From IMG/VR virus record IMGVR_UViG_3300046519_000060, positions 1 through 64,000 of that record: a DNA stretch of 64,000 nucleotides; one strand, given 5' to 3'. Below the pieces are notes generated by a model. The model ran no database searches, had not been told where the DNA came from, and saw only the letters and a program-made list of their open reading frames with translations. This stretch comes from a virus (Duplodnaviria; Heunggongvirae; Uroviricota; Caudoviricetes). The position numbers and the translations under genes were made by a program. Numbering within the stretch: the stretch's first letter is position 1; every line of letters begins with the position of its first letter. Of this stretch, positions 1-64,000 are shown in pieces.

Positions 1-10
1 TCTCAGAAGA

Positions 11-223
11 ATGAACATACGCGTCCAGTATAACGACGCAAAACGGCTGCTGATCCTCTATTCGGGCGATCAGCTTCTAGCCCTGTATCGGAATATCGAC
101 TGGACTACAGCACACACGATTTACCAAGGTGTGACCGATGCCGAAGCGTTGAAGAAGTGTAACCCCGAGAAGTCGCTTGTCGATTTCATGAATGAATTAA
201 ACGAACCGCCAAATGAGTTCTGA
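11..223 (+). CDS. hypothetical small protein (70 aa), may start upstream of window
   Basis: ORF in track; 4-nt overlap with next gene start. Confidence 0.35.
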   Translation: MNIRVQYNDAKRLLILYSGDQLLALYRNIDWTTAHTIYQGVTDAEALKKCNPEKSLVDFMNELNEPPNEF

Positions 224-710
224 ACTTCCAAACATCATCTTTCTGGACTTTGATGGTGTTATCTGTAATCCCCGCGCATGTATAGCCACTCGCGATACGG
301 GTGGTGTATTTTCATATCTCGATCCGATTGCGTGCCTTCTGGTAAAGCGACTGTGCGAAGATAATAATGCCAAGCTGGTTATCTCGTCGTCGTGGCGCAT
401 TCTGTATGACCGCTTCTCGATTCGTGGGATTTTGGATGCAGCATGTCCGAAGCTTGGTAGTTTCATGTACTCGGATGACAAGTGGTGTACGCCTTCGCAT
501 AACGGCGGCAATGGGTACGAGTTCGGTCGTGGCCGCGAGATTCATTCATGGATTCGCAACTACAGCACGGAATTCAACCGGTTCGTCATCCTCGATGATG
601 ACAGCGACATGGAACCCTACATGGACTCGCTGGTGAAGTGTGAGACGTATGATGGTATCGGCTATCACCAGTGGCACAAGGCCGAACAAATCCTTCGTGG
701 TGAGGAATGA
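213..710 (+). CDS. HAD-superfamily phosphatase-like protein
   Basis: N-terminal IIFLDFDGVI matches HAD motif I (DxDG); 165 aa. Confidence 0.5.
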   Translation: MSSELPNIIFLDFDGVICNPRACIATRDTGGVFSYLDPIACLLVKRLCEDNNAKLVISSSWRILYDRFSIRGILDAACPKLGSFMYSDDKWCTPSHNGGNGYEFGRGREIHSWIRNYSTEFNRFVILDDDSDMEPYMDSLVKCETYDGIGYHQWHKAEQILRGEE

Positions 711-1168
711 AAGAAGAAATGATTCTGGCGCACATGGATTGCGCCGAAAGATACGCCCGACTGTCTAAGGCACGACGCCTGAAAGTCGGCGCACTGGTGG
801 TTGATGGGGACCGCGTAATCTCCATCGGCTACAACGGCACGGAACCGGGTGCAGACAATAACTGCGAAATCGAACCCGAGAATTGGGACGGCGACATCCG
901 CAAGCTGCGCACCAAGCCCGAAGTAATCCACGCCGAAGTGAATGCCCTGATTAAGCTGGAACCCGAATATGATTTTGATACGGGTGAACTGGTTTATTCG
1001 GAAGCATGTGGCTGCGATTTGTTCTGCAATTTTGCATGTTGTAAGCCATGTGCAGAGACGATGGTCGAGCATGGAATCAAGCGATTCTTCTACCGCTACG
1101 CTTATCGCGACACGGCAGGACTTGACTTTCTCGAAGAAAGCGGCGTGGAAGTTCGACAAATAGTGTGA
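707..1168 (+). CDS. cd: dCMP deaminase
   Basis: HAEVNA (H-x-E zinc motif) and CKPCAETM (PCxxC) cytidine/dCMP deaminase signatures; ATGA overlap with upstream gene. Confidence 0.8.
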   Translation: MKEEMILAHMDCAERYARLSKARRLKVGALVVDGDRVISIGYNGTEPGADNNCEIEPENWDGDIRKLRTKPEVIHAEVNALIKLEPEYDFDTGELVYSEACGCDLFCNFACCKPCAETMVEHGIKRFFYRYAYRDTAGLDFLEESGVEVRQIV

Positions 1169-1210
1169 GGGGTAAATAGCGGTGGAATAATTTTTAATAG
1201 GAGATTCCAC

Positions 1211-1366
1211 ATGCCATCCACTCATTTCGAATGTAACGAGTGCGAGGCGGTATTTACTGTCAAGCACTCACTCAATAAAGACTATTACCGTGTTCTGAAC
1301 TGCCCGTTCTGCGGCGGCGAATTGGACAATGAAGAATACGAAGTAGACGAAAATATAGATGAATAA
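1211..1366 (+). CDS. small zinc-ribbon protein (FmdB-like, CxxC...CxxC)
   Basis: 51 aa, CNEC...CPFCGG; RBS gagattccac upstream. Confidence 0.45.
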   Translation: MPSTHFECNECEAVFTVKHSLNKDYYRVLNCPFCGGELDNEEYEVDENIDE

Positions 1367-1556
1367 AGAAATCGCTAAAATCGTCATCTACTACACTGAC
1401 GGTACGTACCAAGAAGTGGAAACTGTGAAGAAGTACATCCCGCGTCAAGATGGACTACAACCGCGTGGTCCGTTTGTGGCGCAACCGGCAACTCAACCCC
1501 TTCCGGGACAGTGGTCGTATCCACCGGCAGATACCGGAATCAAGATTGTCGATTAA
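1359..1556 (+). CDS. hypothetical protein
   Basis: 65 aa ORF, ATGAATAA overlap with upstream ORF. Confidence 0.4.
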   Translation: MNKEIAKIVIYYTDGTYQEVETVKKYIPRQDGLQPRGPFVAQPATQPLPGQWSYPPADTGIKIVD

Positions 1557-1601
1557 GGCTGCATAAATACCCATACATTCAAACCGTATGGGTATTTTCT
1601 T

Positions 1602-2003
1602 ATGTGGCTGTATCAAGGCGTCGAGCAAACTGAAATTCCGGCTGGTATGGTCGGCTTCGTGTATCTGATTACGGATCACGTCAACAACAAGAAGTATATC
1701 GGCAAGAAGCTTTACCACTTTGCCAAGACCAAGCAAGTCAAAGGCGTCAAGAAGAAGTACAAGGCTGAGTCCGACTGGAAAGAGTACTACGGGTCCAACG
1801 ATGAACTGAAAGCCTTGGTCGAACTGCATGGTCCCGAGAAGTTCACCCGCGAGATTCTTCACCAATGCCCGAACAAGGGGGCTTGCAACTACTATGAGGC
1901 GTATGAGCAATTCGTGCGCCATGTGCTGCTGTCCGACGAGTACTACAATGGGTGGATCAGCGCAAAAATTACCAAAACGCACGTTGCAAAGCTGCGCAAG
2001 TAG
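1602..2003 (+). CDS. GIY-YIG domain protein (putative small endonuclease)
   Basis: GFVYLITDHVNNKKYIGKK matches GIY-(x10)-YIG motif. Confidence 0.55.
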   Translation: MWLYQGVEQTEIPAGMVGFVYLITDHVNNKKYIGKKLYHFAKTKQVKGVKKKYKAESDWKEYYGSNDELKALVELHGPEKFTREILHQCPNKGACNYYEAYEQFVRHVLLSDEYYNGWISAKITKTHVAKLRK

Positions 2004-2056
2004 TCTGTAGAATAGTCCCCGCACCGATCAGGCGGTGTTCTAACAGGGGAACAACA

Positions 2057-2557
2057 ATGCAAGTCGTACCGAAAATTACGCAACCATTGCAGACATCGAT
2101 GGAAGCCGCGTTCGCACCTTGGGCTGTCGTTGAGAAGATGCTGAGAAAGGCAAAGGACCATGACCTTCCTATCTCGATCAATGGACTTCTCAAATTGGAA
2201 GAAATCTCGTCCATCATCAACGGCCCACAGCAGCTACGTGACATCATCACCACGTTCCAGAACAAGAACATGGTCACGAAGCACGAACTGACCGACGAAC
2301 AACGCGCTGGCAACACCAAGGACCGCATCGGCTACATGTGGAACCGGGACTTCAAGGGTGAGCCATATCGCCCAACCGTCCGTCCCAACAAGAAGCCATC
2401 CAAGGCAACCGTCACGGTCCCCGAGAAGGTCATCAACAAGCCCGCCAAACTGACGCCCGAGCACCCGAAGGCAGTTGAACTGGTGTTCCAAGGCGTGACC
2501 CTGACTATCTCCCGCAACCCGGACACCGGGAACACCCGTCTCGTCATCGAAGGATAA
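2057..2557 (+). CDS. hypothetical protein
   Basis: RBS aacaggggaa 7 nt before ATG; track ORF 1952..2557 trimmed to RBS-supported start. Confidence 0.5.
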   Translation: MQVVPKITQPLQTSMEAAFAPWAVVEKMLRKAKDHDLPISINGLLKLEEISSIINGPQQLRDIITTFQNKNMVTKHELTDEQRAGNTKDRIGYMWNRDFKGEPYRPTVRPNKKPSKATVTVPEKVINKPAKLTPEHPKAVELVFQGVTLTISRNPDTGNTRLVIEG

Positions 2558-2561
2558 TCGA

Positions 2562-2592
2562 AAGCCCGATCAGCAATGGTCGGGCTTTTTGC
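2562..2592 (+). terminator. rho-independent terminator hairpin
   Basis: agcccgatcagcaatggtcgggct stem-loop followed by ttttgctttt. Confidence 0.6.
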
Positions 2593-2644
2593 TTTTGGAT
2601 TGAGCATGAACCTGTTCCGAATCAATTTGTTCGGTGGGGACGCA

Positions 2645-2800
2645 ATGTTCCATACCGAAGATACCCCGTTTGAATCCTACGCCGATGCACTGGCGTATGC
2701 GATCCAAGAAGCCCAACAATCCGGCGCAAGCCTCTACGCCGTAATCGATTTAACAAACTTGGGAATTGTTGTTGACAAGACTCCCGAGTTTGGGATATGA
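2645..2800 (+). CDS. hypothetical small protein (start uncertain)
   Basis: track ORF 2576..2800 begins inside terminator; internal ATG at 2645 preferred. Confidence 0.3.
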   Translation: MFHTEDTPFESYADALAYAIQEAQQSGASLYAVIDLTNLGIVVDKTPEFGI

Positions 2801-2801
2801 T
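2772..2801 (+). promoter_or_regulatory. sigma70-like early promoter (TTGACA-18-TATGAT)
   Basis: ttgacaagactcccgagtttgggatatgat; member of repeated promoter family. Confidence 0.5.
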
Positions 2802-2854
2802 TCTTCTCATACCAACCGCCGATCTACAAAGAAGACCATCTAGGAGAGTAGAAC

Positions 2855-3115
2855 ATGTTGAGACTGCCGAATCGTGATTCCCACATCCGCGAATTGTTCG
2901 ACATGAACGATCTGGTCAGCCTAGCGTCCCCCGAGAACCGCATGAAGCTTCCGACCTTCCGCGAAGCCCTTGTAAGCGCCAAGCGCACGCTCGCGGGCGA
3001 CAAGGCGATCCGGGCAGTTCACACGCTGACGCTGCGTGCCAATGGCGAACTGTGGCTGATGAAGGTGGGTCCGCGTGGCGGGTGGAAGGTTCTCTGGAAC
3101 TTCGGTCAACTGTAA
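2855..3115 (+). CDS. hypothetical protein
   Basis: 86 aa; RBS ctaggagag. Confidence 0.5.
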   Translation: MLRLPNRDSHIRELFDMNDLVSLASPENRMKLPTFREALVSAKRTLAGDKAIRAVHTLTLRANGELWLMKVGPRGGWKVLWNFGQL

Positions 3116-3118
3116 CGC

Positions 3119-3147
3119 TTGACGAATTCCCAAATGTGGGATAAGAT
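3119..3147 (+). promoter_or_regulatory. sigma70-like early promoter (TTGACG-17-TAAGAT)
   Basis: ttgacgaattcccaaatgtgggataagat. Confidence 0.5.
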
Positions 3148-3176
3148 TCATACATCAACTCAACGGAGAGATTCAT

Positions 3177-3320
3177 ATGTGGAAAGTTCGTATCGCAGAC
3201 AAGGTGGACGGCGTGCAGTATTGGGCCATCGACAATGGCATCGATGCACCCGAGTACAGCACGTCTGCGCGCGTCGCACAGGCCATCGCTGATGTTCGCA
3301 ACGCACTCGATGCACAGTGA
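3177..3320 (+). CDS. hypothetical small protein (47 aa)
   Basis: ATG 7 nt after ggagag RBS in conserved leader caacggagagattcatATG. Confidence 0.4.
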   Translation: MWKVRIADKVDGVQYWAIDNGIDAPEYSTSARVAQAIADVRNALDAQ

Positions 3321-3328
3321 GGCGATCC

Positions 3329-3517
3329 ATGACGCGGGTCATCATACCGGTGAAGGATGGGAAGGGTGAGTGGATCGCGACTCGCAACCATCCCGGCGAA
3401 GCATGGGATGTCACGCATCCCCAAGGTCACTTCCAGTACTTCGGGAACACGCAGCAAGTCAAGACGTTGATGTTGAATATTCAGTACTTACAGAACAAGC
3501 ACGACGCAGAAAAGTAG
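3329..3517 (+). CDS. hypothetical protein
   Basis: track ORF 3317..3517; ATG at 3329. Confidence 0.4.
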   Translation: MTRVIIPVKDGKGEWIATRNHPGEAWDVTHPQGHFQYFGNTQQVKTLMLNIQYLQNKHDAEK

Positions 3518-3546
3518 TTGACGAGTTCCCAAGTTTGGGGTAATAT
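3518..3546 (+). promoter_or_regulatory. sigma70-like early promoter (TTGACG-17-TAATAT)
   Basis: ttgacgagttcccaagtttggggtaatat. Confidence 0.55.
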
Positions 3547-3575
3547 TCACACATCGACAACACGGAGAGATTCAT

Positions 3576-3920
3576 ATGAACTTGAACACGGATCACGCTG
3601 GTCGCGGTGTGGATGCCCTGAACGGGATTTTCGACGGCATGTTGACAAACCTTCAACACCAGTGGAAGCGCGAAGCAATGATCCTGAACGAATCGCAAGT
3701 CGAAGCCATCTACAGCGCGATGTGCGCACTCAACAACATCAGCGGCATCGTGCATGTTGTGATGCCCGGACAGACAGCGGGTGACACGATCACCGTGTTC
3801 CAAGAAGTGATGTCCCATGAAGTGGTCGTGATTCTCCGCTCGATGATCGAAGCGGAACCGGTCAAGACCGAACGCTACAAGGACCAAGGCGAGTTCGCGC
3901 AAGCCTACGGTCTGGACTAA
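3576..3920 (+). CDS. hypothetical protein
   Basis: 114 aa; leader cacggagagattcatATG identical to the 3177 gene leader. Confidence 0.5.
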   Translation: MNLNTDHAGRGVDALNGIFDGMLTNLQHQWKREAMILNESQVEAIYSAMCALNNISGIVHVVMPGQTAGDTITVFQEVMSHEVVVILRSMIEAEPVKTERYKDQGEFAQAYGLD

Positions 3921-3953
3921 AATACAAAAACTATCAACCGCGAGGAAACCAAA

Positions 3954-4151
3954 ATGAGTCTGACCCGTAGCGAAAGCGAACTGATGCGGCAACGTGAGGA
4001 AGAACTGAACGATGCTGAACGTGCCGTCATCAACGTGACCTTCGATGCCCTGTACGAAGCTGCGCAGGATCGTAGTGTCAAGTTGGCAAAGGATGACCGT
4101 GCGGCGGCGCTCGAAGCCGCGATGGTCCGATTCATTCTCGCTTCACGATAA
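3954..4151 (+). CDS. hypothetical protein
   Basis: 65 aa; RBS gaggaaacc. Confidence 0.45.
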   Translation: MSLTRSESELMRQREEELNDAERAVINVTFDALYEAAQDRSVKLAKDDRAAALEAAMVRFILASR

Positions 4152-4162
4152 GGAAGGCACCA

Positions 4163-4462
4163 ATGAACAAAGACCGACGCAAACGCCTCAACGACGCCCA
4201 TCAACAGTTGGATGAAATCAAGACAGCCTTCGAAGAACTGTTGGGGAAGGCCGATGATGTCAAAGCTGCCATCGAAGCGATTCGCGACGAGGAACAGGAA
4301 GCCTTCGACAACATGAGTGCCGGTAAGCAAGAAGGCGAGACTGGTCAGGCGATGGAAGCGGTCGTAGAAGACCTGAACAGCGTAATCGAGTTCATCGAAA
4401 CCCTGTCCGATGTCGGTTTCGATGAACCCCTCGAACTGATCGCTAACGCAGCAAGTAGTTAA
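4163..4462 (+). CDS. hypothetical acidic coiled-coil protein
   Basis: 99 aa; RBS aaggaagg. Confidence 0.5.
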   Translation: MNKDRRKRLNDAHQQLDEIKTAFEELLGKADDVKAAIEAIRDEEQEAFDNMSAGKQEGETGQAMEAVVEDLNSVIEFIETLSDVGFDEPLELIANAASS

Positions 4463-4495
4463 ACCTAACCAACTAGAATCCGAGAGTACCGCATC

Positions 4496-4846
4496 ATGGC
4501 AAACCAAAAAGACCCGATCACAGTCCGCGTCGAAACCAACCTGTTCGAACAGGAGCTTCGCTACCGGTTTCAGAAAAACGCGTTCGAAGGTCGAATCTTG
4601 TTGTTCTGCTTGAAGTGGGGTACTGTCATCGCCCTCATTCTGGGCTTCGTTTGTTACCACTACGGCCTTCTGGATGCTGACTCCGCAACGTGGCAGAAGA
4701 TCAACGCGTGGTCGCAGCAACAGGAAGCAGAGAAGCACGAAGCGGTCTACGGTCACTCAAAGACAGTTGAGCAGTTGAACAACGAGCAACAACAAGCGAT
4801 GTTGTGTCGCAATCACTCGCCGTACTGCGAGAATAACGGCGAGTGA
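4496..4846 (+). CDS. hypothetical membrane protein
   Basis: 116 aa with hydrophobic segment ILLFCLKWGTVIALILGFVCYHYGLL. Confidence 0.5.
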   Translation: MANQKDPITVRVETNLFEQELRYRFQKNAFEGRILLFCLKWGTVIALILGFVCYHYGLLDADSATWQKINAWSQQQEAEKHEAVYGHSKTVEQLNNEQQQAMLCRNHSPYCENNGE

Positions 4847-4856
4847 TTCTCTCAAT

Positions 4857-5048
4857 GTGAGGATTCGCATGTCGATGAAACTAGCACGTAAGGCCATCCG
4901 GCTTTTCAGTAACCCCGATAACCCGAAGTCGTTGAACCGAAGGATGCAGCGGCAATGGCTACGCAGCATGGAGTTCCTTGGGGACCGGCACTGCTTGCGT
5001 AAGGTCATGCCACGCATGACGGACGGCGACACTCGAATCCTTCGATAA
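4857..5048 (+). CDS. hypothetical basic protein
   Basis: 63 aa Arg-rich ORF; weak. Confidence 0.3.
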   Translation: MRIRMSMKLARKAIRLFSNPDNPKSLNRRMQRQWLRSMEFLGDRHCLRKVMPRMTDGDTRILR

Positions 5049-5054
5049 ACAAAA

Positions 5055-5087
5055 TGGGCGATAGTGGGAATTTACAACACTATCGCC
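5055..5087 (+). terminator. stem-loop (possible terminator/RNA-stabilising hairpin)
   Basis: gggcgatagtg ... cactatcgccc 11-bp stem; no T-run on plus strand. Confidence 0.3.
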
Positions 5088-5091
5088 CAAA

Positions 5092-5111
5092 CTTGTAGTT
5101 TTGGTGTATAA
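5092..5111 (+). promoter_or_regulatory. possible promoter (extended -10 TGTATAAT, weak -35)
   Basis: cccaaacttgtagttttggtgtataat resembles conserved promoter spacer. Confidence 0.35.
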
Positions 5112-5237
5112 TACGCATATTCAATCGGGAATTCACCAAGCCCGTCTCTGAGAAGTTCCTACCTGATGTATTGATCCCTCTGGATGTACCCATGCACTAG
5201 AGAAACTAGAAGCTGTAGAGAAGATTAGAACAACGAA

Positions 5238-6200
5238 ATGATTTTGATTGACTATAGCGGCACGTCCATCACACAGATTATGGGCGCGCTACAGGGTGAT
5301 AACACGGCTGTAATCGACCCTGACGCATTCCGGCACATGTACCTGTTTAACCTGCTGGAATACAAGAAGAAGTACGGCAAGCGGTTCGGGCAAATCGTTC
5401 TCGCTGTCGATAACAAGCAGTACTGGCGTAAAGCGATGTATCCGCACTACAAGTGCTATCGCAAGAAGACCCGAGACGATCAGGGCTACGATTGGGACAT
5501 GATCCATAAGTGCATGGACACCATGAAGGCCGAACTGACCGAGTTCTTCCCGTATCCGGTTGTCGATGCACCGTTTGGCGAAGCTGATGATGTGATTTTC
5601 ACGCTGGCTGAATACTCGCACCTGAATTCGGGTAAAGAGGACATGTTCGGTGAACGTGAACCGGAACCGACGCTTATCATCGCGTCCGATACGGACTTGG
5701 TTCACACGCAGAAGTTCAAGGAAGTGAAGCAACTCTCGCCGTACACCAAGGAACAGGTTTTGCCGACCTTGGAACGCACGGTGAAGGGCGAGAAAGAGAA
5801 GTACAAGGTTTCACTCGATCACTTCCTGCTGGACCACATCCTGACCGGCGACAGTGGCGATTCGATCCCGAATATCCTCACCGAAGATGACTTCTTTGCG
5901 AAGAAGCTGGCCGACCCGGACACGAAGGTTCGTCAGGCATCGGTCACGGCGAAGGTCAAGGAATTCTATCTGAACCAGTTGACTGAGCACGGTGAAATTC
6001 GCGAGTACCGTTCGGAACAAGAGGAAAAGAACTTCAAGCGCAACAAGCGTCTGGTCGATCTGAGCGAGATTCCGCAACGCGTGAAGGACAAGGTTCTGGC
6101 TGTGTATCATGACCAGTGCGGCAAAGATCGTTCGATGCTTCTCGATTACTTCGTGGAACATCGCTTGAAGAACTTGATGGACGAAATCGACAACTTCTGA
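5238..6200 (+). CDS. rnh: RNase H / 5'-3' flap exonuclease (T4 Rnh-like)
   Basis: MILIDYSGTSITQIMGA and ASDTDLVHTQKF resemble T4 RNase H ICLIDFSQIALSTAL and SSDGDFTQLHKY; 320 aa. Confidence 0.85.
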   Translation: MILIDYSGTSITQIMGALQGDNTAVIDPDAFRHMYLFNLLEYKKKYGKRFGQIVLAVDNKQYWRKAMYPHYKCYRKKTRDDQGYDWDMIHKCMDTMKAELTEFFPYPVVDAPFGEADDVIFTLAEYSHLNSGKEDMFGEREPEPTLIIASDTDLVHTQKFKEVKQLSPYTKEQVLPTLERTVKGEKEKYKVSLDHFLLDHILTGDSGDSIPNILTEDDFFAKKLADPDTKVRQASVTAKVKEFYLNQLTEHGEIREYRSEQEEKNFKRNKRLVDLSEIPQRVKDKVLAVYHDQCGKDRSMLLDYFVEHRLKNLMDEIDNF

Positions 6201-6201
6201 C

Positions 6202-6642
6202 ATGGCAAAACACTACGGAATCCGATACGGTCACGATGTCAGTGGCAACGAGATACAGCCGCGCGAAGGCGAACGCATCCTCGAAGAAGGGGAACTACTG
6301 CCGGAACGGTATAGGCCGTGGCTGAACGGTTCCGGGTGGTTGCCGCCGCAGAAGCTTCATCACCATCCGGGCGCAAATCTCGAAGCCCGCGTGTTTGGGA
6401 ATTATTGGGCCTACGCTGTGCCGATCCAAACGCGCGTCCAGACGCCTGTTGAAGTCGTGGAAGTACCAACAGACCAAGAAGATGAAACAAACGCTCCTGA
6501 ACCGATTCTGGACGTTCCTGACGTGGTATGTGAGTCCACGCCTGAACCAGTCGTCGTTGATCCGCCAAGCGTTCCCCAGAAGGGTCGCAAGCGCAAGTCG
6601 CTGACGGCATATACAAACGAGATTGTCTTTGACGATGAATGA
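6202..6642 (+). CDS. hypothetical protein
   Basis: 146 aa, immediately follows rnh. Confidence 0.5.
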   Translation: MAKHYGIRYGHDVSGNEIQPREGERILEEGELLPERYRPWLNGSGWLPPQKLHHHPGANLEARVFGNYWAYAVPIQTRVQTPVEVVEVPTDQEDETNAPEPILDVPDVVCESTPEPVVVDPPSVPQKGRKRKSLTAYTNEIVFDDE

Positions 6643-6735
6643 TTGGCTTCGCTGTCGGCAAGCCTACCTCGATCTATTGGATCGAATCGATGAATGGTTA
6701 GATTCGATCCCCGCACCCTTTAGTTGGTTTATCCC

Positions 6736-6969
6736 ATGAAAGACCTGATCGCCAAGCTGCGATTCTTCTTCCGGCCTCGATACCGCATCATCCAACGCGG
6801 TAACGGTTTGTACTATGTGCAGACCTACTCATTCATCTACCAGTGGCATACGGTGAGTGACGCCTACTTCTATGAACCGGAAGCCGTGAAGTATGTGAAG
6901 AAGTTGATGGCCGAAGATGAAGCCATCTTGCGATACAAAGAATACACCGTGGTTCAAGAATACCTATGA
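6736..6969 (+). CDS. hypothetical protein
   Basis: track ORF 6724 (TTG) trimmed to ATG at 6736; ATGA overlap with next gene. Confidence 0.35.
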   Translation: MKDLIAKLRFFFRPRYRIIQRGNGLYYVQTYSFIYQWHTVSDAYFYEPEAVKYVKKLMAEDEAILRYKEYTVVQEYL

Positions 6970-7544
6970 AAAGAAAATTTGTCGTGGCCGATCTTCACTT
7001 CGGTCACAAAGGCGTGTGCAAGTTCACTGCGCCGAACGGGGTAGACAAGCTGCGTCCGTGGGACGACACCGAGACGATGGATGATGCGCTGGTTGAGTAC
7101 TGGAACCAGACGGTCAAGCCCGAAGATGAAGTCTACGTCCTTGGTGATGTGACGATGAATCGATCTGCATTGCCGACTATCGGGCGATGCAACGGTCGCA
7201 AGCATCTTATCAAGGGCAACCACGATACCGCACCCATCGCTGAGTACCTTGACTACTTCTATGAAGTGTCGGCGTGCCGCGTGTTGAAGGACATGATCCT
7301 GACGCACATCCCGATCCATGCTTCGGGTCTGGGGCGATTTGGCGTGAACGTCCACGGCCATCTGCACGCGTACACAGTCAAAACGAACGTCGAAGTGTTG
7401 GATCGTGTGTATCAAGACATCGATGATCCGCGCTACATCTGCGTGTCGGTAGAACAGACTGAGTGGAAGCCGGTCCTACTAGATCATGTGCGCGAAGAAA
7501 TCAAGAAGCGCAAGGAATGGTATCCCGAGTTCTTTGGTGCATAA
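6966..7544 (+). CDS. calcineurin-like metallophosphoesterase
   Basis: DLHFGH, GDV, GNHD motifs in order. Confidence 0.75.
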   Translation: MKRKFVVADLHFGHKGVCKFTAPNGVDKLRPWDDTETMDDALVEYWNQTVKPEDEVYVLGDVTMNRSALPTIGRCNGRKHLIKGNHDTAPIAEYLDYFYEVSACRVLKDMILTHIPIHASGLGRFGVNVHGHLHAYTVKTNVEVLDRVYQDIDDPRYICVSVEQTEWKPVLLDHVREEIKKRKEWYPEFFGA

Positions 7545-7575
7545 ATAGGAAACACTAACGCACTACTGAGCAACC

Positions 7576-8289
7576 ATGCGACTCTACATCCCCGAAATTC
7601 TGCAACAAGTATCAGACGCCTACAGCCACGAAGATAAAGTTCGAATCCTTCGTCAGCACGCGTCCGAACCTCTCGAACAAGTTCTGCAATACAACTTCCA
7701 CCCGGACATCGAGTTTTCGCTGCCGGAAGGCGATGCACCGTACAAGAAGGAAAAGGACATCCCCGTTGGTAAGTCGGCAACGAACCTGTACCGTGAAGCC
7801 CGACGCCTGTACATCTTCTTGAAGGGCCAAGCGCCGAATCTGAAACCGTACAAGCGCGAGACGTTGTTCATTGAACTGCTGGAAGGCATTCACTGGACCG
7901 AAGCGGACATGTTGATTGCCGTGAAGGACAAGAAGCTTCAAGACCTGTATCCCGGCGTCACGTATGAATGCGCACGCGATGCGTTTGATCGTCTGCTTCC
8001 GGTTGAACCGCCGAAGAAGGTAGTCAAGGCTGTGAAGCTGGCAATCCCCGATCTGGATGTTGAACTGGCAAAGGAAAAGGTGGAACAAGAAGCCCGCCCT
8101 TTAGCACAACCGGTGTCATCTACTCCGACGACAGTGGATTCAGCTTCGGATACGGTGACACCGAAGAAGAAGGAAAAGAAGCCGATGACCGAAGCGATGA
8201 AGGCCGGTCTGTTGAAGGCACAAGCAGCACGCAAGGCGAACGCGGCGGCAAAACGCGCAGCGAAGGAACAAGCATCAAAATCCGAGTGA
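7576..8289 (+). CDS. hypothetical protein with Lys/Ala-rich basic C-terminal tail
   Basis: 237 aa; C-terminus KKKEKKPMTEAMKAGLLKAQAARKANAAAKRAAKE. Confidence 0.5.
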   Translation: MRLYIPEILQQVSDAYSHEDKVRILRQHASEPLEQVLQYNFHPDIEFSLPEGDAPYKKEKDIPVGKSATNLYREARRLYIFLKGQAPNLKPYKRETLFIELLEGIHWTEADMLIAVKDKKLQDLYPGVTYECARDAFDRLLPVEPPKKVVKAVKLAIPDLDVELAKEKVEQEARPLAQPVSSTPTTVDSASDTVTPKKKEKKPMTEAMKAGLLKAQAARKANAAAKRAAKEQASKSE

Positions 8290-8413
8290 CCAACTGGTTC
8301 ACCGGACTCCTGACTACATTATTTGGACGGGACGACTGGACAACGGTCGATCCCAATGAAGAACTAAAGGAATGGCTTGATACACGAAAACAAGATAACC
8401 AAAGGTTTGATTG

Positions 8414-9946
8414 ATGACCAAGCAATGTCCGCATTGCGATTCTGCGAAGGTGCAGAGTCGCGGGACCAAAACGAATCAAGCGGGTAGCACACGAAACCGC
8501 TATCAGTGCATGGACTGTGGTAAGTGGTTCAGTACGGTTGTGAGTGAAGTTGTTGAAGCTGCTGTTGACGTTCCGCGATTCAGTTCGCCGTTGCCGAAAG
8601 ACTTTGAAGGGTATAACCGCTTCGTGATTTCGGCAGTGCAGAACGATACGTCTGTGAATCGCGAGTTCCTTGCATCACTGGAACAATATTGTGAGTTCAA
8701 TCGTGCCAAGCTGATCCTTGTGCCGATCACCTACAAGGGCAACGAAGATTCGCAGTTCGCGGTCCAACCGGACCTGTTGGTGACGCAAGACGTGTTGCTC
8801 GCAACCAAGCTTCGTCTGTTGGCCCATGTGCAGATTTCCCCGACCATCGAAACGCCTTTGGCGGGTCTGGACTATCTGAGCAAGGGTAACAGCCTAATCA
8901 TCGCACATCCGCAACTTCAAATGCGGACGATTGCGACGCTGGACAATTCACCCGCACAACTTCATACAACTGGCGCGATCACGTATGCCAACTATGCACA
9001 GACGAAAACAGGCGAGAAAGCCCGGTTCAACCATTCACTTTCTGCCCTTATCGTTGAGAAAGACGATAATCAGTTCTACTGTCGTGTCCTTAATTGCGAC
9101 GACGATAACGGATTCTATGACCTCGACCTCTACTATGGACCGACCGGCGTACATCGTGCGGGTCAAGTAGAAGCCCTCATTACGGGCGATGAACACGCAA
9201 TGTTCACTGACCCACTGGTGAAGGAAGCGACGTACACCGGCGAACACTCGCTGGCTAACGTGCTGCGTCCAAAGAAGATCGTGCGGCATGACGTGCTGGA
9301 CTTCTTCACTGGTTCGCATCACCATCAGCATAGTTTCCTGTTGCAGTACGCGAAGCACAAGACCAAGACGAACGTCATCGAAGATGAACTGTCGTTGACG
9401 TTGAAGTACATCGCAGAGACGACGCCTTCGTATGCTGAGAACATCATGGTCGCATCGAACCACGTTGAGCATATGAACAAGTGGCTGGATACGATTGACC
9501 CGAAAGATGAAGTATGGAATGCCAAGCTGTACTACCGGATGATGTACCTGATGTTGGAACACATCGACCGGAACCCGATGGATATTCCGAACGCCTTCCA
9601 ACTTTGGGTAGCGACGACATCGCACGCGTTTGATGTACCGAAGCTTCGCTGGCTTGGCCGGAACGAACAGTACAAGATTCATGGCATCGAACTGTCGAAT
9701 CACGGTGACATGGGTATCAACGGTGCGCGTGGATCGCCCGCACAGTTCTCACGTCTGCCTGACAAGATGGTTGTAGGCCACTCGCATAGCCCGAGCATCA
9801 TGAAGGGCTGCTACACGGTTGGCACATCGACCGGGCGACTGGAATACACGAAGGGTCCGAGTAGTTGGGCGAACAGCCATGTCATCATCTACCCGAATGG
9901 GAAACGTCAGATGGTGACGATCATCAACGGGAAATATCGTCTGTGA
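8414..9946 (+). CDS. zinc-ribbon protein with C-terminal metallophosphoesterase-like motifs
   Basis: N-terminal CPHCDS...RYQCMDCGKWF zinc ribbon (InsA-like); downstream GDEH, SNHVEH, GHSH motifs in phosphoesterase order. Confidence 0.5.
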   Translation: MTKQCPHCDSAKVQSRGTKTNQAGSTRNRYQCMDCGKWFSTVVSEVVEAAVDVPRFSSPLPKDFEGYNRFVISAVQNDTSVNREFLASLEQYCEFNRAKLILVPITYKGNEDSQFAVQPDLLVTQDVLLATKLRLLAHVQISPTIETPLAGLDYLSKGNSLIIAHPQLQMRTIATLDNSPAQLHTTGAITYANYAQTKTGEKARFNHSLSALIVEKDDNQFYCRVLNCDDDNGFYDLDLYYGPTGVHRAGQVEALITGDEHAMFTDPLVKEATYTGEHSLANVLRPKKIVRHDVLDFFTGSHHHQHSFLLQYAKHKTKTNVIEDELSLTLKYIAETTPSYAENIMVASNHVEHMNKWLDTIDPKDEVWNAKLYYRMMYLMLEHIDRNPMDIPNAFQLWVATTSHAFDVPKLRWLGRNEQYKIHGIELSNHGDMGINGARGSPAQFSRLPDKMVVGHSHSPSIMKGCYTVGTSTGRLEYTKGPSSWANSHVIIYPNGKRQMVTIINGKYRL

Positions 9947-10665
9947 CCAAAATCCAAACCCTATCCGAATGGAAAACGGGTTTGGCGTACCACGCTACGC
10001 TGAACCCGGACCTGTGGAAGCATGACACGTTACTTCCTGACGTGAAGGCGGCGCTTGACAAGATCGCTGCCGACTTCATCAACTTCACCGGTATCGACCG
10101 GTCCAAGATCACGGACATCGTGATTACGGGTTCGAATTGCAACTACAACTATTCGTTCCTGTCGGACATCGATCTACATGTGGTTGCTGAGTACGATGAA
10201 GGTCACAAGAACGAAGCGGGCATTGGTGTTCAGGATGCCTTCAATGCGTTCAAGAACCTATACAACGCGTCGCATCACATCAGGGTCAAAGGTGTGCCGA
10301 TTGAAGTCTACGTGCAACCGACGAGCGAACACTTCACGTCCAATGCTGGCGTGTTCTCGTTGAAGTCGATGAAGTGGATTCAACACCCGGTCAAGGTGCA
10401 TGTTGATCTGGACGAACGGGAAATAAAGCGCAAGGCTGATCCCGTCATCCGTGATATTGACGCCATCGTAGACGGCAGAGTGACAGACCCGGCAAAGATT
10501 CATGCCGTGAAAGCGAAGATTCGACAGCTACGTGCTGCCGGGTTGGAAGCTGGTGGTGAGTTCGGCATCGAGAACTTGGCATTCAAGGCCATCCGAAATG
10601 CAGGATTCCTCGATAAGCTGTCCAAGTACTCCGACGCCTTGAACGATACTACGCTGTCTCTGTAG
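9943..10665 (+). CDS. nucleotidyltransferase (Pol-beta superfamily, MNT-like) domain protein
   Basis: GSNCNYNYSFLSDIDLHV fits GS-x9-13-(D/E)hDh motif; GTG start overlapping upstream stop (GTGA). Confidence 0.5.
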   Translation: MTKIQTLSEWKTGLAYHATLNPDLWKHDTLLPDVKAALDKIAADFINFTGIDRSKITDIVITGSNCNYNYSFLSDIDLHVVAEYDEGHKNEAGIGVQDAFNAFKNLYNASHHIRVKGVPIEVYVQPTSEHFTSNAGVFSLKSMKWIQHPVKVHVDLDEREIKRKADPVIRDIDAIVDGRVTDPAKIHAVKAKIRQLRAAGLEAGGEFGIENLAFKAIRNAGFLDKLSKYSDALNDTTLSL

Positions 10666-11176
10666 CTTTGTTGAGAACGTCTTGCTTGTGACCGAGATAC
10701 TTCACAGGCACATGATGACTGTTGAGGATCACGGTCATACTACCGTTTGTATATCCGTGGTAGCCGTGGTCAAGTACAGCGCGTTCGAAGTCGTTGTGTT
10801 CTTCTTCGCCGTTGTACTTGTGTTGTCCCGCTGTCTTGCTGATCGCAGCACGTTCGTCTGGATGTGCCGTAGCAGGATCGTAAATTCCATGCAGCGTTGC
10901 GCTATGCACATGCTGACCCAGACCGCCTTCATGCACAGGCGGCAACGGACCATGTTCTTCGGGTTTGTGGTTGTAGAAGTAGACCCGTTTCTTGATCCGT
11001 TCATCTTTGGTCCATTGAAGGCGCTTGCCTTCGGCACCCTTAATCCCCGTCCCCGAAAAACGACCGTCCAGATGGTCAAGTCCCGGCTTATTCGAGTAAT
11101 GAATGCCGTGGACGGTCACGCCTTTTGCTGGCGCAGCTTCCTCGCGTTCCGCAAGGAATCTTTTGAATGAGTGCAT
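10649..11176 (-). CDS. His-rich hypothetical protein (paralog of 29955 and 36570 products)
   Basis: minus-strand ORF trimmed to ATG 11176 with gggga RBS; longer form would overlap plus gene 11241. Confidence 0.45.
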   Translation of the reverse strand: MHSFKRFLAEREEAAPAKGVTVHGIHYSNKPGLDHLDGRFSGTGIKGAEGKRLQWTKDERIKKRVYFYNHKPEEHGPLPPVHEGGLGQHVHSATLHGIYDPATAHPDERAAISKTAGQHKYNGEEEHNDFERAVLDHGYHGYTNGSMTVILNSHHVPVKYLGHKQDVLNKATETA

Positions 11177-11205
11177 TGACAAATCCCCAAATTTGATGGT
11201 AATAT
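11176..11205 (+). promoter_or_regulatory. sigma70-like early promoter (TTGACA-18-TAATAT)
   Basis: ttgacaaatccccaaatttgatggtaatat. Confidence 0.5.
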
Positions 11206-11240
11206 TTAGACCTCTACCAACAACTTCGGGAGTTTGTGAA

Positions 11241-11519
11241 ATGAAACAGTACCTTATCTCTGCTTCCGGCAATGACCGCATCGGCCAAACCAACACCTAC
11301 GCGAGCGTCATCGAGAACGATGCGCCGAAGGGTTCGGTCACGCTGGTTATCTCGACCACGTACAGCAAGTCCCGCTTCCCGGATTCGCACCAAGTCAAGC
11401 AGACGATCCACTTCGCGTCGAAGGCTGATCTGGCTAATTACGCCCGATTCCTGCTCGATTCTGTTGGCGCGTTGCAGAAAATTCTGCCGCTAGGCGAACT
11501 TCTCGCAGATGCAAGTTGA
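11241..11519 (+). CDS. hypothetical protein
   Basis: ATG at 11241 with gggag RBS; track ORF 11103 trimmed. Confidence 0.5.
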   Translation: MKQYLISASGNDRIGQTNTYASVIENDAPKGSVTLVISTTYSKSRFPDSHQVKQTIHFASKADLANYARFLLDSVGALQKILPLGELLADAS

Positions 11520-11572
11520 AGTAGTTTGTTAAAGTGTGGTAAGAAACAAACTTCTGTCAAAAGGAACCTCTC

Positions 11573-11776
11573 ATGACCATCAAGACCGTTGGCGATCTGA
11601 TCGATGAACTGTCGAAGTACGACCGCGCGAAGCCGGTCAAGGTACAGGATCGATCCATCCCGATCATTGCGCTGGCCGTCACGGACGTAGGCGAAGACGT
11701 GTTCGCGGGCAAGGAAGGCGACGTGGACATCATCCTGATCCACGTTCAGCAAGACCTCGCCGCACCACAAGATTGA
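11573..11776 (+). CDS. hypothetical protein
   Basis: 67 aa; RBS aaaggaacc. Confidence 0.45.
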   Translation: MTIKTVGDLIDELSKYDRAKPVKVQDRSIPIIALAVTDVGEDVFAGKEGDVDIILIHVQQDLAAPQD

Positions 11777-11873
11777 ACACGCTGTTCGACGTATTTGTAA
11801 TTGCCGCGATTGTCATTACCGGGTGGTTGGTCGCAATCGCGGCGTTTTCCTACAAAACAAGAAAGGAAGAAAA

Positions 11874-12338
11874 ATGAAAAAAGGCGAAATGCTTTCGAAG
11901 ATGTTGCTTCTCGTCACTCAACGCTTCGATGGGAAGTTCGACAAGTCCGGGAATCCATATGTACTGCACTTGCTGAAAGTGATGCACTACACCAAGTCCG
12001 ACGACGAAGAACTACAGTGCATCGCTCTAGGACATGATCTGGTTGAAGATACGCCGACGACCTACGCGGAACTGTACGAACTAGGCTTCACGGAACGGGT
12101 CATCACCGGTATCCGCAACATGACCAAGGTTCCCGGTGAGACGGAGCAAGACTATCTGGACCGCCTGATGTCGGCCAAGGACTCGATCATCGTCAAGCTG
12201 GCAGACCTTCGCCACAACAGCGACATCCGCCGCCTGAAAGGTCTGGCAGAGAAGGACTTCGCGCGGATGCAGAAGTACCATCGCATGTACCTGACGCTGA
12301 CTGAGCGCCTTCAAGACGAATACGAAATCGCGGGGTAA
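11874..12338 (+). CDS. (p)ppGpp hydrolase, SpoT/Mesh1-type HD domain (small alarmone hydrolase)
   Basis: HLLKV...QCIALGHDLVEDT...IVKLADLRHN matches RelA/SpoT HD hydrolase motifs (HD...ED...LADRLHN); RBS aggaagaaaaATG. Confidence 0.7.
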   Translation: MKKGEMLSKMLLLVTQRFDGKFDKSGNPYVLHLLKVMHYTKSDDEELQCIALGHDLVEDTPTTYAELYELGFTERVITGIRNMTKVPGETEQDYLDRLMSAKDSIIVKLADLRHNSDIRRLKGLAEKDFARMQKYHRMYLTLTERLQDEYEIAG

Positions 12339-12340
12339 TC

Positions 12341-12544
12341 ATGGCTAATGCGTTCCAACCTGTCTTGGCCGACCACGCCGACATCATGACCGCCGAAGCG
12401 TGGCACGAATGCGTTGAATGCGGTGCATTCATCCCGTCCGATGGTACTGGCTACTGGATGCGTGGCGAAAAGCTGGAATCCGACATCGATAGCTTCGATC
12501 CTCAACCCGATTGGGCTACGCACGTTGCTTGGTACAACAAATAA
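12341..12544 (+). CDS. hypothetical protein
   Basis: 67 aa; 2 nt after upstream stop. Confidence 0.45.
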   Translation: MANAFQPVLADHADIMTAEAWHECVECGAFIPSDGTGYWMRGEKLESDIDSFDPQPDWATHVAWYNK

Positions 12545-12547
12545 CGG

Positions 12548-12575
12548 TTGACACGAATTCCCAAACCTGTATAAT
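12548..12575 (+). promoter_or_regulatory. sigma70-like early promoter with conserved spacer GAATTCCCAAACCTG
   Basis: ttgacacgaattcccaaacctgtataat. Confidence 0.6.
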
Positions 12576-12613
12576 CCTTTCCATCGCAGCACAAACCGAA
12601 CAGGAGAAAACAA

Positions 12614-12984
12614 TGGGACTTCGAATCAGCGTTTACCGCGATGCCTCGCACGATTACGACTGCACCAACAACGGCGTGTCGCGCCAGTTCAACAAGCTGA
12701 CGGTCATGAACATCGACGGCCCGTTCGACCCGAGCGACGACGCACCGGCAGTCCTTCTCGATTCGCACTATCCGGGCTGTCTGCGCCTGATCCCGGCCCT
12801 GAAAACGGCTCTCGGATGGGTTCCCTACACCGATCCCGCGATGTTCGGTGGAAATCTGGGGTACACGTCCGACAGCCGTTTCCCGGAAGCGTGCGAAAAG
12901 CTTCTCGGACATACCTTCTACGGCGCGGTCAAGATTCACGACCGCTTCGAAACCCAACAACAAACGGACTACCTCTCGCGATGA
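12614..12984 (+). CDS. hypothetical protein
   Basis: ATG after aacaggagaaaacaATG. Confidence 0.5.
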
Positions 12985-13253
12985 CAACATCCCACAATGC
13001 GATGACAGCATCCCATAACGAAAAATTCGCGGCATACTGCCGCAAAATCGCAGAACAGCGCCGCCTAGATGCTGGCTACAGCGGAAGCTACGATGACGGC
13101 GGCGCGCGGATGCTGGAAGAAAAGGTCGAAGCTTGGGAAGCTGGCCTGAACGGGACGATTCCGAAGTGCATCAGCAATCTGCACAAGGAATTCAGCAAGA
13201 CAATCGATCCCGAGTATCAGAAGTATCTCGAACTGAAAAAGCGGTTTGAGTAG
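12981..13253 (+). CDS. hypothetical protein
   Basis: ATGA overlap with upstream gene; track ORF 12816 trimmed. Confidence 0.4.
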   Translation: MTTSHNAMTASHNEKFAAYCRKIAEQRRLDAGYSGSYDDGGARMLEEKVEAWEAGLNGTIPKCISNLHKEFSKTIDPEYQKYLELKKRFE

Positions 13254-13263
13254 TTGACAGACA

Positions 13264-13292
13264 TTCCCGCGTTTGGTAATATTCTTCTTATA
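13264..13292 (+). promoter_or_regulatory. sigma70-like early promoter with inverted repeat (PeSL-like)
   Basis: ttgacagacattcccgcgtttggtaatat followed by ccaaacgcgggaa, the complement of ttcccgcgtttgg. Confidence 0.55.
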
Positions 13293-13322
13293 CCAAACGC
13301 GGGAACAAACAGGAGAGAAACA

Positions 13323-13635
13323 TATGGGAATCAGCATCAAGTCGAAGTACGCACTGGAAGTCTATGAAACTCGCATGGTCGATGGTAAGCCGCGTAGCGT
13401 GCTGGCCTTCGAAGGTGCAACGTGGGATACCAAGCGTCACGGTCGCCCGGACACCAAGAACCTCGAAAAGTACGTGATGGCTTATGGTAAGTCGCTGGAA
13501 AAGGGCGGTTCGAACTTCCACATCACGGAAGCCAAGGGCTACGTCTCGTATCCGAATCGTGCGGTGATCCGATTCAATCACTCGAACGGCGCAACCGTCG
13601 CATCGTGGCAAGCGCCGCCGTTCATGGTGTGGTAA
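13323..13635 (+). CDS. hypothetical protein
   Basis: ATG after aacaggagagaaacatATG. Confidence 0.5.
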
Positions 13636-13645
13636 GGGGAACGCG

Positions 13646-13903
13646 ATGGCAAAGAAGAAACCATACTTCCACTCATGTGTGACCGTTCGACGGATGTTGG
13701 TCACGCAAGGTAAACTAGACATCAACACTGGCGAGACGACGACCGAATCCGCCGAATGGGTCACTCGCGAATGTGGAATCCCGCTGTTTGGTGAGAAGGA
13801 ACAGCAGTCGGGCGTGTGCAAGTCATGTTCGGATGGCTGGACACATCCATTGAACTTTCCGGTACGTGAAAATGCCCCACAACAAGGACTGGACTTTGCT
13901 TGA
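13646..13903 (+). CDS. hypothetical Cys-containing protein
   Basis: 85 aa; RBS aagggga. Confidence 0.45.
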   Translation: MAKKKPYFHSCVTVRRMLVTQGKLDINTGETTTESAEWVTRECGIPLFGEKEQQSGVCKSCSDGWTHPLNFPVRENAPQQGLDFA

Positions 13904-14006
13904 AGCGTTTATCGCGCTGACTCTGATAGTCGGCATCTACGTGTTCTTCTCGCTGAGAAACGCGTGGCGTTTGGTTGAATCGGACAAATGGGAGATTAAG
14001 GAATGA
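13872..14006 (+). CDS. small membrane peptide (44 aa)
   Basis: hydrophobic core LLEAFIALTLIVGIYVFFSL; overlaps neighbours by ATGA. Confidence 0.3.
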   Translation: MPHNKDWTLLEAFIALTLIVGIYVFFSLRNAWRLVESDKWEIKE

Positions 14007-14254
14007 CGACACGACACATCGGCCCGCACGATGAACTACCAGTTGGAACAAAGGTCCGGGTCGGTAACAAGTTCGGAAAGGTCGTGCAAGCAGTGCTGAA
14101 AGACGCGATTCCCTCTGGAACCATCATGGTGCATACCATCGAATTCACCGAAGGGGTCAAGCGTGGTGTGGGTAGACGGACCTCGAAGCCGATACCACTG
14201 CGCAAGCCGTACACATCGACGGTGAATTACTCGTTCATCCAAGTCATCGAATAA
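14003..14254 (+). CDS. hypothetical protein
   Basis: 83 aa; RBS ttaaggaATG. Confidence 0.45.
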   Translation: MTTRHIGPHDELPVGTKVRVGNKFGKVVQAVLKDAIPSGTIMVHTIEFTEGVKRGVGRRTSKPIPLRKPYTSTVNYSFIQVIE

Positions 14255-14260
14255 ACATCA

Positions 14261-14289
14261 GGGGTTCCGCGATACCGCCACGGAACCCC
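14261..14289 (+). terminator. weak hairpin terminator
   Basis: ggggttccg cgataccgcca cggaacccc; poor T-run. Confidence 0.35.
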
Positions 14290-14335
14290 GTTAAAACGAA
14301 TTAGCGGGCTTCTGAGGGGTATCTTGCTTATCCGA

Positions 14336-14515
14336 ATGGCATTGCTGCTGGCCTGTAGTGCTGGCGCGTTGTACGCCTTCCTGTCATGTTTCAAGCACAT
14401 CGACGGTAAGGCTTGGGGACTTTTCTTCCGTACCACAATCAAGCTTCTCGTCTGTACCGTCTTTGGCGGTCTGGTTGTAGTCGCTGCACAAATGATTTCG
14501 CAACTCACAAACTAA
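14336..14515 (+). CDS. small two-helix membrane protein
   Basis: MALLLACSAGALYAFLSCF and LLVCTVFGGLVVVAAQMI hydrophobic segments. Confidence 0.4.
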   Translation: MALLLACSAGALYAFLSCFKHIDGKAWGLFFRTTIKLLVCTVFGGLVVVAAQMISQLTN

Positions 14516-14525
14516 GGTTCAATAC

Positions 14526-15323
14526 ATGAAAACCATTAAAATCGTGCTTCTTTCGTTGGTAGTCCTCATGATGGCCGCGTGCGGTCGAATTGATACGGGT
14601 CACACTGGCGTCCGCACAAGCTGGAACAAGCAAGTACAACAAGAAGTCGTGCATCCGGGCGCTTACCTTGCGGTGACTGACTCGGTGCAACAGTACGTGA
14701 CCAACGAAGTCACGTTCATCGTGAAGAACCTTCAACCGCAAACTGCGGACAAGACGTACCTGAAAGACCTCGATTTCACGTACACGTATCAAGTCGATGC
14801 GAATGATCTTCCGAATCTGGTGACAACGTTCAAGAATCGAACGCTGGTTAATGGCGACGACTATTATCCGATGGGTTCCTACGTCGATACTCAGATTCGT
14901 GCAGCGGCATATGCGGCAGTCTCGAAATTCAACGCGATGGAAGCGAATTCGCACCGTACCGACATCGAGAGTGACATCAAGCAAATCGTTGCAGCCAAGT
15001 TCGCGGAAGAAGGTCTGGACAAGACGATCCACGTCAAGCAAGTGACGGTGAACAACGTCGAAGTCGATCCGAAGCTTCAAGAAGCCGTGGTTCGTCAGTT
15101 GAACGCAGTCATCGACAACAAGACGAAAGATACCGAAATCGACACGGCGAAGAAAGAAGCGAGTCGTATGGAACAGTTGACGAATAACGCCAACAACACC
15201 GGCTACATCGCGCTGCTGAACGCACAGGCCAACATGAAGATCGCAGAAGGCATCGCCAATGGCCGCGTGAACACCATCGTCGTGCCGACCGACTTCAAGG
15301 GCATCGTGAACACGGCGAAGTAA
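14526..15323 (+). CDS. lipoprotein, possibly SPFH/band-7-like
   Basis: signal/lipobox LMMAAC at N-terminus; 265 aa. Confidence 0.5.
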   Translation: MKTIKIVLLSLVVLMMAACGRIDTGHTGVRTSWNKQVQQEVVHPGAYLAVTDSVQQYVTNEVTFIVKNLQPQTADKTYLKDLDFTYTYQVDANDLPNLVTTFKNRTLVNGDDYYPMGSYVDTQIRAAAYAAVSKFNAMEANSHRTDIESDIKQIVAAKFAEEGLDKTIHVKQVTVNNVEVDPKLQEAVVRQLNAVIDNKTKDTEIDTAKKEASRMEQLTNNANNTGYIALLNAQANMKIAEGIANGRVNTIVVPTDFKGIVNTAK

Positions 15324-15571
15324 TGGCAACGACTGACGACATCCTGTACGGCGATGACAACCTCTGGAAGCTGCGTGGTGCAGAGGCGTCCGAAGTCATC
15401 GCCCAAAAGATCGAAGCGATGAAGCGCCTGTATCAAGAAGTCATCGCCATCGCGGACAACGCCGATCTAAGCGTGCATGTGACGTTCAGCTTCCCGGAAG
15501 GGCTGACGACCGGCCACAACGAATACTTCCGCCCAGAAGTCGCGTGGAACCCTTCTTCGAAATATTGCTGA
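15323..15571 (+). CDS. hypothetical protein
   Basis: TAATG overlap. Confidence 0.45.
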   Translation: MATTDDILYGDDNLWKLRGAEASEVIAQKIEAMKRLYQEVIAIADNADLSVHVTFSFPEGLTTGHNEYFRPEVAWNPSSKYC

Positions 15572-15591
15572 ATTCCCACGTTTGATTTTGC

Positions 15592-15620
15592 TTGACACGA
15601 CTCCCGGATGCGGGTATGAT
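15592..15620 (+). promoter_or_regulatory. sigma70-like early promoter with inverted repeat
   Basis: ttgacacgactcccggatgcgggtatgat; ctcccggatgcg pairs with downstream cgcatccgggag. Confidence 0.55.
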
Positions 15621-15656
15621 TCTTCTCATACCAACAACGCATCCGGGAGTTTTCAC

Positions 15657-16040
15657 ATGAAGAAGATCATTGATGTTCGCGTCGAATCGGACCTGTACGT
15701 TGCTGGCCGTGATGAAGATGGTCAGGAAATCCACGGTCTGTCCTACAAGGTCGTCGCGGAATTCGAAGGTGGTGAAGCCTATCACCACGAACACACGTTC
15801 CCGACCGTGAAGCTGGAAGCGATCTGGTGCGATGCCATCAGCGAAATGGTCCAGTGCAACTCCCTCGATCCTGAATCGCAGAAGGCGAAGGCCGAACGTT
15901 TGTGCGCCCGCGTTCACAAGCACGTCAAGCAAGGTGGTAAGATTGACATGAACCACTGGCAGTTTCATCGGACGATTTACGGTACATCTGCCTACCTCGA
16001 TGAAGTCTCGATGATGTCCGACGAAGAACGTGCGCAGTAA
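15657..16040 (+). CDS. hypothetical protein
   Basis: ATG after cgggagttttcacATG. Confidence 0.5.
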   Translation: MKKIIDVRVESDLYVAGRDEDGQEIHGLSYKVVAEFEGGEAYHHEHTFPTVKLEAIWCDAISEMVQCNSLDPESQKAKAERLCARVHKHVKQGGKIDMNHWQFHRTIYGTSAYLDEVSMMSDEERAQ

Positions 16041-16082
16041 CCATAATTCAAACATCGCAACACCACACGCTACGGGAGCACC

Positions 16083-16292
16083 ATGACGCACAAAATCACC
16101 ATCGAAATCGAGACGGGGAACGACGCCTTCCAAGGTTTCCAAGCGGATGAAGGCTTCGAAGTCGCCCGCATCCTTCGCGAGAAGTCCCATGCCTTCGAGA
16201 ACATGACGGCAAACCTCGAAGATTTGGACGGAACCAAGGTCCACGACATCAACGGCAACCCCGTTGGCAAGATAACGGTGGTCAAGACCTAA
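16083..16292 (+). CDS. hypothetical protein
   Basis: 69 aa; RBS gggag. Confidence 0.45.
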   Translation: MTHKITIEIETGNDAFQGFQADEGFEVARILREKSHAFENMTANLEDLDGTKVHDINGNPVGKITVVKT

Positions 16293-16293
16293 C

Positions 16294-16545
16294 ATGCCAA
16301 CGTTCCGAAAGTGGGGCGAAGAAGTTAAGGCCGTTCTTCCGACACTCGAAAGGGTCGCCACGGAGAACGGCCTTTTTCTGAACGCAGAAGCCGCCTACAA
16401 GCTTCTGGATGAACGGGAGTTCCCTACAGTGTATGCCATGCTCCAAGGCGTCTGTGAGGGTCTATCCATGATCCCTACAGCCCTTGCCGACCATGAACGC
16501 ATCTGTGGACTCCTAGCCCGATACCCGCATGAAGAACACCAATAA
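16294..16545 (+). CDS. hypothetical protein
   Basis: 83 aa, 1-nt spacing from upstream. Confidence 0.45.
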   Translation: MPTFRKWGEEVKAVLPTLERVATENGLFLNAEAAYKLLDEREFPTVYAMLQGVCEGLSMIPTALADHERICGLLARYPHEEHQ

Positions 16546-16756
16546 AAACCGCATCAACCAACCGTTCTTCCACGACAGGGTTCAAGCTGGCCTCTATGAA
16601 TATAGGGGCTGGTTTGTCTGGAAGGATGCCACGCGCAACCTCTGGATCATCGACGGTCCCAAGGGTGGCGCATTCAAATACCTCAAAGAAGCGAAAGAAC
16701 ACATCGACTGGATCATCAAGTATCCGTCGAAGAAACCTCTAGTCAAACCCGAATAA
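16529..16756 (+). CDS. hypothetical protein
   Basis: 75 aa. Confidence 0.4.
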   Translation: MKNTNKNRINQPFFHDRVQAGLYEYRGWFVWKDATRNLWIIDGPKGGAFKYLKEAKEHIDWIIKYPSKKPLVKPE

Positions 16757-17121
16757 TGAACGAAAAAACGAAACTTGGCTTCGTCACGATGTCTGCTGGC
16801 GAAGTGAATCAACTCGCGTCCGAAAAGCTGGCCGCAATCATGGCAACCCGCGAGAAGAAGCGCATCGAGTGGATTGAAGAAGTTAAACAGAAGCCTACCA
16901 AGTGCCGATTCTGGCCGCGCAAGGCGCTGACCGATGATGAAGCTATCGCGACCATCGAAGATAACATGTTCGACGCCCAAAACTACTTCTTCCTGACTCC
17001 CGAATGGGAATCCCCGGTATCTACAGCATTGAAGAATCTTATCACCGCGTCTGAACATCTGCTAGGTGGCGGCAATACGGAAATGATGTTGACGATTGAA
17101 GCAGTAAACATGCTGCTGTAA
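16756..17121 (+). CDS. hypothetical protein
   Basis: 121 aa; TAATG overlap. Confidence 0.45.
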   Translation: MNEKTKLGFVTMSAGEVNQLASEKLAAIMATREKKRIEWIEEVKQKPTKCRFWPRKALTDDEAIATIEDNMFDAQNYFFLTPEWESPVSTALKNLITASEHLLGGGNTEMMLTIEAVNMLL

Positions 17122-17151
17122 CAGTCAACCCCGAATTTGTTTCTAAATGTG

Positions 17152-17179
17152 TTGACAACCACTCCCAGACCTGTATAAT
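17152..17179 (+). promoter_or_regulatory. sigma70-like promoter (first of tandem pair)
   Basis: ttgacaaccactcccagacctgtataat. Confidence 0.55.
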
Positions 17180-17249
17180 CTGTTCTCAGGTTGAGACGCA
17201 AACCCAAACCGGGGTCGAAAGCCTGAGAGAAACAAAGTTGAAAATAGCT

Positions 17250-17277
17250 GTTGACAAGTAAGAACAAATCTGTATAA
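17250..17277 (+). promoter_or_regulatory. sigma70-like promoter (second of tandem pair)
   Basis: ttgacaagtaagaacaaatctgtataat. Confidence 0.55.
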
Positions 17278-17352
17278 TGTGATTCACGGTGAGGCACTAA
17301 GCAGTCCTAACCGCGATAACAAAACCAACCACTTTGAAAAAGGGAATACATC

Positions 17353-17883
17353 ATGAAGAAGATCGCACTCATCGCCGCACTGTTCGCCGCACTCTCGATC
17401 AACGCACAAGCACAACAACCGGTCGTCGGTGGCGGCGCTGTGGTCGGTGGTCTGGTCGTCGGTGGTCAAGCACAGCAATACAGCGGCACGATCAACGGCA
17501 CGGCGCAAAGCGTGTCGAACGGTAACGCGGTCACGTCCGCACAAGTCGGTGGTCAGGGTCAGTCGATCCAGTCGGCGGTCAACACGACCGGTGGTACGGC
17601 AACCATCGGCGGCACGATCAACGCGAACGGCGCGACCATCGGTTCGAACACCACGCAGTTCAGCAATTCGCAAGTCACCGGCAACGTGTCGGGCAATGCG
17701 CCGACGACCGAAGGCAACAGCATCGTCAACGGTGGTTCGGCATTCGGTAACACCACGACGACCGCTGGCGTCAACAGCACGTTCGGCGCAACGCAAGTCG
17801 GCGGTTCGGCTGCAATCGGCGGCGCTGCTGGCATCGGTGGTGTCGGCGCAATCGGTGGTCCGGTCCACGCAATCGGCCTGTAA
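17353..17883 (+). CDS. secreted Gly/Thr/Asn-rich low-complexity protein
   Basis: signal peptide MKKIALIAALFAALSINAQA; GG/TxG repeats; RBS aaaagggaa. Confidence 0.5.
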   Translation: MKKIALIAALFAALSINAQAQQPVVGGGAVVGGLVVGGQAQQYSGTINGTAQSVSNGNAVTSAQVGGQGQSIQSAVNTTGGTATIGGTINANGATIGSNTTQFSNSQVTGNVSGNAPTTEGNSIVNGGSAFGNTTTTAGVNSTFGATQVGGSAAIGGAAGIGGVGAIGGPVHAIGL

Positions 17884-17978
17884 GCCACACGCAACACCTG
17901 AGCAGTACCTACATGAAGAACGAGAGGGGCGCTACGGCGCTCCTTTCTCAATAAAAACGATTTTGGCCGGGAGTTAGA

Positions 17979-18590
17979 ATGAAGAAGATCATCGTCGCTG
18001 GTTTCCTCGCAGTTTCCGCAATCCTCGCACACGCGGGAAACGTTGTAGATGCGAACGCTACAACCACAACCAACACTCAATCGACTTCCGGTGCGGTCAA
18101 CTCAGGTGTCACGTTGCAGAACACCTTCAACAGCCCGGATAAGACCGAATACGGTGGTTCCTACACCGTCAAGTCGGCCCCGGCTATTGCTGCACCCGCT
18201 GGATATGGTTCGTGGTCCCAACAGAACTGTATGGTGACGGGGACCGGTGGATTCAGCATCATCGGATTCGGCGCAACCGGACAAGTCCCCATCGATGGCG
18301 CACGCTGCGACATGCGGGTGGACCAACAGAACATGAACGCCACGGCGATGACGATTCACAACTTCGTCGCGGCAAACCCGAGCATCAACCCTTCGTTGAA
18401 GCAGTCGTTGGACGAGAAAGCCGCCGCGATGCTACAAGCTGCTGGCGACATGTCGTGCCTGTCCTCGGATCGTCAACGCGCGGTGATGGAGAAGAAGGGG
18501 CTGTGCCGGGAAGTGGCCGACATTACCACGCTCGATCATCGCTTCGGTCAGCCGCGTTCGACGCAAATCGACTACAGCGCGGGAAATTGA
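17979..18590 (+). CDS. secreted hypothetical protein
   Basis: signal peptide MKKIIVAGFLAVSAILAHA; 203 aa. Confidence 0.5.
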   Translation: MKKIIVAGFLAVSAILAHAGNVVDANATTTTNTQSTSGAVNSGVTLQNTFNSPDKTEYGGSYTVKSAPAIAAPAGYGSWSQQNCMVTGTGGFSIIGFGATGQVPIDGARCDMRVDQQNMNATAMTIHNFVAANPSINPSLKQSLDEKAAAMLQAAGDMSCLSSDRQRAVMEKKGLCREVADITTLDHRFGQPRSTQIDYSAGN

Positions 18591-18615
18591 TAAGTTTTCC
18601 CAAACGTGGTATAAT
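18587..18615 (+). promoter_or_regulatory. sigma70-like promoter (TTGATA-17-TATAAT)
   Basis: ttgataagttttcccaaacgtggtataat. Confidence 0.5.
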
Positions 18616-18643
18616 TCGACATTAGATCGGATAGGGGAACAAG

Positions 18644-18799
18644 ATGAAGAAGAAGGACAAGAAGAAGTGGACGGGGAACAAGATCGTGATTGAGATTGCT
18701 CCCCACAAGCCACGAATCGGGGTCATCTTTTCAAAGGTGGTCAGCAACAAAAAGTTGAAGAAGTACAAGGTCAAGCACAAGAACAAGGCGTTAGATTGA
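18644..18799 (+). CDS. Lys-rich basic micro-protein (51 aa)
   Basis: MKKKDKKKWTGNK...KKYKVKHKNKALD; RBS ataggggaac. Confidence 0.35.
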   Translation: MKKKDKKKWTGNKIVIEIAPHKPRIGVIFSKVVSNKKLKKYKVKHKNKALD

Positions 18800-19146
18800 A
18801 ACCTTTAATCCACGCCAAACTATCGGTGAAGAAGCATGGCGGTAAAGTTGAAGATTATTTGGACATCCATAGCTTTATTGATAGCAGTAAGTGCGCTCAC
18901 CCGGATGTCCGACATCGGGCGGTTCTCCATAGTGCTTTTGGATGCTTTCTCACAGAGCGCGTATTCGGCGTCTACATCGTCAACAGTGACGGCAAGGAAG
19001 TAAGCGTCCGCGATCTGGCCGAAGAACACATCGTTCAAGACCTCGGCTTTCTCCCCACACTGGAACACTACCTGAACAACATGGCTATTCAGCCGTGGAT
19101 GGAAGGTGCGTTCAAGAAGAACACCAAACACGAAGTAGAAAACTAG
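18796..19146 (+). CDS. hypothetical protein (TTG start overlapping upstream stop)
   Basis: track ORF with TTG start; no in-frame ATG near. Confidence 0.4.
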   Translation: MKPLIHAKLSVKKHGGKVEDYLDIHSFIDSSKCAHPDVRHRAVLHSAFGCFLTERVFGVYIVNSDGKEVSVRDLAEEHIVQDLGFLPTLEHYLNNMAIQPWMEGAFKKNTKHEVEN

Positions 19147-19157
19147 ACTAAGTAGAA

Positions 19158-19451
19158 ATGAACAAAACGAAACTTCTTGTCATCGACACCCAAAAGCGTG
19201 AGGCACGCTCGTTCGAAGGCAATTACGAATGCGGTTTTGCACATCTTCCCAATCCCGAAGCAGAGGATGACGAAGGCAACTTCACGGCGAATCAACTGAC
19301 CCATCAGTTGAACGAATTCCGCGAAGCGGCAGATGAACGCCGATACCGCAAAGATGAAGAAGCCAAGGCACGCAAGATTGCCAATGCTCGCTTGATGGAA
19401 AAGCACAACGAGTACGCATACTGGCACAACCACTTCTTCGACAAGCAGTAA
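19158..19451 (+). CDS. hypothetical protein
   Basis: 97 aa. Confidence 0.45.
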   Translation: MNKTKLLVIDTQKREARSFEGNYECGFAHLPNPEAEDDEGNFTANQLTHQLNEFREAADERRYRKDEEAKARKIANARLMEKHNEYAYWHNHFFDKQ

Positions 19452-19503
19452 CCCCAACCCCGGCAAGGAAATAGATTCCTTCGCTATCCTAATCATAGAG
19501 GCT

Positions 19504-20580
19504 ATGATGACCAAGAAATACGATGTCGTCGTCTATATCGGACGATTCCAACCCTTCCATAACGCGCACCTTGAAACGATCCTTGCTGGCCTTGAAGTGG
19601 CAGATAAGGTAGTCGTCGTCATTGGTAGTGCGAACGAACCCCGTACCTACTTCCGCAATCCGTTCACGGTTCAAGAACGCGAATTCATGATCCGTCAAGG
19701 TCTGTCGGGTCACGGTCGCCTTCAAGATGTGTTGTTCACTTCGGTAGAGAACAACCCGTCAGATGCAGCATGGGCGGCAGATGTTGTCCAGAAGGTCGAG
19801 AATGTAGCAAGCGGCACTCTCGATACGATATGTGACCGTCAGCTTCGCATTGCCAAAATCGGCTTCGTGAAAGATGCTGGCGTGCAGCGTGACCTTGACC
19901 TGTTCCCTCAATGGCCGTATGTCGAGCACAAGAAGGAACAAGACCTTGATGCGACGCAGATTCGCAACGTGCTGTTTGGTGGTATGGGTCTACAGTTCCT
20001 TGAAGGTGTATGCCCGAAGAACGTGATTCGCTTTTTGGGCGACTTTACGTACTCCGAACAGTTCAAGCAACTGATGCGCGAGAAGAAGTACATTGAGGAC
20101 TACAAACAGCAGTTTAATGGTCTGCGCTACGCACCGACCTTCGTAACGGCTGATGCGATCCTGATTCAGTCGGGTCACGTTCTCCTGATCGAGCGCAAGG
20201 CAGAGCCGGGCAAGGGTTTGTGGGCGGTTCCCGGTGGGTTCCTGAACGCAGCAACGGACAAGTCTGTATTTGAAGCTGCGTTGCGTGAACTGAGCGAAGA
20301 AACGAAGGTGAAGGTCGCTGACCGTGTTCTTCGAAAGTCGTTCAAAGGTGTGCGTGTGTTCGATGCGATTGATCGTTCCGCGCGTGGCCGAACCATCACT
20401 CACGCACATGTGTTCGTGCTTGATGATGGGTTCGATCTTCCGAAAACCAAGGCGTCGGATGATGCAGCAAAGACGAAGTGGGTTCACATCAACGACATCA
20501 AGCGGGAAATGATGTTCGAAGATCATGATGAACTTGTGAAATGGGGCTGGTCTGTTGCGACAGCTAACGAAGTGAAGTAA
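19504..20580 (+). CDS. natV: bifunctional NMN adenylyltransferase / Nudix hydrolase (NadM/NatV-like)
   Basis: YIGRFQPFHNAH (H-x-G-H nucleotidyltransferase motif) plus Nudix box GGFLNAATDKSVFEAALRELSEETKV. Confidence 0.75.
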   Translation: MMTKKYDVVVYIGRFQPFHNAHLETILAGLEVADKVVVVIGSANEPRTYFRNPFTVQEREFMIRQGLSGHGRLQDVLFTSVENNPSDAAWAADVVQKVENVASGTLDTICDRQLRIAKIGFVKDAGVQRDLDLFPQWPYVEHKKEQDLDATQIRNVLFGGMGLQFLEGVCPKNVIRFLGDFTYSEQFKQLMREKKYIEDYKQQFNGLRYAPTFVTADAILIQSGHVLLIERKAEPGKGLWAVPGGFLNAATDKSVFEAALRELSEETKVKVADRVLRKSFKGVRVFDAIDRSARGRTITHAHVFVLDDGFDLPKTKASDDAAKTKWVHINDIKREMMFEDHDELVKWGWSVATANEVK

Positions 20581-20635
20581 ATCCCGGACCAACCGATAGA
20601 CGGTAGTCCTTATCAACTGTAAGAGGCTTACAACA

Positions 20636-21991
20636 ATGCAAAACGAAAACATCCAACTCGATCAAAACTTCGTCCTTGAATCGGACTCCTACAAATATTC
20701 GCACACGCCGGAAGTGTACCCGGAAGGCGCAGAAGCCCTTCACTCGTATCTCTCGGCCCGCGTGAAAGGTTCGCGCGTGGTGCAGTTTGGTGTGTCCATG
20801 TGGATCAAGAAGAAGTTGCTGGCCCCGATCACGCGGTACATGGTTGATGAAGCGGAAGAATTCATCAACAAGCACATCGGCCCCGGTGGTTTCGACCGTA
20901 CCATGTGGGACCACATCCTGCACAACTACGGCGGGTTCATCCCGTTGACGATCCGTGGTCTGCCGGAAGGCACGGTCACGAAAAGTGATGACACGTTGCT
21001 GACGATCCAATGTGATGATCCGATCTGCTTCCCGCTGGCGCAGTTCATCGAAGCATCGATTCAATCGGACCTCTGGTACAGCACGACGATTGCCACGAAC
21101 GATCTGGAAAACTACGAAGTCGCCAAAAGCCACTTCGATCTGTTCTCGGATCAACCGGACATGCTCCCGTTCATGCTGCATGACTTCGGCGCGCGTGGTG
21201 CGACGTGTGAAGAACAGCGTCAAATCGGCGGCGCTGCGCATCTGATCTTCTTCCAAGGTTCGGACAACATCAGCGGCATCCGTGCAGCAAACCTGTTCTA
21301 TGGTTGCGACATGGCCGCGTATTCGGTTCGTGCCACGGAACACAGCATCCAGTGCGCATATGGTCCCGATCATCAGGAAGCCTATCTTCGTCGTGTTCTC
21401 GATGCACATGCGAAGCCGGGTAACATCGTGTCGATTGTGCTGGACGGCTACAACGTCTGGCGTGAAGCTGAACTTCTGTGTACCACGTTCAAGCAACAAA
21501 TCATCGACAGCGGTGCGAAGGTTGTGTTTCGCCCGGATTCGGGTGACATGTTCGAAGTCATCCCGCGTCTGTTGGATATGCAAGCAGAGGCGTTCGGCTA
21601 CACGGTCAACAGCAAGGGCAAGAAGGTAATCAAGCATGTCGGCATCATCCAAGGTGACGGCATCGACAAGACGACTTTCATGCTGCTGATCCAGAAGGTT
21701 GTATCCCTCGGCTATGCGCCCGAGTGCGTCCTGTTGGGTTCTGGTGGTGGACTGTTGCAGAAGGTCAACCGCGATACCTTGAAGTTCGCGCAGAAGGCCG
21801 CTGCTATCAAGATCAATGGCGAGTGGCAAAACATCTGGAAAGACCCGATTACCGATCCGGGTAAGAAGTCCAAGACCGGCATCCAAGATGATCCTAGATT
21901 CGTCACCTTCTATACCCCGGAAGATGGCTTGATCTACGATGAAAACCTCGCGACGATCCGCGAGCGTGCGCTGGCTGGCGCTGCTGTGTAA
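20636..21991 (+). CDS. nadV: nicotinamide phosphoribosyltransferase (NAMPT/NadV)
   Basis: 451 aa, N-terminal ILNTDSYKxxH-like LESDSYKYSH and overall NAMPT length/organisation next to natV. Confidence 0.75.
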   Translation: MQNENIQLDQNFVLESDSYKYSHTPEVYPEGAEALHSYLSARVKGSRVVQFGVSMWIKKKLLAPITRYMVDEAEEFINKHIGPGGFDRTMWDHILHNYGGFIPLTIRGLPEGTVTKSDDTLLTIQCDDPICFPLAQFIEASIQSDLWYSTTIATNDLENYEVAKSHFDLFSDQPDMLPFMLHDFGARGATCEEQRQIGGAAHLIFFQGSDNISGIRAANLFYGCDMAAYSVRATEHSIQCAYGPDHQEAYLRRVLDAHAKPGNIVSIVLDGYNVWREAELLCTTFKQQIIDSGAKVVFRPDSGDMFEVIPRLLDMQAEAFGYTVNSKGKKVIKHVGIIQGDGIDKTTFMLLIQKVVSLGYAPECVLLGSGGGLLQKVNRDTLKFAQKAAAIKINGEWQNIWKDPITDPGKKSKTGIQDDPRFVTFYTPEDGLIYDENLATIRERALAGAAV

Positions 21992-22006
21992 ATTCCCAGA
22001 TTTGGG

Positions 22007-22035
22007 TTGACATGTTAAGGACCGACAGGTATGAT
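22007..22035 (+). promoter_or_regulatory. sigma70-like promoter with inverted repeat
   Basis: ttgacatgttaaggaccgacaggtatgat; aaggaccgacagg pairs with downstream cttgttggtcctt. Confidence 0.5.
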
Positions 22036-22068
22036 GTGCTTGTTGGTCCTTTTTATTTGGAGATAGCT

Positions 22069-22371
22069 ATGACGAAACATAACTTCGAAGAACGCGTGAA
22101 GTTCGACTACGGCTTCACCATCGGCAAGCTGCATCCGGTCAGGCTGGTGAAGGATGGGGCGCAAGTACGGCTGGCGCTCGTCCACATCCCGAATCGCGGT
22201 CGTCCGCGTGCTGTCATCAAGACCAACGTCACAACCGGCCTCTGGGCGATCAACACCTACATCATCGACGGCGACGATCTGGTGTACCTGAGTCACACGA
22301 CGCGTCCCTATGCTGTCGAAGAATTCGATGCACTGACGACCGGCCCGGACCTTCGCGACATCGAATTCTAA
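22069..22371 (+). CDS. hypothetical protein
   Basis: RBS ggagatagctATG. Confidence 0.45.
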   Translation: MTKHNFEERVKFDYGFTIGKLHPVRLVKDGAQVRLALVHIPNRGRPRAVIKTNVTTGLWAINTYIIDGDDLVYLSHTTRPYAVEEFDALTTGPDLRDIEF

Positions 22372-22399
22372 AATTCCCGCGTTTGGGTATTGACGAAGG

Positions 22400-22428
22400 A
22401 CTCTCAAACCTGTAGAATCCTTTTCATT
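22400..22428 (+). promoter_or_regulatory. sigma70-like promoter (TTGACG-17-TAGAAT)
   Basis: ttgacgaaggactctcaaacctgtagaat. Confidence 0.55.
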
Positions 22429-22452
22429 GAATCGAGACACAGGAGCGCAACA

Positions 22453-22638
22453 ATGAGCAAACCAATCATCGTCGCGAAGAATCGGCCGCGTCCGTGGCAG
22501 TCCCTTCCGAACTTCGCGTGGTCCGATCAACGTCCTTGGGTCGTCTATGTGGACGGCGTGATTGCGAAGGACAAGCGCGGTAACGAACGCCGCTTCGCTT
22601 CGGCGGAAGGCGCACGTAAGGCATTCAAGGGGGAGTGA
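22453..22638 (+). CDS. hypothetical protein
   Basis: leader acaggagcgcaacaATG. Confidence 0.4.
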   Translation: MSKPIIVAKNRPRPWQSLPNFAWSDQRPWVVYVDGVIAKDKRGNERRFASAEGARKAFKGE

Positions 22639-22640
22639 AC

Positions 22641-22931
22641 ATGTCCTTCAAGATCAAAACGAACAACGTCCCGCGTGATCTGGTCTACGGCTACGAACTG
22701 TCCGAGAAAGAGCGCAAGGACTTCGACTACATCGACGCGGAACACTTCGACGGTCACAGCTTCATGCGCTACAAGGGCGAACTGTACGACCTGTCGGACT
22801 TCATGCGCACAACGAAAGGAATGGGGCTGCTGGATTGGGACGGCTACGCATCCGACTCCCATTTCAGCGGCATCGTCATCAAGTACGTTGACAACTTCGA
22901 GCGTGTCATCGTAGGAACCTACATCAGCTAA
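22641..22931 (+). CDS. hypothetical protein
   Basis: ATG 22641 after gggggagtgaac. Confidence 0.45.
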   Translation: MSFKIKTNNVPRDLVYGYELSEKERKDFDYIDAEHFDGHSFMRYKGELYDLSDFMRTTKGMGLLDWDGYASDSHFSGIVIKYVDNFERVIVGTYIS

Positions 22932-22940
22932 AGCAACTAC

Positions 22941-23267
22941 ATGAACCTCAAACAATCCCTCACGCCGGAACAGCAAGTCGAAGCGCACAAGATGCTGGCC
23001 TTCGTTCAGAACCAGTTCGTCAACAAGCTGAACCGTACCAACTTCATCTGTCTCAACGTCATCAACTACGGTCAAGTACATGGCCTAGAGGACATCATCG
23101 TTGAAGTGGTCGAAGATCGAATCCAAGAACATTACTTGAACTTCCACTACACGGCGCGGGTGTATCTGGCGGCAACGAGTGGCCGGTACGAAAGCGAAAT
23201 TGAAGATGCCCAAGTTCGCGAATTCCGTCTCGCTATCATCGAAGAACTGTTGAAGGAACTCGCATGA
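22941..23267 (+). CDS. hypothetical protein
   Basis: 108 aa. Confidence 0.45.
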   Translation: MNLKQSLTPEQQVEAHKMLAFVQNQFVNKLNRTNFICLNVINYGQVHGLEDIIVEVVEDRIQEHYLNFHYTARVYLAATSGRYESEIEDAQVREFRLAIIEELLKELA

Positions 23268-23644
23268 CCATCCGCAGAACGCATTCCGCCGCACCGCCGA
23301 CCGAAGCTGACGCTGGCAAGTATGCCGTGCGCGATACCGTCTGGCGCAATGGCTTCTGTAGTCGCCCGGTACTCATCACGAAGGTCAACAAGTCCCGCGT
23401 CTACTATCTGGATTCGACGCGCGTCTGGCAGGACAAGCAGTTCAAGGTGTCGAAGTTCGAAATCATGGAAGGCGCAATCGAGCAGTTCTGCAAGACCACG
23501 ACCATCCGCTTCGTCTGCGACACCTTCGAAGAAGCCGTGACCCTGCATGACCTGTCCGAGCAGCAGAACGATGAACTGAACAAGACAGACAAGGAAATAC
23601 GCGAAAAGTACAACATGTTTGTAGAAAAGTTGTTGACGAAGTAA
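23264..23644 (+). CDS. hypothetical protein
   Basis: ATGA overlap; 126 aa. Confidence 0.45.
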   Translation: MTIRRTHSAAPPTEADAGKYAVRDTVWRNGFCSRPVLITKVNKSRVYYLDSTRVWQDKQFKVSKFEIMEGAIEQFCKTTTIRFVCDTFEEAVTLHDLSEQQNDELNKTDKEIREKYNMFVEKLLTK

Positions 23645-23661
23645 CCCAAGTCTGGGATAAT
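23633..23661 (+). promoter_or_regulatory. sigma70-like promoter (TTGACG-17-GATAAT) inside 3' end of upstream gene
   Basis: ttgacgaagtaacccaagtctgggataat. Confidence 0.5.
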
Positions 23662-23690
23662 TCTTTTCATCGCAACACGGAGAACCAAAC

Positions 23691-24044
23691 ATGTTGTTCC
23701 TGACAGCCTTCTGCACCGTGTTGTTCTACCTGATGGTCGGTCATGCGGTAGCCGACTATCCGCTACAGGGCGAATTCCTCGCCCGAGCAAAGAATCGAAA
23801 TACCGAAGTTGGGAAGATTCACTGGCCGTATGCACTGACGGCACACGGTCTGATCCACGGTGGCGCTGTGGCATGGGTAACTGGTTCGGTGGGCCTTGGC
23901 ATCTGCGAAACCATGATCCACTTCCTGACCGACTTCTGGAAGTGCGAAGGGAAGTTGACCTTGAAGCAGGATCAGGCGATTCACGTAGGTTGTAAACTGT
24001 TCTACGCAGCACTGGTCGCAACCTACGCAGCACTCACACATTAA
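23691..24044 (+). CDS. hypothetical integral membrane protein
   Basis: several hydrophobic helices; leader cggagaaccaaacATG. Confidence 0.5.
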   Translation: MLFLTAFCTVLFYLMVGHAVADYPLQGEFLARAKNRNTEVGKIHWPYALTAHGLIHGGAVAWVTGSVGLGICETMIHFLTDFWKCEGKLTLKQDQAIHVGCKLFYAALVATYAALTH

Positions 24045-24055
24045 GGGAGATTCAC

Positions 24056-24301
24056 ATGAGCAACTTCAAGACGTGGTTCAACACCTTCAATCAAGAGAAG
24101 GGCATCGATCCCGAGACGAACATCGAAGTCGAAGGTCCGAGTGGCACGAACTTCATGACGTTGCAGAACGTGTTCGATGCAATCCTCGCAACGTCCGCGT
24201 CCGAACAGGCCGGTATCAAGGCGATGATCGTGAAGATCGACTTCCGCAACGGTGATGTGGTCGATTACTACAAGCATCTGGCGAAGGCCATCGCGCAGTA
24301 A
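24056..24301 (+). CDS. hypothetical protein
   Basis: RBS aagggagattcacATG. Confidence 0.45.
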   Translation: MSNFKTWFNTFNQEKGIDPETNIEVEGPSGTNFMTLQNVFDAILATSASEQAGIKAMIVKIDFRNGDVVDYYKHLAKAIAQ

Positions 24302-24308
24302 ACCCAAC

Positions 24309-24333
24309 CGGGCGTCTACGGGGACGCCCTTTG
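24309..24333 (+). terminator. rho-independent terminator
   Basis: cgggcgtc tacgg ggacgccc tttg. Confidence 0.6.
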
Positions 24334-24361
24334 TAAAACTAGACGAAGTAGAAAACAACAC

Positions 24362-25426
24362 ATGAAGAAATTTCTCGTTGGTATTTTGTTGTCCTTAGTA
24401 ACGGTCATCGCATTCGCGTTGCCGTCTCCCCGCCAAATCGAAGATGCACTCGCGGCAAACCGCTATAGCGATGCACAGTCGATGGTGTCACAAGTCCTTC
24501 GTGAACGTCCCGATTCGGCGCGTGCGCACCTTCTCAACGCGTACCTACTGATCCACGTCAACCATGACAAGACCGCCGCCAATGCTGAACTGAACACGGC
24601 TGCTGGTCTGGATCGGAACGGTGACGTGAAGAACAGTCCGCTGTTCGGTCGTGTGGTCGGTGAAATCGACACGTATCAGGGCGCTACGCGATCCGCGCCG
24701 CGTCAGGTTGTGCAGAGTGGTCCGATGGTGCAGCAAGCCGCTGTAAGCCCTGTGGCGCAGTCTGAACCGGAAAAGAAAGGCGAAAGTCATCTGTTGCTCT
24801 GGCTGTTTGTGTTCTTCGGTGTCGTCGCAGTTCTCGCGTACCTGCTGATCCGTGGTGCGAATCGTCGTGAACGTGAAGAAGCGAGCGCCTATACGCCGTA
24901 CACGACGCGTGGTAGCCGTCAGTTGACCCAGACGCGCAGTGGTGGAACCTATACGGCCCCGTACAATCCGCCGCCTGTGCCGCTCGATCCGTACACCCCG
25001 GCAGTGGTCTTTCACCAACCGGCCCCGGTTCAAGTCGTGCAGCAAGCGCCGCAACAGTCGTTCGGAAGTCAAGTCGCAGCAACCGCATCCGGTGTCGTCG
25101 TCGGTGAACTGATTCACGATGCCCTCACTAGCAGCAAGCATCATTCCCGGACGTGGGAAGAACCGGTTCGAGAACGCGAAGTTGTTCGTGAACGTGACCC
25201 GGATTGGGGTTCCCCGGCACGTAGTTCGTACACTCGCGACGAATCCCCGGTGTCGTATAGCAACGAACGTTCCTCGTTCTCGTCGTCCAGTCGCGACGAT
25301 GATAGCTGGTCGTCGGGCAGTAGTTCGAGCAGTTCGAGTAGTTCCGATAGTAGCTGGTCCAGTGGTTCCGATTCATCGTCCTCGTCGTGGGATAGCGGTA
25401 GCAGTTCGAGTAGTTCCGACTGGTAA
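24362..25426 (+). CDS. membrane-anchored protein with signal peptide, central TM helix and Ser-rich C-terminal tail
   Basis: MKKFLVGILLSLVTVIAFA signal; LLLWLFVFFGVVAVLAYLLI TM; C-terminus SWSSGSSSSSSSSSDSSWSSGSDSSSSSWDSGSSSSSSDW. Confidence 0.5.
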   Translation: MKKFLVGILLSLVTVIAFALPSPRQIEDALAANRYSDAQSMVSQVLRERPDSARAHLLNAYLLIHVNHDKTAANAELNTAAGLDRNGDVKNSPLFGRVVGEIDTYQGATRSAPRQVVQSGPMVQQAAVSPVAQSEPEKKGESHLLLWLFVFFGVVAVLAYLLIRGANRREREEASAYTPYTTRGSRQLTQTRSGGTYTAPYNPPPVPLDPYTPAVVFHQPAPVQVVQQAPQQSFGSQVAATASGVVVGELIHDALTSSKHHSRTWEEPVREREVVRERDPDWGSPARSSYTRDESPVSYSNERSSFSSSSRDDDSWSSGSSSSSSSSSDSSWSSGSDSSSSSWDSGSSSSSSDW

Positions 25427-25475
25427 AAAGTACTGTAGGGTTTTCAAACAAGTTTGTAGATTTTCGCAAATACCA

Positions 25476-25505
25476 TTGACACGCAATCCTCATTTGAAAT
25501 ACAAT
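25476..25505 (+). promoter_or_regulatory. sigma70-like promoter (TTGACA-18-TACAAT)
   Basis: ttgacacgcaatcctcatttgaaatacaat. Confidence 0.4.
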
Positions 25506-25551
25506 TCTGTTTGTGGGTTGCGACACAAAACACCTTTGGGAGTAGACGAAA

Positions 25552-25809
25552 ATGCAGTTCCGCACTACCGATATTCATGGCGTGTTCGTGTACGAAATGT
25601 CCGACACGTTCGGGTGGTCCGAGAAGGTCAAGGACTACTACAACAAGGGCGACATCATCGATGTAGATTTCGATGTCGTAATCGAAACCCACTTCACCAG
25701 TGACTTCCTGAACGGCAAGCTGATCGCAGTCGATGAAGAAGCGAAGGCATGGGCGGCACCATTGTTGGAAATGATGAAGTCGTCCAAGGAAGTAGAAGAA
25801 GTACAGTAA
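25552..25809 (+). CDS. hypothetical protein
   Basis: RBS tgggagtag. Confidence 0.45.
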   Translation: MQFRTTDIHGVFVYEMSDTFGWSEKVKDYYNKGDIIDVDFDVVIETHFTSDFLNGKLIAVDEEAKAWAAPLLEMMKSSKEVEEVQ

Positions 25810-25871
25810 CAAATCATCGTGGTGTTGAAGTAGATGAAACACCTCCCACGACGCAATAGAGAAGGCGACCT

Positions 25872-26234
25872 ATGACTCAAATCACGTTTCAGCACCAACT
25901 TAGCATCCATGACATCACCGATGTTCGTAATGGTCGCGACAATCTTGAAGTAACCTGCAAACTCGATGAAGTTCAACAGAAACGTGTGGTCGCAGAGCAA
26001 GAGCACAACACCCTCATCGGCGAAATCAAGGACCGTGGCTTCGTCGTCCTGACCCGCGCAGAAGCGGAAGATATGAAAGACGACATCGAAGCTGGCGAAT
26101 GTCTGGTCCAGATGATGGAAGAAGCGTCGGGCCTCTGGGAAAGCAACCCGGAAGAAGCGGCCAAGAAGATGACGCACATCATGTTCGTGGCGACTGGCAA
26201 GAAGCTTCAATTCGCTGGTGCATTGGCAGCATAA
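25872..26234 (+). CDS. hypothetical protein
   Basis: 120 aa. Confidence 0.45.
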   Translation: MTQITFQHQLSIHDITDVRNGRDNLEVTCKLDEVQQKRVVAEQEHNTLIGEIKDRGFVVLTRAEAEDMKDDIEAGECLVQMMEEASGLWESNPEEAAKKMTHIMFVATGKKLQFAGALAA

Positions 26235-26266
26235 ACCCAACAACAGAAGTAGAGAACTAAAGAAAG

Positions 26267-26578
26267 ATGTCGAGCAACCTGATTAACAGCCCGGAAGCAA
26301 AGAAGCGTTTCAACAACAAGCTTCAAGAGATTTCGGGCAGCATGACCCGTATCGAAGGCGAACGCGACCTTATCAAGACGATCACTTCCGACTTGGCGGA
26401 AGAATTCCAGATTGATAAGAAGATCGTGGCACGCATGGCAAAGACGTATCACAAGCAGTCCTTCAAAGATACGGTCGCTGCTGACGACGAATTCACGACG
26501 ATCTATCAAATCGTGACGGGCGAAGAAGCTGCACAGTTCGCGGATGATGCACCCTACAACGGGGACGCCGACGAATGA
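26267..26578 (+). CDS. hypothetical protein
   Basis: 103 aa. Confidence 0.45.
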   Translation: MSSNLINSPEAKKRFNNKLQEISGSMTRIEGERDLIKTITSDLAEEFQIDKKIVARMAKTYHKQSFKDTVAADDEFTTIYQIVTGEEAAQFADDAPYNGDADE

Positions 26579-26826
26579 ACATCTACGGCGGCAGCAAAGA
26601 AGTGCAAGCGTTGATTAAAGAGAAGTTGGAGCAAGTGAACAACCTCTTTCGTGAAGTCGGCGCACTGGCAGAAGAACACGATGTATCGGTGTCCACGAAC
26701 ATTCTGGACATCTGGGGAACGGGACTGACGTACATCCCGCCTTCGGAAAAAGAAGATATGAGCGAATCGTATCTGGAAGAACTGCAAGACAATGAAGGCT
26801 GGCAAGCATCCGCTTCGTCCTGCTAA
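26575..26826 (+). CDS. GW-SS-C tail family small protein, member 1
   Basis: ends EGWQASASSC; shares AEEHDVSV...D...Y core with five paralogs. Confidence 0.5.
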   Translation: MNIYGGSKEVQALIKEKLEQVNNLFREVGALAEEHDVSVSTNILDIWGTGLTYIPPSEKEDMSESYLEELQDNEGWQASASSC

Positions 26827-26853
26827 CAACGAACCACACTGAGATAGACCAAC

Positions 26854-27192
26854 ATGCAACTGAACCGTGAAGAAGCCCAAGTTTTCCTGAACATGATCGG
26901 AACCAACGTGACCGATAGTTCGATGTCGGTTCTGGACAAGATCGAGAATTCATTCCCCGATCTGGTTCGCAATACGACCTACGCACCGATTCTTCGCGAC
27001 TGGCGTTCGAATCGCGAGAAGCAGAAGAAGTCGGCAATGGCCGAAATCAGCAAGCAACTCGCAAACGTCCGTGGTTCGCTGGCTGAGTGCGAACGCATCG
27101 CGAAGTCCGCTGGCATCGGCTTTGTTCTCGATGTCGCTGACGTGGAACTGGAATTCACGGCGAAAGATGGTTGGTCGTCGTCCTACTGCTAA
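26854..27192 (+). CDS. GW-SS-C tail family small protein, member 2
   Basis: ends DGWSSSYC. Confidence 0.5.
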   Translation: MQLNREEAQVFLNMIGTNVTDSSMSVLDKIENSFPDLVRNTTYAPILRDWRSNREKQKKSAMAEISKQLANVRGSLAECERIAKSAGIGFVLDVADVELEFTAKDGWSSSYC

Positions 27193-27211
27193 ACAAGACG
27201 AAGAAGAAAAC

Positions 27212-27442
27212 ATGACACAAGAAATCACGCAAGAACAGAAGCAAGAAGCTTTGCGCCTGATCGCGGAACAAGTCAAGATCGCGGAAGAAGCACTCGCGAA
27301 GGCCGAACAGTTGGCAAAGGAAGCGCAGGTTGGCTTCGACTTCACGTTCGACGGCATCACCGGTTCGTACTATACGCACAAGTACGGTGCAACCGGCGCT
27401 GTTGCCGGGTACTACGATGGTTGGGAAGGGTCATCCTGCTGA
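27212..27442 (+). CDS. GW-SS-C tail family small protein, member 3
   Basis: ends DGWEGSSC; ATG at 27212 after gaagaagaaaacATG. Confidence 0.45.
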   Translation: MTQEITQEQKQEALRLIAEQVKIAEEALAKAEQLAKEAQVGFDFTFDGITGSYYTHKYGATGAVAGYYDGWEGSSC

Positions 27443-27756
27443 TGGACAAGAAATTCCTCTCAGAGCGCAAGAAGGCCATCAAGGAAATTGCGACGGCCAC
27501 TGATGCGATCAAGCTGCATCTGAAATACATCGAGCGTCTTGCGAATCAGTACGGTATCCGTGTTGAACTCGATGGATTCCCGCGAACTGGTTATGACGGT
27601 GATGCGTGGTATGTGCCGGAACTGCCGGAAGAACTCCGAACCAAGCTGGGCGATGGGGAAGAAGTAGACCTCACCGGTACGGATTGGGAAGAATCCGCTG
27701 AGTACGACGCATACGATCAACAGTACGGCTGGAAGAACAGTTCGTCATACTGCTGA
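27442..27756 (+). CDS. GW-SS-C tail family small protein, member 4
   Basis: ends YGWKNSSSYC; TGATG overlap. Confidence 0.45.
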   Translation: MDKKFLSERKKAIKEIATATDAIKLHLKYIERLANQYGIRVELDGFPRTGYDGDAWYVPELPEELRTKLGDGEEVDLTGTDWEESAEYDAYDQQYGWKNSSSYC

Positions 27757-27760
27757 AACT

Positions 27761-27985
27761 ATGAGTGACATGACAAAAGAAGAAGCTGTGAAGTTCATTG
27801 CAGCTTTAGCGGAAAGTATCCGGCCAACACTTCGTACCATCGTTCAGGTTGCAGACGAACATGACATCGACGTGAAGCTGCTGGATGATTTTGGAAACTA
27901 CCTTCGTTACTACGGTCGTCCGTACATTGACGAATATTGCGAGATTCGCGACGAAGATGGTGGTTGGTATAGTTCACACTGCTGA
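27761..27985 (+). CDS. GW-SS-C tail family small protein, member 5
   Basis: ends GGWYSSHC. Confidence 0.5.
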   Translation: MSDMTKEEAVKFIAALAESIRPTLRTIVQVADEHDIDVKLLDDFGNYLRYYGRPYIDEYCEIRDEDGGWYSSHC

Positions 27986-27996
27986 GTAAAACAAAG

Positions 27997-28926
27997 ATGA
28001 TCGTTATTGGTTCAAAAGCACTTCTGGTGCAAGGTATTCAAACTGGTCGCAAGTCGTTTGACATCGACGTGATTGGCGAGTATGACGAAATCGTTGACTA
28101 CGCGAAGAAGTACCACGGCAATATCCGTGCGTGCTATCCGATTGATGATGGCAAGAAGCTGGTGGTCAAGACCGACCGAACGATCATCGAAGGTGAACTG
28201 ACGTGGGAAGGATCGAGCGCAGAAGCATTGCGTGACCTGATCCTTGCCGATGAAAAGACGATCTATGCGCGTGACACCGTTGGTCACAAGTTCGCGTCCC
28301 TCGATGTGCTGTACCTCTTGAAGATGTCGCATCGCTACAAGAAGAACAGTCCGCACTTCCTGAAAACGATGCGCGACATCCAGTTGATGCGCAAGCATGG
28401 CGCGACGATCCGCCCGGAACATGAGGCGTTCTACAAGCAACGGATGAAGGACACGTACACCTACGCACATCCGAAGCTGGACCAGACGAAGAAGGACTTC
28501 TTCAACGGTGACGGCGTGACGTATGTCTACGATCACGACAGCATCCATGAAGCGGTCAAGCATCTGATTAAGCCCGCCTACACGTTCTACAAGCCGGATG
28601 AAAGTGAAGTGAACTGTTCGCGGGAAATGTTCGACGCGGCCCCGAAGATCATCCGGCTGTATGGTGGTCTGGAAGAAACCTACGTGCTGGCGCTCGAACG
28701 GTCACAGATTCCCTTTGGCGATCTGTGGTCCCCAAAGAAGTCGTTTGACATGGCGCTGATGAAAGTTTGTACAAGCATCACGTCTGGTTGGTTCCGGGAA
28801 TTCTGTTGGGAGCACTACGACGAGATTCAATCTCTCTACGATCCCGAGTATGTTGAGAAGTTCTGGGCGAAAGCAATGGCCGGTGAAGTGAAACCCTATA
28901 ACGCAGAAGAAGGTATCTACGCATGA
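27997..28926 (+). CDS. hypothetical protein, possible nucleotidyltransferase-like N-terminus
   Basis: IGSKALLVQG...SFDIDVIG loosely resembles GS...D.D NTase motif; 309 aa. Confidence 0.4.
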   Translation: MIVIGSKALLVQGIQTGRKSFDIDVIGEYDEIVDYAKKYHGNIRACYPIDDGKKLVVKTDRTIIEGELTWEGSSAEALRDLILADEKTIYARDTVGHKFASLDVLYLLKMSHRYKKNSPHFLKTMRDIQLMRKHGATIRPEHEAFYKQRMKDTYTYAHPKLDQTKKDFFNGDGVTYVYDHDSIHEAVKHLIKPAYTFYKPDESEVNCSREMFDAAPKIIRLYGGLEETYVLALERSQIPFGDLWSPKKSFDMALMKVCTSITSGWFREFCWEHYDEIQSLYDPEYVEKFWAKAMAGEVKPYNAEEGIYA

Positions 28927-29264
28927 ACACCAAACTTGATGCAGCACTCGCACAAATCGAAGAAAGCGTTGGTCCCGAGTGGCGCGACGAAGCCTACAAG
29001 GTGATGCAACAGTACGCACAGATGTATCCGCACTTCTTGACCGAAGATGTCCGGGCGTTCTCGCGTGAAATCGGCATGAAGCAAGCCCACGACGACCGTG
29101 CATGGGGTCCGGTCACTTTGAAGGCCATCAAGAACGGCATCATGGCGCGAGACGGCTTCGAACTCACGAAGAAGTCCATTGGCAACCCCCGTCATCAGAT
29201 GCGCTTCAAGAGCATGATTTGCGGCGCTCCCGACCCGGTTACTGTGGAAGCCCTGTTTCAATGA
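28923..29264 (+). CDS. hypothetical protein
   Basis: ATGA overlap both ends. Confidence 0.45.
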   Translation: MNTKLDAALAQIEESVGPEWRDEAYKVMQQYAQMYPHFLTEDVRAFSREIGMKQAHDDRAWGPVTLKAIKNGIMARDGFELTKKSIGNPRHQMRFKSMICGAPDPVTVEALFQ

Positions 29265-29533
29265 GTATCAAGAAAGACAAAGAACTGATCGTCAAGGCGA
29301 TCAATGCGAAGCTGGCGCAAGCGGATGTCCTGCTGGCAGAATGCGTCCTATTGGCCGAAGAAGGTGGTGTGTGTTTCTCCTTGCCTTGGGGCGGTGAAGG
29401 AACGTCGCAGAGAGGCATGGGTGCAACCTACGTCCCCGAGACGGCATCTGAGCTAGAAAAGCGGTACAACTGCAACGAATCGTGGAACGGTGAGTATCAA
29501 GCCGGTTGGCAACCGTCCGCGCAAAGCTGCTAA
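29261..29533 (+). CDS. GW-SS-C tail family small protein, member 6
   Basis: ends AGWQPSAQSC; AEEGGVCFSLPWGGEG core aligns with paralogs. Confidence 0.45.
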   Translation: MSIKKDKELIVKAINAKLAQADVLLAECVLLAEEGGVCFSLPWGGEGTSQRGMGATYVPETASELEKRYNCNESWNGEYQAGWQPSAQSC

Positions 29534-29540
29534 GAAGTAG

Positions 29541-29568
29541 TTGACAAAGATGGGGATTCGCGTAGAAT
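29541..29568 (+). promoter_or_regulatory. sigma70-like promoter with inverted repeat
   Basis: ttgacaaagatggggattcgcgtagaat; ggggattc / gaatcccc palindrome. Confidence 0.5.
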
Positions 29569-29602
29569 CCCCATCATCGTTTCTACAGCACGGATCAGTC
29601 AC

Positions 29603-29890
29603 ATGAAGAAGCAGAAACAAATTCGCGCATCGACGGTCAACAAGGCAATCGCTGATCTGGGTGGCAAGGAAATTCTGGTCAAGGGTGACGGCTACTGGTA
29701 CTTCGCGGAAGGCGATTCCGCACAGTGGCCGTCAGCATCGGTCTACTGCTACAACCTGAACACCTATTCGCTGGAAGAATGGGTTCGCTTCTGGAAACAC
29801 TATCGCGACAAGTATCTCGCGGAAAAGGAAAACCGGATCAAGCCTGAGTACACGAAGGATGGTGCGCTAAAGATTCGTTCATGGCGATAA
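29603..29890 (+). CDS. hypothetical protein
   Basis: 95 aa. Confidence 0.45.
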   Translation: MKKQKQIRASTVNKAIADLGGKEILVKGDGYWYFAEGDSAQWPSASVYCYNLNTYSLEEWVRFWKHYRDKYLAEKENRIKPEYTKDGALKIRSWR

Positions 29891-29954
29891 ATAATGTGTG
29901 GCCCTTGGGCTACGAAGTCTAATAATTCTGTCAAACAGTAGCCCAAAGGACACC

Positions 29955-30833
29955 ATGAAAACATTCTTCCAACTGCGCAATTACCTGAACGATCTTCCGC
30001 TGATTAGCGAAGAACTTCACCAGTCGATCCACGATGTTCTGGACTCGGAACACATCGCACCCGAACACAAGCTGAACCACGTCTCGGCAGCGATCCGTAC
30101 CGCGATCAAGCGTGGCGAAGATCATGGTCTGGAAGATGCAAAGCCCAAGAAGGGTTCCAGTCGTGCCGTGTTCTTCCCGAAAGACCCGCACAAGCTGAAA
30201 ATCGATGGCGTCGATACGCACATGCCTACGGCCCTCAAAGTGGCGTTCCCCGGCGCACTGGACAAGTACAAGACCCACGATGAACCGCTGCTTGGTGAGG
30301 AACAGAACCGCGTAGAAGGCGATCACTGGACCAACCAAGAGTACGGCGTTCTACGTCAGGGCGACCGTCATGGTGAGTACCATACGAACGAACACGGCTT
30401 CCTCGCGCCGATGCTGCACGCGCATGACGAAGGGCATCACATCCACTTCGGCAAGATCGAACCCATCAAGGCGGGCGACTTCCAGAAGCACACAGTTGCG
30501 CCGGGATTCCCGAAGGGCATTAGCCATCAGGAAATGTTCGACTACCTGAACCATCATCACGAAGAAGCGCACGGCAAGTCCTACACAGGCAAGACCTCAC
30601 CGGAACGTATCGAGAAGCTTGACGAGCATCCCATGCTCAGTAACATGCACTCATGGATGGGGAACACTGGTGCGCACCCGGCTGATCTGAACAAACGCAA
30701 CATGGGTATGTGGACGCATCCTGTAACTGGTAAGAAACATGTCGTGGTCAGTGACTACGGCTTCACCGGCGATGTCGCGAAGCAATACATGCAGCGTCGT
30801 CAACGCATGAGCAAAGCTAATAGGGGTTGGTAA
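29955..30833 (+). CDS. His-rich hypothetical protein (paralog family)
   Basis: GDRHGEYHTNEHGFLAPMLHAHDEGHHIHFG; ATG 29955 after caaaggacaccATG. Confidence 0.5.
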   Translation: MKTFFQLRNYLNDLPLISEELHQSIHDVLDSEHIAPEHKLNHVSAAIRTAIKRGEDHGLEDAKPKKGSSRAVFFPKDPHKLKIDGVDTHMPTALKVAFPGALDKYKTHDEPLLGEEQNRVEGDHWTNQEYGVLRQGDRHGEYHTNEHGFLAPMLHAHDEGHHIHFGKIEPIKAGDFQKHTVAPGFPKGISHQEMFDYLNHHHEEAHGKSYTGKTSPERIEKLDEHPMLSNMHSWMGNTGAHPADLNKRNMGMWTHPVTGKKHVVVSDYGFTGDVAKQYMQRRQRMSKANRGW

Positions 30834-30854
30834 TGAAACGAGAAGGATGGGATG

Positions 30855-30884
30855 GTTAAGCGAAGGCCGGTCGAAAGATCGGCC
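30855..30884 (+). terminator. rho-independent terminator
   Basis: ggccggtcgaaagatcggcc followed by tttttttt. Confidence 0.7.
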
Positions 30885-30903
30885 TTTTTTTTGTTTCTGG
30901 GTC

Positions 30904-30931
30904 TTGACACGAATTCCCAAACATGTATAAT
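30904..30931 (+). promoter_or_regulatory. sigma70-like promoter with conserved spacer
   Basis: ttgacacgaattcccaaacatgtataat. Confidence 0.6.
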
Positions 30932-30966
30932 CATTTTCATCGAGAACACATTTGGGAGCGAAAGAC

Positions 30967-31296
30967 ATGGCACGAAGCATCTACGATCTGCGCAAGGGCA
31001 AGAACGATCAGATTTACCAAGTCTTGAAGGTCGCATCCGGTCATTACCGAATCTTCCCGCTGAACTCACTGGAAGCCATCGGTGAGATTCGTAAGCGTGC
31101 ATGGAATGACTGGTACGGCGAACTGGCCCTCGATGATGTGTACGCGAGCACTTGCGCCGACACACTCGATTTTGCCATCAGCGATCTGGAACGTAGCATC
31201 GTTGAGCGCAGCGAAGGTAAGCACGCCCACGTCCACCGGAAAGATGCCGCAGAGTACACGACCCGGCTTCTGGAACGGTTGAAGAAGGGCCAATAG
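30967..31296 (+). CDS. hypothetical protein
   Basis: leader tttgggagcgaaagacATG. Confidence 0.45.
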   Translation: MARSIYDLRKGKNDQIYQVLKVASGHYRIFPLNSLEAIGEIRKRAWNDWYGELALDDVYASTCADTLDFAISDLERSIVERSEGKHAHVHRKDAAEYTTRLLERLKKGQ

Positions 31297-31366
31297 TCGG
31301 AACTTCTGTACGAAGTAACAGTCTGCTACAATCAGAACAATGCACGTCCACTACACGGAGTCAAAC

Positions 31367-31624
31367 ATGGGAAATGTCGTCGGAATCTCGCGCGGTCGTC
31401 AACTCGTCAATCATCGCCTGTTGCTGGAATCGGCAAAAATTTCGCTGTTCCTCGCGATGGTGAATCCGCCGTCCAAGCGCGAATCCGTTGCTGATCGTGT
31501 CGAACGTACAAAGTCGTTCGTTCGTGACGAATTTCTCGATTCGGGGTATGAACCGAGCGATGCCGATGAACTGGTGCGCACGGCCCATGCAGAAGCCTAC
31601 GCCGAATTCGTGAAGGTGCATTGA
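31367..31624 (+). CDS. hypothetical protein
   Basis: leader cacggagtcaaacATG. Confidence 0.45.
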   Translation: MGNVVGISRGRQLVNHRLLLESAKISLFLAMVNPPSKRESVADRVERTKSFVRDEFLDSGYEPSDADELVRTAHAEAYAEFVKVH

Positions 31625-31896
31625 TGTCGAATCCTATCCAAGCCGTCAAAACAGTTTTGATCGTTCCTGCTGTCACGGATCAAGCTGGACAGTGCCGCAT
31701 CGTTCAGACCGGCACGTTCGCCAAGATTCGGAACCCTCTGGCCGACTACCGGTTGAATCCGCACCTGTGGCATGAAGTTGGCCTGATGAACTTCGCGGGC
31801 GAACTGGTCTGCTACGAAGGACCGGATGAAGAATCCGAACACATCCGGGATTGTGAACCTCTGGCCGCAGGTTTGGTTTTTGTTTTCGAAGCTTGA
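31624..31896 (+). CDS. hypothetical protein
   Basis: TGATG overlap. Confidence 0.4.
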   Translation: MSNPIQAVKTVLIVPAVTDQAGQCRIVQTGTFAKIRNPLADYRLNPHLWHEVGLMNFAGELVCYEGPDEESEHIRDCEPLAAGLVFVFEA

Positions 31897-31921
31897 CATC
31901 AGATTCCCAAACCTGTAGAAT
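31893..31921 (+). promoter_or_regulatory. sigma70-like promoter with conserved spacer
   Basis: ttgacatcagattcccaaacctgtagaat. Confidence 0.6.
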
Positions 31922-31954
31922 GCTTTTCATCGACAACGAACCGGGATACCAGAC

Positions 31955-32464
31955 ATGAGCAACTTTCAACAAATCGACCTCGCGACCGTCCGTGACCGCG
32001 CAGAGAACGCACTTGTACGTGTCGAGAATCGCCTGAAAGCCGCCAAGACGGTTCTGGGTACGCTGTATTTCAGTGAAGGCGCAGCGATCAACGGCCATCT
32101 GGTCAAAAAGTTGAATCGTGCGTTGCCTGAGTACAAGTTCGGGCTGAATACCGATCACGGCTGGTACGAACTGGAAATCGACGGCGCTGGCTTCGACACC
32201 ATCCGCGCGAACCTCGGCTACAAGTCCAAGACTAGCGTCATCGAGAACGCGACGATCAATGAAGGCTTCAAGCCCTACACGCTGGACGAAGAACGTCTGG
32301 TGCAGTATCGCGAAGAAGTCAGGACCATTGAAGAACGCGCGAAGCGTTTCAACTACGCGCTGGTCGAATTGAAGGACGCATATGACGGTCTGGGCGATCT
32401 TCGCTTCGCGTTCTCGGACAATCACCTTCCGTCCATCAAGGACGCACAAGGACGCTGGATTTAA
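31955..32464 (+). CDS. hypothetical protein
   Basis: 169 aa. Confidence 0.5.
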   Translation: MSNFQQIDLATVRDRAENALVRVENRLKAAKTVLGTLYFSEGAAINGHLVKKLNRALPEYKFGLNTDHGWYELEIDGAGFDTIRANLGYKSKTSVIENATINEGFKPYTLDEERLVQYREEVRTIEERAKRFNYALVELKDAYDGLGDLRFAFSDNHLPSIKDAQGRWI

Positions 32465-32473
32465 GGGAGATTG

Positions 32474-32713
32474 ATGAACATCTTCGAAGACATTCTGGAT
32501 ACGCGCAGTCTCACGGTGATCCACTATAAGATCGAAGACGCAATGCCATCATGCATTGCTCTTGGGTCCATTGAAGACCAGAAGGCATTCGCGCTAATTC
32601 TCGAAACCAACAGTCTCGATGAAATCTGGGCCATCGCCCATGAACGTTTGGGCCAGTTCGAACAAGCCAAAGCACTTCGCGACTGGATCGCGAAAAAGAC
32701 AAGAAGGGGTTAA
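32474..32713 (+). CDS. hypothetical protein
   Basis: RBS taagggagattgATG. Confidence 0.4.
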   Translation: MNIFEDILDTRSLTVIHYKIEDAMPSCIALGSIEDQKAFALILETNSLDEIWAIAHERLGQFEQAKALRDWIAKKTRRG

Positions 32714-32716
32714 AAC

Positions 32717-32938
32717 ATGCTCGCGCGAAACATCAGCTACTACATCTATCGAAACAGCGCATGGATCGAATTGCACTCACATGACGTGGTGGAAGGATCG
32801 GTCATCCCGCGCGTCGGAGAAGTGGTGTACGGGTTCGGTTTATCGGAAGCGGAATTCAAGGTGACGAAGGTGCGTTACAACGTCTTCACCGCCGAAGTTG
32901 AAGTCGAAGTCACACAGCTACCGGGAAGCGAAGATTGA
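32717..32938 (+). CDS. hypothetical protein
   Basis: 73 aa. Confidence 0.4.
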   Translation: MLARNISYYIYRNSAWIELHSHDVVEGSVIPRVGEVVYGFGLSEAEFKVTKVRYNVFTAEVEVEVTQLPGSED

Positions 32939-33117
32939 GCCTTCTAAACCTCGGCGGTCCCGGTCCTAGCGGATTGGCCCAATGGCTGGTCCGCGAAGCT
33001 GAACATCATCGGAAGTGGGGTCCGCTCGGATGGGCCTCACGATCAAACCTGACGTTTCACGCCATGATTATCATTGGCGGATACAACACAGTCTGGGACG
33101 GGGATACACCATTTTGA
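32935..33117 (+). CDS. hypothetical protein
   Basis: 60 aa ORF, ATGA overlap. Confidence 0.3.
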   Translation: MSLLNLGGPGPSGLAQWLVREAEHHRKWGPLGWASRSNLTFHAMIIIGGYNTVWDGDTPF

Positions 33118-33365
33118 AAGACAGTTTTATTTGTTTTCTGATGGCTGTGATCCTTGCGGGAATCAGCATTTCCGCCTGTAACAAGGAAACACCGGAAGAA
33201 CATCAAGAAAAAGTAAAAGAGAAGATGGAAAGACGACAGAAGAACTTCTCATACCTGATGCACATATGCGAGAACAATGGCGGGGTCTACGATTTTAAGA
33301 CGAACCAGTACGACATTTCTACCGTATTCTGCGTTAACGGACTCCAAGCATCAATCCACCAATAA
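33114..33365 (+). CDS. putative small lipoprotein (TTG start)
   Basis: MKDSFICFLMAVILAGISISAC lipobox-like signal; TTGA overlap with upstream stop. Confidence 0.35.
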   Translation: MKDSFICFLMAVILAGISISACNKETPEEHQEKVKEKMERRQKNFSYLMHICENNGGVYDFKTNQYDISTVFCVNGLQASIHQ

Positions 33366-33370
33366 TACGA

Positions 33371-34759
33371 ATGACCATTCTTGAAATCCTGAATCAAATC
33401 GCAGCAACCTCGAAGAAAACCGAGAAGGAAGCGATCCTCAAAGCAAACGCCGACAACGAAACGTTGAAGCGCGTGTTCTATCTGGCCTATCAGCCGACCC
33501 TCAACTTCTACACGAAGCGCATCCCCGCATACACGCCTAATACGGGCGAGAAGACGATCTTTGATGATGAAGATACGTTCACCCTCGATGCGGCGCTGGA
33601 TTCGATTGTGGGCGTTCTGGCGAAGCGTGTGCTGACTGGTTCGGCGGCAGCTTCCCATCTGGCGAATCTGCTGACGCAACTCCATGCGGACGATGCCACG
33701 GTCCTCGAACGGGTCGTGCTGCGTGACCTTCGCATTGATGCGGGCGCAAACACGGCTAACAAGGTCTGGAAGGGGCTGATCCTCGATGTCCCGTACATGC
33801 GGTGCAGTCTGCCGAAAGAAGTGAAGCTGGCGACGTTTCCATGGGTCACAGGGCTATATTCGCAGTTGAAGTCGGACGGCAGCTTCACGAACGTCAACGT
33901 CTACCCGGATGGCGCGGTCGAATTCATGACCCGCAACGGCAACGTGTATCCGACTGAGGACTTCCAAGAAGTCGAACTCGCATTCCGCCAGACAGAGAAG
34001 CCGACCGTTGGCTACCAGTTCCACGGTGAATTGCTGGTCTACAAAGACGGCGAACTCATGGAACGCGCGGAAGGTAACGGCGTTCTGAACAAGATTCAGC
34101 AAGGCAAGAACAAGCTTCCCGCTGGTCACACGATCCGCTTCGTGGCATGGGACATGATCCCGATTGAAGCGGCGGTCCCGAAGGGTAAGTATGAAGTCCC
34201 GTATGCGGTGCGTCTCGAACAGTTGGAAAGCCTTGGCCTCACTGGTGCGGTAGAAGTCGTCCAGACGCGCGTGGTTCATTCGATCCGTGAAGCCTACGAG
34301 CACTATCAGGAACAGTTGGCGCTTGGTCTGGAAGGCACGATCCTGAAAGACCCGTCCGCGATCTGGGAAGATACGACCTCAAAGAAGCAAGTCAAGTTCA
34401 AGATGGAAGTGACCATCGAACTTGAATGTGTCGGCTTCAATCCGGGTAAGGGTAAGAATGCCAACACGTTCGGTAGCGCCAAGCTTCGTTCGTCGGATGG
34501 CCTGTTGACCGTGAACTGTTCGGGCTTCAAAGACGCTGACCGCAAGTACATCAGCGAGAACCGTGACGACTTCATCAACACGATCTGGGCGGTGACCTCG
34601 AACGCGATGACGAAGAAGCGTGCCGATGGAACCCGTAGTCTGTTCCTTCCTCGCTACGTCGAACAACGCAACGACAAAGATGAAGCCGATTCGCTCGAAC
34701 GCATCGAACTTCAATTCGAATCGGCAGTGAACGACCTCGAAGCCCTGATCGCAATGTGA
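33371..34759 (+). CDS. 30: ATP-dependent DNA ligase (T4 gp30-like)
   Basis: MTILEILNQIAATSKKTEKEAILKANADNETLKRVFYLAY closely parallels T4 ligase N-terminus; KxDG adenylation motif QLKSDGS. Confidence 0.9.
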   Translation: MTILEILNQIAATSKKTEKEAILKANADNETLKRVFYLAYQPTLNFYTKRIPAYTPNTGEKTIFDDEDTFTLDAALDSIVGVLAKRVLTGSAAASHLANLLTQLHADDATVLERVVLRDLRIDAGANTANKVWKGLILDVPYMRCSLPKEVKLATFPWVTGLYSQLKSDGSFTNVNVYPDGAVEFMTRNGNVYPTEDFQEVELAFRQTEKPTVGYQFHGELLVYKDGELMERAEGNGVLNKIQQGKNKLPAGHTIRFVAWDMIPIEAAVPKGKYEVPYAVRLEQLESLGLTGAVEVVQTRVVHSIREAYEHYQEQLALGLEGTILKDPSAIWEDTTSKKQVKFKMEVTIELECVGFNPGKGKNANTFGSAKLRSSDGLLTVNCSGFKDADRKYISENRDDFINTIWAVTSNAMTKKRADGTRSLFLPRYVEQRNDKDEADSLERIELQFESAVNDLEALIAM

Positions 34760-34845
34760 TGGACGTTGATCCAACACTTGCCATCGCCCTGATCTTCGGT
34801 TTCTCGGCAGTCCTCACGGCAGTCCTAATTAAGTTCCTCAAATAA
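34759..34845 (+). CDS. tiny hydrophobic peptide (28 aa)
   Basis: MDVDPTLAIALIFGFSAVLTAVLIKFLK; ATGTGATG coupling to ligase. Confidence 0.25.
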   Translation: MDVDPTLAIALIFGFSAVLTAVLIKFLK

Positions 34846-34851
34846 AGAAGT

Positions 34852-34891
34852 GGTCGGGAGTGCCTAAATAGTTTTACAAGCACTCCCGACC
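34852..34891 (+). terminator. strong hairpin (terminator-like) with late-promoter-like motif in loop
   Basis: ggtcgggagtg cctaaatagttttacaag cactcccgacc. Confidence 0.45.
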
Positions 34892-34898
34892 GACCAAA

Positions 34899-35165
34899 AT
34901 GGCAATTTACGATTATCAATGTAACGAGTGTGGTCACACATTCGAGAAGTCCCTCAAAATTTCCGAAATGAAGCAACCCGAAAGCGAACCATGCCCCGCA
35001 TGTGAGGCGTTTGCAGTAGAGAAGATTCTTTTGGGCGCACCCGCGATGGGCGACCCCGTTCGCTTAGGCGTCCGAAAGCTTCCCGGCGACTTCAAGGAAG
35101 TTCTGTCGAAGATTTCAGAACGAAACTACCGATCCAATTTGAAGGACAAGTTGAGTCGCAGCTAG
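34899..35165 (+). CDS. FmdB-family zinc-ribbon protein
   Basis: MAIYDYQCNECGHTF...CPACEAF. Confidence 0.5.
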   Translation: MAIYDYQCNECGHTFEKSLKISEMKQPESEPCPACEAFAVEKILLGAPAMGDPVRLGVRKLPGDFKEVLSKISERNYRSNLKDKLSRS

Positions 35166-35212
35166 TAAGAAGCAGTACTATCATCCACCCCTGAAATGGG
35201 AGCAACACCAAC

Positions 35213-35983
35213 ATGGCACGAAAGAACAGGGCGTCAGGTAAGCCCGCCGTGAACAGCGCACAGGCACAACAAAGCGTTCAACGTACTGACCACGTATCGA
35301 ACCGCCTGAAACTGCGTATTGATGATCTGAAAGTTTTCGAACCGTTGACGGAAAATCAACGGGTGTTCTTTGAAGAATATGCCGATCAGCAGAACATGGC
35401 ATACATCCTTCACGGCGCGGCGGGTACTGGCAAGTCGTTCATTGCCCTGTACAAGTCACTGGAAACGGTCATGGACCCCTCGAACCCGTATGATGGTGTT
35501 GTCATCGTGCGTTCGGCTGTCCCCGGTCGAGACATCGGCCACTTGCCGGGTACGGAAGAAGAAAAGCTGGCTGTGTACGAGCAACCGTACATTGGTATCT
35601 GTGGCGATCTGTTTGGTCGTCGTGATGCGTACCAACGTCTGAAAGAACACGGCCACATCGAGTTTCTTTCGTCATCCTTCATTCGCGGCACAACGCTGGA
35701 CAACAAGATCGTGCTGGTTGATGAAATGCAGAACTTCTCATGGGAAGAACTGTACACCATCGCAACTCGCGTCGGCCATCGCACCAAGATCATCTTTGCC
35801 GGTGACTTGCGCCAGACGGACCTTCGCAAGCGTGGCGATCCTTCGGGACTGGTCAAGTTCCTCGATGTGATGGACACCCTACCGAACGTCGCAATGATCG
35901 AATACGGCGTCCAAGACATCGTTCGTAGTGCTTTCGTCAAGGCAGTGATTATCGCGACGATGGCTTATGAGGACGTGCATTAA
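35213..35983 (+). CDS. phoH: PhoH-like ATPase
   Basis: Walker A GAAGTGKSF within PhoH-like context; 256 aa. Confidence 0.8.
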   Translation: MARKNRASGKPAVNSAQAQQSVQRTDHVSNRLKLRIDDLKVFEPLTENQRVFFEEYADQQNMAYILHGAAGTGKSFIALYKSLETVMDPSNPYDGVVIVRSAVPGRDIGHLPGTEEEKLAVYEQPYIGICGDLFGRRDAYQRLKEHGHIEFLSSSFIRGTTLDNKIVLVDEMQNFSWEELYTIATRVGHRTKIIFAGDLRQTDLRKRGDPSGLVKFLDVMDTLPNVAMIEYGVQDIVRSAFVKAVIIATMAYEDVH

Positions 35984-36048
35984 GGGAACCATCGTCAAGA
36001 TTCTCGCAGGGCTAAATATTAGGTACAAGTTTAGCCTAGCGAGAAATC

Positions 36049-36558
36049 ATGCTTACCCTGTCTACACAGGGCGCTAACCTAATCAAGCAGTTCGAAGGAT
36101 GTAAGCTTACTGCATACAAAGATTCGGTAGGTGTCCTTACAATCGGTTACGGTACGACGAACAGCGTCCTTCCGCCCGACCATCAAATAACTCCCGGTAT
36201 GACGATCACCCAACTTCAAGCAGAACTGCTTTTGAAGATGGGCGTCGATACCAAGTTTTCCCCGGCTGTGAACCGTATGGTTCTGGCCCCTCTGACGCAA
36301 AACCAATTCGATTCTCTGGTCTGCTTTGCCTACAACTGTGGTCCCGGCAACCTACAGAATTCCTCACTTCTGCGTTTCCTGAACGGTCGCAACTATGCCG
36401 CTGCACAGCTTGAATTCCTGAAATGGAACAAGGCTGGTGGACAAGTCCTTCGCGGCCTCACGCGTCGTCGTCTGGCAGAAGCAGTCAACTTTGGCGGTCT
36501 GGATCGAGCAACGCTGATCGCGAAGTGCCTTGGTGGTGTCGATCCCGATAAAGCATAA
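36049..36558 (+). CDS. e: T4-type lysozyme (GH24 endolysin)
   Basis: QFEGCKLTAYKDSVGVLTIGYGTT parallels T4 lysozyme [21 protein letters not shown]. Confidence 0.85.
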   Translation: MLTLSTQGANLIKQFEGCKLTAYKDSVGVLTIGYGTTNSVLPPDHQITPGMTITQLQAELLLKMGVDTKFSPAVNRMVLAPLTQNQFDSLVCFAYNCGPGNLQNSSLLRFLNGRNYAAAQLEFLKWNKAGGQVLRGLTRRRLAEAVNFGGLDRATLIAKCLGGVDPDKA

Positions 36559-36569
36559 CGAGAACAACT

Positions 36570-37847
36570 ATGTCCCTGAACTTTTGGCAGATGCGACATC
36601 AACTGGATGCACTGAAACTCGTCACCGAAGAACTGACTTCGGTCGAGAAGGGTACGCATCTGGAAGTAACGCCGTCGCACATGAAGAAGCCGCTGCATAG
36701 CGGTACGGCAATCGAACATCGTGACAATCCTTCGCACTACGGCGCAGATGGTCACGCGGCCCTCGATACACACGTCAAGTCGGTACTGGCTGATCCTTCG
36801 AAGAACAGTGTTCACAAGTCCGCTGACAGCTACATGAAGGAACATCTGGGTCATGGCTATGAATTCCATGACGACAAGCCCAAGTCAAACCTTCGCAAGC
36901 AATATGTGATTGGCAAGACTTACGATCTGGCGACCCGCAACGATCCCGAGTACAAGCGTCGTGTCTTTGATGGCTATGCGAAGAATCGCCCGGACATCGT
37001 TAAGCAGACCCGTTCGCATGACTACGATTCGCTGGTTCAGGGTTCGTATAAACGTGTTGCGCATGAGACGAACAAACAGTTCGAACACATGCCGGTGCGC
37101 ACGCAGTATCACGATGGATCGATGGGGTATCACAATAGCGGCGAAATGCTGCGTGACATCCACGGCCACAACAACCTGACGGTGTATCGCGGCGGCGACC
37201 GTCACGAATACCTGCACCACACTGACAAGACTGGCCTGAATGAGAACGAAAAGTTCCGCGCTGTTCACGACTATTACGGTCATGGCATCCACGGCAACCA
37301 GTTTGGTCCGAAGGGTGAAGAAGTGGCGTGGCACTCGCATCGCAAGATGTTCTCGCATGGCGCGGCAGTTGCTATGACATCGGAAACACGCGGTCAGAAT
37401 AGCTACGTGAACTACACGCACGCAAATCTTGCCACGCAGAAGGAAATGGAAGGTCATCGCAAGGACAAGCGTACTGCACTCAACGCTGGTGACTTCGAAG
37501 GCGCGAATCATGCTGATGCGAAGCTGCGTGAAGCTGGCGGTCGTTGGAATTATGCGAAGCAAGCATCGGTTGCACTCCCGCATGAAATGCTACACCCGCA
37601 CTTCGATGGTCATGCGCCGAACTCGATTGCGCACATGTTGCATGATCCGGCTGCTGCTGAGAACCCGACCTATGATGTCCACAAGGACCATCTGGGACTG
37701 GTCGATCTAGCCCGCCATCACAACACGTCATCGCACACGCATCAGAACGGCGGCGTACTGGACCGTGAGAACGCCCATAGCGACTTGAAGCACATCGCGG
37801 GTATCCACGGATATACAAAGTTGAGCCATAATCCGTTCAAGGGTTGA
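36570..37847 (+). CDS. His-rich hypothetical protein (paralog family)
   Basis: 425 aa; GDRHEYLHHTDKTG and AHMLHDP motifs shared with 29955 and 10649 products. Confidence 0.5.
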   Translation: MSLNFWQMRHQLDALKLVTEELTSVEKGTHLEVTPSHMKKPLHSGTAIEHRDNPSHYGADGHAALDTHVKSVLADPSKNSVHKSADSYMKEHLGHGYEFHDDKPKSNLRKQYVIGKTYDLATRNDPEYKRRVFDGYAKNRPDIVKQTRSHDYDSLVQGSYKRVAHETNKQFEHMPVRTQYHDGSMGYHNSGEMLRDIHGHNNLTVYRGGDRHEYLHHTDKTGLNENEKFRAVHDYYGHGIHGNQFGPKGEEVAWHSHRKMFSHGAAVAMTSETRGQNSYVNYTHANLATQKEMEGHRKDKRTALNAGDFEGANHADAKLREAGGRWNYAKQASVALPHEMLHPHFDGHAPNSIAHMLHDPAAAENPTYDVHKDHLGLVDLARHHNTSSHTHQNGGVLDRENAHSDLKHIAGIHGYTKLSHNPFKG

Positions 37848-37920
37848 CGGTAGCGGGGAAATGTGATAAAAGGGTTCTTATCTCAACCACATTTCCCATA
37901 CATGTCACAAAGGATACCAA

Positions 37921-38097
37921 ATGACAAATTCATTCAACGTAACACCCAAGGCCCGTAAGGTCTTGGAAGAAGTCCTCGAAGAACTGGACAAGTCGGACGA
38001 ACCGACAGAATCGCATCTTCCACATGAAGTGACCAAGCTGGACAAAGCTGCGCTGTTGGCAGTAATCTACAGACTTGTTGCAAAGGTTCGCGACTAG
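37921..38097 (+). CDS. small hypothetical protein (58 aa, below track cutoff)
   Basis: RBS aaaggataccaaATG; followed by terminator. Confidence 0.35.
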   Translation: MTNSFNVTPKARKVLEEVLEELDKSDEPTESHLPHEVTKLDKAALLAVIYRLVAKVRD

Positions 38098-38130
38098 TGT
38101 TATAATCCCACACTTGTCGATCCGCAAAAA

Positions 38131-38160
38131 GGCTCGCTTCGGCGGGCCTTTGCTTTTTCT
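38131..38160 (+). terminator. rho-independent terminator
   Basis: ggctcgcttcggcgggcc then tttgctttttct. Confidence 0.7.
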
Positions 38161-38218
38161 GAACTTGTTTCAAGAAGTAAGATAAAGAAACAAGAAGAAC
38201 TATAAGGGTAGATACAAA

Positions 38219-38713
38219 ATGAAAAGAAGAACTCTCATAGCGGTTCTACTGGCCGTGCTGTGCATCAATACAGCGACGCCCATAGAACATCCCCCGACCC
38301 CGCTAGGGTCCAACGTCCAGAAGGACATCAACTGTCTCGCAGAGAACGTCTACTACGAGGCGCGCGGCGAACCGGACGCAGGTAAGAAGGCTGTTGCCGA
38401 AGTGACGATCAACCGTGTTCAAGCACCCGGATTCCCAGATAGTGTCTGTGGTGTGGTGAAGCAGAAGGCTGTACAAGGTTGTCAATTCTCATGGGTCTGT
38501 CAGCGTCATCGACCCGTCATCGACCACAATTCCCAAAGTTGGGTCGAATCTAAGAATATTGCCACAGATGTATTGCTCTTTGACGACCAACCCGGTATAA
38601 TGCGTAAACAGTCGGCACTCTACTATCACGCCGATCACGTCAGACCTAGTTGGGCGCGACACATGAAGTTCATCAAACGCATTGGTGGACACCTTTTCTA
38701 TACAACGAAGTAA
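38219..38713 (+). CDS. SleB-like cell wall hydrolase with signal peptide
   Basis: CLAENVYYEARGEPDAGKKAVAEVTINRV matches SleB/cell-wall-hydrolase family core; N-terminal signal. Confidence 0.7.
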   Translation: MKRRTLIAVLLAVLCINTATPIEHPPTPLGSNVQKDINCLAENVYYEARGEPDAGKKAVAEVTINRVQAPGFPDSVCGVVKQKAVQGCQFSWVCQRHRPVIDHNSQSWVESKNIATDVLLFDDQPGIMRKQSALYYHADHVRPSWARHMKFIKRIGGHLFYTTK

Positions 38714-38718
38714 AGTAC

Positions 38719-38991
38719 ATGCAAGCTGAATCGCAAGAAGTAACCGTCACCGACCAATTCCTGATTACCAAGGAATTCGCTTCCGCCGAAGCGTTCTCCA
38801 TGTACATCGAAGATCGTGCCATCAAAGAAGGTGAAAGCCTGATCGACACCATCATTGCGTATTGCGAAGAACGTGACATCGACCCCGAAGTGACTGCACG
38901 ACTGGTCACGAAATCCCTCAAAGAGAAGCTTGCCGTCGAATTCGAAGATCGCAACATGCTTCGCTCTGAACACGGCACTCTGGACTTCTAA
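38719..38991 (+). CDS. 33: possible late transcription co-activator gp33-like
   Basis: acidic 90 aa, C-terminal TLDF like T4 gp33 C-terminus; sits in 33-59-32 order as in T4. Confidence 0.4.
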   Translation: MQAESQEVTVTDQFLITKEFASAEAFSMYIEDRAIKEGESLIDTIIAYCEERDIDPEVTARLVTKSLKEKLAVEFEDRNMLRSEHGTLDF

Positions 38992-39164
38992 TGAGTCTTA
39001 TCGTCACCATTATCGCTGCGATCTTCGTATCATTTCAGACCGCCTATTACATCGACCACGCGCATTACGGACAAGCTGCAATCTCCGTCATCATCCCGTT
39101 TGTCATGTACCTCGGCTGGATCATGGATTGCCTGAACGACATCCGCAAGAACACTAAATGCTGA
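38991..39164 (+). CDS. small membrane protein (57 aa)
   Basis: TAATG overlap; two hydrophobic helices. Confidence 0.35.
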   Translation: MSLIVTIIAAIFVSFQTAYYIDHAHYGQAAISVIIPFVMYLGWIMDCLNDIRKNTKC

Positions 39165-39670
39165 CCTTCGCACAATTTTTACTAGAAGCCGAAGGTAAGG
39201 GCGGGCAGTATGCCGCCTACCGATTCCTGTCAACGAAGGGTATCCAGAAGTACATTGACCGGAATCAGATACCGAACCCGATCCCAACTGAGAAGCTTCA
39301 CGTCACCTTGCTGTACTCGCGAAAGCCGATGCCCGGATACAAGCCTCTGGGACTGATTGCTGAACCGATCAAGGTGATGGTTGAAGGGTTTGATGTCTGG
39401 GATACCCAAGACGGAAAGAAGGCGCTTGTAGCCCGTCTGGACGCTCCCAAAGTTGTTGCCCGACACCACGAACTTATGAAGAAGTATGGCGGCACGTTCG
39501 ATTACGACGAGTACCGCCCGCACTTCACCATGTCTTACGATGTTGGCCCTGACTTTGACAAAGATCGTCTCCCGCCTTTCCAACATGACCTGTATCTCAA
39601 TCGTGAGTACGGCGAAGAACTCAACACAAACTGGAAAGACAATGACAAAGCTGATCGATCATCTGAATGA
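39158..39670 (+). CDS. 2H phosphoesterase superfamily protein (LigT/Acb1-like)
   Basis: two H-x-T/S-x motifs HVTLLY and HFTMSY about 70 aa apart, 170 aa. Confidence 0.55.
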   Translation: MLTFAQFLLEAEGKGGQYAAYRFLSTKGIQKYIDRNQIPNPIPTEKLHVTLLYSRKPMPGYKPLGLIAEPIKVMVEGFDVWDTQDGKKALVARLDAPKVVARHHELMKKYGGTFDYDEYRPHFTMSYDVGPDFDKDRLPPFQHDLYLNREYGEELNTNWKDNDKADRSSE

Positions 39671-40019
39671 ACTGAAAGCCACTGCCGACGACCGTGCAAA
39701 GGCAAAGGCGGAACAAGAGCGTCGTGACCGCGAAGAAGCGGAACGTTCCGAAATCCGTCTCGGCAAGGAAGAAGCTGAACGTGTGATTCCGTCATTCGAA
39801 CAGCGCATCCTCACGCGTGCCGAAGACAACGAAACCGCCTTGGAAGTACCGGTTCAATCGTCCAGTCAGACGAAGGCGCTGACCCTGTGGGAAGCTGCAT
39901 ACACCACGACCATCACGCAATACTTCGAAGATCAAGGGCTGCGTGTTGAACAGGTGCAGACCGCTTCGCGTGTTGCTGGACCGAAGCGTTACAACACGAT
40001 CCTTCGCATCACATGGTAA
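39642..40019 (+). CDS. hypothetical charged coiled-coil protein
   Basis: track ORF 39486 trimmed to ATG 39642. Confidence 0.4.
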   Translation: MTKLIDHLNELKATADDRAKAKAEQERRDREEAERSEIRLGKEEAERVIPSFEQRILTRAEDNETALEVPVQSSSQTKALTLWEAAYTTTITQYFEDQGLRVEQVQTASRVAGPKRYNTILRITW

Positions 40020-40282
40020 TCGACGTTGCAACCGGCAAGACGTTTGATGTCTATGTCGGGCGTGGATCGAAGTGGGGTAATCCGTTCATCATCGGACGGG
40101 ACGGTACGCGGGATGAAGTCATCGAGAAGTACGAGCGATGGATCGTCACGCAACCCCAATTCGCAGACCTACATGAACTGTATGGCAAGGTTCTTGGCTG
40201 TCATTGTCATCCCCGGCGATGTCATGGCGAAGTCCTCGAACGTCTTGCCATCGAGCAACACATTCCACCTTTCTTTGATTGA
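40013..40282 (+). CDS. hypothetical protein (DUF4326-like)
   Basis: VYVGRGSKWGNPF motif. Confidence 0.4.
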   Translation: MVIDVATGKTFDVYVGRGSKWGNPFIIGRDGTRDEVIEKYERWIVTQPQFADLHELYGKVLGCHCHPRRCHGEVLERLAIEQHIPPFFD

Positions 40283-40878
40283 GCATGACACCATTCGGCG
40301 CATACCGCTGCTATCTAGCGTTCAAGAGTCACTTCACCACGGACAGCTATGACATCGTGAAGTATCGTGGCCGGGTGAGTGCCAAGCTGGAAACCTTCGA
40401 GAAACGTAAGGACCGCTATCGGTTCGAGAAGTTGGCAAAGAACAAGTCTGACAAGGAAATCGTTGAGACATTCGTTGCCAACTTCACAAGCAAGCCCGAC
40501 TACTCTGGCCTGTACGACGACCAGACGGATACTCGCTACCAGAAGTGGTTGGGGTATCAACAAGCACTGTCGTACAACTTTGGGAATGAAATAAAAAACG
40601 TGTTTGAAGATGTGAAAAAGTCAGGTTTGTGTTATAATGACGTTTTCTTCGGAACTGGACAACATCCACCGGTTCTCACCGCATACCTCGGCAAGCAAAT
40701 CTCCGTGGACACATTCGCGATTCTCGACCGTCTAAATAGTTTTACAGAACAGATGGGCGATGACATCGTGACGCGAGACATCCTTCGAGTGGCACGCAAG
40801 TATGACCCATTCCTCAAAGTCGATATGGATGTCTATGGGAACATCACCGAAAGAGTTAGAGAACAAGTGTTCGGATGA
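40279..40878 (+). CDS. 59: helicase loader gp59-like
   Basis: YDIVKYRGRVSAKLETFEKRKDRYRFEKLAKNKSDKEIVETF parallels T4 gp59 YDVIKYNWCMRVSDAAYQKRRDKYFFQKLSEKYKLKELALIF. Confidence 0.7.
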   Translation: MSMTPFGAYRCYLAFKSHFTTDSYDIVKYRGRVSAKLETFEKRKDRYRFEKLAKNKSDKEIVETFVANFTSKPDYSGLYDDQTDTRYQKWLGYQQALSYNFGNEIKNVFEDVKKSGLCYNDVFFGTGQHPPVLTAYLGKQISVDTFAILDRLNSFTEQMGDDIVTRDILRVARKYDPFLKVDMDVYGNITERVREQVFG

Positions 40879-41026
40879 CGAAAGAATCCGCGCGTTGGAA
40901 GAAACCATCGCATACATGCAGCGCGATCATGCGCTGTTGGTCAAGAAGTTGGAAGCTGTGATGACTGATACCGCGAGAACCAAGCGGCGTATCGAATCGT
41001 GGCCGTTTGTCAAGGTAGCAGTGTGA
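40802..41026 (+). CDS. hypothetical protein (start uncertain)
   Basis: track ORF overlapping gp59 3' end. Confidence 0.25.
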   Translation: MTHSSKSIWMSMGTSPKELENKCSDDERIRALEETIAYMQRDHALLVKKLEAVMTDTARTKRRIESWPFVKVAV

Positions 41027-41030
41027 AGTA

Positions 41031-41201
41031 ATGGGTAAGTCAAGGCATTTCCGTCCAGAAGAACGTTCGATCCATCGAGCAAAACCGTCACCAGATAGGG
41101 CGACTAAATATAAGCACAGCATCTACAACGTCGAAGAAGACGAAGTAGAGATACTAGATGACTGGACGGATGAAGATTGGGATGACTGGAAGAACCAGTA
41201 G
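41031..41201 (+). CDS. small acidic protein (56 aa)
   Basis: ATG 41031; C-terminal DDWTDEDWDDWKNQ. Confidence 0.3.
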   Translation: MGKSRHFRPEERSIHRAKPSPDRATKYKHSIYNVEEDEVEILDDWTDEDWDDWKNQ

Positions 41202-41291
41202 TCCTTAACAATGAGCGTTATCTACATGAGGCAAACATGCAAAACACAATCGAAAACAATCGAACTAATCTCGAAATAGGTAGAAATAAAA

Positions 41292-42290
41292 ATGGCAAAA
41301 TCATTCTCGGAACTCCGCAAGCAACGTGGCGACATCGCTGACCTCACCAAGAAGATCGAAGCACAATCTGGTGGTGGCGGCAAGAAAGAAGATGATCGCT
41401 TCTGGTCCTGTCAAACTGACAAGGCTGGCAATGGTTCCGCTGTGATTCGTTTCCTTCCGGCCCCGGCTGGTGAGGAAGATTCGTGGGTGAAGCTGTATAC
41501 CCACGGCTTCAAGGGTCCGACCGGCAAGTGGTACATCGAAAATTCGCGTACTACGCTTGGTAAGGAAGAAAAAGACCCCGTTACCGAACTGAACAACGAA
41601 CTGTGGGCGTCGAAGATCAAGGCCAATGAAGATATTGCTCGCGCACAAAAACGCAAGCTTGGCTACTACTCGAACGTGTACATTATCTCGGACCCGGCAA
41701 ACCCGGAAAACGAAGGTAAGGTCAAAATCTGGCGCTACGGCAAGAAGATTTTCGACAAGATTCAGGCGATGCTCAAACCTGAATTCGAAGAAGATGAAGC
41801 AGTCAATCCGTTCTGCCTGTGGACCGGCGCGAACTTCCGCTTGAAGATCGCCAAGGTTGAAGGTTACGCGAACTTCGATAAGTCGTCGTTTGCAACCCCG
41901 GCACCGCTGAAAGAAGATGATGACGAACTGGAAAAGATTTGGTCGCAAGCCCATTCGTTGAAGGCCATCATTGACCCCTCGCAATTTAAGAGTTACGAGG
42001 AACTTGAAAAGCGTCTGAACTTCGTTCTGGCAACTGGTACTAAGCCGCGCAGTGCTGAGAAGTCGGAAATCAGCGACGAAGATCAAGACTTCATCCGTTC
42101 ACAAGCAGCGAAGAAAGAAGCAAAGAAGCAAGAAGAAGAACTTGAAGATTTGCCGCCGTTCGATGTCGATGAAGCACCGGCCAAGCCTGTCTCCGCTGCG
42201 AAGGCTGCGGCAGCAAAGGCAACCGCCAAGCAAGTCGATGAAGATGAAGACGACGATTTGGCGTATTTTAAGAAGCTTGCAGAAGGCTAA
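41292..42290 (+). CDS. 32: single-stranded DNA-binding protein gp32
   Basis: DKAGNGSAVIRFLPAP parallels T4 gp32 DNAGNGQAVIRFLPSK; acidic C-terminal tail. Confidence 0.9.
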   Translation: MAKSFSELRKQRGDIADLTKKIEAQSGGGGKKEDDRFWSCQTDKAGNGSAVIRFLPAPAGEEDSWVKLYTHGFKGPTGKWYIENSRTTLGKEEKDPVTELNNELWASKIKANEDIARAQKRKLGYYSNVYIISDPANPENEGKVKIWRYGKKIFDKIQAMLKPEFEEDEAVNPFCLWTGANFRLKIAKVEGYANFDKSSFATPAPLKEDDDELEKIWSQAHSLKAIIDPSQFKSYEELEKRLNFVLATGTKPRSAEKSEISDEDQDFIRSQAAKKEAKKQEEELEDLPPFDVDEAPAKPVSAAKAAAAKATAKQVDEDEDDDLAYFKKLAEG

Positions 42291-42304
42291 TCCACAAGCA
42301 AAAG

Positions 42305-42335
42305 AAAAGCCCGCGAAAGCGGGCTTTTTTGTTTT
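42305..42335. terminator. bidirectional rho-independent terminator
   Basis: aaaagcccgcgaaagcgggctttttt between convergent genes. Confidence 0.8.
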
Positions 42336-44505
42336 ACAGCACGAATGCACCAAGCATTGCGCGGTCGAAGTATGACTCGCGAGTACGCGGCGAAGCTGTA
42401 CTCGGCATCACCTTCAAATCACCGCCACTTCCACCGCCTTGAACGTTGGTCGTCGGAGCATGGACGATTACAGGCGCTTTGGCTTCCTGCTTGGTCACTT
42501 CCTTGTGTTCGGCAGACGCTTTCGCAACCTGCTTGCCACTATCGTTCTTATCGTTCGCGGCCCACAATCCACCAAGCTTCCGACCGGCCCAATCACCAAG
42601 TTCGCTACCGCCGAACGCACCGGCTGCACCGCCGATCAAACCGCCCGCCACAGTGCCAACACCCGGCATGATGAACGAACCGATTGCTGCACCCGCTGCG
42701 GCCCCGGCTTCTGCACCGGCCCATCCACCCGCTACCGCGCCAGTTCCACCGCCTACAGCTTTCGCCTTGGCTTCCTTGGCCTGTTGTGCCGTCAGCTTGC
42801 CCGACTTCTGCAACTTGTCGGCGTCCGAATACTCGTTATAAGCGTCATAGGCCGTGATTGCGGTCCCGGCAATACCCAACACCTTACCGGCGTGTCCCAA
42901 GCCCTTAGAAACCTTGCCAAGCGCCTTTCCTGCACCCTTAGCTTCGCCTTCCAGACCTTCGGCAGCTTTGGCCGCTGCTTTGCCTTCGTTCGTACCCTTC
43001 AACTTCTCGGCTTCGCCCGATACTTTCTCTTTGGCCTTGACCTTTTCCTTCTCGCTGACCTTTTCTTTTTCGGCCTTACCCTTTCCGCCGCCAAGCAGTG
43101 CAGGAAGCAGACTCGCTACATCGGGCAAACCAAGACCGCCATCGTCGCCCTTACCATCATCTGCGGGTTTGAGTGCAGATTCATCATTGCGCACGCCCAC
43201 ATCGTTGTCTTTGTAGGTGTCCTTGAATGAATCGATCAGTGTCGCATGGTTGCCGATGACTGATGTGACCGGCATCGCTGCAACTGCACCCGATACGGCT
43301 GACGCCATCGGAGACATGTTTGTACGAAGCGGGGTCATGGGGTTGCCCTTGACCTTGATTGGTTCGATGTCCTTATAAGCAACGTCAGTGACATCCTGAA
43401 CCGGACGACTCTTTACCTTGACCTTACCTTCTGGCGCTGTCGGAACCTTCGGTACAGGCAGATAGTCACCATCCTGTTGCGTGAGAAGCGGAACTGCGGA
43501 ACCAGACGGGCCACGCTGCGTCGGCGCTTCGATCAATGACGCTGCTGCACCAGACGGCGGCGGAAGCTGCGGCTTGACTTCGAATGTTGCACTGACGCCA
43601 GACGGCGGCGGAAGTTCCGGTGTCCCGACTGGTACTGCGCTGCGACCCTTATCGTTCGGCGGCAATGTCGGCGCAACATAGAACGGCGGTTTCTTCTCGC
43701 CTTCGGCACCGCTATGGTCACGCTCAACCATCTTGACGATCAACTTCTCGACATGAAGGTTCTCGATTTTCGACGGGAATGCGCCGCCGCCAGTTCCACC
43801 CTTGCCAGACATCGCCATCACGATCTTGGACACAAGCTTTGAATCGTGGTCCTCATGTTCGCCTTGCTGACCTTCGCCCATGATGTCGTCACTCAGACGC
43901 TTCTTGACGGCTTCGGCTTGACCAAGGTTCTGCATTTCCTGCAACGGCGTGACCATGCCCTTGTGATTCACCTTGTCCATACCGGCAATGCGGCGGAACA
44001 GGGGACTCTCACGGTCCTTATCCGACATCTTGAAGAAGTTGGTCAGACGATGATCGATTTCGGCGCTGACGACGCCCTGACGCTTCCGGTTCGACGGGTC
44101 GGTGTGTTGCATACCGATGGCCGCAATCTTCTCGATCTGGGCCTTCGCTTCTGCACTACCTTCGACTTCATTGATGCGGGCAACGGCAGCTTGAAACTCC
44201 TTATGTGAACGGTCGAAGTCGTACTTGCCATCCTTGCGCAGCTTCATGAATTCTTCGATGACCTCACGGAACACTTCCTTCTGTTCCTCGGATGCCGTCT
44301 TCATGTACTGGCGCTGATCCTTCAATTCAGATGTGAACTGGCGATACGCTTCATCTACACGCTTGGTGTTACCTGACTCGTTTCCCTTGTTTGCAGATAC
44401 CTGATTGCGACGCAAAATGTCGCCAACACCGACAACTTCACTGATGAACTTGTCGTTAGCCATGCGCTGGAATTCTTGTGTCTGCTTCGATTTGGTCGCT
44501 TGCAT
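42334..44505 (-). CDS. large virion-type protein with Pro-rich linker and C-terminal glycine-zipper region
   Basis: 723 aa; GGGTGAVAGGWAGAEAGAAAGAAIGSFIMPGVGTVAGGLIGGAAGAFGG glycine zipper; PPPSG repeats. Confidence 0.55.
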   Translation of the reverse strand: MQATKSKQTQEFQRMANDKFISEVVGVGDILRRNQVSANKGNESGNTKRVDEAYRQFTSELKDQRQYMKTASEEQKEVFREVIEEFMKLRKDGKYDFDRSHKEFQAAVARINEVEGSAEAKAQIEKIAAIGMQHTDPSNRKRQGVVSAEIDHRLTNFFKMSDKDRESPLFRRIAGMDKVNHKGMVTPLQEMQNLGQAEAVKKRLSDDIMGEGQQGEHEDHDSKLVSKIVMAMSGKGGTGGGAFPSKIENLHVEKLIVKMVERDHSGAEGEKKPPFYVAPTLPPNDKGRSAVPVGTPELPPPSGVSATFEVKPQLPPPSGAAASLIEAPTQRGPSGSAVPLLTQQDGDYLPVPKVPTAPEGKVKVKSRPVQDVTDVAYKDIEPIKVKGNPMTPLRTNMSPMASAVSGAVAAMPVTSVIGNHATLIDSFKDTYKDNDVGVRNDESALKPADDGKGDDGGLGLPDVASLLPALLGGGKGKAEKEKVSEKEKVKAKEKVSGEAEKLKGTNEGKAAAKAAEGLEGEAKGAGKALGKVSKGLGHAGKVLGIAGTAITAYDAYNEYSDADKLQKSGKLTAQQAKEAKAKAVGGGTGAVAGGWAGAEAGAAAGAAIGSFIMPGVGTVAGGLIGGAAGAFGGSELGDWAGRKLGGLWAANDKNDSGKQVAKASAEHKEVTKQEAKAPVIVHAPTTNVQGGGSGGDLKVMPSTASPRTRESYFDRAMLGAFVL

Positions 44506-44508
44506 GTG

Positions 44509-44700
44509 TTAGTTCCTTGCTTGGTGGGCGCGAAGTTGCGCCATTTCGGTTTCATGCCTGATGTGTTGCACAAGCATACCGACATAGATTTCGCGCTCCC
44601 ACGGAATCATGCTATCCAACTCCGTCAACGAGTACTCATGGAACTGCATCAGACTAAAGTTCAATGTGTAGTAGTTGGATAGCGTGTCATGTGAGAGCAT
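44509..44700 (-). CDS. hypothetical small protein
   Basis: TGATG coupling with upstream gene at 44700. Confidence 0.4.
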   Translation of the reverse strand: MLSHDTLSNYYTLNFSLMQFHEYSLTELDSMIPWEREIYVGMLVQHIRHETEMAQLRAHQARN

Positions 44701-45398
44701 CAACCGAAAAAAGCTTCGATTCCTTCCAGTGTGTATCGCGAGTCTTTCTCGCAGTGCGGGCATGGATCGGTGAAGCTGTGTTTGAGAATCGGCATCGTGC
44801 GGAAGAAGTCCTCGATCTTAGCGAACTGTTCCGGCGTCAGCGATTCAACGAACGCAGCTACTTCTTCGGGTGTCTCGTCCTTCGTGTGATGTACTTCCGT
44901 CTCAGTGAACACCGAACTGATGCACTGGCAAATTGTTTGGTACACCGTATCAACTGAGTAGTTCTTGTTGAGATATGCCAGTTGTTCGGTCGTCGGGTAG
45001 GCCATTTCGATACCAAGGCTATCCGTCAGGATGATCTTCTTGCTATGACCCTTGTCCTTCTGGACCTCGACATCCGCGATCTTCAACGTGTATTCGTGAG
45101 GCTGCTGGCAGTGCTGGCATGTGAGAATCAACGGGACCGTTTCACCGGCTGACTTCGAACGAATCTGTAGGAACAGGAATTCAAGATCGAAGTTCGGCAT
45201 GTTCTCGACATCAAGCTTCTCATACGTACAGGTATGGACGGTATCCTTGACGGCCAGAAGAATGTTTTCGTCCCCGCCTTCGATTGCCATAAGCAGGTTC
45301 TTTTGTTCACCAACCAACCACGGACGGTACTTGACCGCCTTACCGGTTGACGGCAGCTTTGTTTGGAATGTTGGGGTAGGGTTGCGTGGGAGTGACAT
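44700..45398 (-). CDS. zinc-finger protein with two CxxC pairs, probable structural/assembly protein
   Basis: CQHCQQ and CPHCEK motifs about 110 aa apart; leads late operon. Confidence 0.5.
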   Translation of the reverse strand: MSLPRNPTPTFQTKLPSTGKAVKYRPWLVGEQKNLLMAIEGGDENILLAVKDTVHTCTYEKLDVENMPNFDLEFLFLQIRSKSAGETVPLILTCQHCQQPHEYTLKIADVEVQKDKGHSKKIILTDSLGIEMAYPTTEQLAYLNKNYSVDTVYQTICQCISSVFTETEVHHTKDETPEEVAAFVESLTPEQFAKIEDFFRTMPILKHSFTDPCPHCEKDSRYTLEGIEAFFG

Positions 45399-45427
45399 GA
45401 GCTTCGCAAATAGAGATTGTGGTTCAT

Positions 45428-45435
45428 CTATTTAG
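45428..45435 (-). promoter_or_regulatory. late-promoter-like motif CTAAATAG (minus strand)
   Basis: 30 nt upstream of minus ATG 45398. Confidence 0.3.
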
Positions 45436-45438
45436 CCC

Positions 45439-45466
45439 TTGACATGAATTCCCAAACCTGTATAAT
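45439..45466 (+). promoter_or_regulatory. sigma70-like promoter with conserved spacer
   Basis: ttgacatgaattcccaaacctgtataat. Confidence 0.6.
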
Positions 45467-45494
45467 CCTTTCCATCGACTACAGGAGAGCAAAT

Positions 45495-45728
45495 ATGCGA
45501 GCACGATTCCCGATTGGCCTGACCTTCATCCGTCACATTGGCAAGAAGGTGCATCGCGAAGAAACCATCCTCGACATCCTTACCACGACCAATACTAAGG
45601 GTGAAGTGGTCCGCATCGAATACCTGATCGCCCACGACTTCTTGGGTCAGAAGGTGACGGAAACGGTTGTTGATACGACCATCGCCCGCAATCTGGCACC
45701 GGAAGTTCTCGCGAAGTTTTGCTCGTAA
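45495..45728 (+). CDS. hypothetical protein
   Basis: leader ctacaggagagcaaatATG. Confidence 0.45.
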   Translation: MRARFPIGLTFIRHIGKKVHREETILDILTTTNTKGEVVRIEYLIAHDFLGQKVTETVVDTTIARNLAPEVLAKFCS

Positions 45729-45748
45729 AACAACTACAGGGGACGAAC

Positions 45749-45919
45749 ATGACGAATCAAGAACTGCGGGCGAAGCGCGAAGGCCGGAACGCATGGGGTC
45801 GTGACTACCCGCTGTCGCTGAACCCCTACCGCCACGATGAACCGAAGCTGCGCGAAGCGTGGCGTGACGGCTGGATCGAGCGTGACGCCGGTCAACAGAT
45901 GGACGCCAACGAAGATTAA
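45749..45919 (+). CDS. ribosome modulation factor (RMF)-like micro-protein
   Basis: 56 aa; RNAWGRDYPLSLNPY...WRDGWIERDAG resembles E. coli RMF RAHQRGYQAG...CPY...WLGGWREAMA. Confidence 0.4.
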   Translation: MTNQELRAKREGRNAWGRDYPLSLNPYRHDEPKLREAWRDGWIERDAGQQMDANED

Positions 45920-45927
45920 GGAAAACC

Positions 45928-46140
45928 ATGAAGTACGAACAACTCGCAACCGACCTACTGTTCGGGTCCGTCAAGGTCGTGGACATCGGCCCGAAGTACG
46001 GACTACAGTTCCGCAAGGGTAAAGACGCCACGCACATCATCAAGGCACGCCAGAAGGCCACGAAAACCGGGCATGGCAAGGTAGAATTCGAACTCTCGAT
46101 GCTGGAAGTCTACTTGAAGGAAATACTGAAAAAGGCTTGA
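45928..46140 (+). CDS. hypothetical protein
   Basis: RBS taaggaaaaccATG. Confidence 0.45.
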   Translation: MKYEQLATDLLFGSVKVVDIGPKYGLQFRKGKDATHIIKARQKATKTGHGKVEFELSMLEVYLKEILKKA

Positions 46141-46166
46141 CTCCGAATTCCCAAGTCTGGTATAGT
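46137..46166 (+). promoter_or_regulatory. sigma70-like promoter (TTGACT-18-TATAGT)
   Basis: ttgactccgaattcccaagtctggtatagt. Confidence 0.5.
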
Positions 46167-46195
46167 TTCACCATCGTAACGCATCGGGGAAAGAC

Positions 46196-46474
46196 GTGGA
46201 CATCAAGGAACTGAAAGCGGCACTGGCGACGAAGGGCTGGACGGAAGATGCCTACGGCCACATGAAGCGCGAAGTGCAGACCGTGAACGGCACGACGCTT
46301 TTCCGCGTGAAGGTCCAGAAAATTTCGATCCGGCTGGAACGCCAGTACACAATCGAAGCGATGGCTTACTCCCCGGCGCGCAAGGATTGGTCGCTTGTTG
46401 AAAGCGTTTACCTAAAAGATGTCAAACTCCGCGAAGACGGTGGTATCATCCTCGGTCGCAAGGTTTTGAAATAA
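46196..46474 (+). CDS. hypothetical protein (GTG start)
   Basis: cggggaaagacGTG. Confidence 0.4.
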   Translation: MDIKELKAALATKGWTEDAYGHMKREVQTVNGTTLFRVKVQKISIRLERQYTIEAMAYSPARKDWSLVESVYLKDVKLREDGGIILGRKVLK

Positions 46475-46513
46475 TCTTGCGCCTTGGGGACAATCTACAT
46501 CAGGAAGCGGAAC

Positions 46514-46870
46514 ATGAAAGAAATAACCAGTTCGGATTTTATGCCAGAACTTGCCGAAAGCATGGTGAATGTTTTCTGTAAGTTCCCGGTCAGTAACATC
46601 GAACACCTGATCCATACCATCGAAGAAAAACACAAACACGAGTATGGAGAATTGGCGTCGAAGCTGCTGAATACGATCAAGCTTGCCGTGGAAGAACTCG
46701 GCGCTAAGGTGACAGGTTCGTGCATGATCGATGATCTTTCTGTTGTCATTCAGTACGACGAAAGAATTACCGTCGAGAAGATCAAGCACAGTGTTGGGCG
46801 TGCGTGCTACTTCTTCTGGCAGCACAACATCGGGTTCACGAAAGAGGCCCAAGCTGCGCTGGAAAGTTAG
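46514..46870 (+). CDS. hypothetical protein
   Basis: caggaagcggaacATG. Confidence 0.45.
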   Translation: MKEITSSDFMPELAESMVNVFCKFPVSNIEHLIHTIEEKHKHEYGELASKLLNTIKLAVEELGAKVTGSCMIDDLSVVIQYDERITVEKIKHSVGRACYFFWQHNIGFTKEAQAALES

Positions 46871-46896
46871 TCGATGAAATAAACAGGTTTGGGGTG

Positions 46897-46924
46897 TTGA
46901 CAAACATTCCCAGACCTGTATAAT
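46897..46924 (+). promoter_or_regulatory. sigma70-like promoter with conserved spacer
   Basis: ttgacaaacattcccagacctgtataat. Confidence 0.6.
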
Positions 46925-46958
46925 TCTTTTCATCGACAACACGAACGGAGCGCACCAC

Positions 46959-47948
46959 ATGAACAAGATCAACGCTAACCAATTCCCGATCACCTTCTCG
47001 CTGGTTGGTGACAAGGCAGCGCACTACATCGCCAATCGTTTCGACGGCATCATCGCTGAAATCAACGAAGTCATCGACGCGGGCGAAATCATCGTCTCGC
47101 ACAACAAAGACCTTCGCAGCAAGATCAACAACGTGGTCGAAGCCGCGTTCAAGACCTACATCAATGAGCCGTTCTGCTACGGCGGCAAGTGGGAATCGCT
47201 CCCGGAAGAAATGAAGCACATCGGCTATGACACGCCGAACGAAGCCCGCCTGATCCCGGCATTCGAGCGTAAGATCGCCCGTCTGCGCAAGCAAGATCAC
47301 GCGCTGGTCATCGAATCGCGCAAGCTTATCGAAGAATTGAAGCCGCTGGCCGATGTGGTCGCCTTCTTGAAATCCATCGAAGTCAAGGCCACGGTCAAGC
47401 GTGCGGCAGAGAAGGTAAAGAAGGAAGAAGAACTGCGCATCAAGAATTCGACCGATGCCGTGTACCTCGCAGTTCTGCCGATGAAGGAACTCGCAGAGAA
47501 CCGCGCCGAAGTAGAATTCCGTATCATGGCTTCACAGGCGGGCGTGAAAATCTCGGAAGCTGGCGGCGTTCTCGATACGCTGGCCCCGATCCCGAAGAAG
47601 GCCAACGACTACGCCTACAACCTCGCGATACAACAGCGTCAGTTCTACCTCTCGATCTGCGACGATGACGGCGGCATCTTGAAGCTGTCGGAAGAACGCA
47701 TCGAAAAGGAAGTCGCCAAGGTTCGCCGTGATGCAGCATTCGAATTCGAAGCCTACGTCGCGAAGCTGAATGCTAAGATTGGCGCGAAGGTGGAGAAGGC
47801 AGTTCTGGAAGGTTCGCCGTGGAATGGATCGTACCTGACGGTGTATATCGACGGTCAGGATACGCAAGTCTGGAACACGAAGGTCATCGTCAACGTGTCG
47901 AAGCTTGGTAAGCTGTTCAACCAGTGGCCGACCCGCCAAGTGTCGTAA
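46959..47948 (+). CDS. hypothetical protein
   Basis: 329 aa; leader acgaacggagcgcaccacATG. Confidence 0.5.
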   Translation: MNKINANQFPITFSLVGDKAAHYIANRFDGIIAEINEVIDAGEIIVSHNKDLRSKINNVVEAAFKTYINEPFCYGGKWESLPEEMKHIGYDTPNEARLIPAFERKIARLRKQDHALVIESRKLIEELKPLADVVAFLKSIEVKATVKRAAEKVKKEEELRIKNSTDAVYLAVLPMKELAENRAEVEFRIMASQAGVKISEAGGVLDTLAPIPKKANDYAYNLAIQQRQFYLSICDDDGGILKLSEERIEKEVAKVRRDAAFEFEAYVAKLNAKIGAKVEKAVLEGSPWNGSYLTVYIDGQDTQVWNTKVIVNVSKLGKLFNQWPTRQVS

Positions 47949-47967
47949 AGAAAATCAGGTTTGGGTA

Positions 47968-47996
47968 TTGACGAACGATACCCAAACCTGTATTAT
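47968..47996 (+). promoter_or_regulatory. sigma70-like promoter with inverted repeat
   Basis: tttgggtattgacgaacgatacccaaacctgtattat; tttgggtat / atacccaaa. Confidence 0.55.
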
Positions 47997-48029
47997 TCTC
48001 ACATCGACAACGAAAACGGAGTGAACGAC

Positions 48030-48413
48030 ATGGAACTGAAACTCAACGTCAACATCTTCACGGTCCTCGGCTTCGTGCGCAACGATGATGGCACGTATCG
48101 CACGGTCAGTCATGCGGTCATCGGGACTAGCAGCGCGGACGCAGAAAAGCGCCTGATTGAGAAGGAAGGTGAATTGCTTGCTAAGACCCGACTGTTCATC
48201 AACACCGATGAATTGATGGCAGAGTACCCGCGTGAGACGATGATGTTCTACGGTTCGATTCGCGACAGCCTTTCGATGACCGAACAGCAAGTCTACCGCT
48301 GGATCAAGGACATGACGAAGGCATACGACTATGCCGACATGCCGTATGAACCGGCAGCATTCCGCGAATTCACGGTTCCTGAATTGAAGGTTGAAGATGA
48401 AAGCGCAGCGTAA
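48030..48413 (+). CDS. hypothetical protein
   Basis: aaaacggagtgaacgacATG. Confidence 0.45.
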   Translation: MELKLNVNIFTVLGFVRNDDGTYRTVSHAVIGTSSADAEKRLIEKEGELLAKTRLFINTDELMAEYPRETMMFYGSIRDSLSMTEQQVYRWIKDMTKAYDYADMPYEPAAFREFTVPELKVEDESAA

Positions 48414-48624
48414 AGCATCAAAGCGCGGAACAGAGGGCGAAGAAGCATGGTTCTCTGTCCGCGTAGACATCGAGCATCTAGCCTTACTGATTGATGTCAA
48501 CTTCCCGGACGGTTCCAAGCACACGATGGCGCTGAACGCGAAAGAAGCGGCGCTACTGAACAAGGAACTGGCCTTCGGTGCAGCAAGCCTCGAATCGGTC
48601 GTGCAGCACAAGAAGCGTAAATAA
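48391..48624 (+). CDS. hypothetical protein
   Basis: 77 aa overlapping upstream 3' end. Confidence 0.4.
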   Translation: MKMKAQRKASKRGTEGEEAWFSVRVDIEHLALLIDVNFPDGSKHTMALNAKEAALLNKELAFGAASLESVVQHKKRK

Positions 48625-48628
48625 AAAA

Positions 48629-48654
48629 GGGGCCACGAATGGCCCCGTTTCTTT
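48629..48654 (+). terminator. rho-independent terminator
   Basis: ggggccacgaatggcccc gtttcttt. Confidence 0.7.
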
Positions 48655-48665
48655 AAAGGATAAAA

Positions 48666-48863
48666 GTGAAGTACACGCAACAACAGCTTCAAGAAATGGC
48701 TGCTGAATTCCTCGGTCAGCTTTCCGGCCACAACGATGTACGCTGTCACCAGTTGATCGGTCGGATGGCGGAACAACTGAACATCCATCCGAACGCCGTA
48801 GAGCAGGGTATCCACATGCTGGCGATGGGGATGACGTTCAGCGTGCAACCCCAACCGGCTTAG
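48666..48863 (+). CDS. hypothetical protein (GTG start)
   Basis: aaggataaaaGTG. Confidence 0.4.
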   Translation: MKYTQQQLQEMAAEFLGQLSGHNDVRCHQLIGRMAEQLNIHPNAVEQGIHMLAMGMTFSVQPQPA

Positions 48864-49660
48864 ACCATCGCGAAGGCGTTCTTGAAGCCGTTCTCAACGG
48901 TTGATGTCGCACTCGACACCTTCTGCACCACGCCATCCACGATGCGGGTTTTAACCCCAAGCAGTTGACCCGCCTTGTTCCAATCGATCTGCTTGTAGTC
49001 GGCCCAATCCCGACACTTCCACTTCCTGTATGCGAAGGTCACTGACACGCGCTGGTGGTTCTGTGATCCGCTGTTCCCCTGCATGGACGAGACGATCTTC
49101 GGATAGCACTCGTCTATGACTGCCATGTAGACCGACCCATCGGACTTGTCCAGTTGACTAATCATCATCTGGGTACGGTACGTATCCGGGTACGCGATGG
49201 TCTGCGAATTGTAGTCCACGATGCAATCCATCCACGCATCAAACATCTTCTTCGTCCACATATCCCGATCAAGCACGAACGTCAGGGTCACGCCTGAGTC
49301 ACCGCCGTAGTCCATCCCAATCGGCATCGCCTGTCCCGGTCCATACGTCTGTCGATTCTTCGTGTACAGCGTGAGGGCAGGGAACGTGACCGATTCGAGA
49401 CGAAGCAACGAACTCTGCATCGAACCGCCATAGGGCGTCCCGGCAAGACATGTAGGTTGCGCCATGAACACTTCAAATCGACTCTCGGACGCCAGACCAG
49501 TGTTTAGGACTTCTGACTTAATCTGTTCGAACGAGAACTTCGCTTGGTCAGGCGCATTACTCTTGGTCTTGCCGATCCCGAGTGCATCACGCACCAAGTC
49601 ACCGGCAGAATTGACCGCGTTGTTGATGCCATTAATTGGCAGAAGATCAAAAAGTGACAT
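48860..49660 (-). CDS. tail-tube-fold baseplate protein (gp54/gp48/gp19 family-like)
   Basis: FEVFMAQP...TLYTKNRQTYGPG...VTLTFVLDRDMW pattern like gp19-family tube proteins. Confidence 0.45.
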   Translation of the reverse strand: MSLFDLLPINGINNAVNSAGDLVRDALGIGKTKSNAPDQAKFSFEQIKSEVLNTGLASESRFEVFMAQPTCLAGTPYGGSMQSSLLRLESVTFPALTLYTKNRQTYGPGQAMPIGMDYGGDSGVTLTFVLDRDMWTKKMFDAWMDCIVDYNSQTIAYPDTYRTQMMISQLDKSDGSVYMAVIDECYPKIVSSMQGNSGSQNHQRVSVTFAYRKWKCRDWADYKQIDWNKAGQLLGVKTRIVDGVVQKVSSATSTVENGFKNAFAMV

Positions 49661-49675
49661 GGTGTGTATTCCTTA

Positions 49676-50278
49676 TTAAACGTGCTGTTTTGCGTCGTGC
49701 CACACACGCTGCTTCGATGCCTTCTGGAACGCTTCCAACGGGAGCATGGCAGTCATAGGCCATGATGACGGTGGGATTTCAAGGAACTTCGATTCCAAAG
49801 CATCGTCACGGTACATCTTGAAGGCGAAGTCTGCACCAAGGTTCTTTGCTTTCGACAGGCGCATCAGAATGTCGTAGGACAGCTTGACTCGCGTCGTGGC
49901 GTCGAATTTATCGTTGTTCGTGATGTCGTACAGTGCCGACAGCAATCGGAGACGAAGGTCTGGCGGAAGGTAGTGCAAGTTCACGCCGTACCAGTAGTTG
50001 TGTCCGTTCTTACTGAACTTGTCGATGTAGAAGATCAGCGGCCACTTATCCCAATACGGCAAGGAATCCTTATGAATCGCGTCGTACTGGTACAGATACA
50101 TACGACCAACAACCGGGTAGGCGGTGATACGTCCAGTGTCGCCCATCAGCTTGTTGGCGCGATACGCAGACTGATTCAACGACTTGATCGCCAAAGTGAA
50201 CCAGTTCAATGACTGGCGCATGTTGGTCTTGGTTACTTTCAGGTTGTCGAACGGAGAGGGTTGTCGTCTGGTTGCCAT
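49676..50278 (-). CDS. hypothetical virion-module protein (gp2/gp3 position)
   Basis: 200 aa; late-promoter-like ATAAATAG 25 nt upstream. Confidence 0.4.
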   Translation of the reverse strand: MATRRQPSPFDNLKVTKTNMRQSLNWFTLAIKSLNQSAYRANKLMGDTGRITAYPVVGRMYLYQYDAIHKDSLPYWDKWPLIFYIDKFSKNGHNYWYGVNLHYLPPDLRLRLLSALYDITNNDKFDATTRVKLSYDILMRLSKAKNLGADFAFKMYRDDALESKFLEIPPSSWPMTAMLPLEAFQKASKQRVWHDAKQHV

Positions 50279-50303
50279 GTTGCACGGATAATGTTGTGTA
50301 CTA

Positions 50304-50768
50304 CTATTTATTCAGGCCCAACTCTTTTTCCGTGATGATGATGAACTTGTAGCCCTTGCGATCACAGAACTTCTTGGCAGCTTCCCACTTCGCTTGATTG
50401 GTCAGCCACATACAGACTTCCTCGACGTACTTCTTGGTCTTACGCTTAGGTTCCTTCGGCGCTTTCGTGTACTTGGCGGGCTTCACCTCTATCAAGTACG
50501 TGGTTACTTCACCATTCTTGTTGCGGATCGTCGCCTTGAAGTCCACGAAGTACCGGTGGGCGATGCCGTCAATGGGGCTGATGTAGGGGATGATGGTTTC
50601 TTCGCTTGACCATGTAAGCACATCGGTTTTCAAATCGAGATAATTCATCAACTTCAATTCCCAACTCGACCGATATGTGATGCTGTGAATGTCACCACGA
50701 TATTTCAAAGGGTTTCTCGGCTTCCACTTTCCCTTATAGGCGTTTGCGCCATATGCCATACTTCGCAC
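50304..50768 (-). CDS. 4: head completion nuclease gp4-like
   Basis: 154 aa; TYRSSWELKLMNYLD...HRYFVDF...LIEVKP; divergent from baseplate genes as in T4. Confidence 0.5.
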   Translation of the reverse strand: MRSMAYGANAYKGKWKPRNPLKYRGDIHSITYRSSWELKLMNYLDLKTDVLTWSSEETIIPYISPIDGIAHRYFVDFKATIRNKNGEVTTYLIEVKPAKYTKAPKEPKRKTKKYVEEVCMWLTNQAKWEAAKKFCDRKGYKFIIITEKELGLNK

Positions 50769-50803
50769 CTAAATATTGACTAGATAATCTATATAGGTGC
50801 GCT

Positions 50804-51991
50804 ATGTCTCTGCTTTCCTCAGTTATTGATGGCGTGAAGAATAAAGTCGAATCGGCTGTTACTTCCAAGTTGCCGTCGATTTCAAATCTCACGAAAAACA
50901 CCACAAAACTCGATGCCTTGAAAACGGTAGGGGCGAACACGCAAGAAATTACCCAGATGCAATACCCGGCTGATTTGACGGTTGCATCGGATCAGCCCCA
51001 TTGGGTCACGTTTTATATTAACGTGCGCGGTAAATCGAAAATCGCCCAACAAAGTCCGGGACAACTGGCAACCGGTACGGCCATTAGCATGAAGGGCGAA
51101 AACCGCCTCGATCCGGCCTCGATGGATAACGCTCTGATCGCGAACGCAGCGAAGGGTGGTGCGGTCACTGGTCTGGGAATCGGCAAGCGGATCGGATCGG
51201 CGGTGTTCGAAGGCGCAGTGAAGAAAGGAAACAGCGTCAAGGTGGCTGCGGCGAAGGGTTTCGCTACGATGGCTGCTGGTGGGGTCGCGGGAGCCGCTGC
51301 TGGCGGTCTAGCGGCCTCTATGACGGTCAAACCGGACGTTACCTACCGTCTGAAAGACTGCATCACCCTGAACGTCTCCCAAAGCCCGGTGTTTCACTCT
51401 GGCGCAGCTTACGATACGGTCGATTTTGGGGCGCTTGGCGGGTTCGCGGCGGGTGGGTCATCGTTCAGTGACACCATCAACGCATCGCAGCAGAATCAGG
51501 AAGCATTGCTGGCGGCGGCACGCGCGGGGATGAAAAGTCCGTCGAAGTTCCTGACGGGTGAAAACGTTGATGCGATGATGCAAGCAACCACGAAACAAAC
51601 GCTGAATCCGTATCGCGAAGTTCTGTTTAAGCAGGTTGGCTTCCGTAAATTCAGCTTTGATTATAAGTTCTATCCGCGCAGTCAGGCTGAAACGGATATG
51701 ATTCAGAAGATCGTTAAGACTTTCCGTTATCACATGCACCCTGAAATCTCGGCGGGCGGTTTCTATTATATCCACCCGAGCGAATTCAACATCCAGTATT
51801 TCTTCAAGGGTAAAGAGAACACGTATCTACAAAAGATTTCAACTTGTGTGCTTACCGATATGTCGGTTCGATATGGCGCAGCGGAACAGTTCTCAACGTT
51901 TGCGGATGGCGCACCAACGGAAATCAGCATGACGCTGGAATTCCAAGAGTTGGAGACTATGACAAAGGACCGCGTTGACGCGGGTTATTAA
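50804..51991 (+). CDS. baseplate tail-tube cap/initiator-like protein (gp48/gp54-like)
   Basis: 395 aa; Gly/Ala-rich middle; C-terminal tube-fold-like ...ISMTLEFQE. Confidence 0.45.
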   Translation: MSLLSSVIDGVKNKVESAVTSKLPSISNLTKNTTKLDALKTVGANTQEITQMQYPADLTVASDQPHWVTFYINVRGKSKIAQQSPGQLATGTAISMKGENRLDPASMDNALIANAAKGGAVTGLGIGKRIGSAVFEGAVKKGNSVKVAAAKGFATMAAGGVAGAAAGGLAASMTVKPDVTYRLKDCITLNVSQSPVFHSGAAYDTVDFGALGGFAAGGSSFSDTINASQQNQEALLAAARAGMKSPSKFLTGENVDAMMQATTKQTLNPYREVLFKQVGFRKFSFDYKFYPRSQAETDMIQKIVKTFRYHMHPEISAGGFYYIHPSEFNIQYFFKGKENTYLQKISTCVLTDMSVRYGAAEQFSTFADGAPTEISMTLEFQELETMTKDRVDAGY

Positions 51992-51993
51992 AA

Positions 51994-52575
51994 ATGAGCA
52001 TCCATGATTTAGACAAAGGCCGATTCTTGGCTAAATACGGTTCACCGAAACATCAAGAAAAGCTTCTGACGCATCCGCACGATATTGTTCGGGCGCATTT
52101 GGCAAAGCAAGGTACGGACGAACATCGCGACAAGCTGATTCATGATCCGAAGCCTTCGGTTGTGGCCGCTGCACTCTCTGGCCGGAACCCGAAGCATCTG
52201 GACGACCACATGTACAGCGACAACACCACGATCCGTAAGGCCGTGGCAAAATACGGTACTGTGGAACATCACGCCCTGATGATGCACGACAGGAATCCAG
52301 AAGTGCGTGCATCGGTCGGGCAGCATACCCCGGACACTTACATCACGGACAAGCTGGCACAAGACTCGGATCACTACGTTCGCGCGGCGGTAGCAAGCAA
52401 CCCACATACGGCGGATAGAACGATTGAACGACTTGGCGAAGATGAACACCCTTATGTTCGTCGTCATGCTTCTGACGAGGTTCAGCGACGCAATCCTCAC
52501 GCATGGCACGCCGAAACGTGGGGCGAAAGTGCAGTACATAGTTTCTCTAACCATCAACGTCTACTCTCAAAATAA
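51994..52575 (+). CDS. LRV/HEAT-type helical repeat protein, paralog 1
   Basis: repeats of about 24 aa: H.D..VR..VA..G...H.D.L; N-terminus FLAKYGSPKH. Confidence 0.6.
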   Translation: MSIHDLDKGRFLAKYGSPKHQEKLLTHPHDIVRAHLAKQGTDEHRDKLIHDPKPSVVAAALSGRNPKHLDDHMYSDNTTIRKAVAKYGTVEHHALMMHDRNPEVRASVGQHTPDTYITDKLAQDSDHYVRAAVASNPHTADRTIERLGEDEHPYVRRHASDEVQRRNPHAWHAETWGESAVHSFSNHQRLLSK

Positions 52576-52577
52576 CC

Positions 52578-53300
52578 ATGAACGCAGAAGATAGAGACGA
52601 CAACATTTCCAACTTCGGTGTTCGATTTGGTTCGAAGCGCATCCACGACAAGTTGGCAAGTCATCCGAACGAATACACACGCGAATCCCTCGCATCGAAT
52701 ACGCAACACAAAGACATCCTCGATAAGTTGGCGAAGGACAAGCGCCCGTCAGTGCGTAAGGCGACGCTTCGCTTCCACAACCATCAGGATCACATCGATG
52801 CAGCGGTCCATGATCCCGACTTCACGATTCGCGGAATGGTTGCGTACAAGAAGCACCATCACGATACGCTTGTACATGATGACGATGACTACGTTCGCAC
52901 GGCGGTTGCAACGGCAGGTTCGAAGAAGCACCATGACATTCTGGTTCATGATGACAGCGCGAAGGTTCGACAAGAAGTTGCGCAGCACGGTAGTGATGAA
53001 CACCGTGACAAGCTGATGCACGATGATAACTGGAAGGTCCGCGCGCAGGTTGCGAAGTATGGCAGCGATAAGCACCGCGATCATCTGGTTCACGATTCGG
53101 TTCCGGCAGTGCGCGAAGCTGTCGCAGAGCATGGCAACGACAGTCACCATCAAGTCTTGAAGAACGACTACGACAGCAAAGTGCAGTTCGCAACCATCAA
53201 CAAGACGAAGAACCCGGAAGTGCTGGATCACATGTCGAAGCATTCCGCATGGCCGACAAAAGCGGCTGACAAGTTGAAAACAGTAACCGCAGCTAAATAA
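52578..53300 (+). CDS. LRV/HEAT-type helical repeat protein, paralog 2
   Basis: LVHDDDDYVRTAVATAGSKKHHDILVHDDSAKVRQEVAQHGSDEHRDKLMHDDNWKVRAQVAKYG tandem repeats. Confidence 0.6.
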   Translation: MNAEDRDDNISNFGVRFGSKRIHDKLASHPNEYTRESLASNTQHKDILDKLAKDKRPSVRKATLRFHNHQDHIDAAVHDPDFTIRGMVAYKKHHHDTLVHDDDDYVRTAVATAGSKKHHDILVHDDSAKVRQEVAQHGSDEHRDKLMHDDNWKVRAQVAKYGSDKHRDHLVHDSVPAVREAVAEHGNDSHHQVLKNDYDSKVQFATINKTKNPEVLDHMSKHSAWPTKAADKLKTVTAAK

Positions 53301-53328
53301 TATACTAACTACCCGCTCAGGATAACGA

Positions 53329-54114
53329 ATGAATATCAATACCTCAATCGTCAACGCTTACAAGCTGGCGCACTGGTCGCAACTCGATGAAAGCCTTCTT
53401 ACCGAAGAACAGATGCAGTTCATCGTTGAGAACCGCATCGAACACTTGAAGAAGTCGAACCCGACGCTCGATACGTCGCATGACCCGCACGGCCAACATA
53501 AGGACGCTGGCGCGATCATCGACCACTTCGCAACCCATGCGGACCCGACCCCGAAAAAGACGAACACGCAATGGATCGTCGGCCAATACAAGAAGGGCAA
53601 CATCCGTCAGGAAGATGCCGGTCGCGTTCACTCGGCCCTGTCAAGCTTCGAGAAGTACAAGGGCAAGCTGGCAAACAAAGACTTGAACAGCTACAAGAAG
53701 GTGTCGGACGTTGAAGATGCAACGGCCCCGCACGAAGGTACGTTTGCTTCAAAGAAGGAAGAAACGCGCGCAGTGAAGCACGAAGGTGCTGATCTGAAAT
53801 ACGAAGATGACCACATCACGATCCACCACATCAAGAACGAAGATGCGGCAAAGCATTATGGCAAGGGTACGAAGTGGTGTACGGCTGCTGATAACAACAA
53901 CATGTTCTCGCACTATCACCAAGATGGTCCGATCCATGTGATTCACCACAAGACGGAAAAGCAAGAGAACGGTCAACCCCGTAAGTGGCAGTTCCACGCA
54001 GCTTCGAACCAGTTTATGGACGAGAAGGACAACGAGATTTCGCACGAAGATTTCGAGAAGATCAAGCCTTCGTTCCACAAAGCAATCGACGCACATCCTT
54101 CGATGGTGGAATAA
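53329..54114 (+). CDS. hypothetical protein (non-repeat gene inside array)
   Basis: 261 aa; preceded by CTAAATAA late-promoter-like motif at 53293. Confidence 0.5.
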   Translation: MNINTSIVNAYKLAHWSQLDESLLTEEQMQFIVENRIEHLKKSNPTLDTSHDPHGQHKDAGAIIDHFATHADPTPKKTNTQWIVGQYKKGNIRQEDAGRVHSALSSFEKYKGKLANKDLNSYKKVSDVEDATAPHEGTFASKKEETRAVKHEGADLKYEDDHITIHHIKNEDAAKHYGKGTKWCTAADNNNMFSHYHQDGPIHVIHHKTEKQENGQPRKWQFHAASNQFMDEKDNEISHEDFEKIKPSFHKAIDAHPSMVE

Positions 54115-54116
54115 AA

Positions 54117-54380
54117 ATGCGCGGACGCAATGACCAGTTCATTGCTAAGTACGGTTCGGATATGCACCGCGACAAGATCGCGTGCGATCCGAACACAAGC
54201 AATGGAGCTAAACAGCAACTAGCAATGTACGGCAACGACCGCCATCGTGCAAAGATTCTCATGAACACTGATAGTTGGGACACGGCACATATAGCGAAGT
54301 CTCATTATCAGGAACACAAACTAACGGATAAATCGAACGCCGAAATACGCGAACTGATTGCCAAGCATTTGAAGGATTGA
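54117..54380 (+). CDS. LRV/HEAT-type repeat protein, short paralog 3
   Basis: MRGRNDQFIAKYGSDMHRDKIACDPN; track ORF 53985 trimmed to ATG 54117. Confidence 0.5.
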   Translation: MRGRNDQFIAKYGSDMHRDKIACDPNTSNGAKQQLAMYGNDRHRAKILMNTDSWDTAHIAKSHYQEHKLTDKSNAEIRELIAKHLKD

Positions 54381-54381
54381 T

Positions 54382-54831
54382 ATGCACGAGAATAAGCTAG
54401 AGTTTCTAGGCAAGTATGGGTCGATCAAGCATCAAGATCGTGTTATATCCGATCCGTATGCGTCCCGAGACGCCAAGGTTGAAGTAGCACGCAAAGGCCA
54501 CAAGCCGCACCTTGATAAGCTTGTTCACGATTCCAACAAATTCGTTCGGTATAACGTAGCAAAGCATGGTCATGACGATCACCTTGACATCCTGATGCAC
54601 GACAAAGATCGCATGGTTCGTCAGGAAGTCGCTGAACAGGGTGGTCCGCAACATCACGATCACCTTGTCCATGATGAAGACCCATACGTTCGCGCATCGG
54701 TCGCTATGAACGGTCAGAAGCGCCATACCGAAGCGTTGCTGCGAGACAAGGATTCGAACGTGCGTGAAGTCGCTGAGTCACATCACCGGATGCACGTCTG
54801 GCGAGAGAATCGAGACAAGGAACAATCATGA
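54382..54831 (+). CDS. LRV/HEAT-type repeat protein, paralog 4
   Basis: HLDKLVHDSNKFVRYNVAKHGHDDHLDILMHDKDRMVRQEVAEQG repeats. Confidence 0.6.
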   Translation: MHENKLEFLGKYGSIKHQDRVISDPYASRDAKVEVARKGHKPHLDKLVHDSNKFVRYNVAKHGHDDHLDILMHDKDRMVRQEVAEQGGPQHHDHLVHDEDPYVRASVAMNGQKRHTEALLRDKDSNVREVAESHHRMHVWRENRDKEQS

Positions 54832-55253
54832 GTGAACTATCGAAGCTTGCCTTCATCAACAAGTACGGATCGAAGGCACACAAGAAGAATGTTGGTCCTC
54901 GTATCGACAAGGTTCTCGATTCAGGGAACACGAAGGAAATTAGCGATCTTGCCTATAATGGTTTGGTCCAAACGCCGGAACACATCACCCGCATCATCGA
55001 CCATGATCCTGAAAAAGTCGGGGTTCACCCGATCCATCAGTTGATTAAGGATAAGAAAGGTGCGAAGAAGCTGACGGACGACCACTGGCATAGGCTGGCG
55101 TTACATCCGTCTGTCGGTGTTACGGCACAAGCATTACCTACGATGCCCCTAAAGCACGTCAAGACGGCTGCACAACATCACCCCGATGACTTCGTTCGAC
55201 AAATTGCAGCGGGTCATTACATCCGCCAGAAGCAACTTGGAGTAAAAGAATAA
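54828..55253 (+). CDS. LRV/HEAT-type repeat protein, divergent paralog 5
   Basis: N-terminus LAFINKYGSKAHKK; ATGA overlap. Confidence 0.5.
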   Translation: MSELSKLAFINKYGSKAHKKNVGPRIDKVLDSGNTKEISDLAYNGLVQTPEHITRIIDHDPEKVGVHPIHQLIKDKKGAKKLTDDHWHRLALHPSVGVTAQALPTMPLKHVKTAAQHHPDDFVRQIAAGHYIRQKQLGVKE

Positions 55254-55897
55254 TGTTTCGCGACAATAGCAACTTCCTCGCAAAGTGGGGTTCTCCTAAG
55301 CACATCGAACGGTTGTCACAAAGCACGAACGAGAATGACCGACTGGCAGTGATTCGTAGGAATCCGCATCTGCACTCTAAGATGATGAACGACCCGTCTG
55401 AACGGGTACGCCAGAACATCGCATATCACACGAAGGACAAGGCTGTTCTCGATCATATGGTGAACGACAAGAGCGAATTCGTTCGTGCGAACGTTGCGGA
55501 TAAAGGTCACAAGGACCATCTGGATAAGCTGGTCAATGATCCCGATTGGAGTGTTCGCGATAAGGTTGCATACCACGGCGGTCCTGAATACCACGCGAAG
55601 ATGGTAGATGATCCGCATGAGAACATCCGCGCTCGTCTGGCATCAAAGGGTATCGGACACGATAAGTATGTCCACGATAAGGATTCAATGGTCCGTGGTA
55701 TGGTCGCTGACATTGGCAGTGAAGAACACAAAGCGATCCTCGCGAACGATTCGAACGTGAACGTGCGTATGACCGTTGCCAAAAGATCGGAACACCCGGA
55801 CACCCTAAAGAAACTCTACAAGGATAGTCACCCTGACGTATCGAGACATGCTCTGCGTCATGCCGCTGACCTTGGTATCGACGTGAGGAAAGAATGA
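55253..55897 (+). CDS. LRV/HEAT-type repeat protein, paralog 6
   Basis: NFLAKWGSPKH then repeated D...VR..VA..G. Confidence 0.6.
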   Translation: MFRDNSNFLAKWGSPKHIERLSQSTNENDRLAVIRRNPHLHSKMMNDPSERVRQNIAYHTKDKAVLDHMVNDKSEFVRANVADKGHKDHLDKLVNDPDWSVRDKVAYHGGPEYHAKMVDDPHENIRARLASKGIGHDKYVHDKDSMVRGMVADIGSEEHKAILANDSNVNVRMTVAKRSEHPDTLKKLYKDSHPDVSRHALRHAADLGIDVRKE

Positions 55898-56544
55898 GCG
55901 ACGTACAGAAAGGAAAGTTCCTCGCCAAGTATGGTACGGACGCCCATCGTGACAAGTTGGTAGAGCATGATGAACCGGATGTCCGTGCAGCGGTTGCCAC
56001 GCGCGGCGAGAAGAAGCATCTGGATAAGCTTCAACATGATTCGGATAGCTTCGTGCGTCGTATGGTAGCTGAACACGGTCACAAGGAACATTTGGACAAC
56101 ATCATCCACAGCGACATGCACGATCAAGGTCTGGCAAGGGCAGTGGCAGCACATGGTCATCCTGAACATCTGGACCGCCTAATGAATCATCATGACTGGC
56201 GTGTTCAGGCTGCTGTCGCCCGTCATGGTGAGAAGCGACATCTTGATGCCATCATGAAGAATCGCATCGATGACATCGACGGCCAAGTGTCCCAAGAGAT
56301 TGCGAAGCGCGGTCACAAGGATCATCTTGATGCACTAGTCAATCACAAGCACGCTATGACTCGCGTCGAAGTCGGTAAGCATGGTCATCCTGAACATATG
56401 GATAAACTCATTGGTGACAAGATTGGTCTGGTTCGCGCCACGGTAGCAAGCCGTGGTTCATTGGATCACGCGCGACGACTCCAAAACGACCCGGACATAA
56501 CCGCGCGTAGCGTTGCACAAGCAAGAATTCAGAAAGGCGAATAA
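55894..56544 (+). CDS. LRV/HEAT-type repeat protein, paralog 7
   Basis: KFLAKYGTDAHRDKLVEHDEPDVRAAVATRGEKKHLDKLQHDSDSFVRRMVAEHG... Confidence 0.6.
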   Translation: MSDVQKGKFLAKYGTDAHRDKLVEHDEPDVRAAVATRGEKKHLDKLQHDSDSFVRRMVAEHGHKEHLDNIIHSDMHDQGLARAVAAHGHPEHLDRLMNHHDWRVQAAVARHGEKRHLDAIMKNRIDDIDGQVSQEIAKRGHKDHLDALVNHKHAMTRVEVGKHGHPEHMDKLIGDKIGLVRATVASRGSLDHARRLQNDPDITARSVAQARIQKGE

Positions 56545-56792
56545 TGAAAGTACTGTATTTCTCTGCGCCGTGGTGCGCACCCTGCAAGACCTTTGCACCG
56601 ACCTTCGATGAAGTGGTCAAGGCCCATTCGGAAGTCGAATTCACGAAGGTCAACATTGACGAGGACTTCGAACTAGCCAAGAAGTACGCAGTACGTGGCG
56701 TACCTTGCATCGTGGCCCTTGAAGGTGACAAGGAAGTTGCCCGCATCGCGGGCGGACTGACCAAGACTAAACTCGAACAACTCCTAAGCTAA
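56544..56792 (+). CDS. trx: thioredoxin
   Basis: WCAPCK active site, 82 aa; ATGA overlap with upstream. Confidence 0.8.
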   Translation: MKVLYFSAPWCAPCKTFAPTFDEVVKAHSEVEFTKVNIDEDFELAKKYAVRGVPCIVALEGDKEVARIAGGLTKTKLEQLLS

Positions 56793-56793
56793 G

Positions 56794-57285
56794 ATGTCAT
56801 ATTTCGACCAGTTTCCTTCGATGTACTACACGTTTGATAACGTCAGCGCGACGCTGGTCACGAACTTCTTGGCCCGCGTTGCTCTGTCCGATGAACTCAA
56901 ATCGAACGTCACGCTTTACTCGCCATACACCATCGCTGACGGCGATACTCCTGAGATAGTGGCCGACAAGGTGTATGGCGATCCTCAACTTCATTGGGTC
57001 ATCCTTCTGACCAATGAAATCATCGACCCGCGATATGACTGGTGTCTGTCGCAATACAACCTCGATGCGATGTGTGAGGCGAAGTACGCGAACATGTACG
57101 GCACGCATCACTATGAGACGACTGATGGCTACATCGTGGATTCTAACTATCCCGGCGCTGTCTCAATCTCGAACTATCAATACGAAGATCGACTTAACGA
57201 AGCGAAGCGCACGATCAAGATTCTGAATCCTAATCTTGTGGCTGAGTTTGTTAAGGAGTTTGCGACTGCAATGGGTAGCAAATGA
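56794..57285 (+). CDS. 53: baseplate wedge protein gp53-like
   Basis: YGDPQLHWVILLTNEIIDPRYDW parallels T4 gp53 YGNPQLYWVLLMCNDNYDPYYGW. Confidence 0.55.
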   Translation: MSYFDQFPSMYYTFDNVSATLVTNFLARVALSDELKSNVTLYSPYTIADGDTPEIVADKVYGDPQLHWVILLTNEIIDPRYDWCLSQYNLDAMCEAKYANMYGTHHYETTDGYIVDSNYPGAVSISNYQYEDRLNEAKRTIKILNPNLVAEFVKEFATAMGSK

Positions 57286-58658
57286 CACAAGCAATCAAGA
57301 ACGGCGTACAGAGTGCCGGTGACATCAACATAGTGGAAGTCACGCTGATCTGCGCGAACGGCGTACAAATTGATCTGATGCCGTTCATGATCGAGTGTAA
57401 CATCACTGAGGACATCTTCTCAACGTCCCTGTACGGCAACATCGCCATCACGGATAGTCTGGGTATCATCGAGAACGGTCCCATCGTTGGTGAGGAATAC
57501 ATCCGGGTGGACTTCCAGACACCGGGTATGGATGCGCACATCAACAAGACGTTCCGCGTCTACAGCTTGACGGATCGCACGGCCCCGATTGATGACAAGT
57601 CGCAAGTGTTCATCCTGCACTTCTGTTCGCCGGAAGTGTTCGTGGATGCCATGAGCAAAATCTTCAAGACGTTCGAAGGCCGCGTGGATGACGTTGCATC
57701 AACCATCTATACGGGATACCTGAACGTCGCACGAAACATCGTCGTCAACGCGAACAACAAGCAGTTCGTGGAATCGGAAGATACGACGACACTGACGGTC
57801 CTGAACGAGACGGACAACAACATCAAGTTCACCTGTCCCGGTTGGGGCGCTCTAAAGACCCTCAGTTGGCTTGCTGCGAAGTCGATAGCCAAGGACACCA
57901 AGGCATCGGACGGACTGTTCTATGAGTCCACACAGGGCTACTATTGGGGTTCTGTTGGCACGGTCATCAACGCATGGAAGGGCGCTGGTCGTGTGGCCGG
58001 AGAATTCTACTACTCGCCCTCGAATCAACGGATCAACGAGTCGGGAACGGTCGCCGTAGATGGTGTGCAGTACACTGTCCCGAACCTGAACCGTGACTAC
58101 AAGATCGTAGAAGAATTCAAGGTCATCGATACGTTCAATACCTTGAAGTCCAACCTTTCCGGGTACTATGCGAACCAAGTACTGACGGTGGACATGATCC
58201 ACAAGTCGTACAAGTACAACAACTTCGACTACATTCAGGACTTCGACAAGTATCCGCATTTGGAGAAGAATCCGCCGTTCACGGCAGGACAGTTCCGCAA
58301 CCCGGACATGGTGACGGAAGTGCAGTATCAGCATCCTAGCCTATTCAACAACGTCACGGCCAATGTCAATGAACGCATTGCTGCGATCCGACAGAACCGT
58401 AAGTCGCTGCTGACGGGATACTCGAATATCAAGGTGGAAGTGACAGTACCGGGACGCACGGACTTTGAAGCGGCATCCGTGGTTTACTTCGGATTCCCGA
58501 AGATGGGACCGAAGGATGGAAGTGACAAGACGGAAAAGTTCGATAAGTACCTTTCCGGTCTGTACTTGGTGACATGTGTCCGTCACAAGTTCACCTTGGA
58601 CAGACACATGATGATTATGGAACTGGTGAAGGATTCCTTCGATAAAGCGATCAGTTAG
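57282..58658 (+). CDS. 27: baseplate hub protein gp27-like
   Basis: NITEDIFSTSLYGNIAITDS parallels T4 gp27 [20 protein letters not shown]; 458 aa. Confidence 0.45.
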   Translation: MTQAIKNGVQSAGDINIVEVTLICANGVQIDLMPFMIECNITEDIFSTSLYGNIAITDSLGIIENGPIVGEEYIRVDFQTPGMDAHINKTFRVYSLTDRTAPIDDKSQVFILHFCSPEVFVDAMSKIFKTFEGRVDDVASTIYTGYLNVARNIVVNANNKQFVESEDTTTLTVLNETDNNIKFTCPGWGALKTLSWLAAKSIAKDTKASDGLFYESTQGYYWGSVGTVINAWKGAGRVAGEFYYSPSNQRINESGTVAVDGVQYTVPNLNRDYKIVEEFKVIDTFNTLKSNLSGYYANQVLTVDMIHKSYKYNNFDYIQDFDKYPHLEKNPPFTAGQFRNPDMVTEVQYQHPSLFNNVTANVNERIAAIRQNRKSLLTGYSNIKVEVTVPGRTDFEAASVVYFGFPKMGPKDGSDKTEKFDKYLSGLYLVTCVRHKFTLDRHMMIMELVKDSFDKAIS

Positions 58659-59548
58659 ATCGGCGTATTGAATGGAATGCACATAGTAGGGAAGCTGAAC
58701 GAGAGTTTGCTTCCCAACGTGTTCTGGCAGAAGTCTACGCACGACTGCATGTTCACGGATGTCAGATGGTCGATCATGTTGCCGAAGCCCGTATGGAACT
58801 CAAACTCAGGATAACTGATCGATGGGAACAGCGGGTCAGGCAACTTCGGAATCGCCGGGAAACCGGGTATCGAGAAGTTGAACATCAGGTTGGCCGGAAT
58901 CTTTGCTTTCAGCGCATCCATGTAGGTCTGCGGGTTCGGCAGATTAGGCAAGGGCGGCAACGCTGCTATCGCCATCTGTTGAAGCTGATCCAGTGTCGGT
59001 ATGGTTGGCATCGCTGGCATACTCGCGAACTTCAACTTTCCGCATACCTGATTGATAAGCCCGAAGATCATGTCAGGAAGACCCATGATGTAGGACTTCA
59101 CCAAGTTGCACATCGTACTGAGGCTTTCGAATTCCGGGATGCGCATGTCCGGGAACAGCGGTGACGGGATGCCGGGAAACTGGATACCTGCTGCGATCTT
59201 CGCCTTCACACTCGCCAGAAGATCGGACGGGTTCCCGTTGAGGATGTCTGGAAGCTTGATATTGAGGCTAGGAATCGATGGCAGCACGGATAGTGGGTCG
59301 ATACCCAAGAAGCCCGTCAACGGCGTCAGCATCCCCGTACACGTCTGCATTAGCTGGTTTGCTTTCAGTTCCGCGATGCTCGTCACCATTTCGATGTTCG
59401 GACACTTCATCGTCGGAAAGGCCGGACTAGGAAGTGTCGGCAACGATGGCATGGTGAAATTGAAGGGCGGGTTCTTTAGGTTCGGTGCGAACTGGTTATA
59501 CAGGTCGTTGAACGAAGGAATCGGCGTGCTGGTACAAAGTTGGGGCAT
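58655..59548 (-). CDS. Pro-rich hypothetical protein
   Basis: 297 aa; GTAAATAG late-promoter-like motif 25 nt upstream. Confidence 0.45.
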   Translation of the reverse strand: MPQLCTSTPIPSFNDLYNQFAPNLKNPPFNFTMPSLPTLPSPAFPTMKCPNIEMVTSIAELKANQLMQTCTGMLTPLTGFLGIDPLSVLPSIPSLNIKLPDILNGNPSDLLASVKAKIAAGIQFPGIPSPLFPDMRIPEFESLSTMCNLVKSYIMGLPDMIFGLINQVCGKLKFASMPAMPTIPTLDQLQQMAIAALPPLPNLPNPQTYMDALKAKIPANLMFNFSIPGFPAIPKLPDPLFPSISYPEFEFHTGFGNMIDHLTSVNMQSCVDFCQNTLGSKLSFSFPTMCIPFNTPI

Positions 59549-59572
59549 GGTAGTAGACCGTAAGGTGATCCA

Positions 59573-59866
59573 CTATTTACCCGAAGTGATGTAGAATCCC
59601 TTCCCCGGATTTTCCTTGAACCATGTGAACAACGGATCGATAGCACCAGTCATCGGTTGTACCGAACATATGTCTTGTGCGATTAACCCCGGAACAACTC
59701 TACGCACCATACCGGCCCACATGTCGCGCAGTTCGCGCAGTTCGTCCGTCATTTCCGGTCGCTTGATCGGAAACACGTCACACGGCTTACCCCACGGATA
59801 CGACTTGTTTAGATCGAGTGGGACGTTGCGCTTGAAGCTTGATGAAAGTCCTTTGTCTGGGGCCAT
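59573..59866 (-). CDS. small protein with major-capsid (gp23/gp24) N-arm-like segment; alternative start 59986
   Basis: WAGMVRRVVPGLIAQDICSVQPMTG parallels T4 gp23 AVMGMVRRAIPNLIAFDICGVQPMNSPTG. Confidence 0.4.
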   Translation of the reverse strand: MAPDKGLSSSFKRNVPLDLNKSYPWGKPCDVFPIKRPEMTDELRELRDMWAGMVRRVVPGLIAQDICSVQPMTGAIDPLFTWFKENPGKGFYITSGK

Positions 59867-59867
59867 C

Positions 59868-60113
59868 TTAACTCTCATGGTCACAGAAGTGTTGAATCGT
59901 TTCCCATGATTCCGTGACCTCTGGGGCAGCATCCAGATAGCCGTCAAAGTCATCGAAGGTGGTGTAGCATCCAACGGCTGCGACACGTTCTACGTAGCGC
60001 CACGTCGATTCGTGGTTCATGGACATGTAGTGACGAAGCTTGCGGTATCGTGCCGCGTCGATTTGATCTTGTGTCAGGTTGTCGGCCATTCTGTGTTGAT
60101 CCAAAGAGGGCAA
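59868..60113 (-). CDS. hypothetical protein
   Basis: 81 aa ORF in minus-strand operon. Confidence 0.35.
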   Translation of the reverse strand: MPSLDQHRMADNLTQDQIDAARYRKLRHYMSMNHESTWRYVERVAAVGCYTTFDDFDGYLDAAPEVTESWETIQHFCDHES

Positions 60114-60280
60114 AATCTATTGAAGGTTCCGTTGTTGACATCTTCGGTGATACGCCGTTCAGTCAAATTGCAATCGTGGTCATCTGGCGTCCCGGTGGGC
60201 CAATAGAACCCCAACATATAGTCCTTATAGTCGGTACGCTTCTGGGGACACGTAGCGCACCGCTGCGGCCCTTTAAGCAT
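60074..60280 (-). CDS. hypothetical Cys-containing protein
   Basis: 68 aa. Confidence 0.3.
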   Translation of the reverse strand: MLKGPQRCATCPQKRTDYKDYMLGFYWPTGTPDDHDCNLTERRITEDVNNGTFNRFCPLWINTEWPTT

Positions 60281-60467
60281 CGTCCAGTAGTTCCTCTAGC
60301 TTCGCTTCAAGCTTCCACAAATCAACGTAGCGAATCGTTTCTTCCTCAAAGTCGCCACGTCGCGCATAGTAGTCAGTCGAAGGTACATGTACCGTCTTTT
60401 CTGTGACGCATTCCTTCAAGATACCCAGAATGAATGCTGCGTCTTTATTCGTCATTGTGTAATCCAA
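60273..60467 (-). CDS. hypothetical protein
   Basis: 64 aa. Confidence 0.35.
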   Translation of the reverse strand: MDYTMTNKDAAFILGILKECVTEKTVHVPSTDYYARRGDFEEETIRYVDLWKLEAKLEELLDDA

Positions 60468-60822
60468 TTACTGAGCAGTTCCAATCATTCCACTCGCGAA
60501 TCGCTTGGTGGAAGTCCTCATACGCGTTGTCGCGTTTCTCGTTCGTACCGAACACCATCGACCCGGATCGTTCTGCACGATCTTCCTTCGATGCTCCCAA
60601 CAACCAGACACGTTCTGTCTGAATGTCCATCACTGATCGCGAGACGACCTCATAACCGTTCGATGCCCTGAACTTATGGAAGTCACCATCGTCGTCCCCA
60701 TACCACGTCACGCGCTTGTCTGGTGACTGATACAGGATGTCGAATGTCAGACGCTTGGTGGTCTTGACCAGACGGTAGGTGATAAGGTCAAGGACAACCA
60801 GTTCCGGTGTTTCCTCGCCCAT
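60445..60822 (-). CDS. hypothetical protein
   Basis: track ORF 60445..60885 trimmed to ATG 60822 where codon usage becomes typical. Confidence 0.4.
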   Translation of the reverse strand: MGEETPELVVLDLITYRLVKTTKRLTFDILYQSPDKRVTWYGDDDGDFHKFRASNGYEVVSRSVMDIQTERVWLLGASKEDRAERSGSMVFGTNEKRDNAYEDFHQAIREWNDWNCSVIGLHNDE

Positions 60823-61008
60823 CCCCAAGTTAATCCTGTTCATCAAGTTGTTCCACTTCTTTACTCGTTCTAGTTCGGAGTGCATTCTTTTTACTCGTCT
60901 CCATCATTAGCGGGACGCATGTCTCGCCCATCCACTTCACCACGCCGTTCTTCTTACCGCTGTGACGGCGTAGGCGATTGATCCATTGCCTCAGTTCTTT
61001 AGATGCTT

Positions 61009-61125
61009 TCATGGACAGCAACGAGGGCTTCCGCCACAGTAATGTTCGTAGTTCCAATCATCCGGGTCGATTTCCTCTGGTCCACAATAGATGTCGCGCC
61101 ACTCTCCGCAACAGCAACACTCCAT
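61009..61125 (-). CDS. possible Cys-rich micro-protein (38 aa)
   Basis: MECCCCGEWRDIYCGPEEIDPDDWNYEHYCGGSPRCCP; codon usage phage-like. Confidence 0.25.
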   Translation of the reverse strand: MECCCCGEWRDIYCGPEEIDPDDWNYEHYCGGSPRCCP

Positions 61126-61169
61126 CTGGTATTCACCATCGAAGTATCGGATGCCCGGATTGCAGGGAA

Positions 61170-61349
61170 TCAGTTCACGGAACACTTGCTGACCTCATAG
61201 TTCGCCCATTCATCGATGGCGAGATTGATCGTTTCGGCCTTCCAACCAAGTGCTTCCAGTTCTTCGCGAAGCTTGGAGACGGTCTTGATCTGATACTTCT
61301 TGGCGAGTGTGACTGCATCGCGCACGCAGTAGAAAACTTCGACGTTCAT
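61170..61349 (-). CDS. small hypothetical protein (59 aa)
   Basis: ATGA coupling with upstream minus gene. Confidence 0.35.
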   Translation of the reverse strand: MNVEVFYCVRDAVTLAKKYQIKTVSKLREELEALGWKAETINLAIDEWANYEVSKCSVN

Positions 61350-61513
61350 CGCATGACCTTGTAGTTTCGTTCGATGATGACTTCAAGACAGTAGTCCAGA
61401 TTTGCGTTCACCATCAGTTCACCTGTGGATGCGTCAACGATGGTCGCGTACAGAAGGCGGCGCTCCTTATTGCCGTGGTACACGGCCATCTTCACTTCAC
61501 GTTCTTCTTTCAT
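61346..61513 (-). CDS. small hypothetical protein (55 aa)
   Basis: ATGA coupling on both sides. Confidence 0.35.
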   Translation of the reverse strand: MKEEREVKMAVYHGNKERRLLYATIVDASTGELMVNANLDYCLEVIIERNYKVMR

Positions 61514-62286
61514 TTCTTCTCGATGTACAGAGTCGTTCCAACCGGAACATCGGATGCAGCGAAAGCGGCCATCGTGAACCCATCCGTTCCCGGCATGGTT
61601 CCAGTCGTTCCGACCTCTTTGTAGTTCTTCTCTGCGGACTGAGCGAGAGGGGCGGCGTAGAGCAACGTGTCGTCCGGGACGTCGCGCAAGAAAACGACTT
61701 CCATAACTCGCCGACCTTTGCTGTACGGTCGGGCTGACTCATAGGACTGCACGCGCGCCACTGCATCTTGCTTGTCGCTCGGATTGGAGAAATGAGCATG
61801 AATGCGTCCCACAAGGGAGAACGTCCCCGCATCATCCCCGATCGGTGCTCCGAGATCATCGAGCCACATACGCACGCATCCCGCTTCTTCGGCCTCGGCA
61901 TAGGCTTTTCTGGGATTGTGATATTCGGCACCGCTGGCAGTTACAGCAACGCCATCCGCCTCTTGCTTGTCGCTCGGATTGGCGAGAGCGTCGAAGAACG
62001 GTTCAACATCCAACCAGTCTTGCGGGTTCTTGAACGCGAGCGAACAGAAAAAGCGAAGGCGTTCGACCGGATCAGGTTCTTCTTCGGCACAACCCAACTT
62101 ACTGTAGGTTTCCAGTGCAGGTTGAGTGATGCCCTCGGCAATACGGCTGTCGCGATTGATGGCCGATGCAAGACCTTCTTCGCCGTCCAGCTTGCTTTTC
62201 ACGGTGTCCGTCCAGATACCGCCGACTGCCTTGACGAAGGCAACCAGTTGTGCGTTCTCGGCTTCCAGTTCTTCGATGGTCCTCAC
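61510..62286 (-). CDS. hypothetical protein with internal NPSDKQ repeat
   Basis: 258 aa. Confidence 0.5.
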   Translation of the reverse strand: MRTIEELEAENAQLVAFVKAVGGIWTDTVKSKLDGEEGLASAINRDSRIAEGITQPALETYSKLGCAEEEPDPVERLRFFCSLAFKNPQDWLDVEPFFDALANPSDKQEADGVAVTASGAEYHNPRKAYAEAEEAGCVRMWLDDLGAPIGDDAGTFSLVGRIHAHFSNPSDKQDAVARVQSYESARPYSKGRRVMEVVFLRDVPDDTLLYAAPLAQSAEKNYKEVGTTGTMPGTDGFTMAAFAASDVPVGTTLYIEKK

Positions 62287-62612
62287 AGTAAATCCCTCAC
62301 TTCTCGTTCAAATTGTTGAAGGACCATTTCCGCTTGGTCCCAATCGAAATGCCAGTTCCACTTCCCGCTGTACGGGTTTAGGCGTGACGATGGACCGTAG
62401 TAGACCTTCGTCTTTGCCGCTGCAACGTCATCAAACCGGGCGTAAATGCCCGCATAGATGCTGTCGTCGTGGATGGTGAATCGCAATTCGCCTACCTGCG
62501 TATTCACCTTGTAGTAATCGTCGTCATCTTTCTTCGCTCCCAACGCAAGGAACGTGTCGATGATCTTCTTGTTGACTGATACACGGATTGCTTTGGCGAC
62601 TCGACGCGGCAT
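62283..62612 (-). CDS. hypothetical protein
   Basis: ATGA overlap. Confidence 0.45.
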   Translation of the reverse strand: MPRRVAKAIRVSVNKKIIDTFLALGAKKDDDDYYKVNTQVGELRFTIHDDSIYAGIYARFDDVAAAKTKVYYGPSSRLNPYSGKWNWHFDWDQAEMVLQQFEREVRDLL

Positions 62613-62621
62613 AAAACCCCC

Positions 62622-62966
62622 TTAGTTGAGTGTGCTGATGCAATCGAGAATTCCCAGACCCTTCGCGTACACGCCGTCTTTCTTGGCGGCTTCGATGATG
62701 AACGCGTTCACCTTGCGCTTCGGAATCTGATCGAAGGGAAGCTGCACATCGACTGGCTGGCCGTCCAGTTCGCCGTGGCAGTACGACACATCCCAGACCG
62801 GGAAGCCCGGATCGCTGACCAGACGCAGACGCGTGACCTTCAAGCCCTTGGTCGTCCAGTCCACCAGACCGCCGTGGTTGTTCTCGCGATCCTTGTGGTA
62901 GCCCTGCGCATCCACCAGACCGTTCGATTCCTTCGTGCCGTAGATGTCGCGGTTGATCGTGTTCAT
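62622..62966 (-). CDS. hypothetical protein
   Basis: first gene of minus operon. Confidence 0.45.
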   Translation of the reverse strand: MNTINRDIYGTKESNGLVDAQGYHKDRENNHGGLVDWTTKGLKVTRLRLVSDPGFPVWDVSYCHGELDGQPVDVQLPFDQIPKRKVNAFIIEAAKKDGVYAKGLGILDCISTLN

Positions 62967-62978
62967 GTGCGTCGCTCC

Positions 62979-62988
62979 CTAAATAGTT
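62979..62988 (+). promoter_or_regulatory. late-promoter-like motif CTAAATAGTT upstream of gp5
   Basis: identical 10-mer also at 34864 and 40732. Confidence 0.4.
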
Positions 62989-62998
62989 GATAAATGTG

Positions 62999-63028
62999 AT
63001 TCTATCCCAAGTCTGGGAGTGTGTCAAC
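62999..63028 (-). promoter_or_regulatory. sigma70-like promoter on minus strand (TTGACA-18-TAGAAT)
   Basis: revcomp ttgacacactcccagacttgggatagaat. Confidence 0.55.
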
Positions 63029-63062
63029 AGCTTTCGTATCTGGGAATTCAAAAGGGTAAAAC

Positions 63063-64000
63063 ATGGATTACTTCGTTGGTGTCGTTGAAGATCGTCTCGA
63101 TCCGCTCAAACTTGGGCGTTGTCGCGTCCGCGTCTTCGGCGTGCATACGGACAACAAGGGAGACTTGCCGACCGCCGATCTACCGTGGGCGATGCCCGTC
63201 ACTCCGATCAACAGCGCAAGCACGTCTGGCGTCGGTATGTCCCCTACGGGCATTGTACAGGGCGCATGGGTCGTTGGATTCTTCATGGATGGGGAAGATC
63301 GTCAGCAGTTCATGATGACGGGTACGCTCACGTCCATTCAGGCCGCAACGATCATCAAGCAACAAACGGCCACGACAAGCACGACTACAACTAGTTCCGG
63401 CACAGCAACAGCGTCGGCCCCGGTAGCGGCTGGCGATGCGGTAGTAACGGATTCGACGCCGGTCGTCAACAGTGTCTCCGGTTCCGTCGATCCGACAACC
63501 GTGCGTCAGCCGTCAGGTTGGATTCTGGGTCAGACCTCGAAGCAGTATGAGTCTGGCGGGAAGGGTCCGGGTACGATCAACAACTATGCGAACAGTGGCG
63601 ACTTGGGCGGCGCATCATATGGCACGTACCAGTTCGCCTCATACCTTCCGCGCACGATGCCGAATGGTAAGTCACGTCCAAACCCGACGAACTCACCTGT
63701 GGTCGCATACGTGGCGCAGTCGAAGTATTCGAACAAGTTTGCAGGATGTACACCGGGTACGTCAGCGTGGGATGCTGCATGGAAGGGTTGTGCGTCATCT
63801 GATCCACAAGGCTTCGCGGATGACCAACACGCCTACGTGAAGGCCAAGTACTATGATGTCATGATCGGCAACCTGAAACGGGCTGGCCTTGATCTGACAT
63901 CGTTTGGCGCTGGTGTGCAGGATTTGGTTTGGAGTACTGCGGTCCAGATGGGACCGGCACGTACATCGGTGTTCCTCACGCCGTTGAAGGGTCAAACACG
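63063..64000 (+). CDS. 5: baseplate central spike/hub gp5-like with lysozyme-type domain (partial, continues past window)
   Basis: MDYFVGVVEDRLDPLKLGRCRVRVFGVHTD parallels T4 gp5 N-terminal OB domain; no stop before 64000. Confidence 0.7.
   Translation, partial: MDYFVGVVEDRLDPLKLGRCRVRVFGVHTDNKGDLPTADLPWAMPVTPINSASTSGVGMSPTGIVQGAWVVGFFMDGEDRQQFMMTGTLTSIQAATIIKQQTATTSTTTTSSGTATASAPVAAGDAVVTDSTPVVNSVSGSVDPTTVRQPSGWILGQTSKQYESGGKGPGTINNYANSGDLGGASYGTYQFASYLPRTMPNGKSRPNPTNSPVVAYVAQSKYSNKFAGCTPGTSAWDAAWKGCASSDPQGFADDQHAYVKAKYYDVMIGNLKRAGLDLTSFGAGVQDLVWSTAVQMGPARTSVFLTPLKGQT

Follow-up and report, generated by a model that had tools for sequence, protein, structure and literature searches.

A family of promoter cassettes

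The window analysed here is the whole 64,000-nt stretch comprising positions 1 to 64,000 of IMG/VR record IMGVR_UViG_3300046519_000060. Its source is, judging from the sequence, a deep-branching uncultured T4-like phage; the earlier note had likewise taken the genome to be of T4 type, and this is borne out by Pfam matches to gp32, gp59, gp33, T4 baseplate and gp53. Using a regex scan and an nhmmer profile of the window, we collected about 22 compact cassettes of the form TTGACA–spacer–TATAAT. A spacer signature that we call M (ATTCCCARRYNTG) is present in 18 of them, and 4 are sigma70-consensus promoters without M. The M-bearing cassettes lie on the plus strand at 2772, 3119, 3518, 11176, 12548, 13254, 15592, 17152, 18587, 22390, 23633, 30904, 31893, 45439, 46137, 46897 and 47968, with a sole minus-strand member at 63027, while the spacers of 17251, 22007, 25476 and 29541 lack M. 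The repeat family is genuine and far beyond chance: within the window, TTGACA-N17-TATAAT occurs 5 times with at most one mismatch (0.14 expected) and GAATTCCCAAACCTG occurs 15 times with at most three mismatches (1.9 expected).

The earlier note had described more than 20 near-identical cassettes with an invariant spacer and a shared leader. The size of the family stands, but near-identity does not, since paralogs share on average 55% of positions over 60 nt (range 39-78%). Nor is the spacer invariant, as an exact 15-mer is common to 12548 and 45439 only and the conserved part is the 13-nt M at a variable offset. The leader CATCGACAAC is frequent without being universal, and of the shared tail TATGATTCTTCTCATACC there are perfect copies at 2796 and 15615 and one copy with three mismatches at 13277. 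All sites listed earlier exist, although 13264, 22400 and the tail at 13287 had to be moved to 13254, 22390 and 13277, respectively.

Twenty-one of the 22 cassettes are on the plus strand and all 22 are co-oriented with the next gene. Each fills the intergenic space separating two successive small genes, from the stop of the first to the start codon of the second, with the upstream stop codon in most cases within 0-30 nt of the cassette, and the genes 3' of cassettes are ORFans. Distances from -35 to ATG fall between 56 and 83 nt, except in the 17152/17251 pair (201 and 102 nt), where 17152 lies 201 nt before the start of 17353. An A/T-enriched upstream stretch (58.7% A+T in the 25 nt upstream versus 47.7% in the window) precedes a near-consensus host sigma70 promoter (TTGACA, 16-18 nt, TATAAT). 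The promoter is followed by a discriminator rich in pyrimidines and a CAT context at the start site, and then by an unstructured, CA-rich leader (CATCGACAAC) that ends in a ribosome site of the GGAG type and the start codon. The replication block (32-45 kb) and the structural block (49-62 kb) are free of cassettes.

We infer from the match to consensus that the cassettes would act as early promoters for host sigma70. They could instead be sites for a phage sigma factor, replication or packaging signals, or mobile-element ends whose likeness to the sigma70 consensus is merely superficial, a reading to which the lack of any match to the late promoter TATAAATA in the window lends some room. We consider this extremely improbable, given that TTGACA and TATAAT are perfect or near-perfect at 16-18 nt spacing, co-orientation with genes is strict, the distance to SD and ATG is fixed, the CAT start-site context appears where expected, cassettes are restricted to small accessory gene blocks, and there is a direct parallel with the experimentally tested RB49 PeSLs.

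A conserved signature in the spacer

M is a 13-nt signature carrying about 17 bits across 67 non-redundant cassettes of the clade, and its full form is TTCCC-N6-GGGAA. Its register is not fixed, with CCC beginning 3-7 nt after -35 and 10-14 nt before -10. Palindromic versions occupy the spacers of several cassettes. The one at 2772..2854 (+; TTGACA-18-TATGAT, M as CTCCCGAGTTTGGGA) continues with the leader and SD GGAGAG and precedes an 86-aa ORF at 2855. Two others form a tandem pair: 3119..3176 (+; TTGACG-17-TAAGAT, TTCCCAAATGTGGGA), before a 47-aa ORF, and 3518..3575 (+; TTGACG-17-TAATAT, TTCCCAAGTTTGGGG), whose -35 adjoins the TAG stop of the preceding gene. The spacer palindromes of this pair make stems of only 4-5 bp. 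The minus-strand cassette 63027 (62967..63048; TTGACA-17-TAGAAT) also has a palindromic M (CTCCCAGACTTGGGA) plus an extra M copy upstream, and would drive a 114-aa ORF at 62622-62966.

Class A cassettes include 12548..12612 (+; TTGACA-CGAATTCCCAAACCTG-TATAAT, 12/12 consensus, 16-nt spacer), which is without a hairpin (fold z = +0.66), and 45439..45494 (+), with the exact core TTGACA-TGAATTCCCAAACCTG-TATAAT. Others are 22390..22452 (+; TTGACG-17-TAGAAT, M variant CTCTCAAACCTG), 30904..30966 (+; 12/12), 31893..31954 (+; TTGACA-17-TAGAAT), 46897..46958 (+; 12/12) and 17152..17250 (+; 12/12). The last has orthologs in relatives A and B and is not directly followed by an ORF; its transcript would cover a hairpin-containing stretch of about 70 nt. 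Next comes the sigma70-consensus promoter 17251..17352 (+; 12/12, without M), which lies 75 nt before a 176-aa ORF and has no ortholog in A or B. Further M-bearing cassettes are 18587..18643 (+; TTGATA-17-TATAAT, TTCCCAAACGTGG, TGn ahead of -10), 23633..23690 (+; TTGACG-17-GATAAT, variant AACCCAAGTCTGG), which was not in the earlier list, 46137..46195 (+; TTGACT-18-TATAGT, TTCCCAAGTCTGG) and the divergent 11176..11240 (+; TTGACA-18-TAATAT, variant ATCCCCAAATTTG), with orthologs in A, B, L008 and L009.

Comparison with related phages, suggested earlier as a check, recovered the same cassettes at the orthologous positions of two IMG/VR contigs of 168 kb and of shorter relatives (70-88% nucleotide identity). 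Among orthologs, per-column identity is 100% for the TTGA of -35, 90% and 77% for the two remaining bases of that box, 80-100% for -10 and only 40-70% for the linker. Within M it is 87-100% for TCCCA, 96-100% for TG and 61-93% for the centre. M thus equals the -35 and -10 boxes in conservation between orthologs, whereas the adjacent linker drifts. The flavour of the centre depends on lineage, with AAACCTG prevailing in the group of the window and AASSTTGG in L008/L009.

These patterns bear on whether the shared spacer and leader have a function of their own or merely hitch-hiked through recent duplication or were homogenised by gene conversion (concerted evolution). Some pairs are indeed very alike (an exact 28-nt core in 12548/45439; 77% identity for 3119/3518 and 78% for 46897/47968), the lineage-specific centres hint at some homogenisation, and recombination on short homologies is efficient in T4-type phages (PMC2839356). 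However, paralog identity averages only the 55% given above, and the motif persists at orthologous sites of genomes that have diverged to 70-88% identity. Retention of M while the neighbouring linker drifts does not support the very recent duplication that had been proposed, and conversion tracts would not yield the position-specific pattern of core, linker and centre. We therefore regard duplication or conversion without function as improbable.

A role in stem-loops cannot explain the conservation of M, because about 10 cassettes (e.g., 12548, 45439, 17152, 22390 and 18587) keep M without a significant hairpin. One candidate explanation is that M is the recognition site of a putative trans-acting factor that would co-ordinately boost or shut off the promoter class. 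The factor could be encoded by the phage (an early protein or one delivered with the virion) or by the host, or could be phage-modified RNA polymerase. The hairpins would then be partly a by-product of multiple M copies in inverted orientation. M is conserved as sequence, beyond mere complementarity, and is retained where a cassette has no pairing partner; high-scoring M sites cluster at promoters, and Class B sites are palindromic, their half-sites being separated by about one helical turn. Extra copies also lie directly 5' of -35 in either orientation, at 2753, 15571, 21991, 22372, 47955 and 63034. They include an inverted copy at 2753..2767 (-; AATTCCCAAGTTTGT, PWM score 19.6) just 5' of the -35 of 2772, a direct copy at 15571..15585 (+; AATTCCCACGTTTGA, a PWM hit conserved in A and B) 5' of 15592, and palindromic copies at 21991..22005 (+; AATTCCCAGATTTGG, PWM score 19.6) before 22007 and at 22372..22386 (+; AATTCCCGCGTTTGG, identical in A and B) before 22390.

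Also in favour of such a factor, T4 early promoters have an extra consensus without known function and a shut-off mechanism that is not understood (PMC2988021), and a protein that might target the stem motif of PeSLs was a speculation of Arbiol et al. Against it, the variable register of M suits simple occlusion better than activation, its right half-site is mostly replaced by -10, and the orthologs of 46897 in A and B lost the TCCC core while retaining the look of a promoter. Among the 89 small proteins of the window there is no helix-turn-helix or other classical repressor family, the sole DNA-binding match being a T4 DsbA-like protein. Overall, we view a dedicated factor as possible though rather unlikely.

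Hairpins and pairing with the ribosome site

Strong hairpins are present in 8 cassettes, where they overlap -35, -10 or the ribosome site. Their z-scores range from -4.3 to -9.9 in seven cassettes and reach -2.85 in the eighth, and 4 of the hairpins are terminator-like in an independent scan. An inverted repeat across -10 had been reported for five cassettes. This is correct for 13254, 15592, 22007 and 29541 (z = -5.9 to -9.9), but the repeat of 47968 spans -35.

In 13254..13323 (+), a 15-bp hairpin (z = -8.5) has the spacer M as its 5' arm, -10 in the loop and the M complement in the 5'UTR as its 3' arm. The cassette at 15592..15656 (+) has a nested hairpin (z = -9.9) with a 5' arm in the spacer (ACTCCCGGATGCG) and a 3' arm (CGCATCCGGGAGT) that includes SD GGGAG. 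The promoter at 22007..22068 (+; TTGACA-17-TATGAT) has a 16-bp hairpin (z = -7.2) made of spacer and early transcript with -10 in the loop, followed by TTTTTATTT in a terminator-like arrangement that is the top such match in its scan. In 29541..29602 (+; TTGACA-16-TAGAAT), an 11-bp hairpin (GATGGGGATTC/GAATCCCCATC, z = -5.9), also terminator-like, places -10 inside the 3' arm of a G-run/C-run stem of RB49 type. The weakest hairpin (z = -2.85) crosses the -10 of 25476..25551 (+), a sigma70-consensus promoter without M (TTGACA-18-TACAAT, SD context CCTTTGGGAG).

Elsewhere -35 is in the loop. The inverted M at 2753..2767 supplies the 5' arm and the spacer M of 2772 the other arm of a hairpin (z = -4.3) that is conserved in A and B, and an upstream inverted M forms a similar hairpin at 46897 (z = -5.1). 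At 47953..48029 (+; -35 at 47968), the inverted M copies CAGGTTTGGGTA and TACCCAAACCTG pair over a perfect 12-bp core, extended to 15 bp around -35 and followed by TATTATTCTC (z = -7.4); this hairpin is the top terminator-like match in its scan.

Compensatory or G-U-compatible changes relative to the relatives preserve the hairpins at 29541, 25476, 13254, 22007 and 47968. Compared with A and B, there are three compensatory and two wobble changes at 29541, with -10 itself co-varying, and two compensatory and four wobble changes at 25476. In the hairpin of 13254, a G-C pair is replaced by A-T in A and B (a compensatory change), and L009 is still paired here despite a different sequence. The hairpins of 22007 and 47968 persist in A and B with G-U-type changes. 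On the sense strand, one-sided stem changes are of G.U type in 15 cases versus A.C type in 4. Relatives do not retain the hairpins of 31893 and 46897, the latter being absent from A and B.

Spacers pair better with their own ribosome site than with those of other cassettes (permutation p = 0.01), an effect driven by 15592, 11176, 30904 and the A and B orthologs of 46137. The spacer-to-ribosome-site duplex of 15592 has -29.3 kcal/mol (-23.8 in A and -18.9 in B), the spacer of 11176 pairs with SD region CTTCGGGAG, and M of 30904 is partly complementary to SD context CATTTGGGAG. In the orthologs of 46137, M pairs perfectly with the SD region over 13 bp (-23.8 and -22.0 kcal/mol in A and B). The SD context is complementary to M in 5 of 21 cassette genes versus 1 of 105 other genes.

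Gene gain and loss at cassettes

The earlier note had the cassettes mediate gene shuffling. Seven of 14 clean presence/absence differences (indels) relative to two relatives adjoin a cassette, yet the enrichment per gene junction is not significant (odds ratio 3.0, p = 0.056; p = 0.21 for all breaks). Hence, the data are only suggestive of such a role. The unit at 3156-3672, between tandem cassettes 3119 and 3518, is deleted in A, and this is the only event with the two-cassette topology predicted by the PeSL recombination model. The 61-aa ORF adjoining 22390 downstream and the 90-aa ORF adjoining 31893 upstream are missing from both A and B, and the ORF downstream of 23633 from B. At 45439, which opens a variable block at a strand switch, A and B have other genes downstream, as does A at 30904. 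A conventional terminator hairpin with a T-run (30862..30887, +) lies 17 nt 5' of 30904, and terminator plus cassette are the sole stretch that the window has in common with locus L004.

Interpretation and comparison with known PeSLs

Taken together, the cassettes are probably PeSL-type composite regulatory cassettes of this phage. Host RNA polymerase would fire their promoters right after infection, leading to expression of small accessory genes. One arm of the stem-loop would be the clade-specific M or another spacer sequence, and its partner would lie upstream (with -35 in the loop), inside the spacer, or in the 5'UTR, in which case -10 and the start site would be in the loop and the ribosome site sometimes covered. 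Such hairpins would form only in read-through RNA from an upstream promoter, where they would act as attenuators or terminators or hide the ribosome site. A transcript from the cassette's own promoter would lack the 5' arm and be free for translation, so that the cassette would insulate its gene. Being dispersed and alike in sequence, the cassettes may also mark where genes were gained, lost or replaced. A factor that binds M would be compatible with PeSL-type promoters, differing solely in the purpose assigned to M.

The likeness to PeSLs noted earlier is upheld by the RB49 sequence itself, which we read directly. RB49 PeSLs consist of TTGACA, a stem-loop built from a G-run and a C-run and placed either in the spacer or across -10, TATAAT, a CA-rich leader (CATCGAAAC / CATACCAAC), GGAG and ATG, the same architecture as the window cassettes. 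The likeness is architectural and sequence homology is not demonstrable, as the window's cassette profile fails to detect RB49 PeSLs. The PeSL design is already known, but most promoter spacers of the window carry the conserved 13-base signature M. Arbiol et al. (2010) described stem-loops that sit between the promoter boxes, cover them, or lie upstream or downstream of them (PMC2839356), and those in the window span the same range, all of their positions being admitted by the published PeSL definition (PMC2839356; PMC4122927).

A family of predicted early promoter cassettes

The promoter cassettes of this genome are a genuine and highly non-random family of predicted sigma70-type early promoters, of the promoter-early stem-loop (PeSL) kind, in a new T4-like lineage. 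The sequence TTGACA-N17-TATAAT, allowing at most one mismatch, occurs 5 times in the window where 0.14 occurrences are expected, and the 15-mer GAATTCCCAAACCTG, allowing at most three mismatches, occurs 15 times against 1.9 expected. Using a relaxed scan and an nhmmer profile built from the sites, we defined 18 cassettes that carry a 13-nt signature, M, inside the promoter spacer. Named by their window coordinates, these are 2772, 3119, 3518, 11176, 12548, 13254, 15592, 17152, 18587, 22390, 23633, 30904, 31893, 45439, 46137, 46897 and 47968 on the plus strand, and 63027 on the minus strand. Four further consensus promoters (17251, 22007, 25476 and 29541) have no M in the spacer. All 22 sites agree with the sigma70-like -35 and -10 boxes at 9 or more of 12 consensus positions, and 9 of the 22 agree at 11-12; a separate consensus promoter scan placed the same sites at the top, with 9-12 of 12 positions matching. 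The cassette coordinates given in an earlier note on this DNA deviate by no more than 10 nt. That note had called the cassettes near-identical and their spacer invariant, which overstates their likeness: pairwise identity over 60 nt averages 55% (range 39-78%), and the exact core is common to 12548 and 45439 only.

Every cassette is directed toward the next gene. The -35 mostly begins 0-30 nt past the stop codon of the upstream gene, often with TAG fused to TTGACA, and the 25 nt 5' of the cassettes have an A+T content of 58.7%, compared with 47.7% in the window. After the -10 come, in order, a pyrimidine-rich discriminator, a CAT where transcription is expected to start, then a CA-rich leader, either CATCGACAAC or CATACCAAC, and finally a ribosome site of the GGAG type. 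The start codon, an ATG preceded by a Shine-Dalgarno sequence (SD), lies 56-83 nt from the -35 start except at 17152 and 17251, which share a start codon (17353) at distances of 201 and 102 nt, respectively. Genes behind the cassettes are mostly small ORFans. Ten cassette-proximal ORFs that we tested had no significant Pfam match or matched only PHROGs of unknown function, with two of the ten giving weak Pfam matches below the curated cut-offs. Cassettes are restricted to small-gene blocks, and none was found in the replication block (32-45 kb) or the structural block (49-62 kb) of the window.

No ORF belongs to cassette 17152, which would transcribe ~70 nt with a hairpin (CTCAGG...CCTGAG), after which come the second consensus promoter, 17251, and a 75-nt leader. 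The cassette and the beginning of its ~70-nt stretch are kept in two long relatives (A and B, described below), and promoter 17251 is specific to the window. The region 17152-17352, which has no Rfam match, might specify a small RNA or a long leader subject to regulation. At cassette 11176, a minus-strand ORF (10649-11176) begins within the cassette. Reverse-complemented, the -35 and M box of the cassette give the ribosome-site region of this ORF (AAATTTGGGGATTTGTCAA), so that both strands make use of a single 30-nt stretch.

Genome context and relatives

The window has a G+C content of ~52% and is T4-type by its Pfam and PHROG matches, which include gp32, gp59, the gp33 late co-activator, T4 baseplate proteins and gp53. 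Further matches are to a gp48-like tube cap, T4 RNase H, a SegE-like endonuclease, PhoH and dCMP deaminase. The window further encodes a T5 A1-like gene and NAD-salvage genes, and RB49 gp32, gp59 and rnh match the window by tblastn. The nearest isolates are BUCT-ZZ01, pf16 and the Sinorhizobium phiM12 group, at a protein identity of just 24-42%, and megablast of 20 kb of the window against 50,697 phage records returned no nucleotide match.

The relatives are metagenomic contigs only. Two are 168-kb IMG/VR contigs, A (assembled from loci L006, L029 and L031) and B (from L007, L028 and L030); the remainder comprise three shorter contigs (L008-L010) along with several from samples Ga0134125 and Ga0134126. 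They are collinear with the window at 70-88% DNA identity. A metagenome scan gave 48 matches, mostly attributable to chance, and the true relatives among them were the Ga0134125 and Ga0134126 contigs only. In genome contigs, TTCCCAAACCTGTATAAT matched 16 times where ~17 matches are expected by chance; none of these matches had a cassette, so they offer no clue to the host. Scans of the window for tRNAs and Rfam families found nothing.

The window also contains paralogous families, with six ORFs matching PHROG 20647 (unknown function) and four matching HEAT/LRV repeat families. An NAD-salvage pair at 19507-21991, consisting of an NMN adenylyltransferase/Nudix fusion (19507-20580) and a nicotinamide phosphoribosyltransferase (20636-21991), lies between cassette-rich blocks. 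Similar pairs are known in KVP40-type phages.

A conserved signature in the promoter spacer

Across 67 non-redundant cassettes of the whole clade, M has the logo A-T-T-C-C-C-A-R-R-Y-N-T-G, amounting to ~17 bits. Within it, CCC hardly varies, if at all, and 64-65 of the 67 cassettes have TG. The register of M is variable, with CCC beginning 3-7 nt after the -35. Where the spacer is 17-18 nt long, M is extended to the palindrome TTCCC-N6-GGGAA (2772, 3119, 3518 and 63027); where it is 16 nt long, the right half of M is overwritten by the -10 to give ...CCTG directly followed by TATAAT. The full palindrome is also found at 21991 and 22372, and the left half alone at most sites. Additional copies of M lie directly 5' of the -35, in direct orientation at 15571, 21991, 22372 and 63034, and inverted at 2753, at 47955 and upstream of 46897. 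About half of the cassettes have only the 5' half of M (TTCCCAAACCTG), which makes a stem impossible, yet this half is kept across species. Several spacers of class A, the majority form, contain GAATTC within GAATTCCC (12555, 30911, 45446 and 46145). This EcoRI site is probably a coincidence, since CATTCC, GATTCC or GACTCC stands in its place in other copies.

Cassettes occupy orthologous positions in A, B, L008 and L009. Neither BUCT-ZZ01 (41 kb) nor any of 38 loci at greater distance has a comparable family of cassettes, and M is absent from the annotated promoters of pf16 and from the pf16 paper. The "phage-specific promoters" of the pf16 paper resemble ribosome-site regions and were set aside as uninformative.

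We computed identity column by column from aligned orthologous cassettes. In the -35, TTGA is 100% identical, the final C 90% and the final A 77%, and identity falls to 40-70% in the linker between the -35 and M. Identity is 87-100% in the TCCCA core of M, 61-93% in its centre and 96-100% in its TG, followed by 80-100% in the -10, 50-72% in the discriminator and 69-95% in CATCG. Constraint on M is thus comparable to that on the core promoter elements. Since this conservation is position-specific, it argues against simple hitch-hiking or conversion tracts. Very recent duplication, which the earlier note had offered as one explanation of the conserved spacer, is contradicted by the presence of orthologous cassettes in four relatives and by the constraint on M while the linker drifts.

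Hairpins and their maintenance

Compared with dinucleotide shuffles, eight cassettes fold far better than expected: 15592 (z = -9.9), 13254 (-8.5), 47968 (-7.4), 22007 (-7.2), 29541 (-5.9), 46897 (-5.1), 2772 (-4.3) and 25476 (-2.85). Approximately 8-10 class A cassettes (e.g., 12548, 45439 and 22390) have z near 0 and fold no better than shuffles. The -35 is in the loop at 2772, 46897 and 47968, where an upstream inverted M pairs with the spacer M. The -10 and start site are in the loop or 3' arm at 13254, 15592, 22007, 25476 and 29541. Short palindromes of 4-5 bp inside the spacer form weak stems at 3119, 3518, 23633 and 63027, and 30904 is preceded, at a distance of 17 nt, by a conventional terminator. 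The inverted repeats that the earlier note placed across the -10 are found there at 13254, 15592, 22007 and 29541, whereas the repeat at 47968 brackets the -35. A separate terminator scan marked 22017-22051, 29549-29575, 47956-47990 and 2782-2795 as terminator-like at the level of pattern.

The hairpins at 29541, 25476, 13254, 22007 and 47968 are maintained across the window, A and B. At 29541 there are three compensatory and two wobble changes, with the -10 shifting from TAGAAT to TAAGAT in step with the opposite arm. Two compensatory changes are found at 25476, while at 13254 a G-C pair becomes A-T and the L009 sequence is different yet paired. Wobble changes alone account for the maintenance of 22007 and 47968, and the relatives do not retain the hairpins of 46897 and 31893. 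One-sided changes on the sense strand comprise 15 of the G.U-compatible type versus 4 of the A.C type, which hints that pairing matters in RNA, but only weakly because structure prediction itself favours G.U pairs. Given that the 5' arm is upstream of the predicted start site, the hairpins would be possible only in read-through RNA from an upstream promoter.

Pairing with the ribosome site

In some cassettes the 3' arm includes the ribosome site, namely at 15592 and its orthologs, at the A and B orthologs of 46137, at 11176, and partly at 30904 and 63027. The 15592 hairpin (-29.3 kcal/mol) holds the SD GGGAG within its 3' arm. In the orthologs of 46137 (A 46917 and B 48139), the spacer box can pair with the ribosome-site region over 13 bp without a mismatch (CGAATCCCCAAGT / ACTTGGGGATTCG). 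The window's own copy has lost most of this pairing, providing a natural on/off comparison for the idea of SD masking. Under this idea, the SD would be masked in read-through RNA, and a transcript from the cassette's own promoter would be free of the 5' arm. The expected result would be to insulate neighbouring early units from each other.

The pairing of a spacer with its own ribosome site is better than with the sites of other cassettes (permutation p = 0.01). Among cassette genes, 5 of 21 have TYTGGGAG, an SD context complementary to M, versus 1 of 105 other genes. The stronger pairing of M to the ribosome site in cassette genes is confounded with their stronger SD. We rejected M as a general anti-Shine-Dalgarno arm, a role that holds for a subset only. 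An SD-sequestering hairpin with an internal promoter is likewise found in a minority of cassettes and not in the whole family.

Gene gain, loss and replacement at cassettes

Indels were identified from chained blastn matches of the window to A and B. A cassette contains a boundary in 7 of the 14 clean presence/absence differences. Relative A lacks the unit 3156-3672, which lies between tandem cassettes 3119 and 3518, and has a single cassette there; this deletion is a classic example of PeSL topology. Single-ORF insertions lie immediately 5' of 12548, 13254 and 31893 and immediately 3' of 2772, 22390 and 23633, and the genes following 29541, 30904, 45439 and 47968 are replaced by unrelated sequence. 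Locus L004 shares with the window only an 87-nt stretch consisting of terminator plus cassette. Clean indel boundaries were found at 7 of 20 cassette junctions versus 13 of 86 other junctions (odds ratio 3.0, Fisher p = 0.056), and the association of all synteny breaks with cassettes was not significant (p = 0.21), with A and B too diverged for a sharp breakpoint test.

Other insertions are found away from cassettes. A 728-nt insertion (9943-10665) right after the T5 A1-like gene encodes a 240-aa ORF with a GTG start and no Pfam match; it is absent from both 168-kb relatives and has no cassette at its bounds. Conversely, A and/or B have insertions of 190-910 nt at window positions 50262-50323, 53279-53292, 38713-38719 and 24297-24337, two of which are inside the structural gene block with cassettes nowhere near. 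Homing endonuclease genes are a possibility for the insertions in A and B, given the SegE-like gene of the window.

Other promoter-like sequences

A promoter-like box, TG-TATAAT-ACGCA, is conserved upstream of the RNase H gene in five genomes. Boxes of this type are located at 5047-5125 and 38596-38606 in the window, 6835 in L008, 3658 in L009, 6923 in A and 6883 in B. In the window, A and B, the box is preceded by a 9-bp hairpin (GGGCGATAG...CTATCGCCC) without a -35; in L008 and L009, M and a weak -35 (TTGCAC) accompany the same -10/start region. A similar sequence, TATAATGCGTA, is found upstream of gp33. These boxes may represent a second, perhaps middle-type, promoter class. The T4 late promoter TATAAATA has zero matches in the 64-kb window, despite the presence of gp33 (38719-38991) and many structural genes, and the late promoter of this clade probably differs from that of T4.

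Possible functions of the spacer signature

Roughly 10 cassettes conserve M without a partner for it to pair with, so stem formation alone does not explain its conservation. Three explanations are left: M is a contact for host or phage-modified RNA polymerase, an operator for a protein (the earlier note had suggested a regulator site), or a shared homology patch. M varies in register, and its TCCC core is lost from the A and B orthologs of 46897; both points speak against a strict activator site. No MotA/AsiA-type family was among the Pfam families listed for the 64-kb window, and no HTH or classical repressor family was found among 89 small window proteins, which gave only a T4 DsbA-like match and gp33. 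To our knowledge, based on informal comparison, M fits none of sigma32, sigmaE, sigma54, PurR/LacI-type sites, the marbox, NarL or the MotA box.

A bolder and rather unlikely proposal is that the spacer box ATTCCCARRYNTG serves as the recognition element of a putative trans-acting system that switches the whole promoter class on or off. Candidates for such a system are a protein of the phage, made early or injected, and a phage-modified RNA polymerase. If true, recognition of ATTCCCARRYNTG would define a "spacer-operator regulon" in a deep-branching T4-like clade and could help to explain how T4-type phages shut off their early promoters, a long-standing puzzle. In T4, the mechanism of this shut-off is not AsiA and remains unclear (Hinton 2010, PMC2988021). 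Should M prove to be a factor-binding site of any kind, it would offer a testable entry into early promoter control in T4-type phages. The cassettes are also compact (~60 nt), strong-looking expression units that could serve as parts for synthetic biology.

Comparison with known systems

The closest parallel is with the PeSLs of RB49 and phi1, which are dispersed in hyperplastic regions. A stop codon in A/T-rich DNA precedes their sigma70 promoter, which is of consensus type, and the SD and start codon of an ORFan follow it (PMC2839356). Their G-run/C-run stem-loop occurs in five positions, mostly between the boxes or over the -10 (PMC2839356), and promoter activity, terminator activity and inter-cassette recombination have been demonstrated (PMC2839356, Arbiol et al. 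2010). Like RB49 and phi1, the window is from a T4-type genome with dispersed intergenic cassettes and near-perfect TTGACA/TATAAT boxes. A C-run/G-run stem-loop, in the window strong at eight of the 22 sites, occurs in both and may sit upstream, in the spacer or across either box. In both, an upstream stop codon adjoins the promoter with an A/T-richer stretch upstream. Both have a CA-rich leader (CCATCGAAACGAAAC and CATACCGAAAC in RB49; CATCGACAAC and CATACCAAC in the window), followed by GGAG and the ATG of a small ORFan. Clustering in variable regions, as described for RB49 and phi1, is suggested for the cassettes of the window. The 29541 hairpin (GGGGATTC...GAATCCCC over the -10) has the same design as GGGGGTAGTAATATACCCCC of RB49. 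An RB49 PeSL that we read directly is TTGACA-GGGGATCGGTGATCCCC-TATAAT-gcacacataccaacgagatataGGAGaatcaaaaATG; judged from such sequences, the RB49 layout and even its leader style match the cassettes of the window.

There are also clear differences. The nhmmer cassette profile had no significant match in 50 kb of RB49 holding its PeSLs (best E = 0.08); being blind to them, it points to a relationship of kind rather than demonstrable homology. Stem polarity is mostly reversed, with CCC...GGG in the window and GGGG...CCCC in RB49, and several hairpins of the window take in the ribosome site, unlike RB49/phi1 PeSLs. The phage itself differs in its 52% G+C, in being uncultured and in its 24-42% protein identity to any isolate. 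Moreover, promoter and terminator activity and mini-circles have been shown for RB49, whereas promoter and terminator activity in the window is predicted from sequence. Homology to RB49/phi1 PeSLs is not strictly defining, and published PeSL sets differ between phage groups, each with its own consensus sequences (Comeau et al. 2014, PMC4122927). The PeSL reading of the earlier note is largely right, as a matter of genome type and cassette layout.

The PeSLs and PmSLs of PST/T4 and nt-1/KVP40 (PMC4122927) similarly have a group-specific consensus of promoter plus stem and adjoin insertions, deletions and replacements between close relatives. Their stem-loop is just upstream of the promoter and their promoters deviate from the sigma70 consensus (PMC4122927), whereas the window has consensus promoters, stems overlapping the promoter and a sequence-conserved spacer box. 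The T4 "uber" early promoters (UP/-35/TGn/-10) include some extra consensus without known function, maybe tied to Alt-modified polymerase (PMC2988021), and like those of the window they hold more conserved information than sigma70 needs. The T4 early consensus has a GTTTAC-type -35 and TGn at -15/-14, in contrast to the C-rich spacer box and TG at -14/-13 of the window. In class A cassettes the TG is directly against TATAAT, at -14/-13, rather than in the T4 early arrangement of TGn at -15/-14 with an UP element; our scan marked TGn for 11176, 13254, 18587 and 46137, plus 23633 with a GATAAT box.

Long transcripts of the T4 genes e, soc, 49 and I-TevI have a masked ribosome site, and translatable RNA comes from a promoter located within the hairpin (PMC3014915). 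By analogy, only read-through RNA would be maskable at 15592, 11176, partly 30904 and 63027, and the orthologs of 46137. The internal promoter of the T4 genes is a late promoter, which provides temporal control, whereas that of the window is sigma70-type. Lambdoid morons are single accessory genes with their own promoter and terminator (Hendrix et al. 2000, discussed in PMC2839356), and the units of the window would resemble them in travelling this way. Morons have no conserved flanking cassette common to all copies and are often antisense to their neighbours; in the window the regulatory cassette itself is the repeated unit.

Relative to the published PeSLs, the new elements are hairpins overlapping the -10 and start site that are kept by compensatory changes, and a spacer box selected as strongly as the -35 and -10, also in cassettes that offer it nothing to pair with. 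These results extend PeSL-type cassettes from the T4-like phages of coliphage and vibriophage groups to a distant, GC-rich, uncultured lineage, and they support the view of such cassettes as a general organising device of T4-type variable regions.

Follow-up and report, generated by a model that had tools for sequence, protein, structure and literature searches.

Linkage of Cys-tailed small proteins to a Pol-beta nucleotidyltransferase points to a two-part system in large virulent phages

Pol-beta nucleotidyltransferases transfer NMP to hydroxyl groups, including those of protein tyrosine, serine, and threonine, as exemplified by GlnE, GlnD, and MntA acting on HepT. In the MenAT systems, the toxin genes lie 3' of their antitoxin genes, and the 68-aa antitoxin MenA1 binds MenT1 via a single extended helix (PMC7450476; PMC11375011). 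MenT active sites can also put phosphate on serine or threonine (PMC11375011). Among phages, RlaP (PF10127) is an RNA-ligase-associated Pol-beta nucleotidyltransferase of early and RNA-repair regions (PMC7824862; bioRxiv 10.64898/2025.12.29.696909). Here we describe a phage locus in which a nucleotidyltransferase gene is flanked by genes for small proteins that share a C-terminal tail.

The window that we analyzed, a 64-kb stretch of phage DNA, encodes seven paralogous small proteins, all on the plus strand, all acidic (pI 4.1-5.2), and all ending in the pattern W-x-x-S-x(1 or 3)-Cys-stop. Six of them lie within 26575-29533 and begin with ATG: paralog 1 (26575..26826, 83 aa, pI 4.1, tail EGWQASASSC), paralog 2 (26854..27192, 112 aa, tail DGWSSSYC), paralog 3 (27212..27442, 76 aa, tail DGWEGSSC), paralog 4 (27442..27756, 104 aa, tail YGWKNSSSYC), paralog 5 (27761..27985, 74 aa, tail GGWYSSHC), and paralog 6 (29261..29533, 90 aa, tail AGWQPSAQSC). 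The original prediction had named these six; the ORFs are real at the starts it gave and the tails it quoted are exact, but its count was one short, as it overlooked paralog 7 (15323..15571, 82 aa, tail AWNPSSKYC). Paralog 7 has Ala-Trp where the others have Gly-Trp, overlaps the stop of an SPFH/Band-7 gene with its start, and lies ~11 kb from the cluster.

Five paralogs are encoded directly upstream of a 309-aa protein (27997..28926, plus strand) and one downstream of it, all on the same strand, with 11 nt between the end of paralog 5 and the start of the enzyme gene. The predicted translational coupling is borne out by ATGA/TGATG overlaps at four junctions: the dsbA-like gene to paralog 1 (an ATGA in which the start of paralog 1 overlaps the dsbA-like stop), paralog 3 to paralog 4 (start and stop overlapping by 1 nt), the enzyme gene to a 113-aa ORF, and that ORF to paralog 6. 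The remaining genes of the block are separated by 4 to 27 nt. The T4 DsbA-like gene (26267..26578, plus strand; Pfam Phage_DsbA, E 3.7e-10) serves solely as context, identifying the phage as T4-related; its synteny is identical in related loci L002-L004. The 113-aa ORF (28923..29264, plus strand), between the enzyme gene and paralog 6, was rejected as a third component because even the closest relatives do not conserve it; a homolog was absent from every related locus, and Pfam and PHROG searches gave no significant match (best E 0.03-0.07, below the cut-offs). Upstream of the block is a promoter-like site (25476..25505, plus strand), a consensus match only, at 11/12 positions. A hairpin with an 11-pair stem (29549..29575, plus strand), identified by pattern match only, begins 16 nt past the paralog 6 stop and may be the end of the transcription unit.

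Could so short and Ser-rich a tail have arisen by coincidence among unrelated ORFs? Among 896 window ORFs of at least 40 aa, the pattern W..S(.|...)C-stop was found in seven, exactly the seven paralogs, as against a mean of 0.13 matches (maximum 1) when the residues of the ORFs were shuffled. Cysteine is the last residue of only 35 of 895 window ORFs. Moreover, an independent HMM, built from 138 cluster representatives that were all from outside the window, found all seven paralogs (E 4e-20 to 1.6e-7) and zero other ORFs. When the last 10 residues were cut from both model and targets, the bodies were still homologous (E 2.5e-17 to 3.1e-7), which means that the shared tail cannot be put down to low complexity. 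Elsewhere, 647 clusters of the family exist at 50% identity, and collinear orthologs of the paralogs were found in related phages. Coincidence, which had been named as an outcome that would undo the proposal, is thus refuted by the body matches and the shuffling result, and we give it almost no credence.

Judged by their profile matches, the seven paralogs belong to PHROG 899, a large family that is restricted to phages and annotated as being of unknown function. That this family is large and already catalogued had escaped the original prediction. PHROG 899 was matched by six of the seven (E 7.6e-9 to 0.0085), with alignments over profile columns ~141-221 that reached the last column in four of the six. 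The E-values against PHROG 899 and the independent HMM, respectively, were 7.6e-9 and 9.9e-18 for paralog 1, 2.7e-7 and 7.8e-15 for paralog 3, 0.0085 and 7.8e-12 for paralog 4, 6.8e-6 and 2.7e-11 for paralog 5, and 0.0021 and 1.6e-7 for paralog 7 (body only, 3.1e-7). Paralog 6 is the copy nearest to the family consensus (LPWGGEGT.QRGMGATYVP; independent HMM, E 4e-20) and has orthologs of 62-70% identity in related loci L002 and L008. Paralog 2, the most diverged copy, has an extended N-terminus and fell below threshold against PHROGs; it was found by the independent HMM (E 1.8e-8; body only, 1.4e-9), and its positional ortholog in L008 is 54% identical. Paralog 3 and its orthologs P0014 and P0017 have an identical MTQ start. 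Divergence puts the family beyond the reach of BLAST, and it can be detected by profiles only: megablast with the region as query found nothing among phage records, and tblastn gave no match for paralog 1 and weak matches only for paralog 6. Pfam, NCBIfam, and PADLOC yielded zero matches for the small proteins, HEPN and every other Pfam family was absent at E<=1 from each paralog, and the family had no fold match.

The tail is the most constrained part of these proteins. Across 308 non-identical family members, there is essentially no variation at the Trp, at the W+3 Ser, or at the Cys (W+5 or W+7), and these are the sole near-universal positions of the family. The terminal Cys, whose conservation had been predicted, is present in 287 of the 308; its spacing from the Trp is 7 for 236 members and 5 for 42. 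Ser occupies W+3 in 97-100% of members and Gly occupies W-1 in 52-79%; of the long-spacing class, 82% also have Ser at W+4. About 7% of members have 1-3 residues beyond the Cys, and 57 of 308 repeat W-x-x-S (2-3 copies) within the last 60 residues; the original prediction had offered a modified or processed C-terminus as one possibility, and both features make chemistry with a strict need for the free alpha-carboxylate less likely. An average member has about one Cys besides the terminal one. An internal core had also been noticed in the paralogs; in the form A-x-E-x-G-(V/I)-x-F, it is the family consensus. An AF2 model of paralog 6 (pLDDT 83) predicts a helix at residues 3-35 and a small sheet, with the G-W residues in strand 82-85 of that sheet and low confidence for the last three residues. 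The bodies evolve faster than the enzyme: their positional orthologs share 51-83% identity, as against 89% for the enzyme.

The 309-aa protein had been credited with a nucleotidyltransferase-like N-terminus, and this assignment held. It consists of a DUF7277 N-domain (34.4 bits) and a DUF7275 helical domain (234.6 bits; Pfam gathering cut-off 27 for each) and belongs to PHROG 2141, annotated as unknown function. Against the Pol-beta signature hG[GS]-x(9-13)-D-h-[DE]-h, the residues I-G5-S6 ... D22-I-D24 are invariant in 38 of 38 aligned homologs and are kept in 241-243 of 246, the remainder being alignment gaps or conservative substitutions. The nearest solved folds are nucleotidyltransferases, with MenT1, MenT3, and MenT4 as the best structural matches. 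These results show that the enzyme is a Pol-beta nucleotidyltransferase with an intact catalytic motif; among solved structures, the tRNA-modifying toxins of the MenT/AbiEii type appear to come nearest to its fold. At the sequence level, searches of the PDB with the single sequence and with a profile gave no match, DUF1814/AbiEii (PF08843) had no Pfam match at E<=1 and none in PADLOC, and the N-terminus resembles DUF6036 weakly (E 0.0049, below the Pfam cut-off). PF10127 was absent among the Pfam matches at E<=1, and we therefore rejected the identification of the enzyme as RlaP. Among 50,697 deposited phage genomes, 717 carry the gene; they include RB69-like coliphages, phAPEC8-type phages, T4-like phages of Acinetobacter and Aeromonas, and jumbo phages. 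A search of bacteria (one genome for each of 185,579 species) returned only seven enzyme loci, all on MAG contigs, and for this reason a bacterial origin or a prophage toxin-antitoxin context was rejected; at least six of these seven loci have W-x-x-S...C-type small ORFs upstream.

How tightly are the two families linked? A small-family HMM match was found in 64 of 80 enzyme-anchored viral loci, always on the strand of the enzyme. An upstream copy is present in 60 enzyme-anchored loci, and the median distance from the nearest one to the enzyme start is 54 bp. Among the 16 loci that had no HMM match, 11 have diverged W-x-SS-x-C ORFs adjoining the enzyme and three are truncated upstream. In the reverse direction, small-protein-anchored loci, retrieved with the YGMGG subfamily, have the enzyme downstream within ~1.5 kb in 26 of 28 cases. 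The pair is present in the T4-like window, Otagovirus PN09, phAPEC8, RSP15 (where an RNA ligase gene adjoins the module), and jumbo phage RsoM2USA, as well as in RB69-like PhAPEC2, Aeromonas phage 44RR2.8t, and Acinetobacter phage AM101; both genes occur in Ralstonia and Pseudomonas phages. The tail itself is conserved from Escherichia to Ralstonia phages and also at loci assigned by binning to Saccharibacteria and Flavobacteriaceae genomes. In P0248, small protein and enzyme are naturally fused. T4 had been thought to have no recognizable counterpart, and a scan of its entire genome found neither family, so a T4 counterpart was rejected. The small partner is also absent beside distant enzyme relatives in actinophages. 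The small family has a near-obligate partner in the enzyme, and this linkage points to an uncharacterized two-part system in many large virulent phages. The original prediction had proposed a shared binding partner for the paralogs; the two-way linkage in unrelated lineages is strong but indirect support, from which physical binding is inferred only, and it makes the flanking enzyme itself the candidate for that partner.

We tentatively favor, with a probability of roughly 40%, a two-component module of the small family and the adjacent nucleotidyltransferase in which the small proteins, docked on the enzyme by their tails, are antitoxin-like regulators or adaptors. In each small acidic protein, a long N-terminal helix would be accompanied by a small beta-sheet and by a flexible peptide at the C-terminus, G-W-x-x-S-[S/A]-x-x-C, that docks in or near the active site; docked proteins would restrain the enzyme or steer it to particular targets, paralleling the control of MenT by small upstream MenA-type antitoxins. 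Diverged bodies with one tail could then provide several control modes or targets for one enzyme. We infer the binding of tail to enzyme, the inhibitory or adaptor function, and the use of RNA or tRNA 3' ends as substrate. This reading is consistent with the close-range, same-strand linkage in both directions across unrelated lineages, the absence of both genes from T4 and their fusion in P0248, the invariant Pol-beta motif, and the MenAT analogy in gene order and small helical partner. It also fits the acidity of all seven paralogs and a tail whose W, S, and C are near-universal while the bodies evolve faster than the enzyme. However, up to seven diverged, individually conserved paralogs per genome are unlike ordinary antitoxins, virulent phages are an atypical setting for toxin-antitoxin pairs, paralog 7 sits 12 kb from the enzyme, and the actinophage relatives have no such partner, indicating that the enzyme can work alone. 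Moreover, the invariance of the Ser is more suggestive of an acceptor site than of a residue that only docks. The small proteins may instead be substrates on which the nucleotidyltransferase puts a nucleotide or phosphate at the tail Ser (W+3), the paralogs acting once modified. We consider this possible, if on balance unlikely. The near-invariance of that Ser, the frequent Ser at W+4 in the long-spacing class, the repeated W-x-x-S of some members, and the combination of diverged bodies, one tail, and a single enzyme ("many substrates, one enzyme") all suit it, as does the general ability of Pol-beta nucleotidyltransferases to modify protein hydroxyls. The gene linkage supports it equally, and MenT active sites offer a parallel in placing phosphate on Ser/Thr (PMC11375011). 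Yet tRNA 3' ends, not proteins, are the substrates of the closest structural relatives (PMC7450476), and the equally invariant Trp and Cys are left unexplained.

We hold a more elaborate version to be improbable: the module would be a phage protein-modification system in which the nucleotidyltransferase activates the tail Ser by nucleotidylylation or phosphorylation, the paralogs being dedicated substrates. The modified Ser would be a functional adduct or be eliminated to dehydroalanine, which the terminal Cys (i+4 or i+2) could attack to form a C-terminal thioether ring on a folded protein. The near-universal Trp, Ser, and Cys, the two discrete spacings, the flexible tail, and an always adjacent enzyme gene are compatible with this scheme. 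A different possibility, which we regard as doubtful, is that the tail binds a host factor and the small proteins serve early host takeover or anti-defense, the enzyme being linked by a common pathway or by co-regulation. Small, acidic, fast-evolving bodies encoded in an early region are typical of host-targeting phage proteins, and both the paralog encoded away from the enzyme and the actinophage enzymes that have no partner are easily accommodated. Co-regulation alone, however, does not readily explain a linkage that is so tight, close-range, same-strand, and reciprocal in unrelated phage lineages with different hosts, and because the tail is conserved from Escherichia to Ralstonia phages and in the Saccharibacteria and Flavobacteriaceae bins, the host target would have to be universal. 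Less probable than any of these is an intrinsic structural or chemical role, such as Trp packing on the helix, metal binding, or Cys redox, that would involve no specific partner. The predicted position of G-W in a strand suggests that the Trp may belong to the fold, and the additional Cys of an average member could be enlisted, but the last three residues, including the Cys, are modeled with low confidence and as unpacked, and a purely structural role leaves the gene linkage, the internal repeats, and the fixed spacing of an invariant Ser and Cys without explanation. We rejected a disulfide or a common metal site that would join the terminal Cys to the conserved Cys258 of the enzyme, since 15 homologs with Ala258 include loci that retain Cys-tailed partners.

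Both families have so far been annotated as hypothetical, and our search of the literature (DUF and PHROG accessions, RB69 ORF names, phage nucleotidyltransferases and anti-defense) did not find a description of the module. Once they are recognized as one module, early genes that were anonymous, several in each genome, become a system open to testing, which would be a MenT-like enzyme that virulent phages carry along with tail-tagged partners of its own. Should the enzyme act on tRNA or RNA ends, as do its structural relatives, phages would be using a mechanism known to date from the toxin-antitoxin and abortive-infection systems of bacteria; should the tail be modified instead, the modification would be a new one for proteins. 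In either case, the W-x-x-S-x-x-x-C tail is a simple searchable signature and an obvious target for mutagenesis.

How does the module compare with described systems? Like RiPP clusters with tandem precursor genes, it has several tandem small genes followed by one enzyme gene, and the Ser(i)...Cys(i+4) spacing of the long tail equals the lanthionine-forming spacing in the class III/IV lanthipeptide motif, S-x-x-S-x-x-x-C. However, the small proteins are 74-112 aa long and predicted to be folded, unlike leader-core peptides, and the adjacent enzyme is a nucleotidyltransferase, not LanKC, LanL, LanM, or LanB; among the genes at 25552-30833 we recognized a DsbA-like gene, the nucleotidyltransferase, and unknowns only, with no LanB-, LanM-, LanKC-, or LanL-type enzyme or cyclase. 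RlaP is likewise a phage-encoded Pol-beta nucleotidyltransferase, and RSP15 has an RNA ligase gene beside the module, but the enzyme here lacks a PF10127 match and descriptions of RlaP do not include Cys-tailed small partners. HEPN-MNT (HepT-MntA) also pairs a minimal Pol-beta nucleotidyltransferase with a small partner, which MntA covalently nucleotidylylates, and is thus a precedent for regarding the tail as a substrate; the weak DUF6036 resemblance of the enzyme's N-terminus is a further similarity. The partner here, however, is not HEPN; its fold is predicted to comprise one long helix and a small sheet, and gene order and protein sizes differ. MenAT and AbiE (DUF1814) share with the module a Pol-beta nucleotidyltransferase with a helical C-domain. 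They differ in that the enzyme here has no membership at the sequence level, in having one partner rather than 1-7 paralogous ones, and in residing in bacterial chromosomes rather than virulent phages. To our knowledge, the W-x-x-S-x-x-x-C tail does not occur in any MenA or AbiEi protein. As in MenAT, the partner gene lies directly upstream on the same strand (a criterion from PMC7450476), and the one long binding helix of MenA1 resembles the long N-terminal helix predicted for the small proteins.

The original prediction named six small paralogous proteins with a shared C-terminal tail. All six open reading frames (P1 to P6; 26575-26826, 26854-27192, 27212-27442, 27442-27756, 27761-27985 and 29261-29533) are present on the + strand and begin with ATG; their tails are identical to those quoted at that time. 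The paralogy of the six stands and the count does not, as scanning the entire window with a profile brought up one more member, a seventh of 82 aa at 15323-15571 (...AWNPSSKYC-stop), overlooked earlier because it carries Ala-Trp instead of Gly-Trp. An HMM built from 138 cluster representatives, exclusively from non-window sources, matches all seven (E 4e-20 to 1.6e-7) and no further window ORF. With the last ten residues trimmed from model and targets alike, the bodies are still recognised (E 2.5e-17 to 3.1e-7). Moreover, the pattern W-x-x-S-x(1 or 3)-C-stop retrieves exactly the seven paralogues among 896 window ORFs of at least 40 aa, against a mean of 0.13 matches in shuffled ORFs; only 35 of 895 window ORFs end in Cys. 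The tail is thus not a low-complexity coincidence, since the tail-less bodies are homologous and shuffling yields 0.13 matches rather than 7. Judged by sequence, the seven small proteins are true paralogues, not unrelated ORFs sharing a Ser-rich end. Pairwise identity among the window copies is only 20-36%, so the duplications are old. Elsewhere in the window, a 354-aa protein (24362-25426, +) has an N-terminus resembling a signal peptide, TPR and DUF2076-like regions, and a final ~60 residues that are almost all Ser, with W-S-S-G-S repeats and the end ...SSDW-stop. This end superficially resembles the W-SS tail but lacks the Cys, and the protein has no PHROG match.

The proposed translational coupling is real. 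ATGA or TGATG overlaps occur at four junctions (from the dsbA-like gene at 26267-26578 to P1, from P3 to P4, from the enzyme gene to a 113-aa ORF at 28923-29264, and from that ORF to P6), and gaps elsewhere are 4-27 nt. The gene block is flanked on one side by a promoter-like site (25476-25505) and on the other by a hairpin (29549-29575), each a pattern match only. The seventh paralogue has a gene context unlike that of the other six copies, since its start is overlapped by the stop of an SPFH/Band-7 protein gene (14526-15323, +; Pfam PF01145, E 5e-18; PHROG 200). The dsbA-like gene is a marker of a T4-related phage, and the source contig, taken from a JGI metagenome, has a length of 167,847 bp. 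A 723-aa ORF (42334-44505, -) had no tblastn match at E<=1e-5 among 50,697 phage records, and ARAGORN found no tRNA genes in 1-64000.

The family is not confined to this phage. Pfam, NCBIfam and PADLOC models do not match the window small proteins; six of the seven, including the copy at 15323-15571, match PHROG 899, a group without assigned function. Searched with a profile, 1.84 billion cluster representatives yielded 647 relatives at E<=1e-3, of which 43 reach E<=1e-10. The 150 best of these 647 are, with few exceptions, 67-136 aa long and align through the last residue, and 160 of 169 relatives retrieved have a terminal Cys. Consensus bodies start with an N-terminal helix and continue with A-x-E-x-G-V-x-F, the internal core noticed at the outset, and then Y-G-M-G-G-x-Y-x-P. 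Among 308 non-identical members, the terminal Cys is present in 287 and lies 7 residues from the last Trp in 236 and 5 in 42. W+3 is Ser in 97-100% of members, W-1 is Gly in 52-79%, and W+4 is Ser in 82% of long-form members. In sequence terms, the family hallmark is G-W-x-[S/P/A]-S-[S/A]-x-x-C or G-W-x-[S/G]-S-x-C, each followed by the stop. In ~7% of members the Cys is followed by 1-3 further residues, and in 57 of 308 the W-x-x-S unit is doubled or tripled within an acidic linker (e.g. DWDSSGCEWDNSGC...GWNASSAHC), which together make a strict need for a free carboxylate less likely. Some phages carry at least five tandem, highly diverged copies (locus L058, 3384-4999; several ORFs of L065) with variant tails FW[IV]PSSM[SE]C and GWS[AT]SS[LM].C; because these fall under the HMM threshold, the true family size and copy number must be higher than counted. 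Positional orthologues of the small proteins share 51-83% identity, against 89% for the enzyme. Otherwise fast-evolving bodies bear one family-wide C-terminal peptide.

The suspected nucleotidyltransferase (NTase)-like N-terminus of the 309-aa neighbour (27997-28926) gains support from an invariant Pol-beta signature, G5-S6...D22-x-D24. This protein matches Pfam DUF7277 and DUF7275 and PHROG 2141, and its relatives number at least 2,733 when clustered at 90%. Further invariant polar residues lie in its helical domain (K109, H112, K123, H180, D181, H184, E226, E227, E234, R235, K256, S260 and S263). It looks like a functional Pol-beta enzyme whose fold is probably MenT-like; it is not RlaP, as PF10127 does not match.

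The enzyme and the small family show near-obligate, close-range, same-strand linkage. At least one small-family HMM match occurs in 64 of 80 enzyme-anchored viral loci, always on the enzyme's strand, with 1-6 copies per locus. A copy lies upstream in 60 of the 80, with a median of 54 bp from the end of the nearest one to the enzyme start. Of the 16 loci lacking a match, 11 have more diverged same-tail ORFs beside the enzyme, 3 are truncated upstream and only two have nothing. In the reverse direction, when the YGMGG subtype of the small protein served as anchor, 26 of 28 loci encode the enzyme downstream within ~1.5 kb; of the exceptions, one is truncated and the other contig encodes the enzyme elsewhere. 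In P0248 (377 aa, from a 3,754-bp ENA metagenome contig), a small-family domain (...WNSSGGPAC) is apparently fused directly to the NTase N-terminus. This could be a genuine fusion or else a sequencing or frameshift artefact, and as a single contig it is weak evidence. The 113-aa ORF is not conserved and was rejected as a third component.

The pair is found in phage lineages with little else in common: the window phage and its 168-173-kb T4-like relatives, which retain six copies in order; Pseudomonas Otagovirus PN09; E. coli phAPEC8; Ralstonia RSP15 and jumbo phage RsoM2USA; Aeromonas phage 44RR2.8t; Acinetobacter phage AM101; and RB69-like PhAPEC2, with counterparts of RB69ORF134c (enzyme) and of ORF136c, ORF137c and ORF139c (partners). 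T4 lacks both genes, in keeping with the original failure to recognise a T4 early gene family. In RB69-like phages such as PhAPEC2 the module lies between homologues of T4 e.3 and e.2, which are adjacent in T4 (67.6-68.3 kb), so it behaves as an insertion/deletion in a hyperplastic region. Among 185,579 bacterial and archaeal species, one genome each, only seven loci were found; all are metagenome-bin (MAG) contigs, most with tail-type small ORFs beside the enzyme. Distant enzyme relatives in Gordonia phage Cucurbita (gp15; L131, 2815-3606) and Streptomyces phage Muntaha (gp195; L132, 2851-3597) keep the G-S...D-x-D motif and C-domain invariants. They lack N-domain residues ~30-97, and no W-SS-C small ORFs lie near them, so the absent segment could be a candidate partner-docking part.

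What might the shared tail do? We infer that it would engage the enzyme, with the small proteins acting as antitoxin-like or adaptor partners, a reading to which we assign a probability of about 0.4. With several partners, one enzyme may be controlled in several ways or directed to several targets. This role is favoured because MenAT and AbiE, bacterial NTase toxin-antitoxin systems, likewise have the partner gene directly upstream, and because MenA1, of 68 aa, uses a single long helix to bind MenT1 and turns the toxin off (PMC7450476; PMC11375011). In the tail, Ser (+3) and Cys (+5 or +7) lie at odd offsets from Trp, so an extended strand would put Ser and Cys on one face and Trp on the other; this predicted facing fits a tail peptide lying in a groove. 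A disulfide between the tail Cys and enzyme Cys258 was rejected, as Ala258 variants still have Cys-tailed partners.

The main rival, which we consider somewhat unlikely, takes the invariant tail Ser as an acceptor and the paralogues as substrates of the enzyme. It would account for many bodies, one tail and one enzyme, and Pol-beta enzymes act on hydroxyl groups. MenT active sites, moreover, are able to load Ser or Thr (PMC11375011). Modification of proteins directed by the tail, possibly a Ser-to-Cys thioether, appears quite improbable. A tail aimed at a host factor would match the early-gene character of the small proteins, but is hard to square with linkage in Escherichia, Ralstonia and the hosts of Saccharibacteria-binned loci, and we regard it as unlikely. 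A purely structural tail is very unlikely, as it leaves the invariant Ser and Cys and the gene linkage unexplained.

Both families were already catalogued, without functional annotation, and our literature search returned no paper in which the accessions, RB69 ORFs or a module of this kind are mentioned. The architecture of the phage module is similar to that of NTase toxin-antitoxin pairs. However, it differs from them in its virulent-phage host, its partner family, the multiplicity of its partners and the tail.
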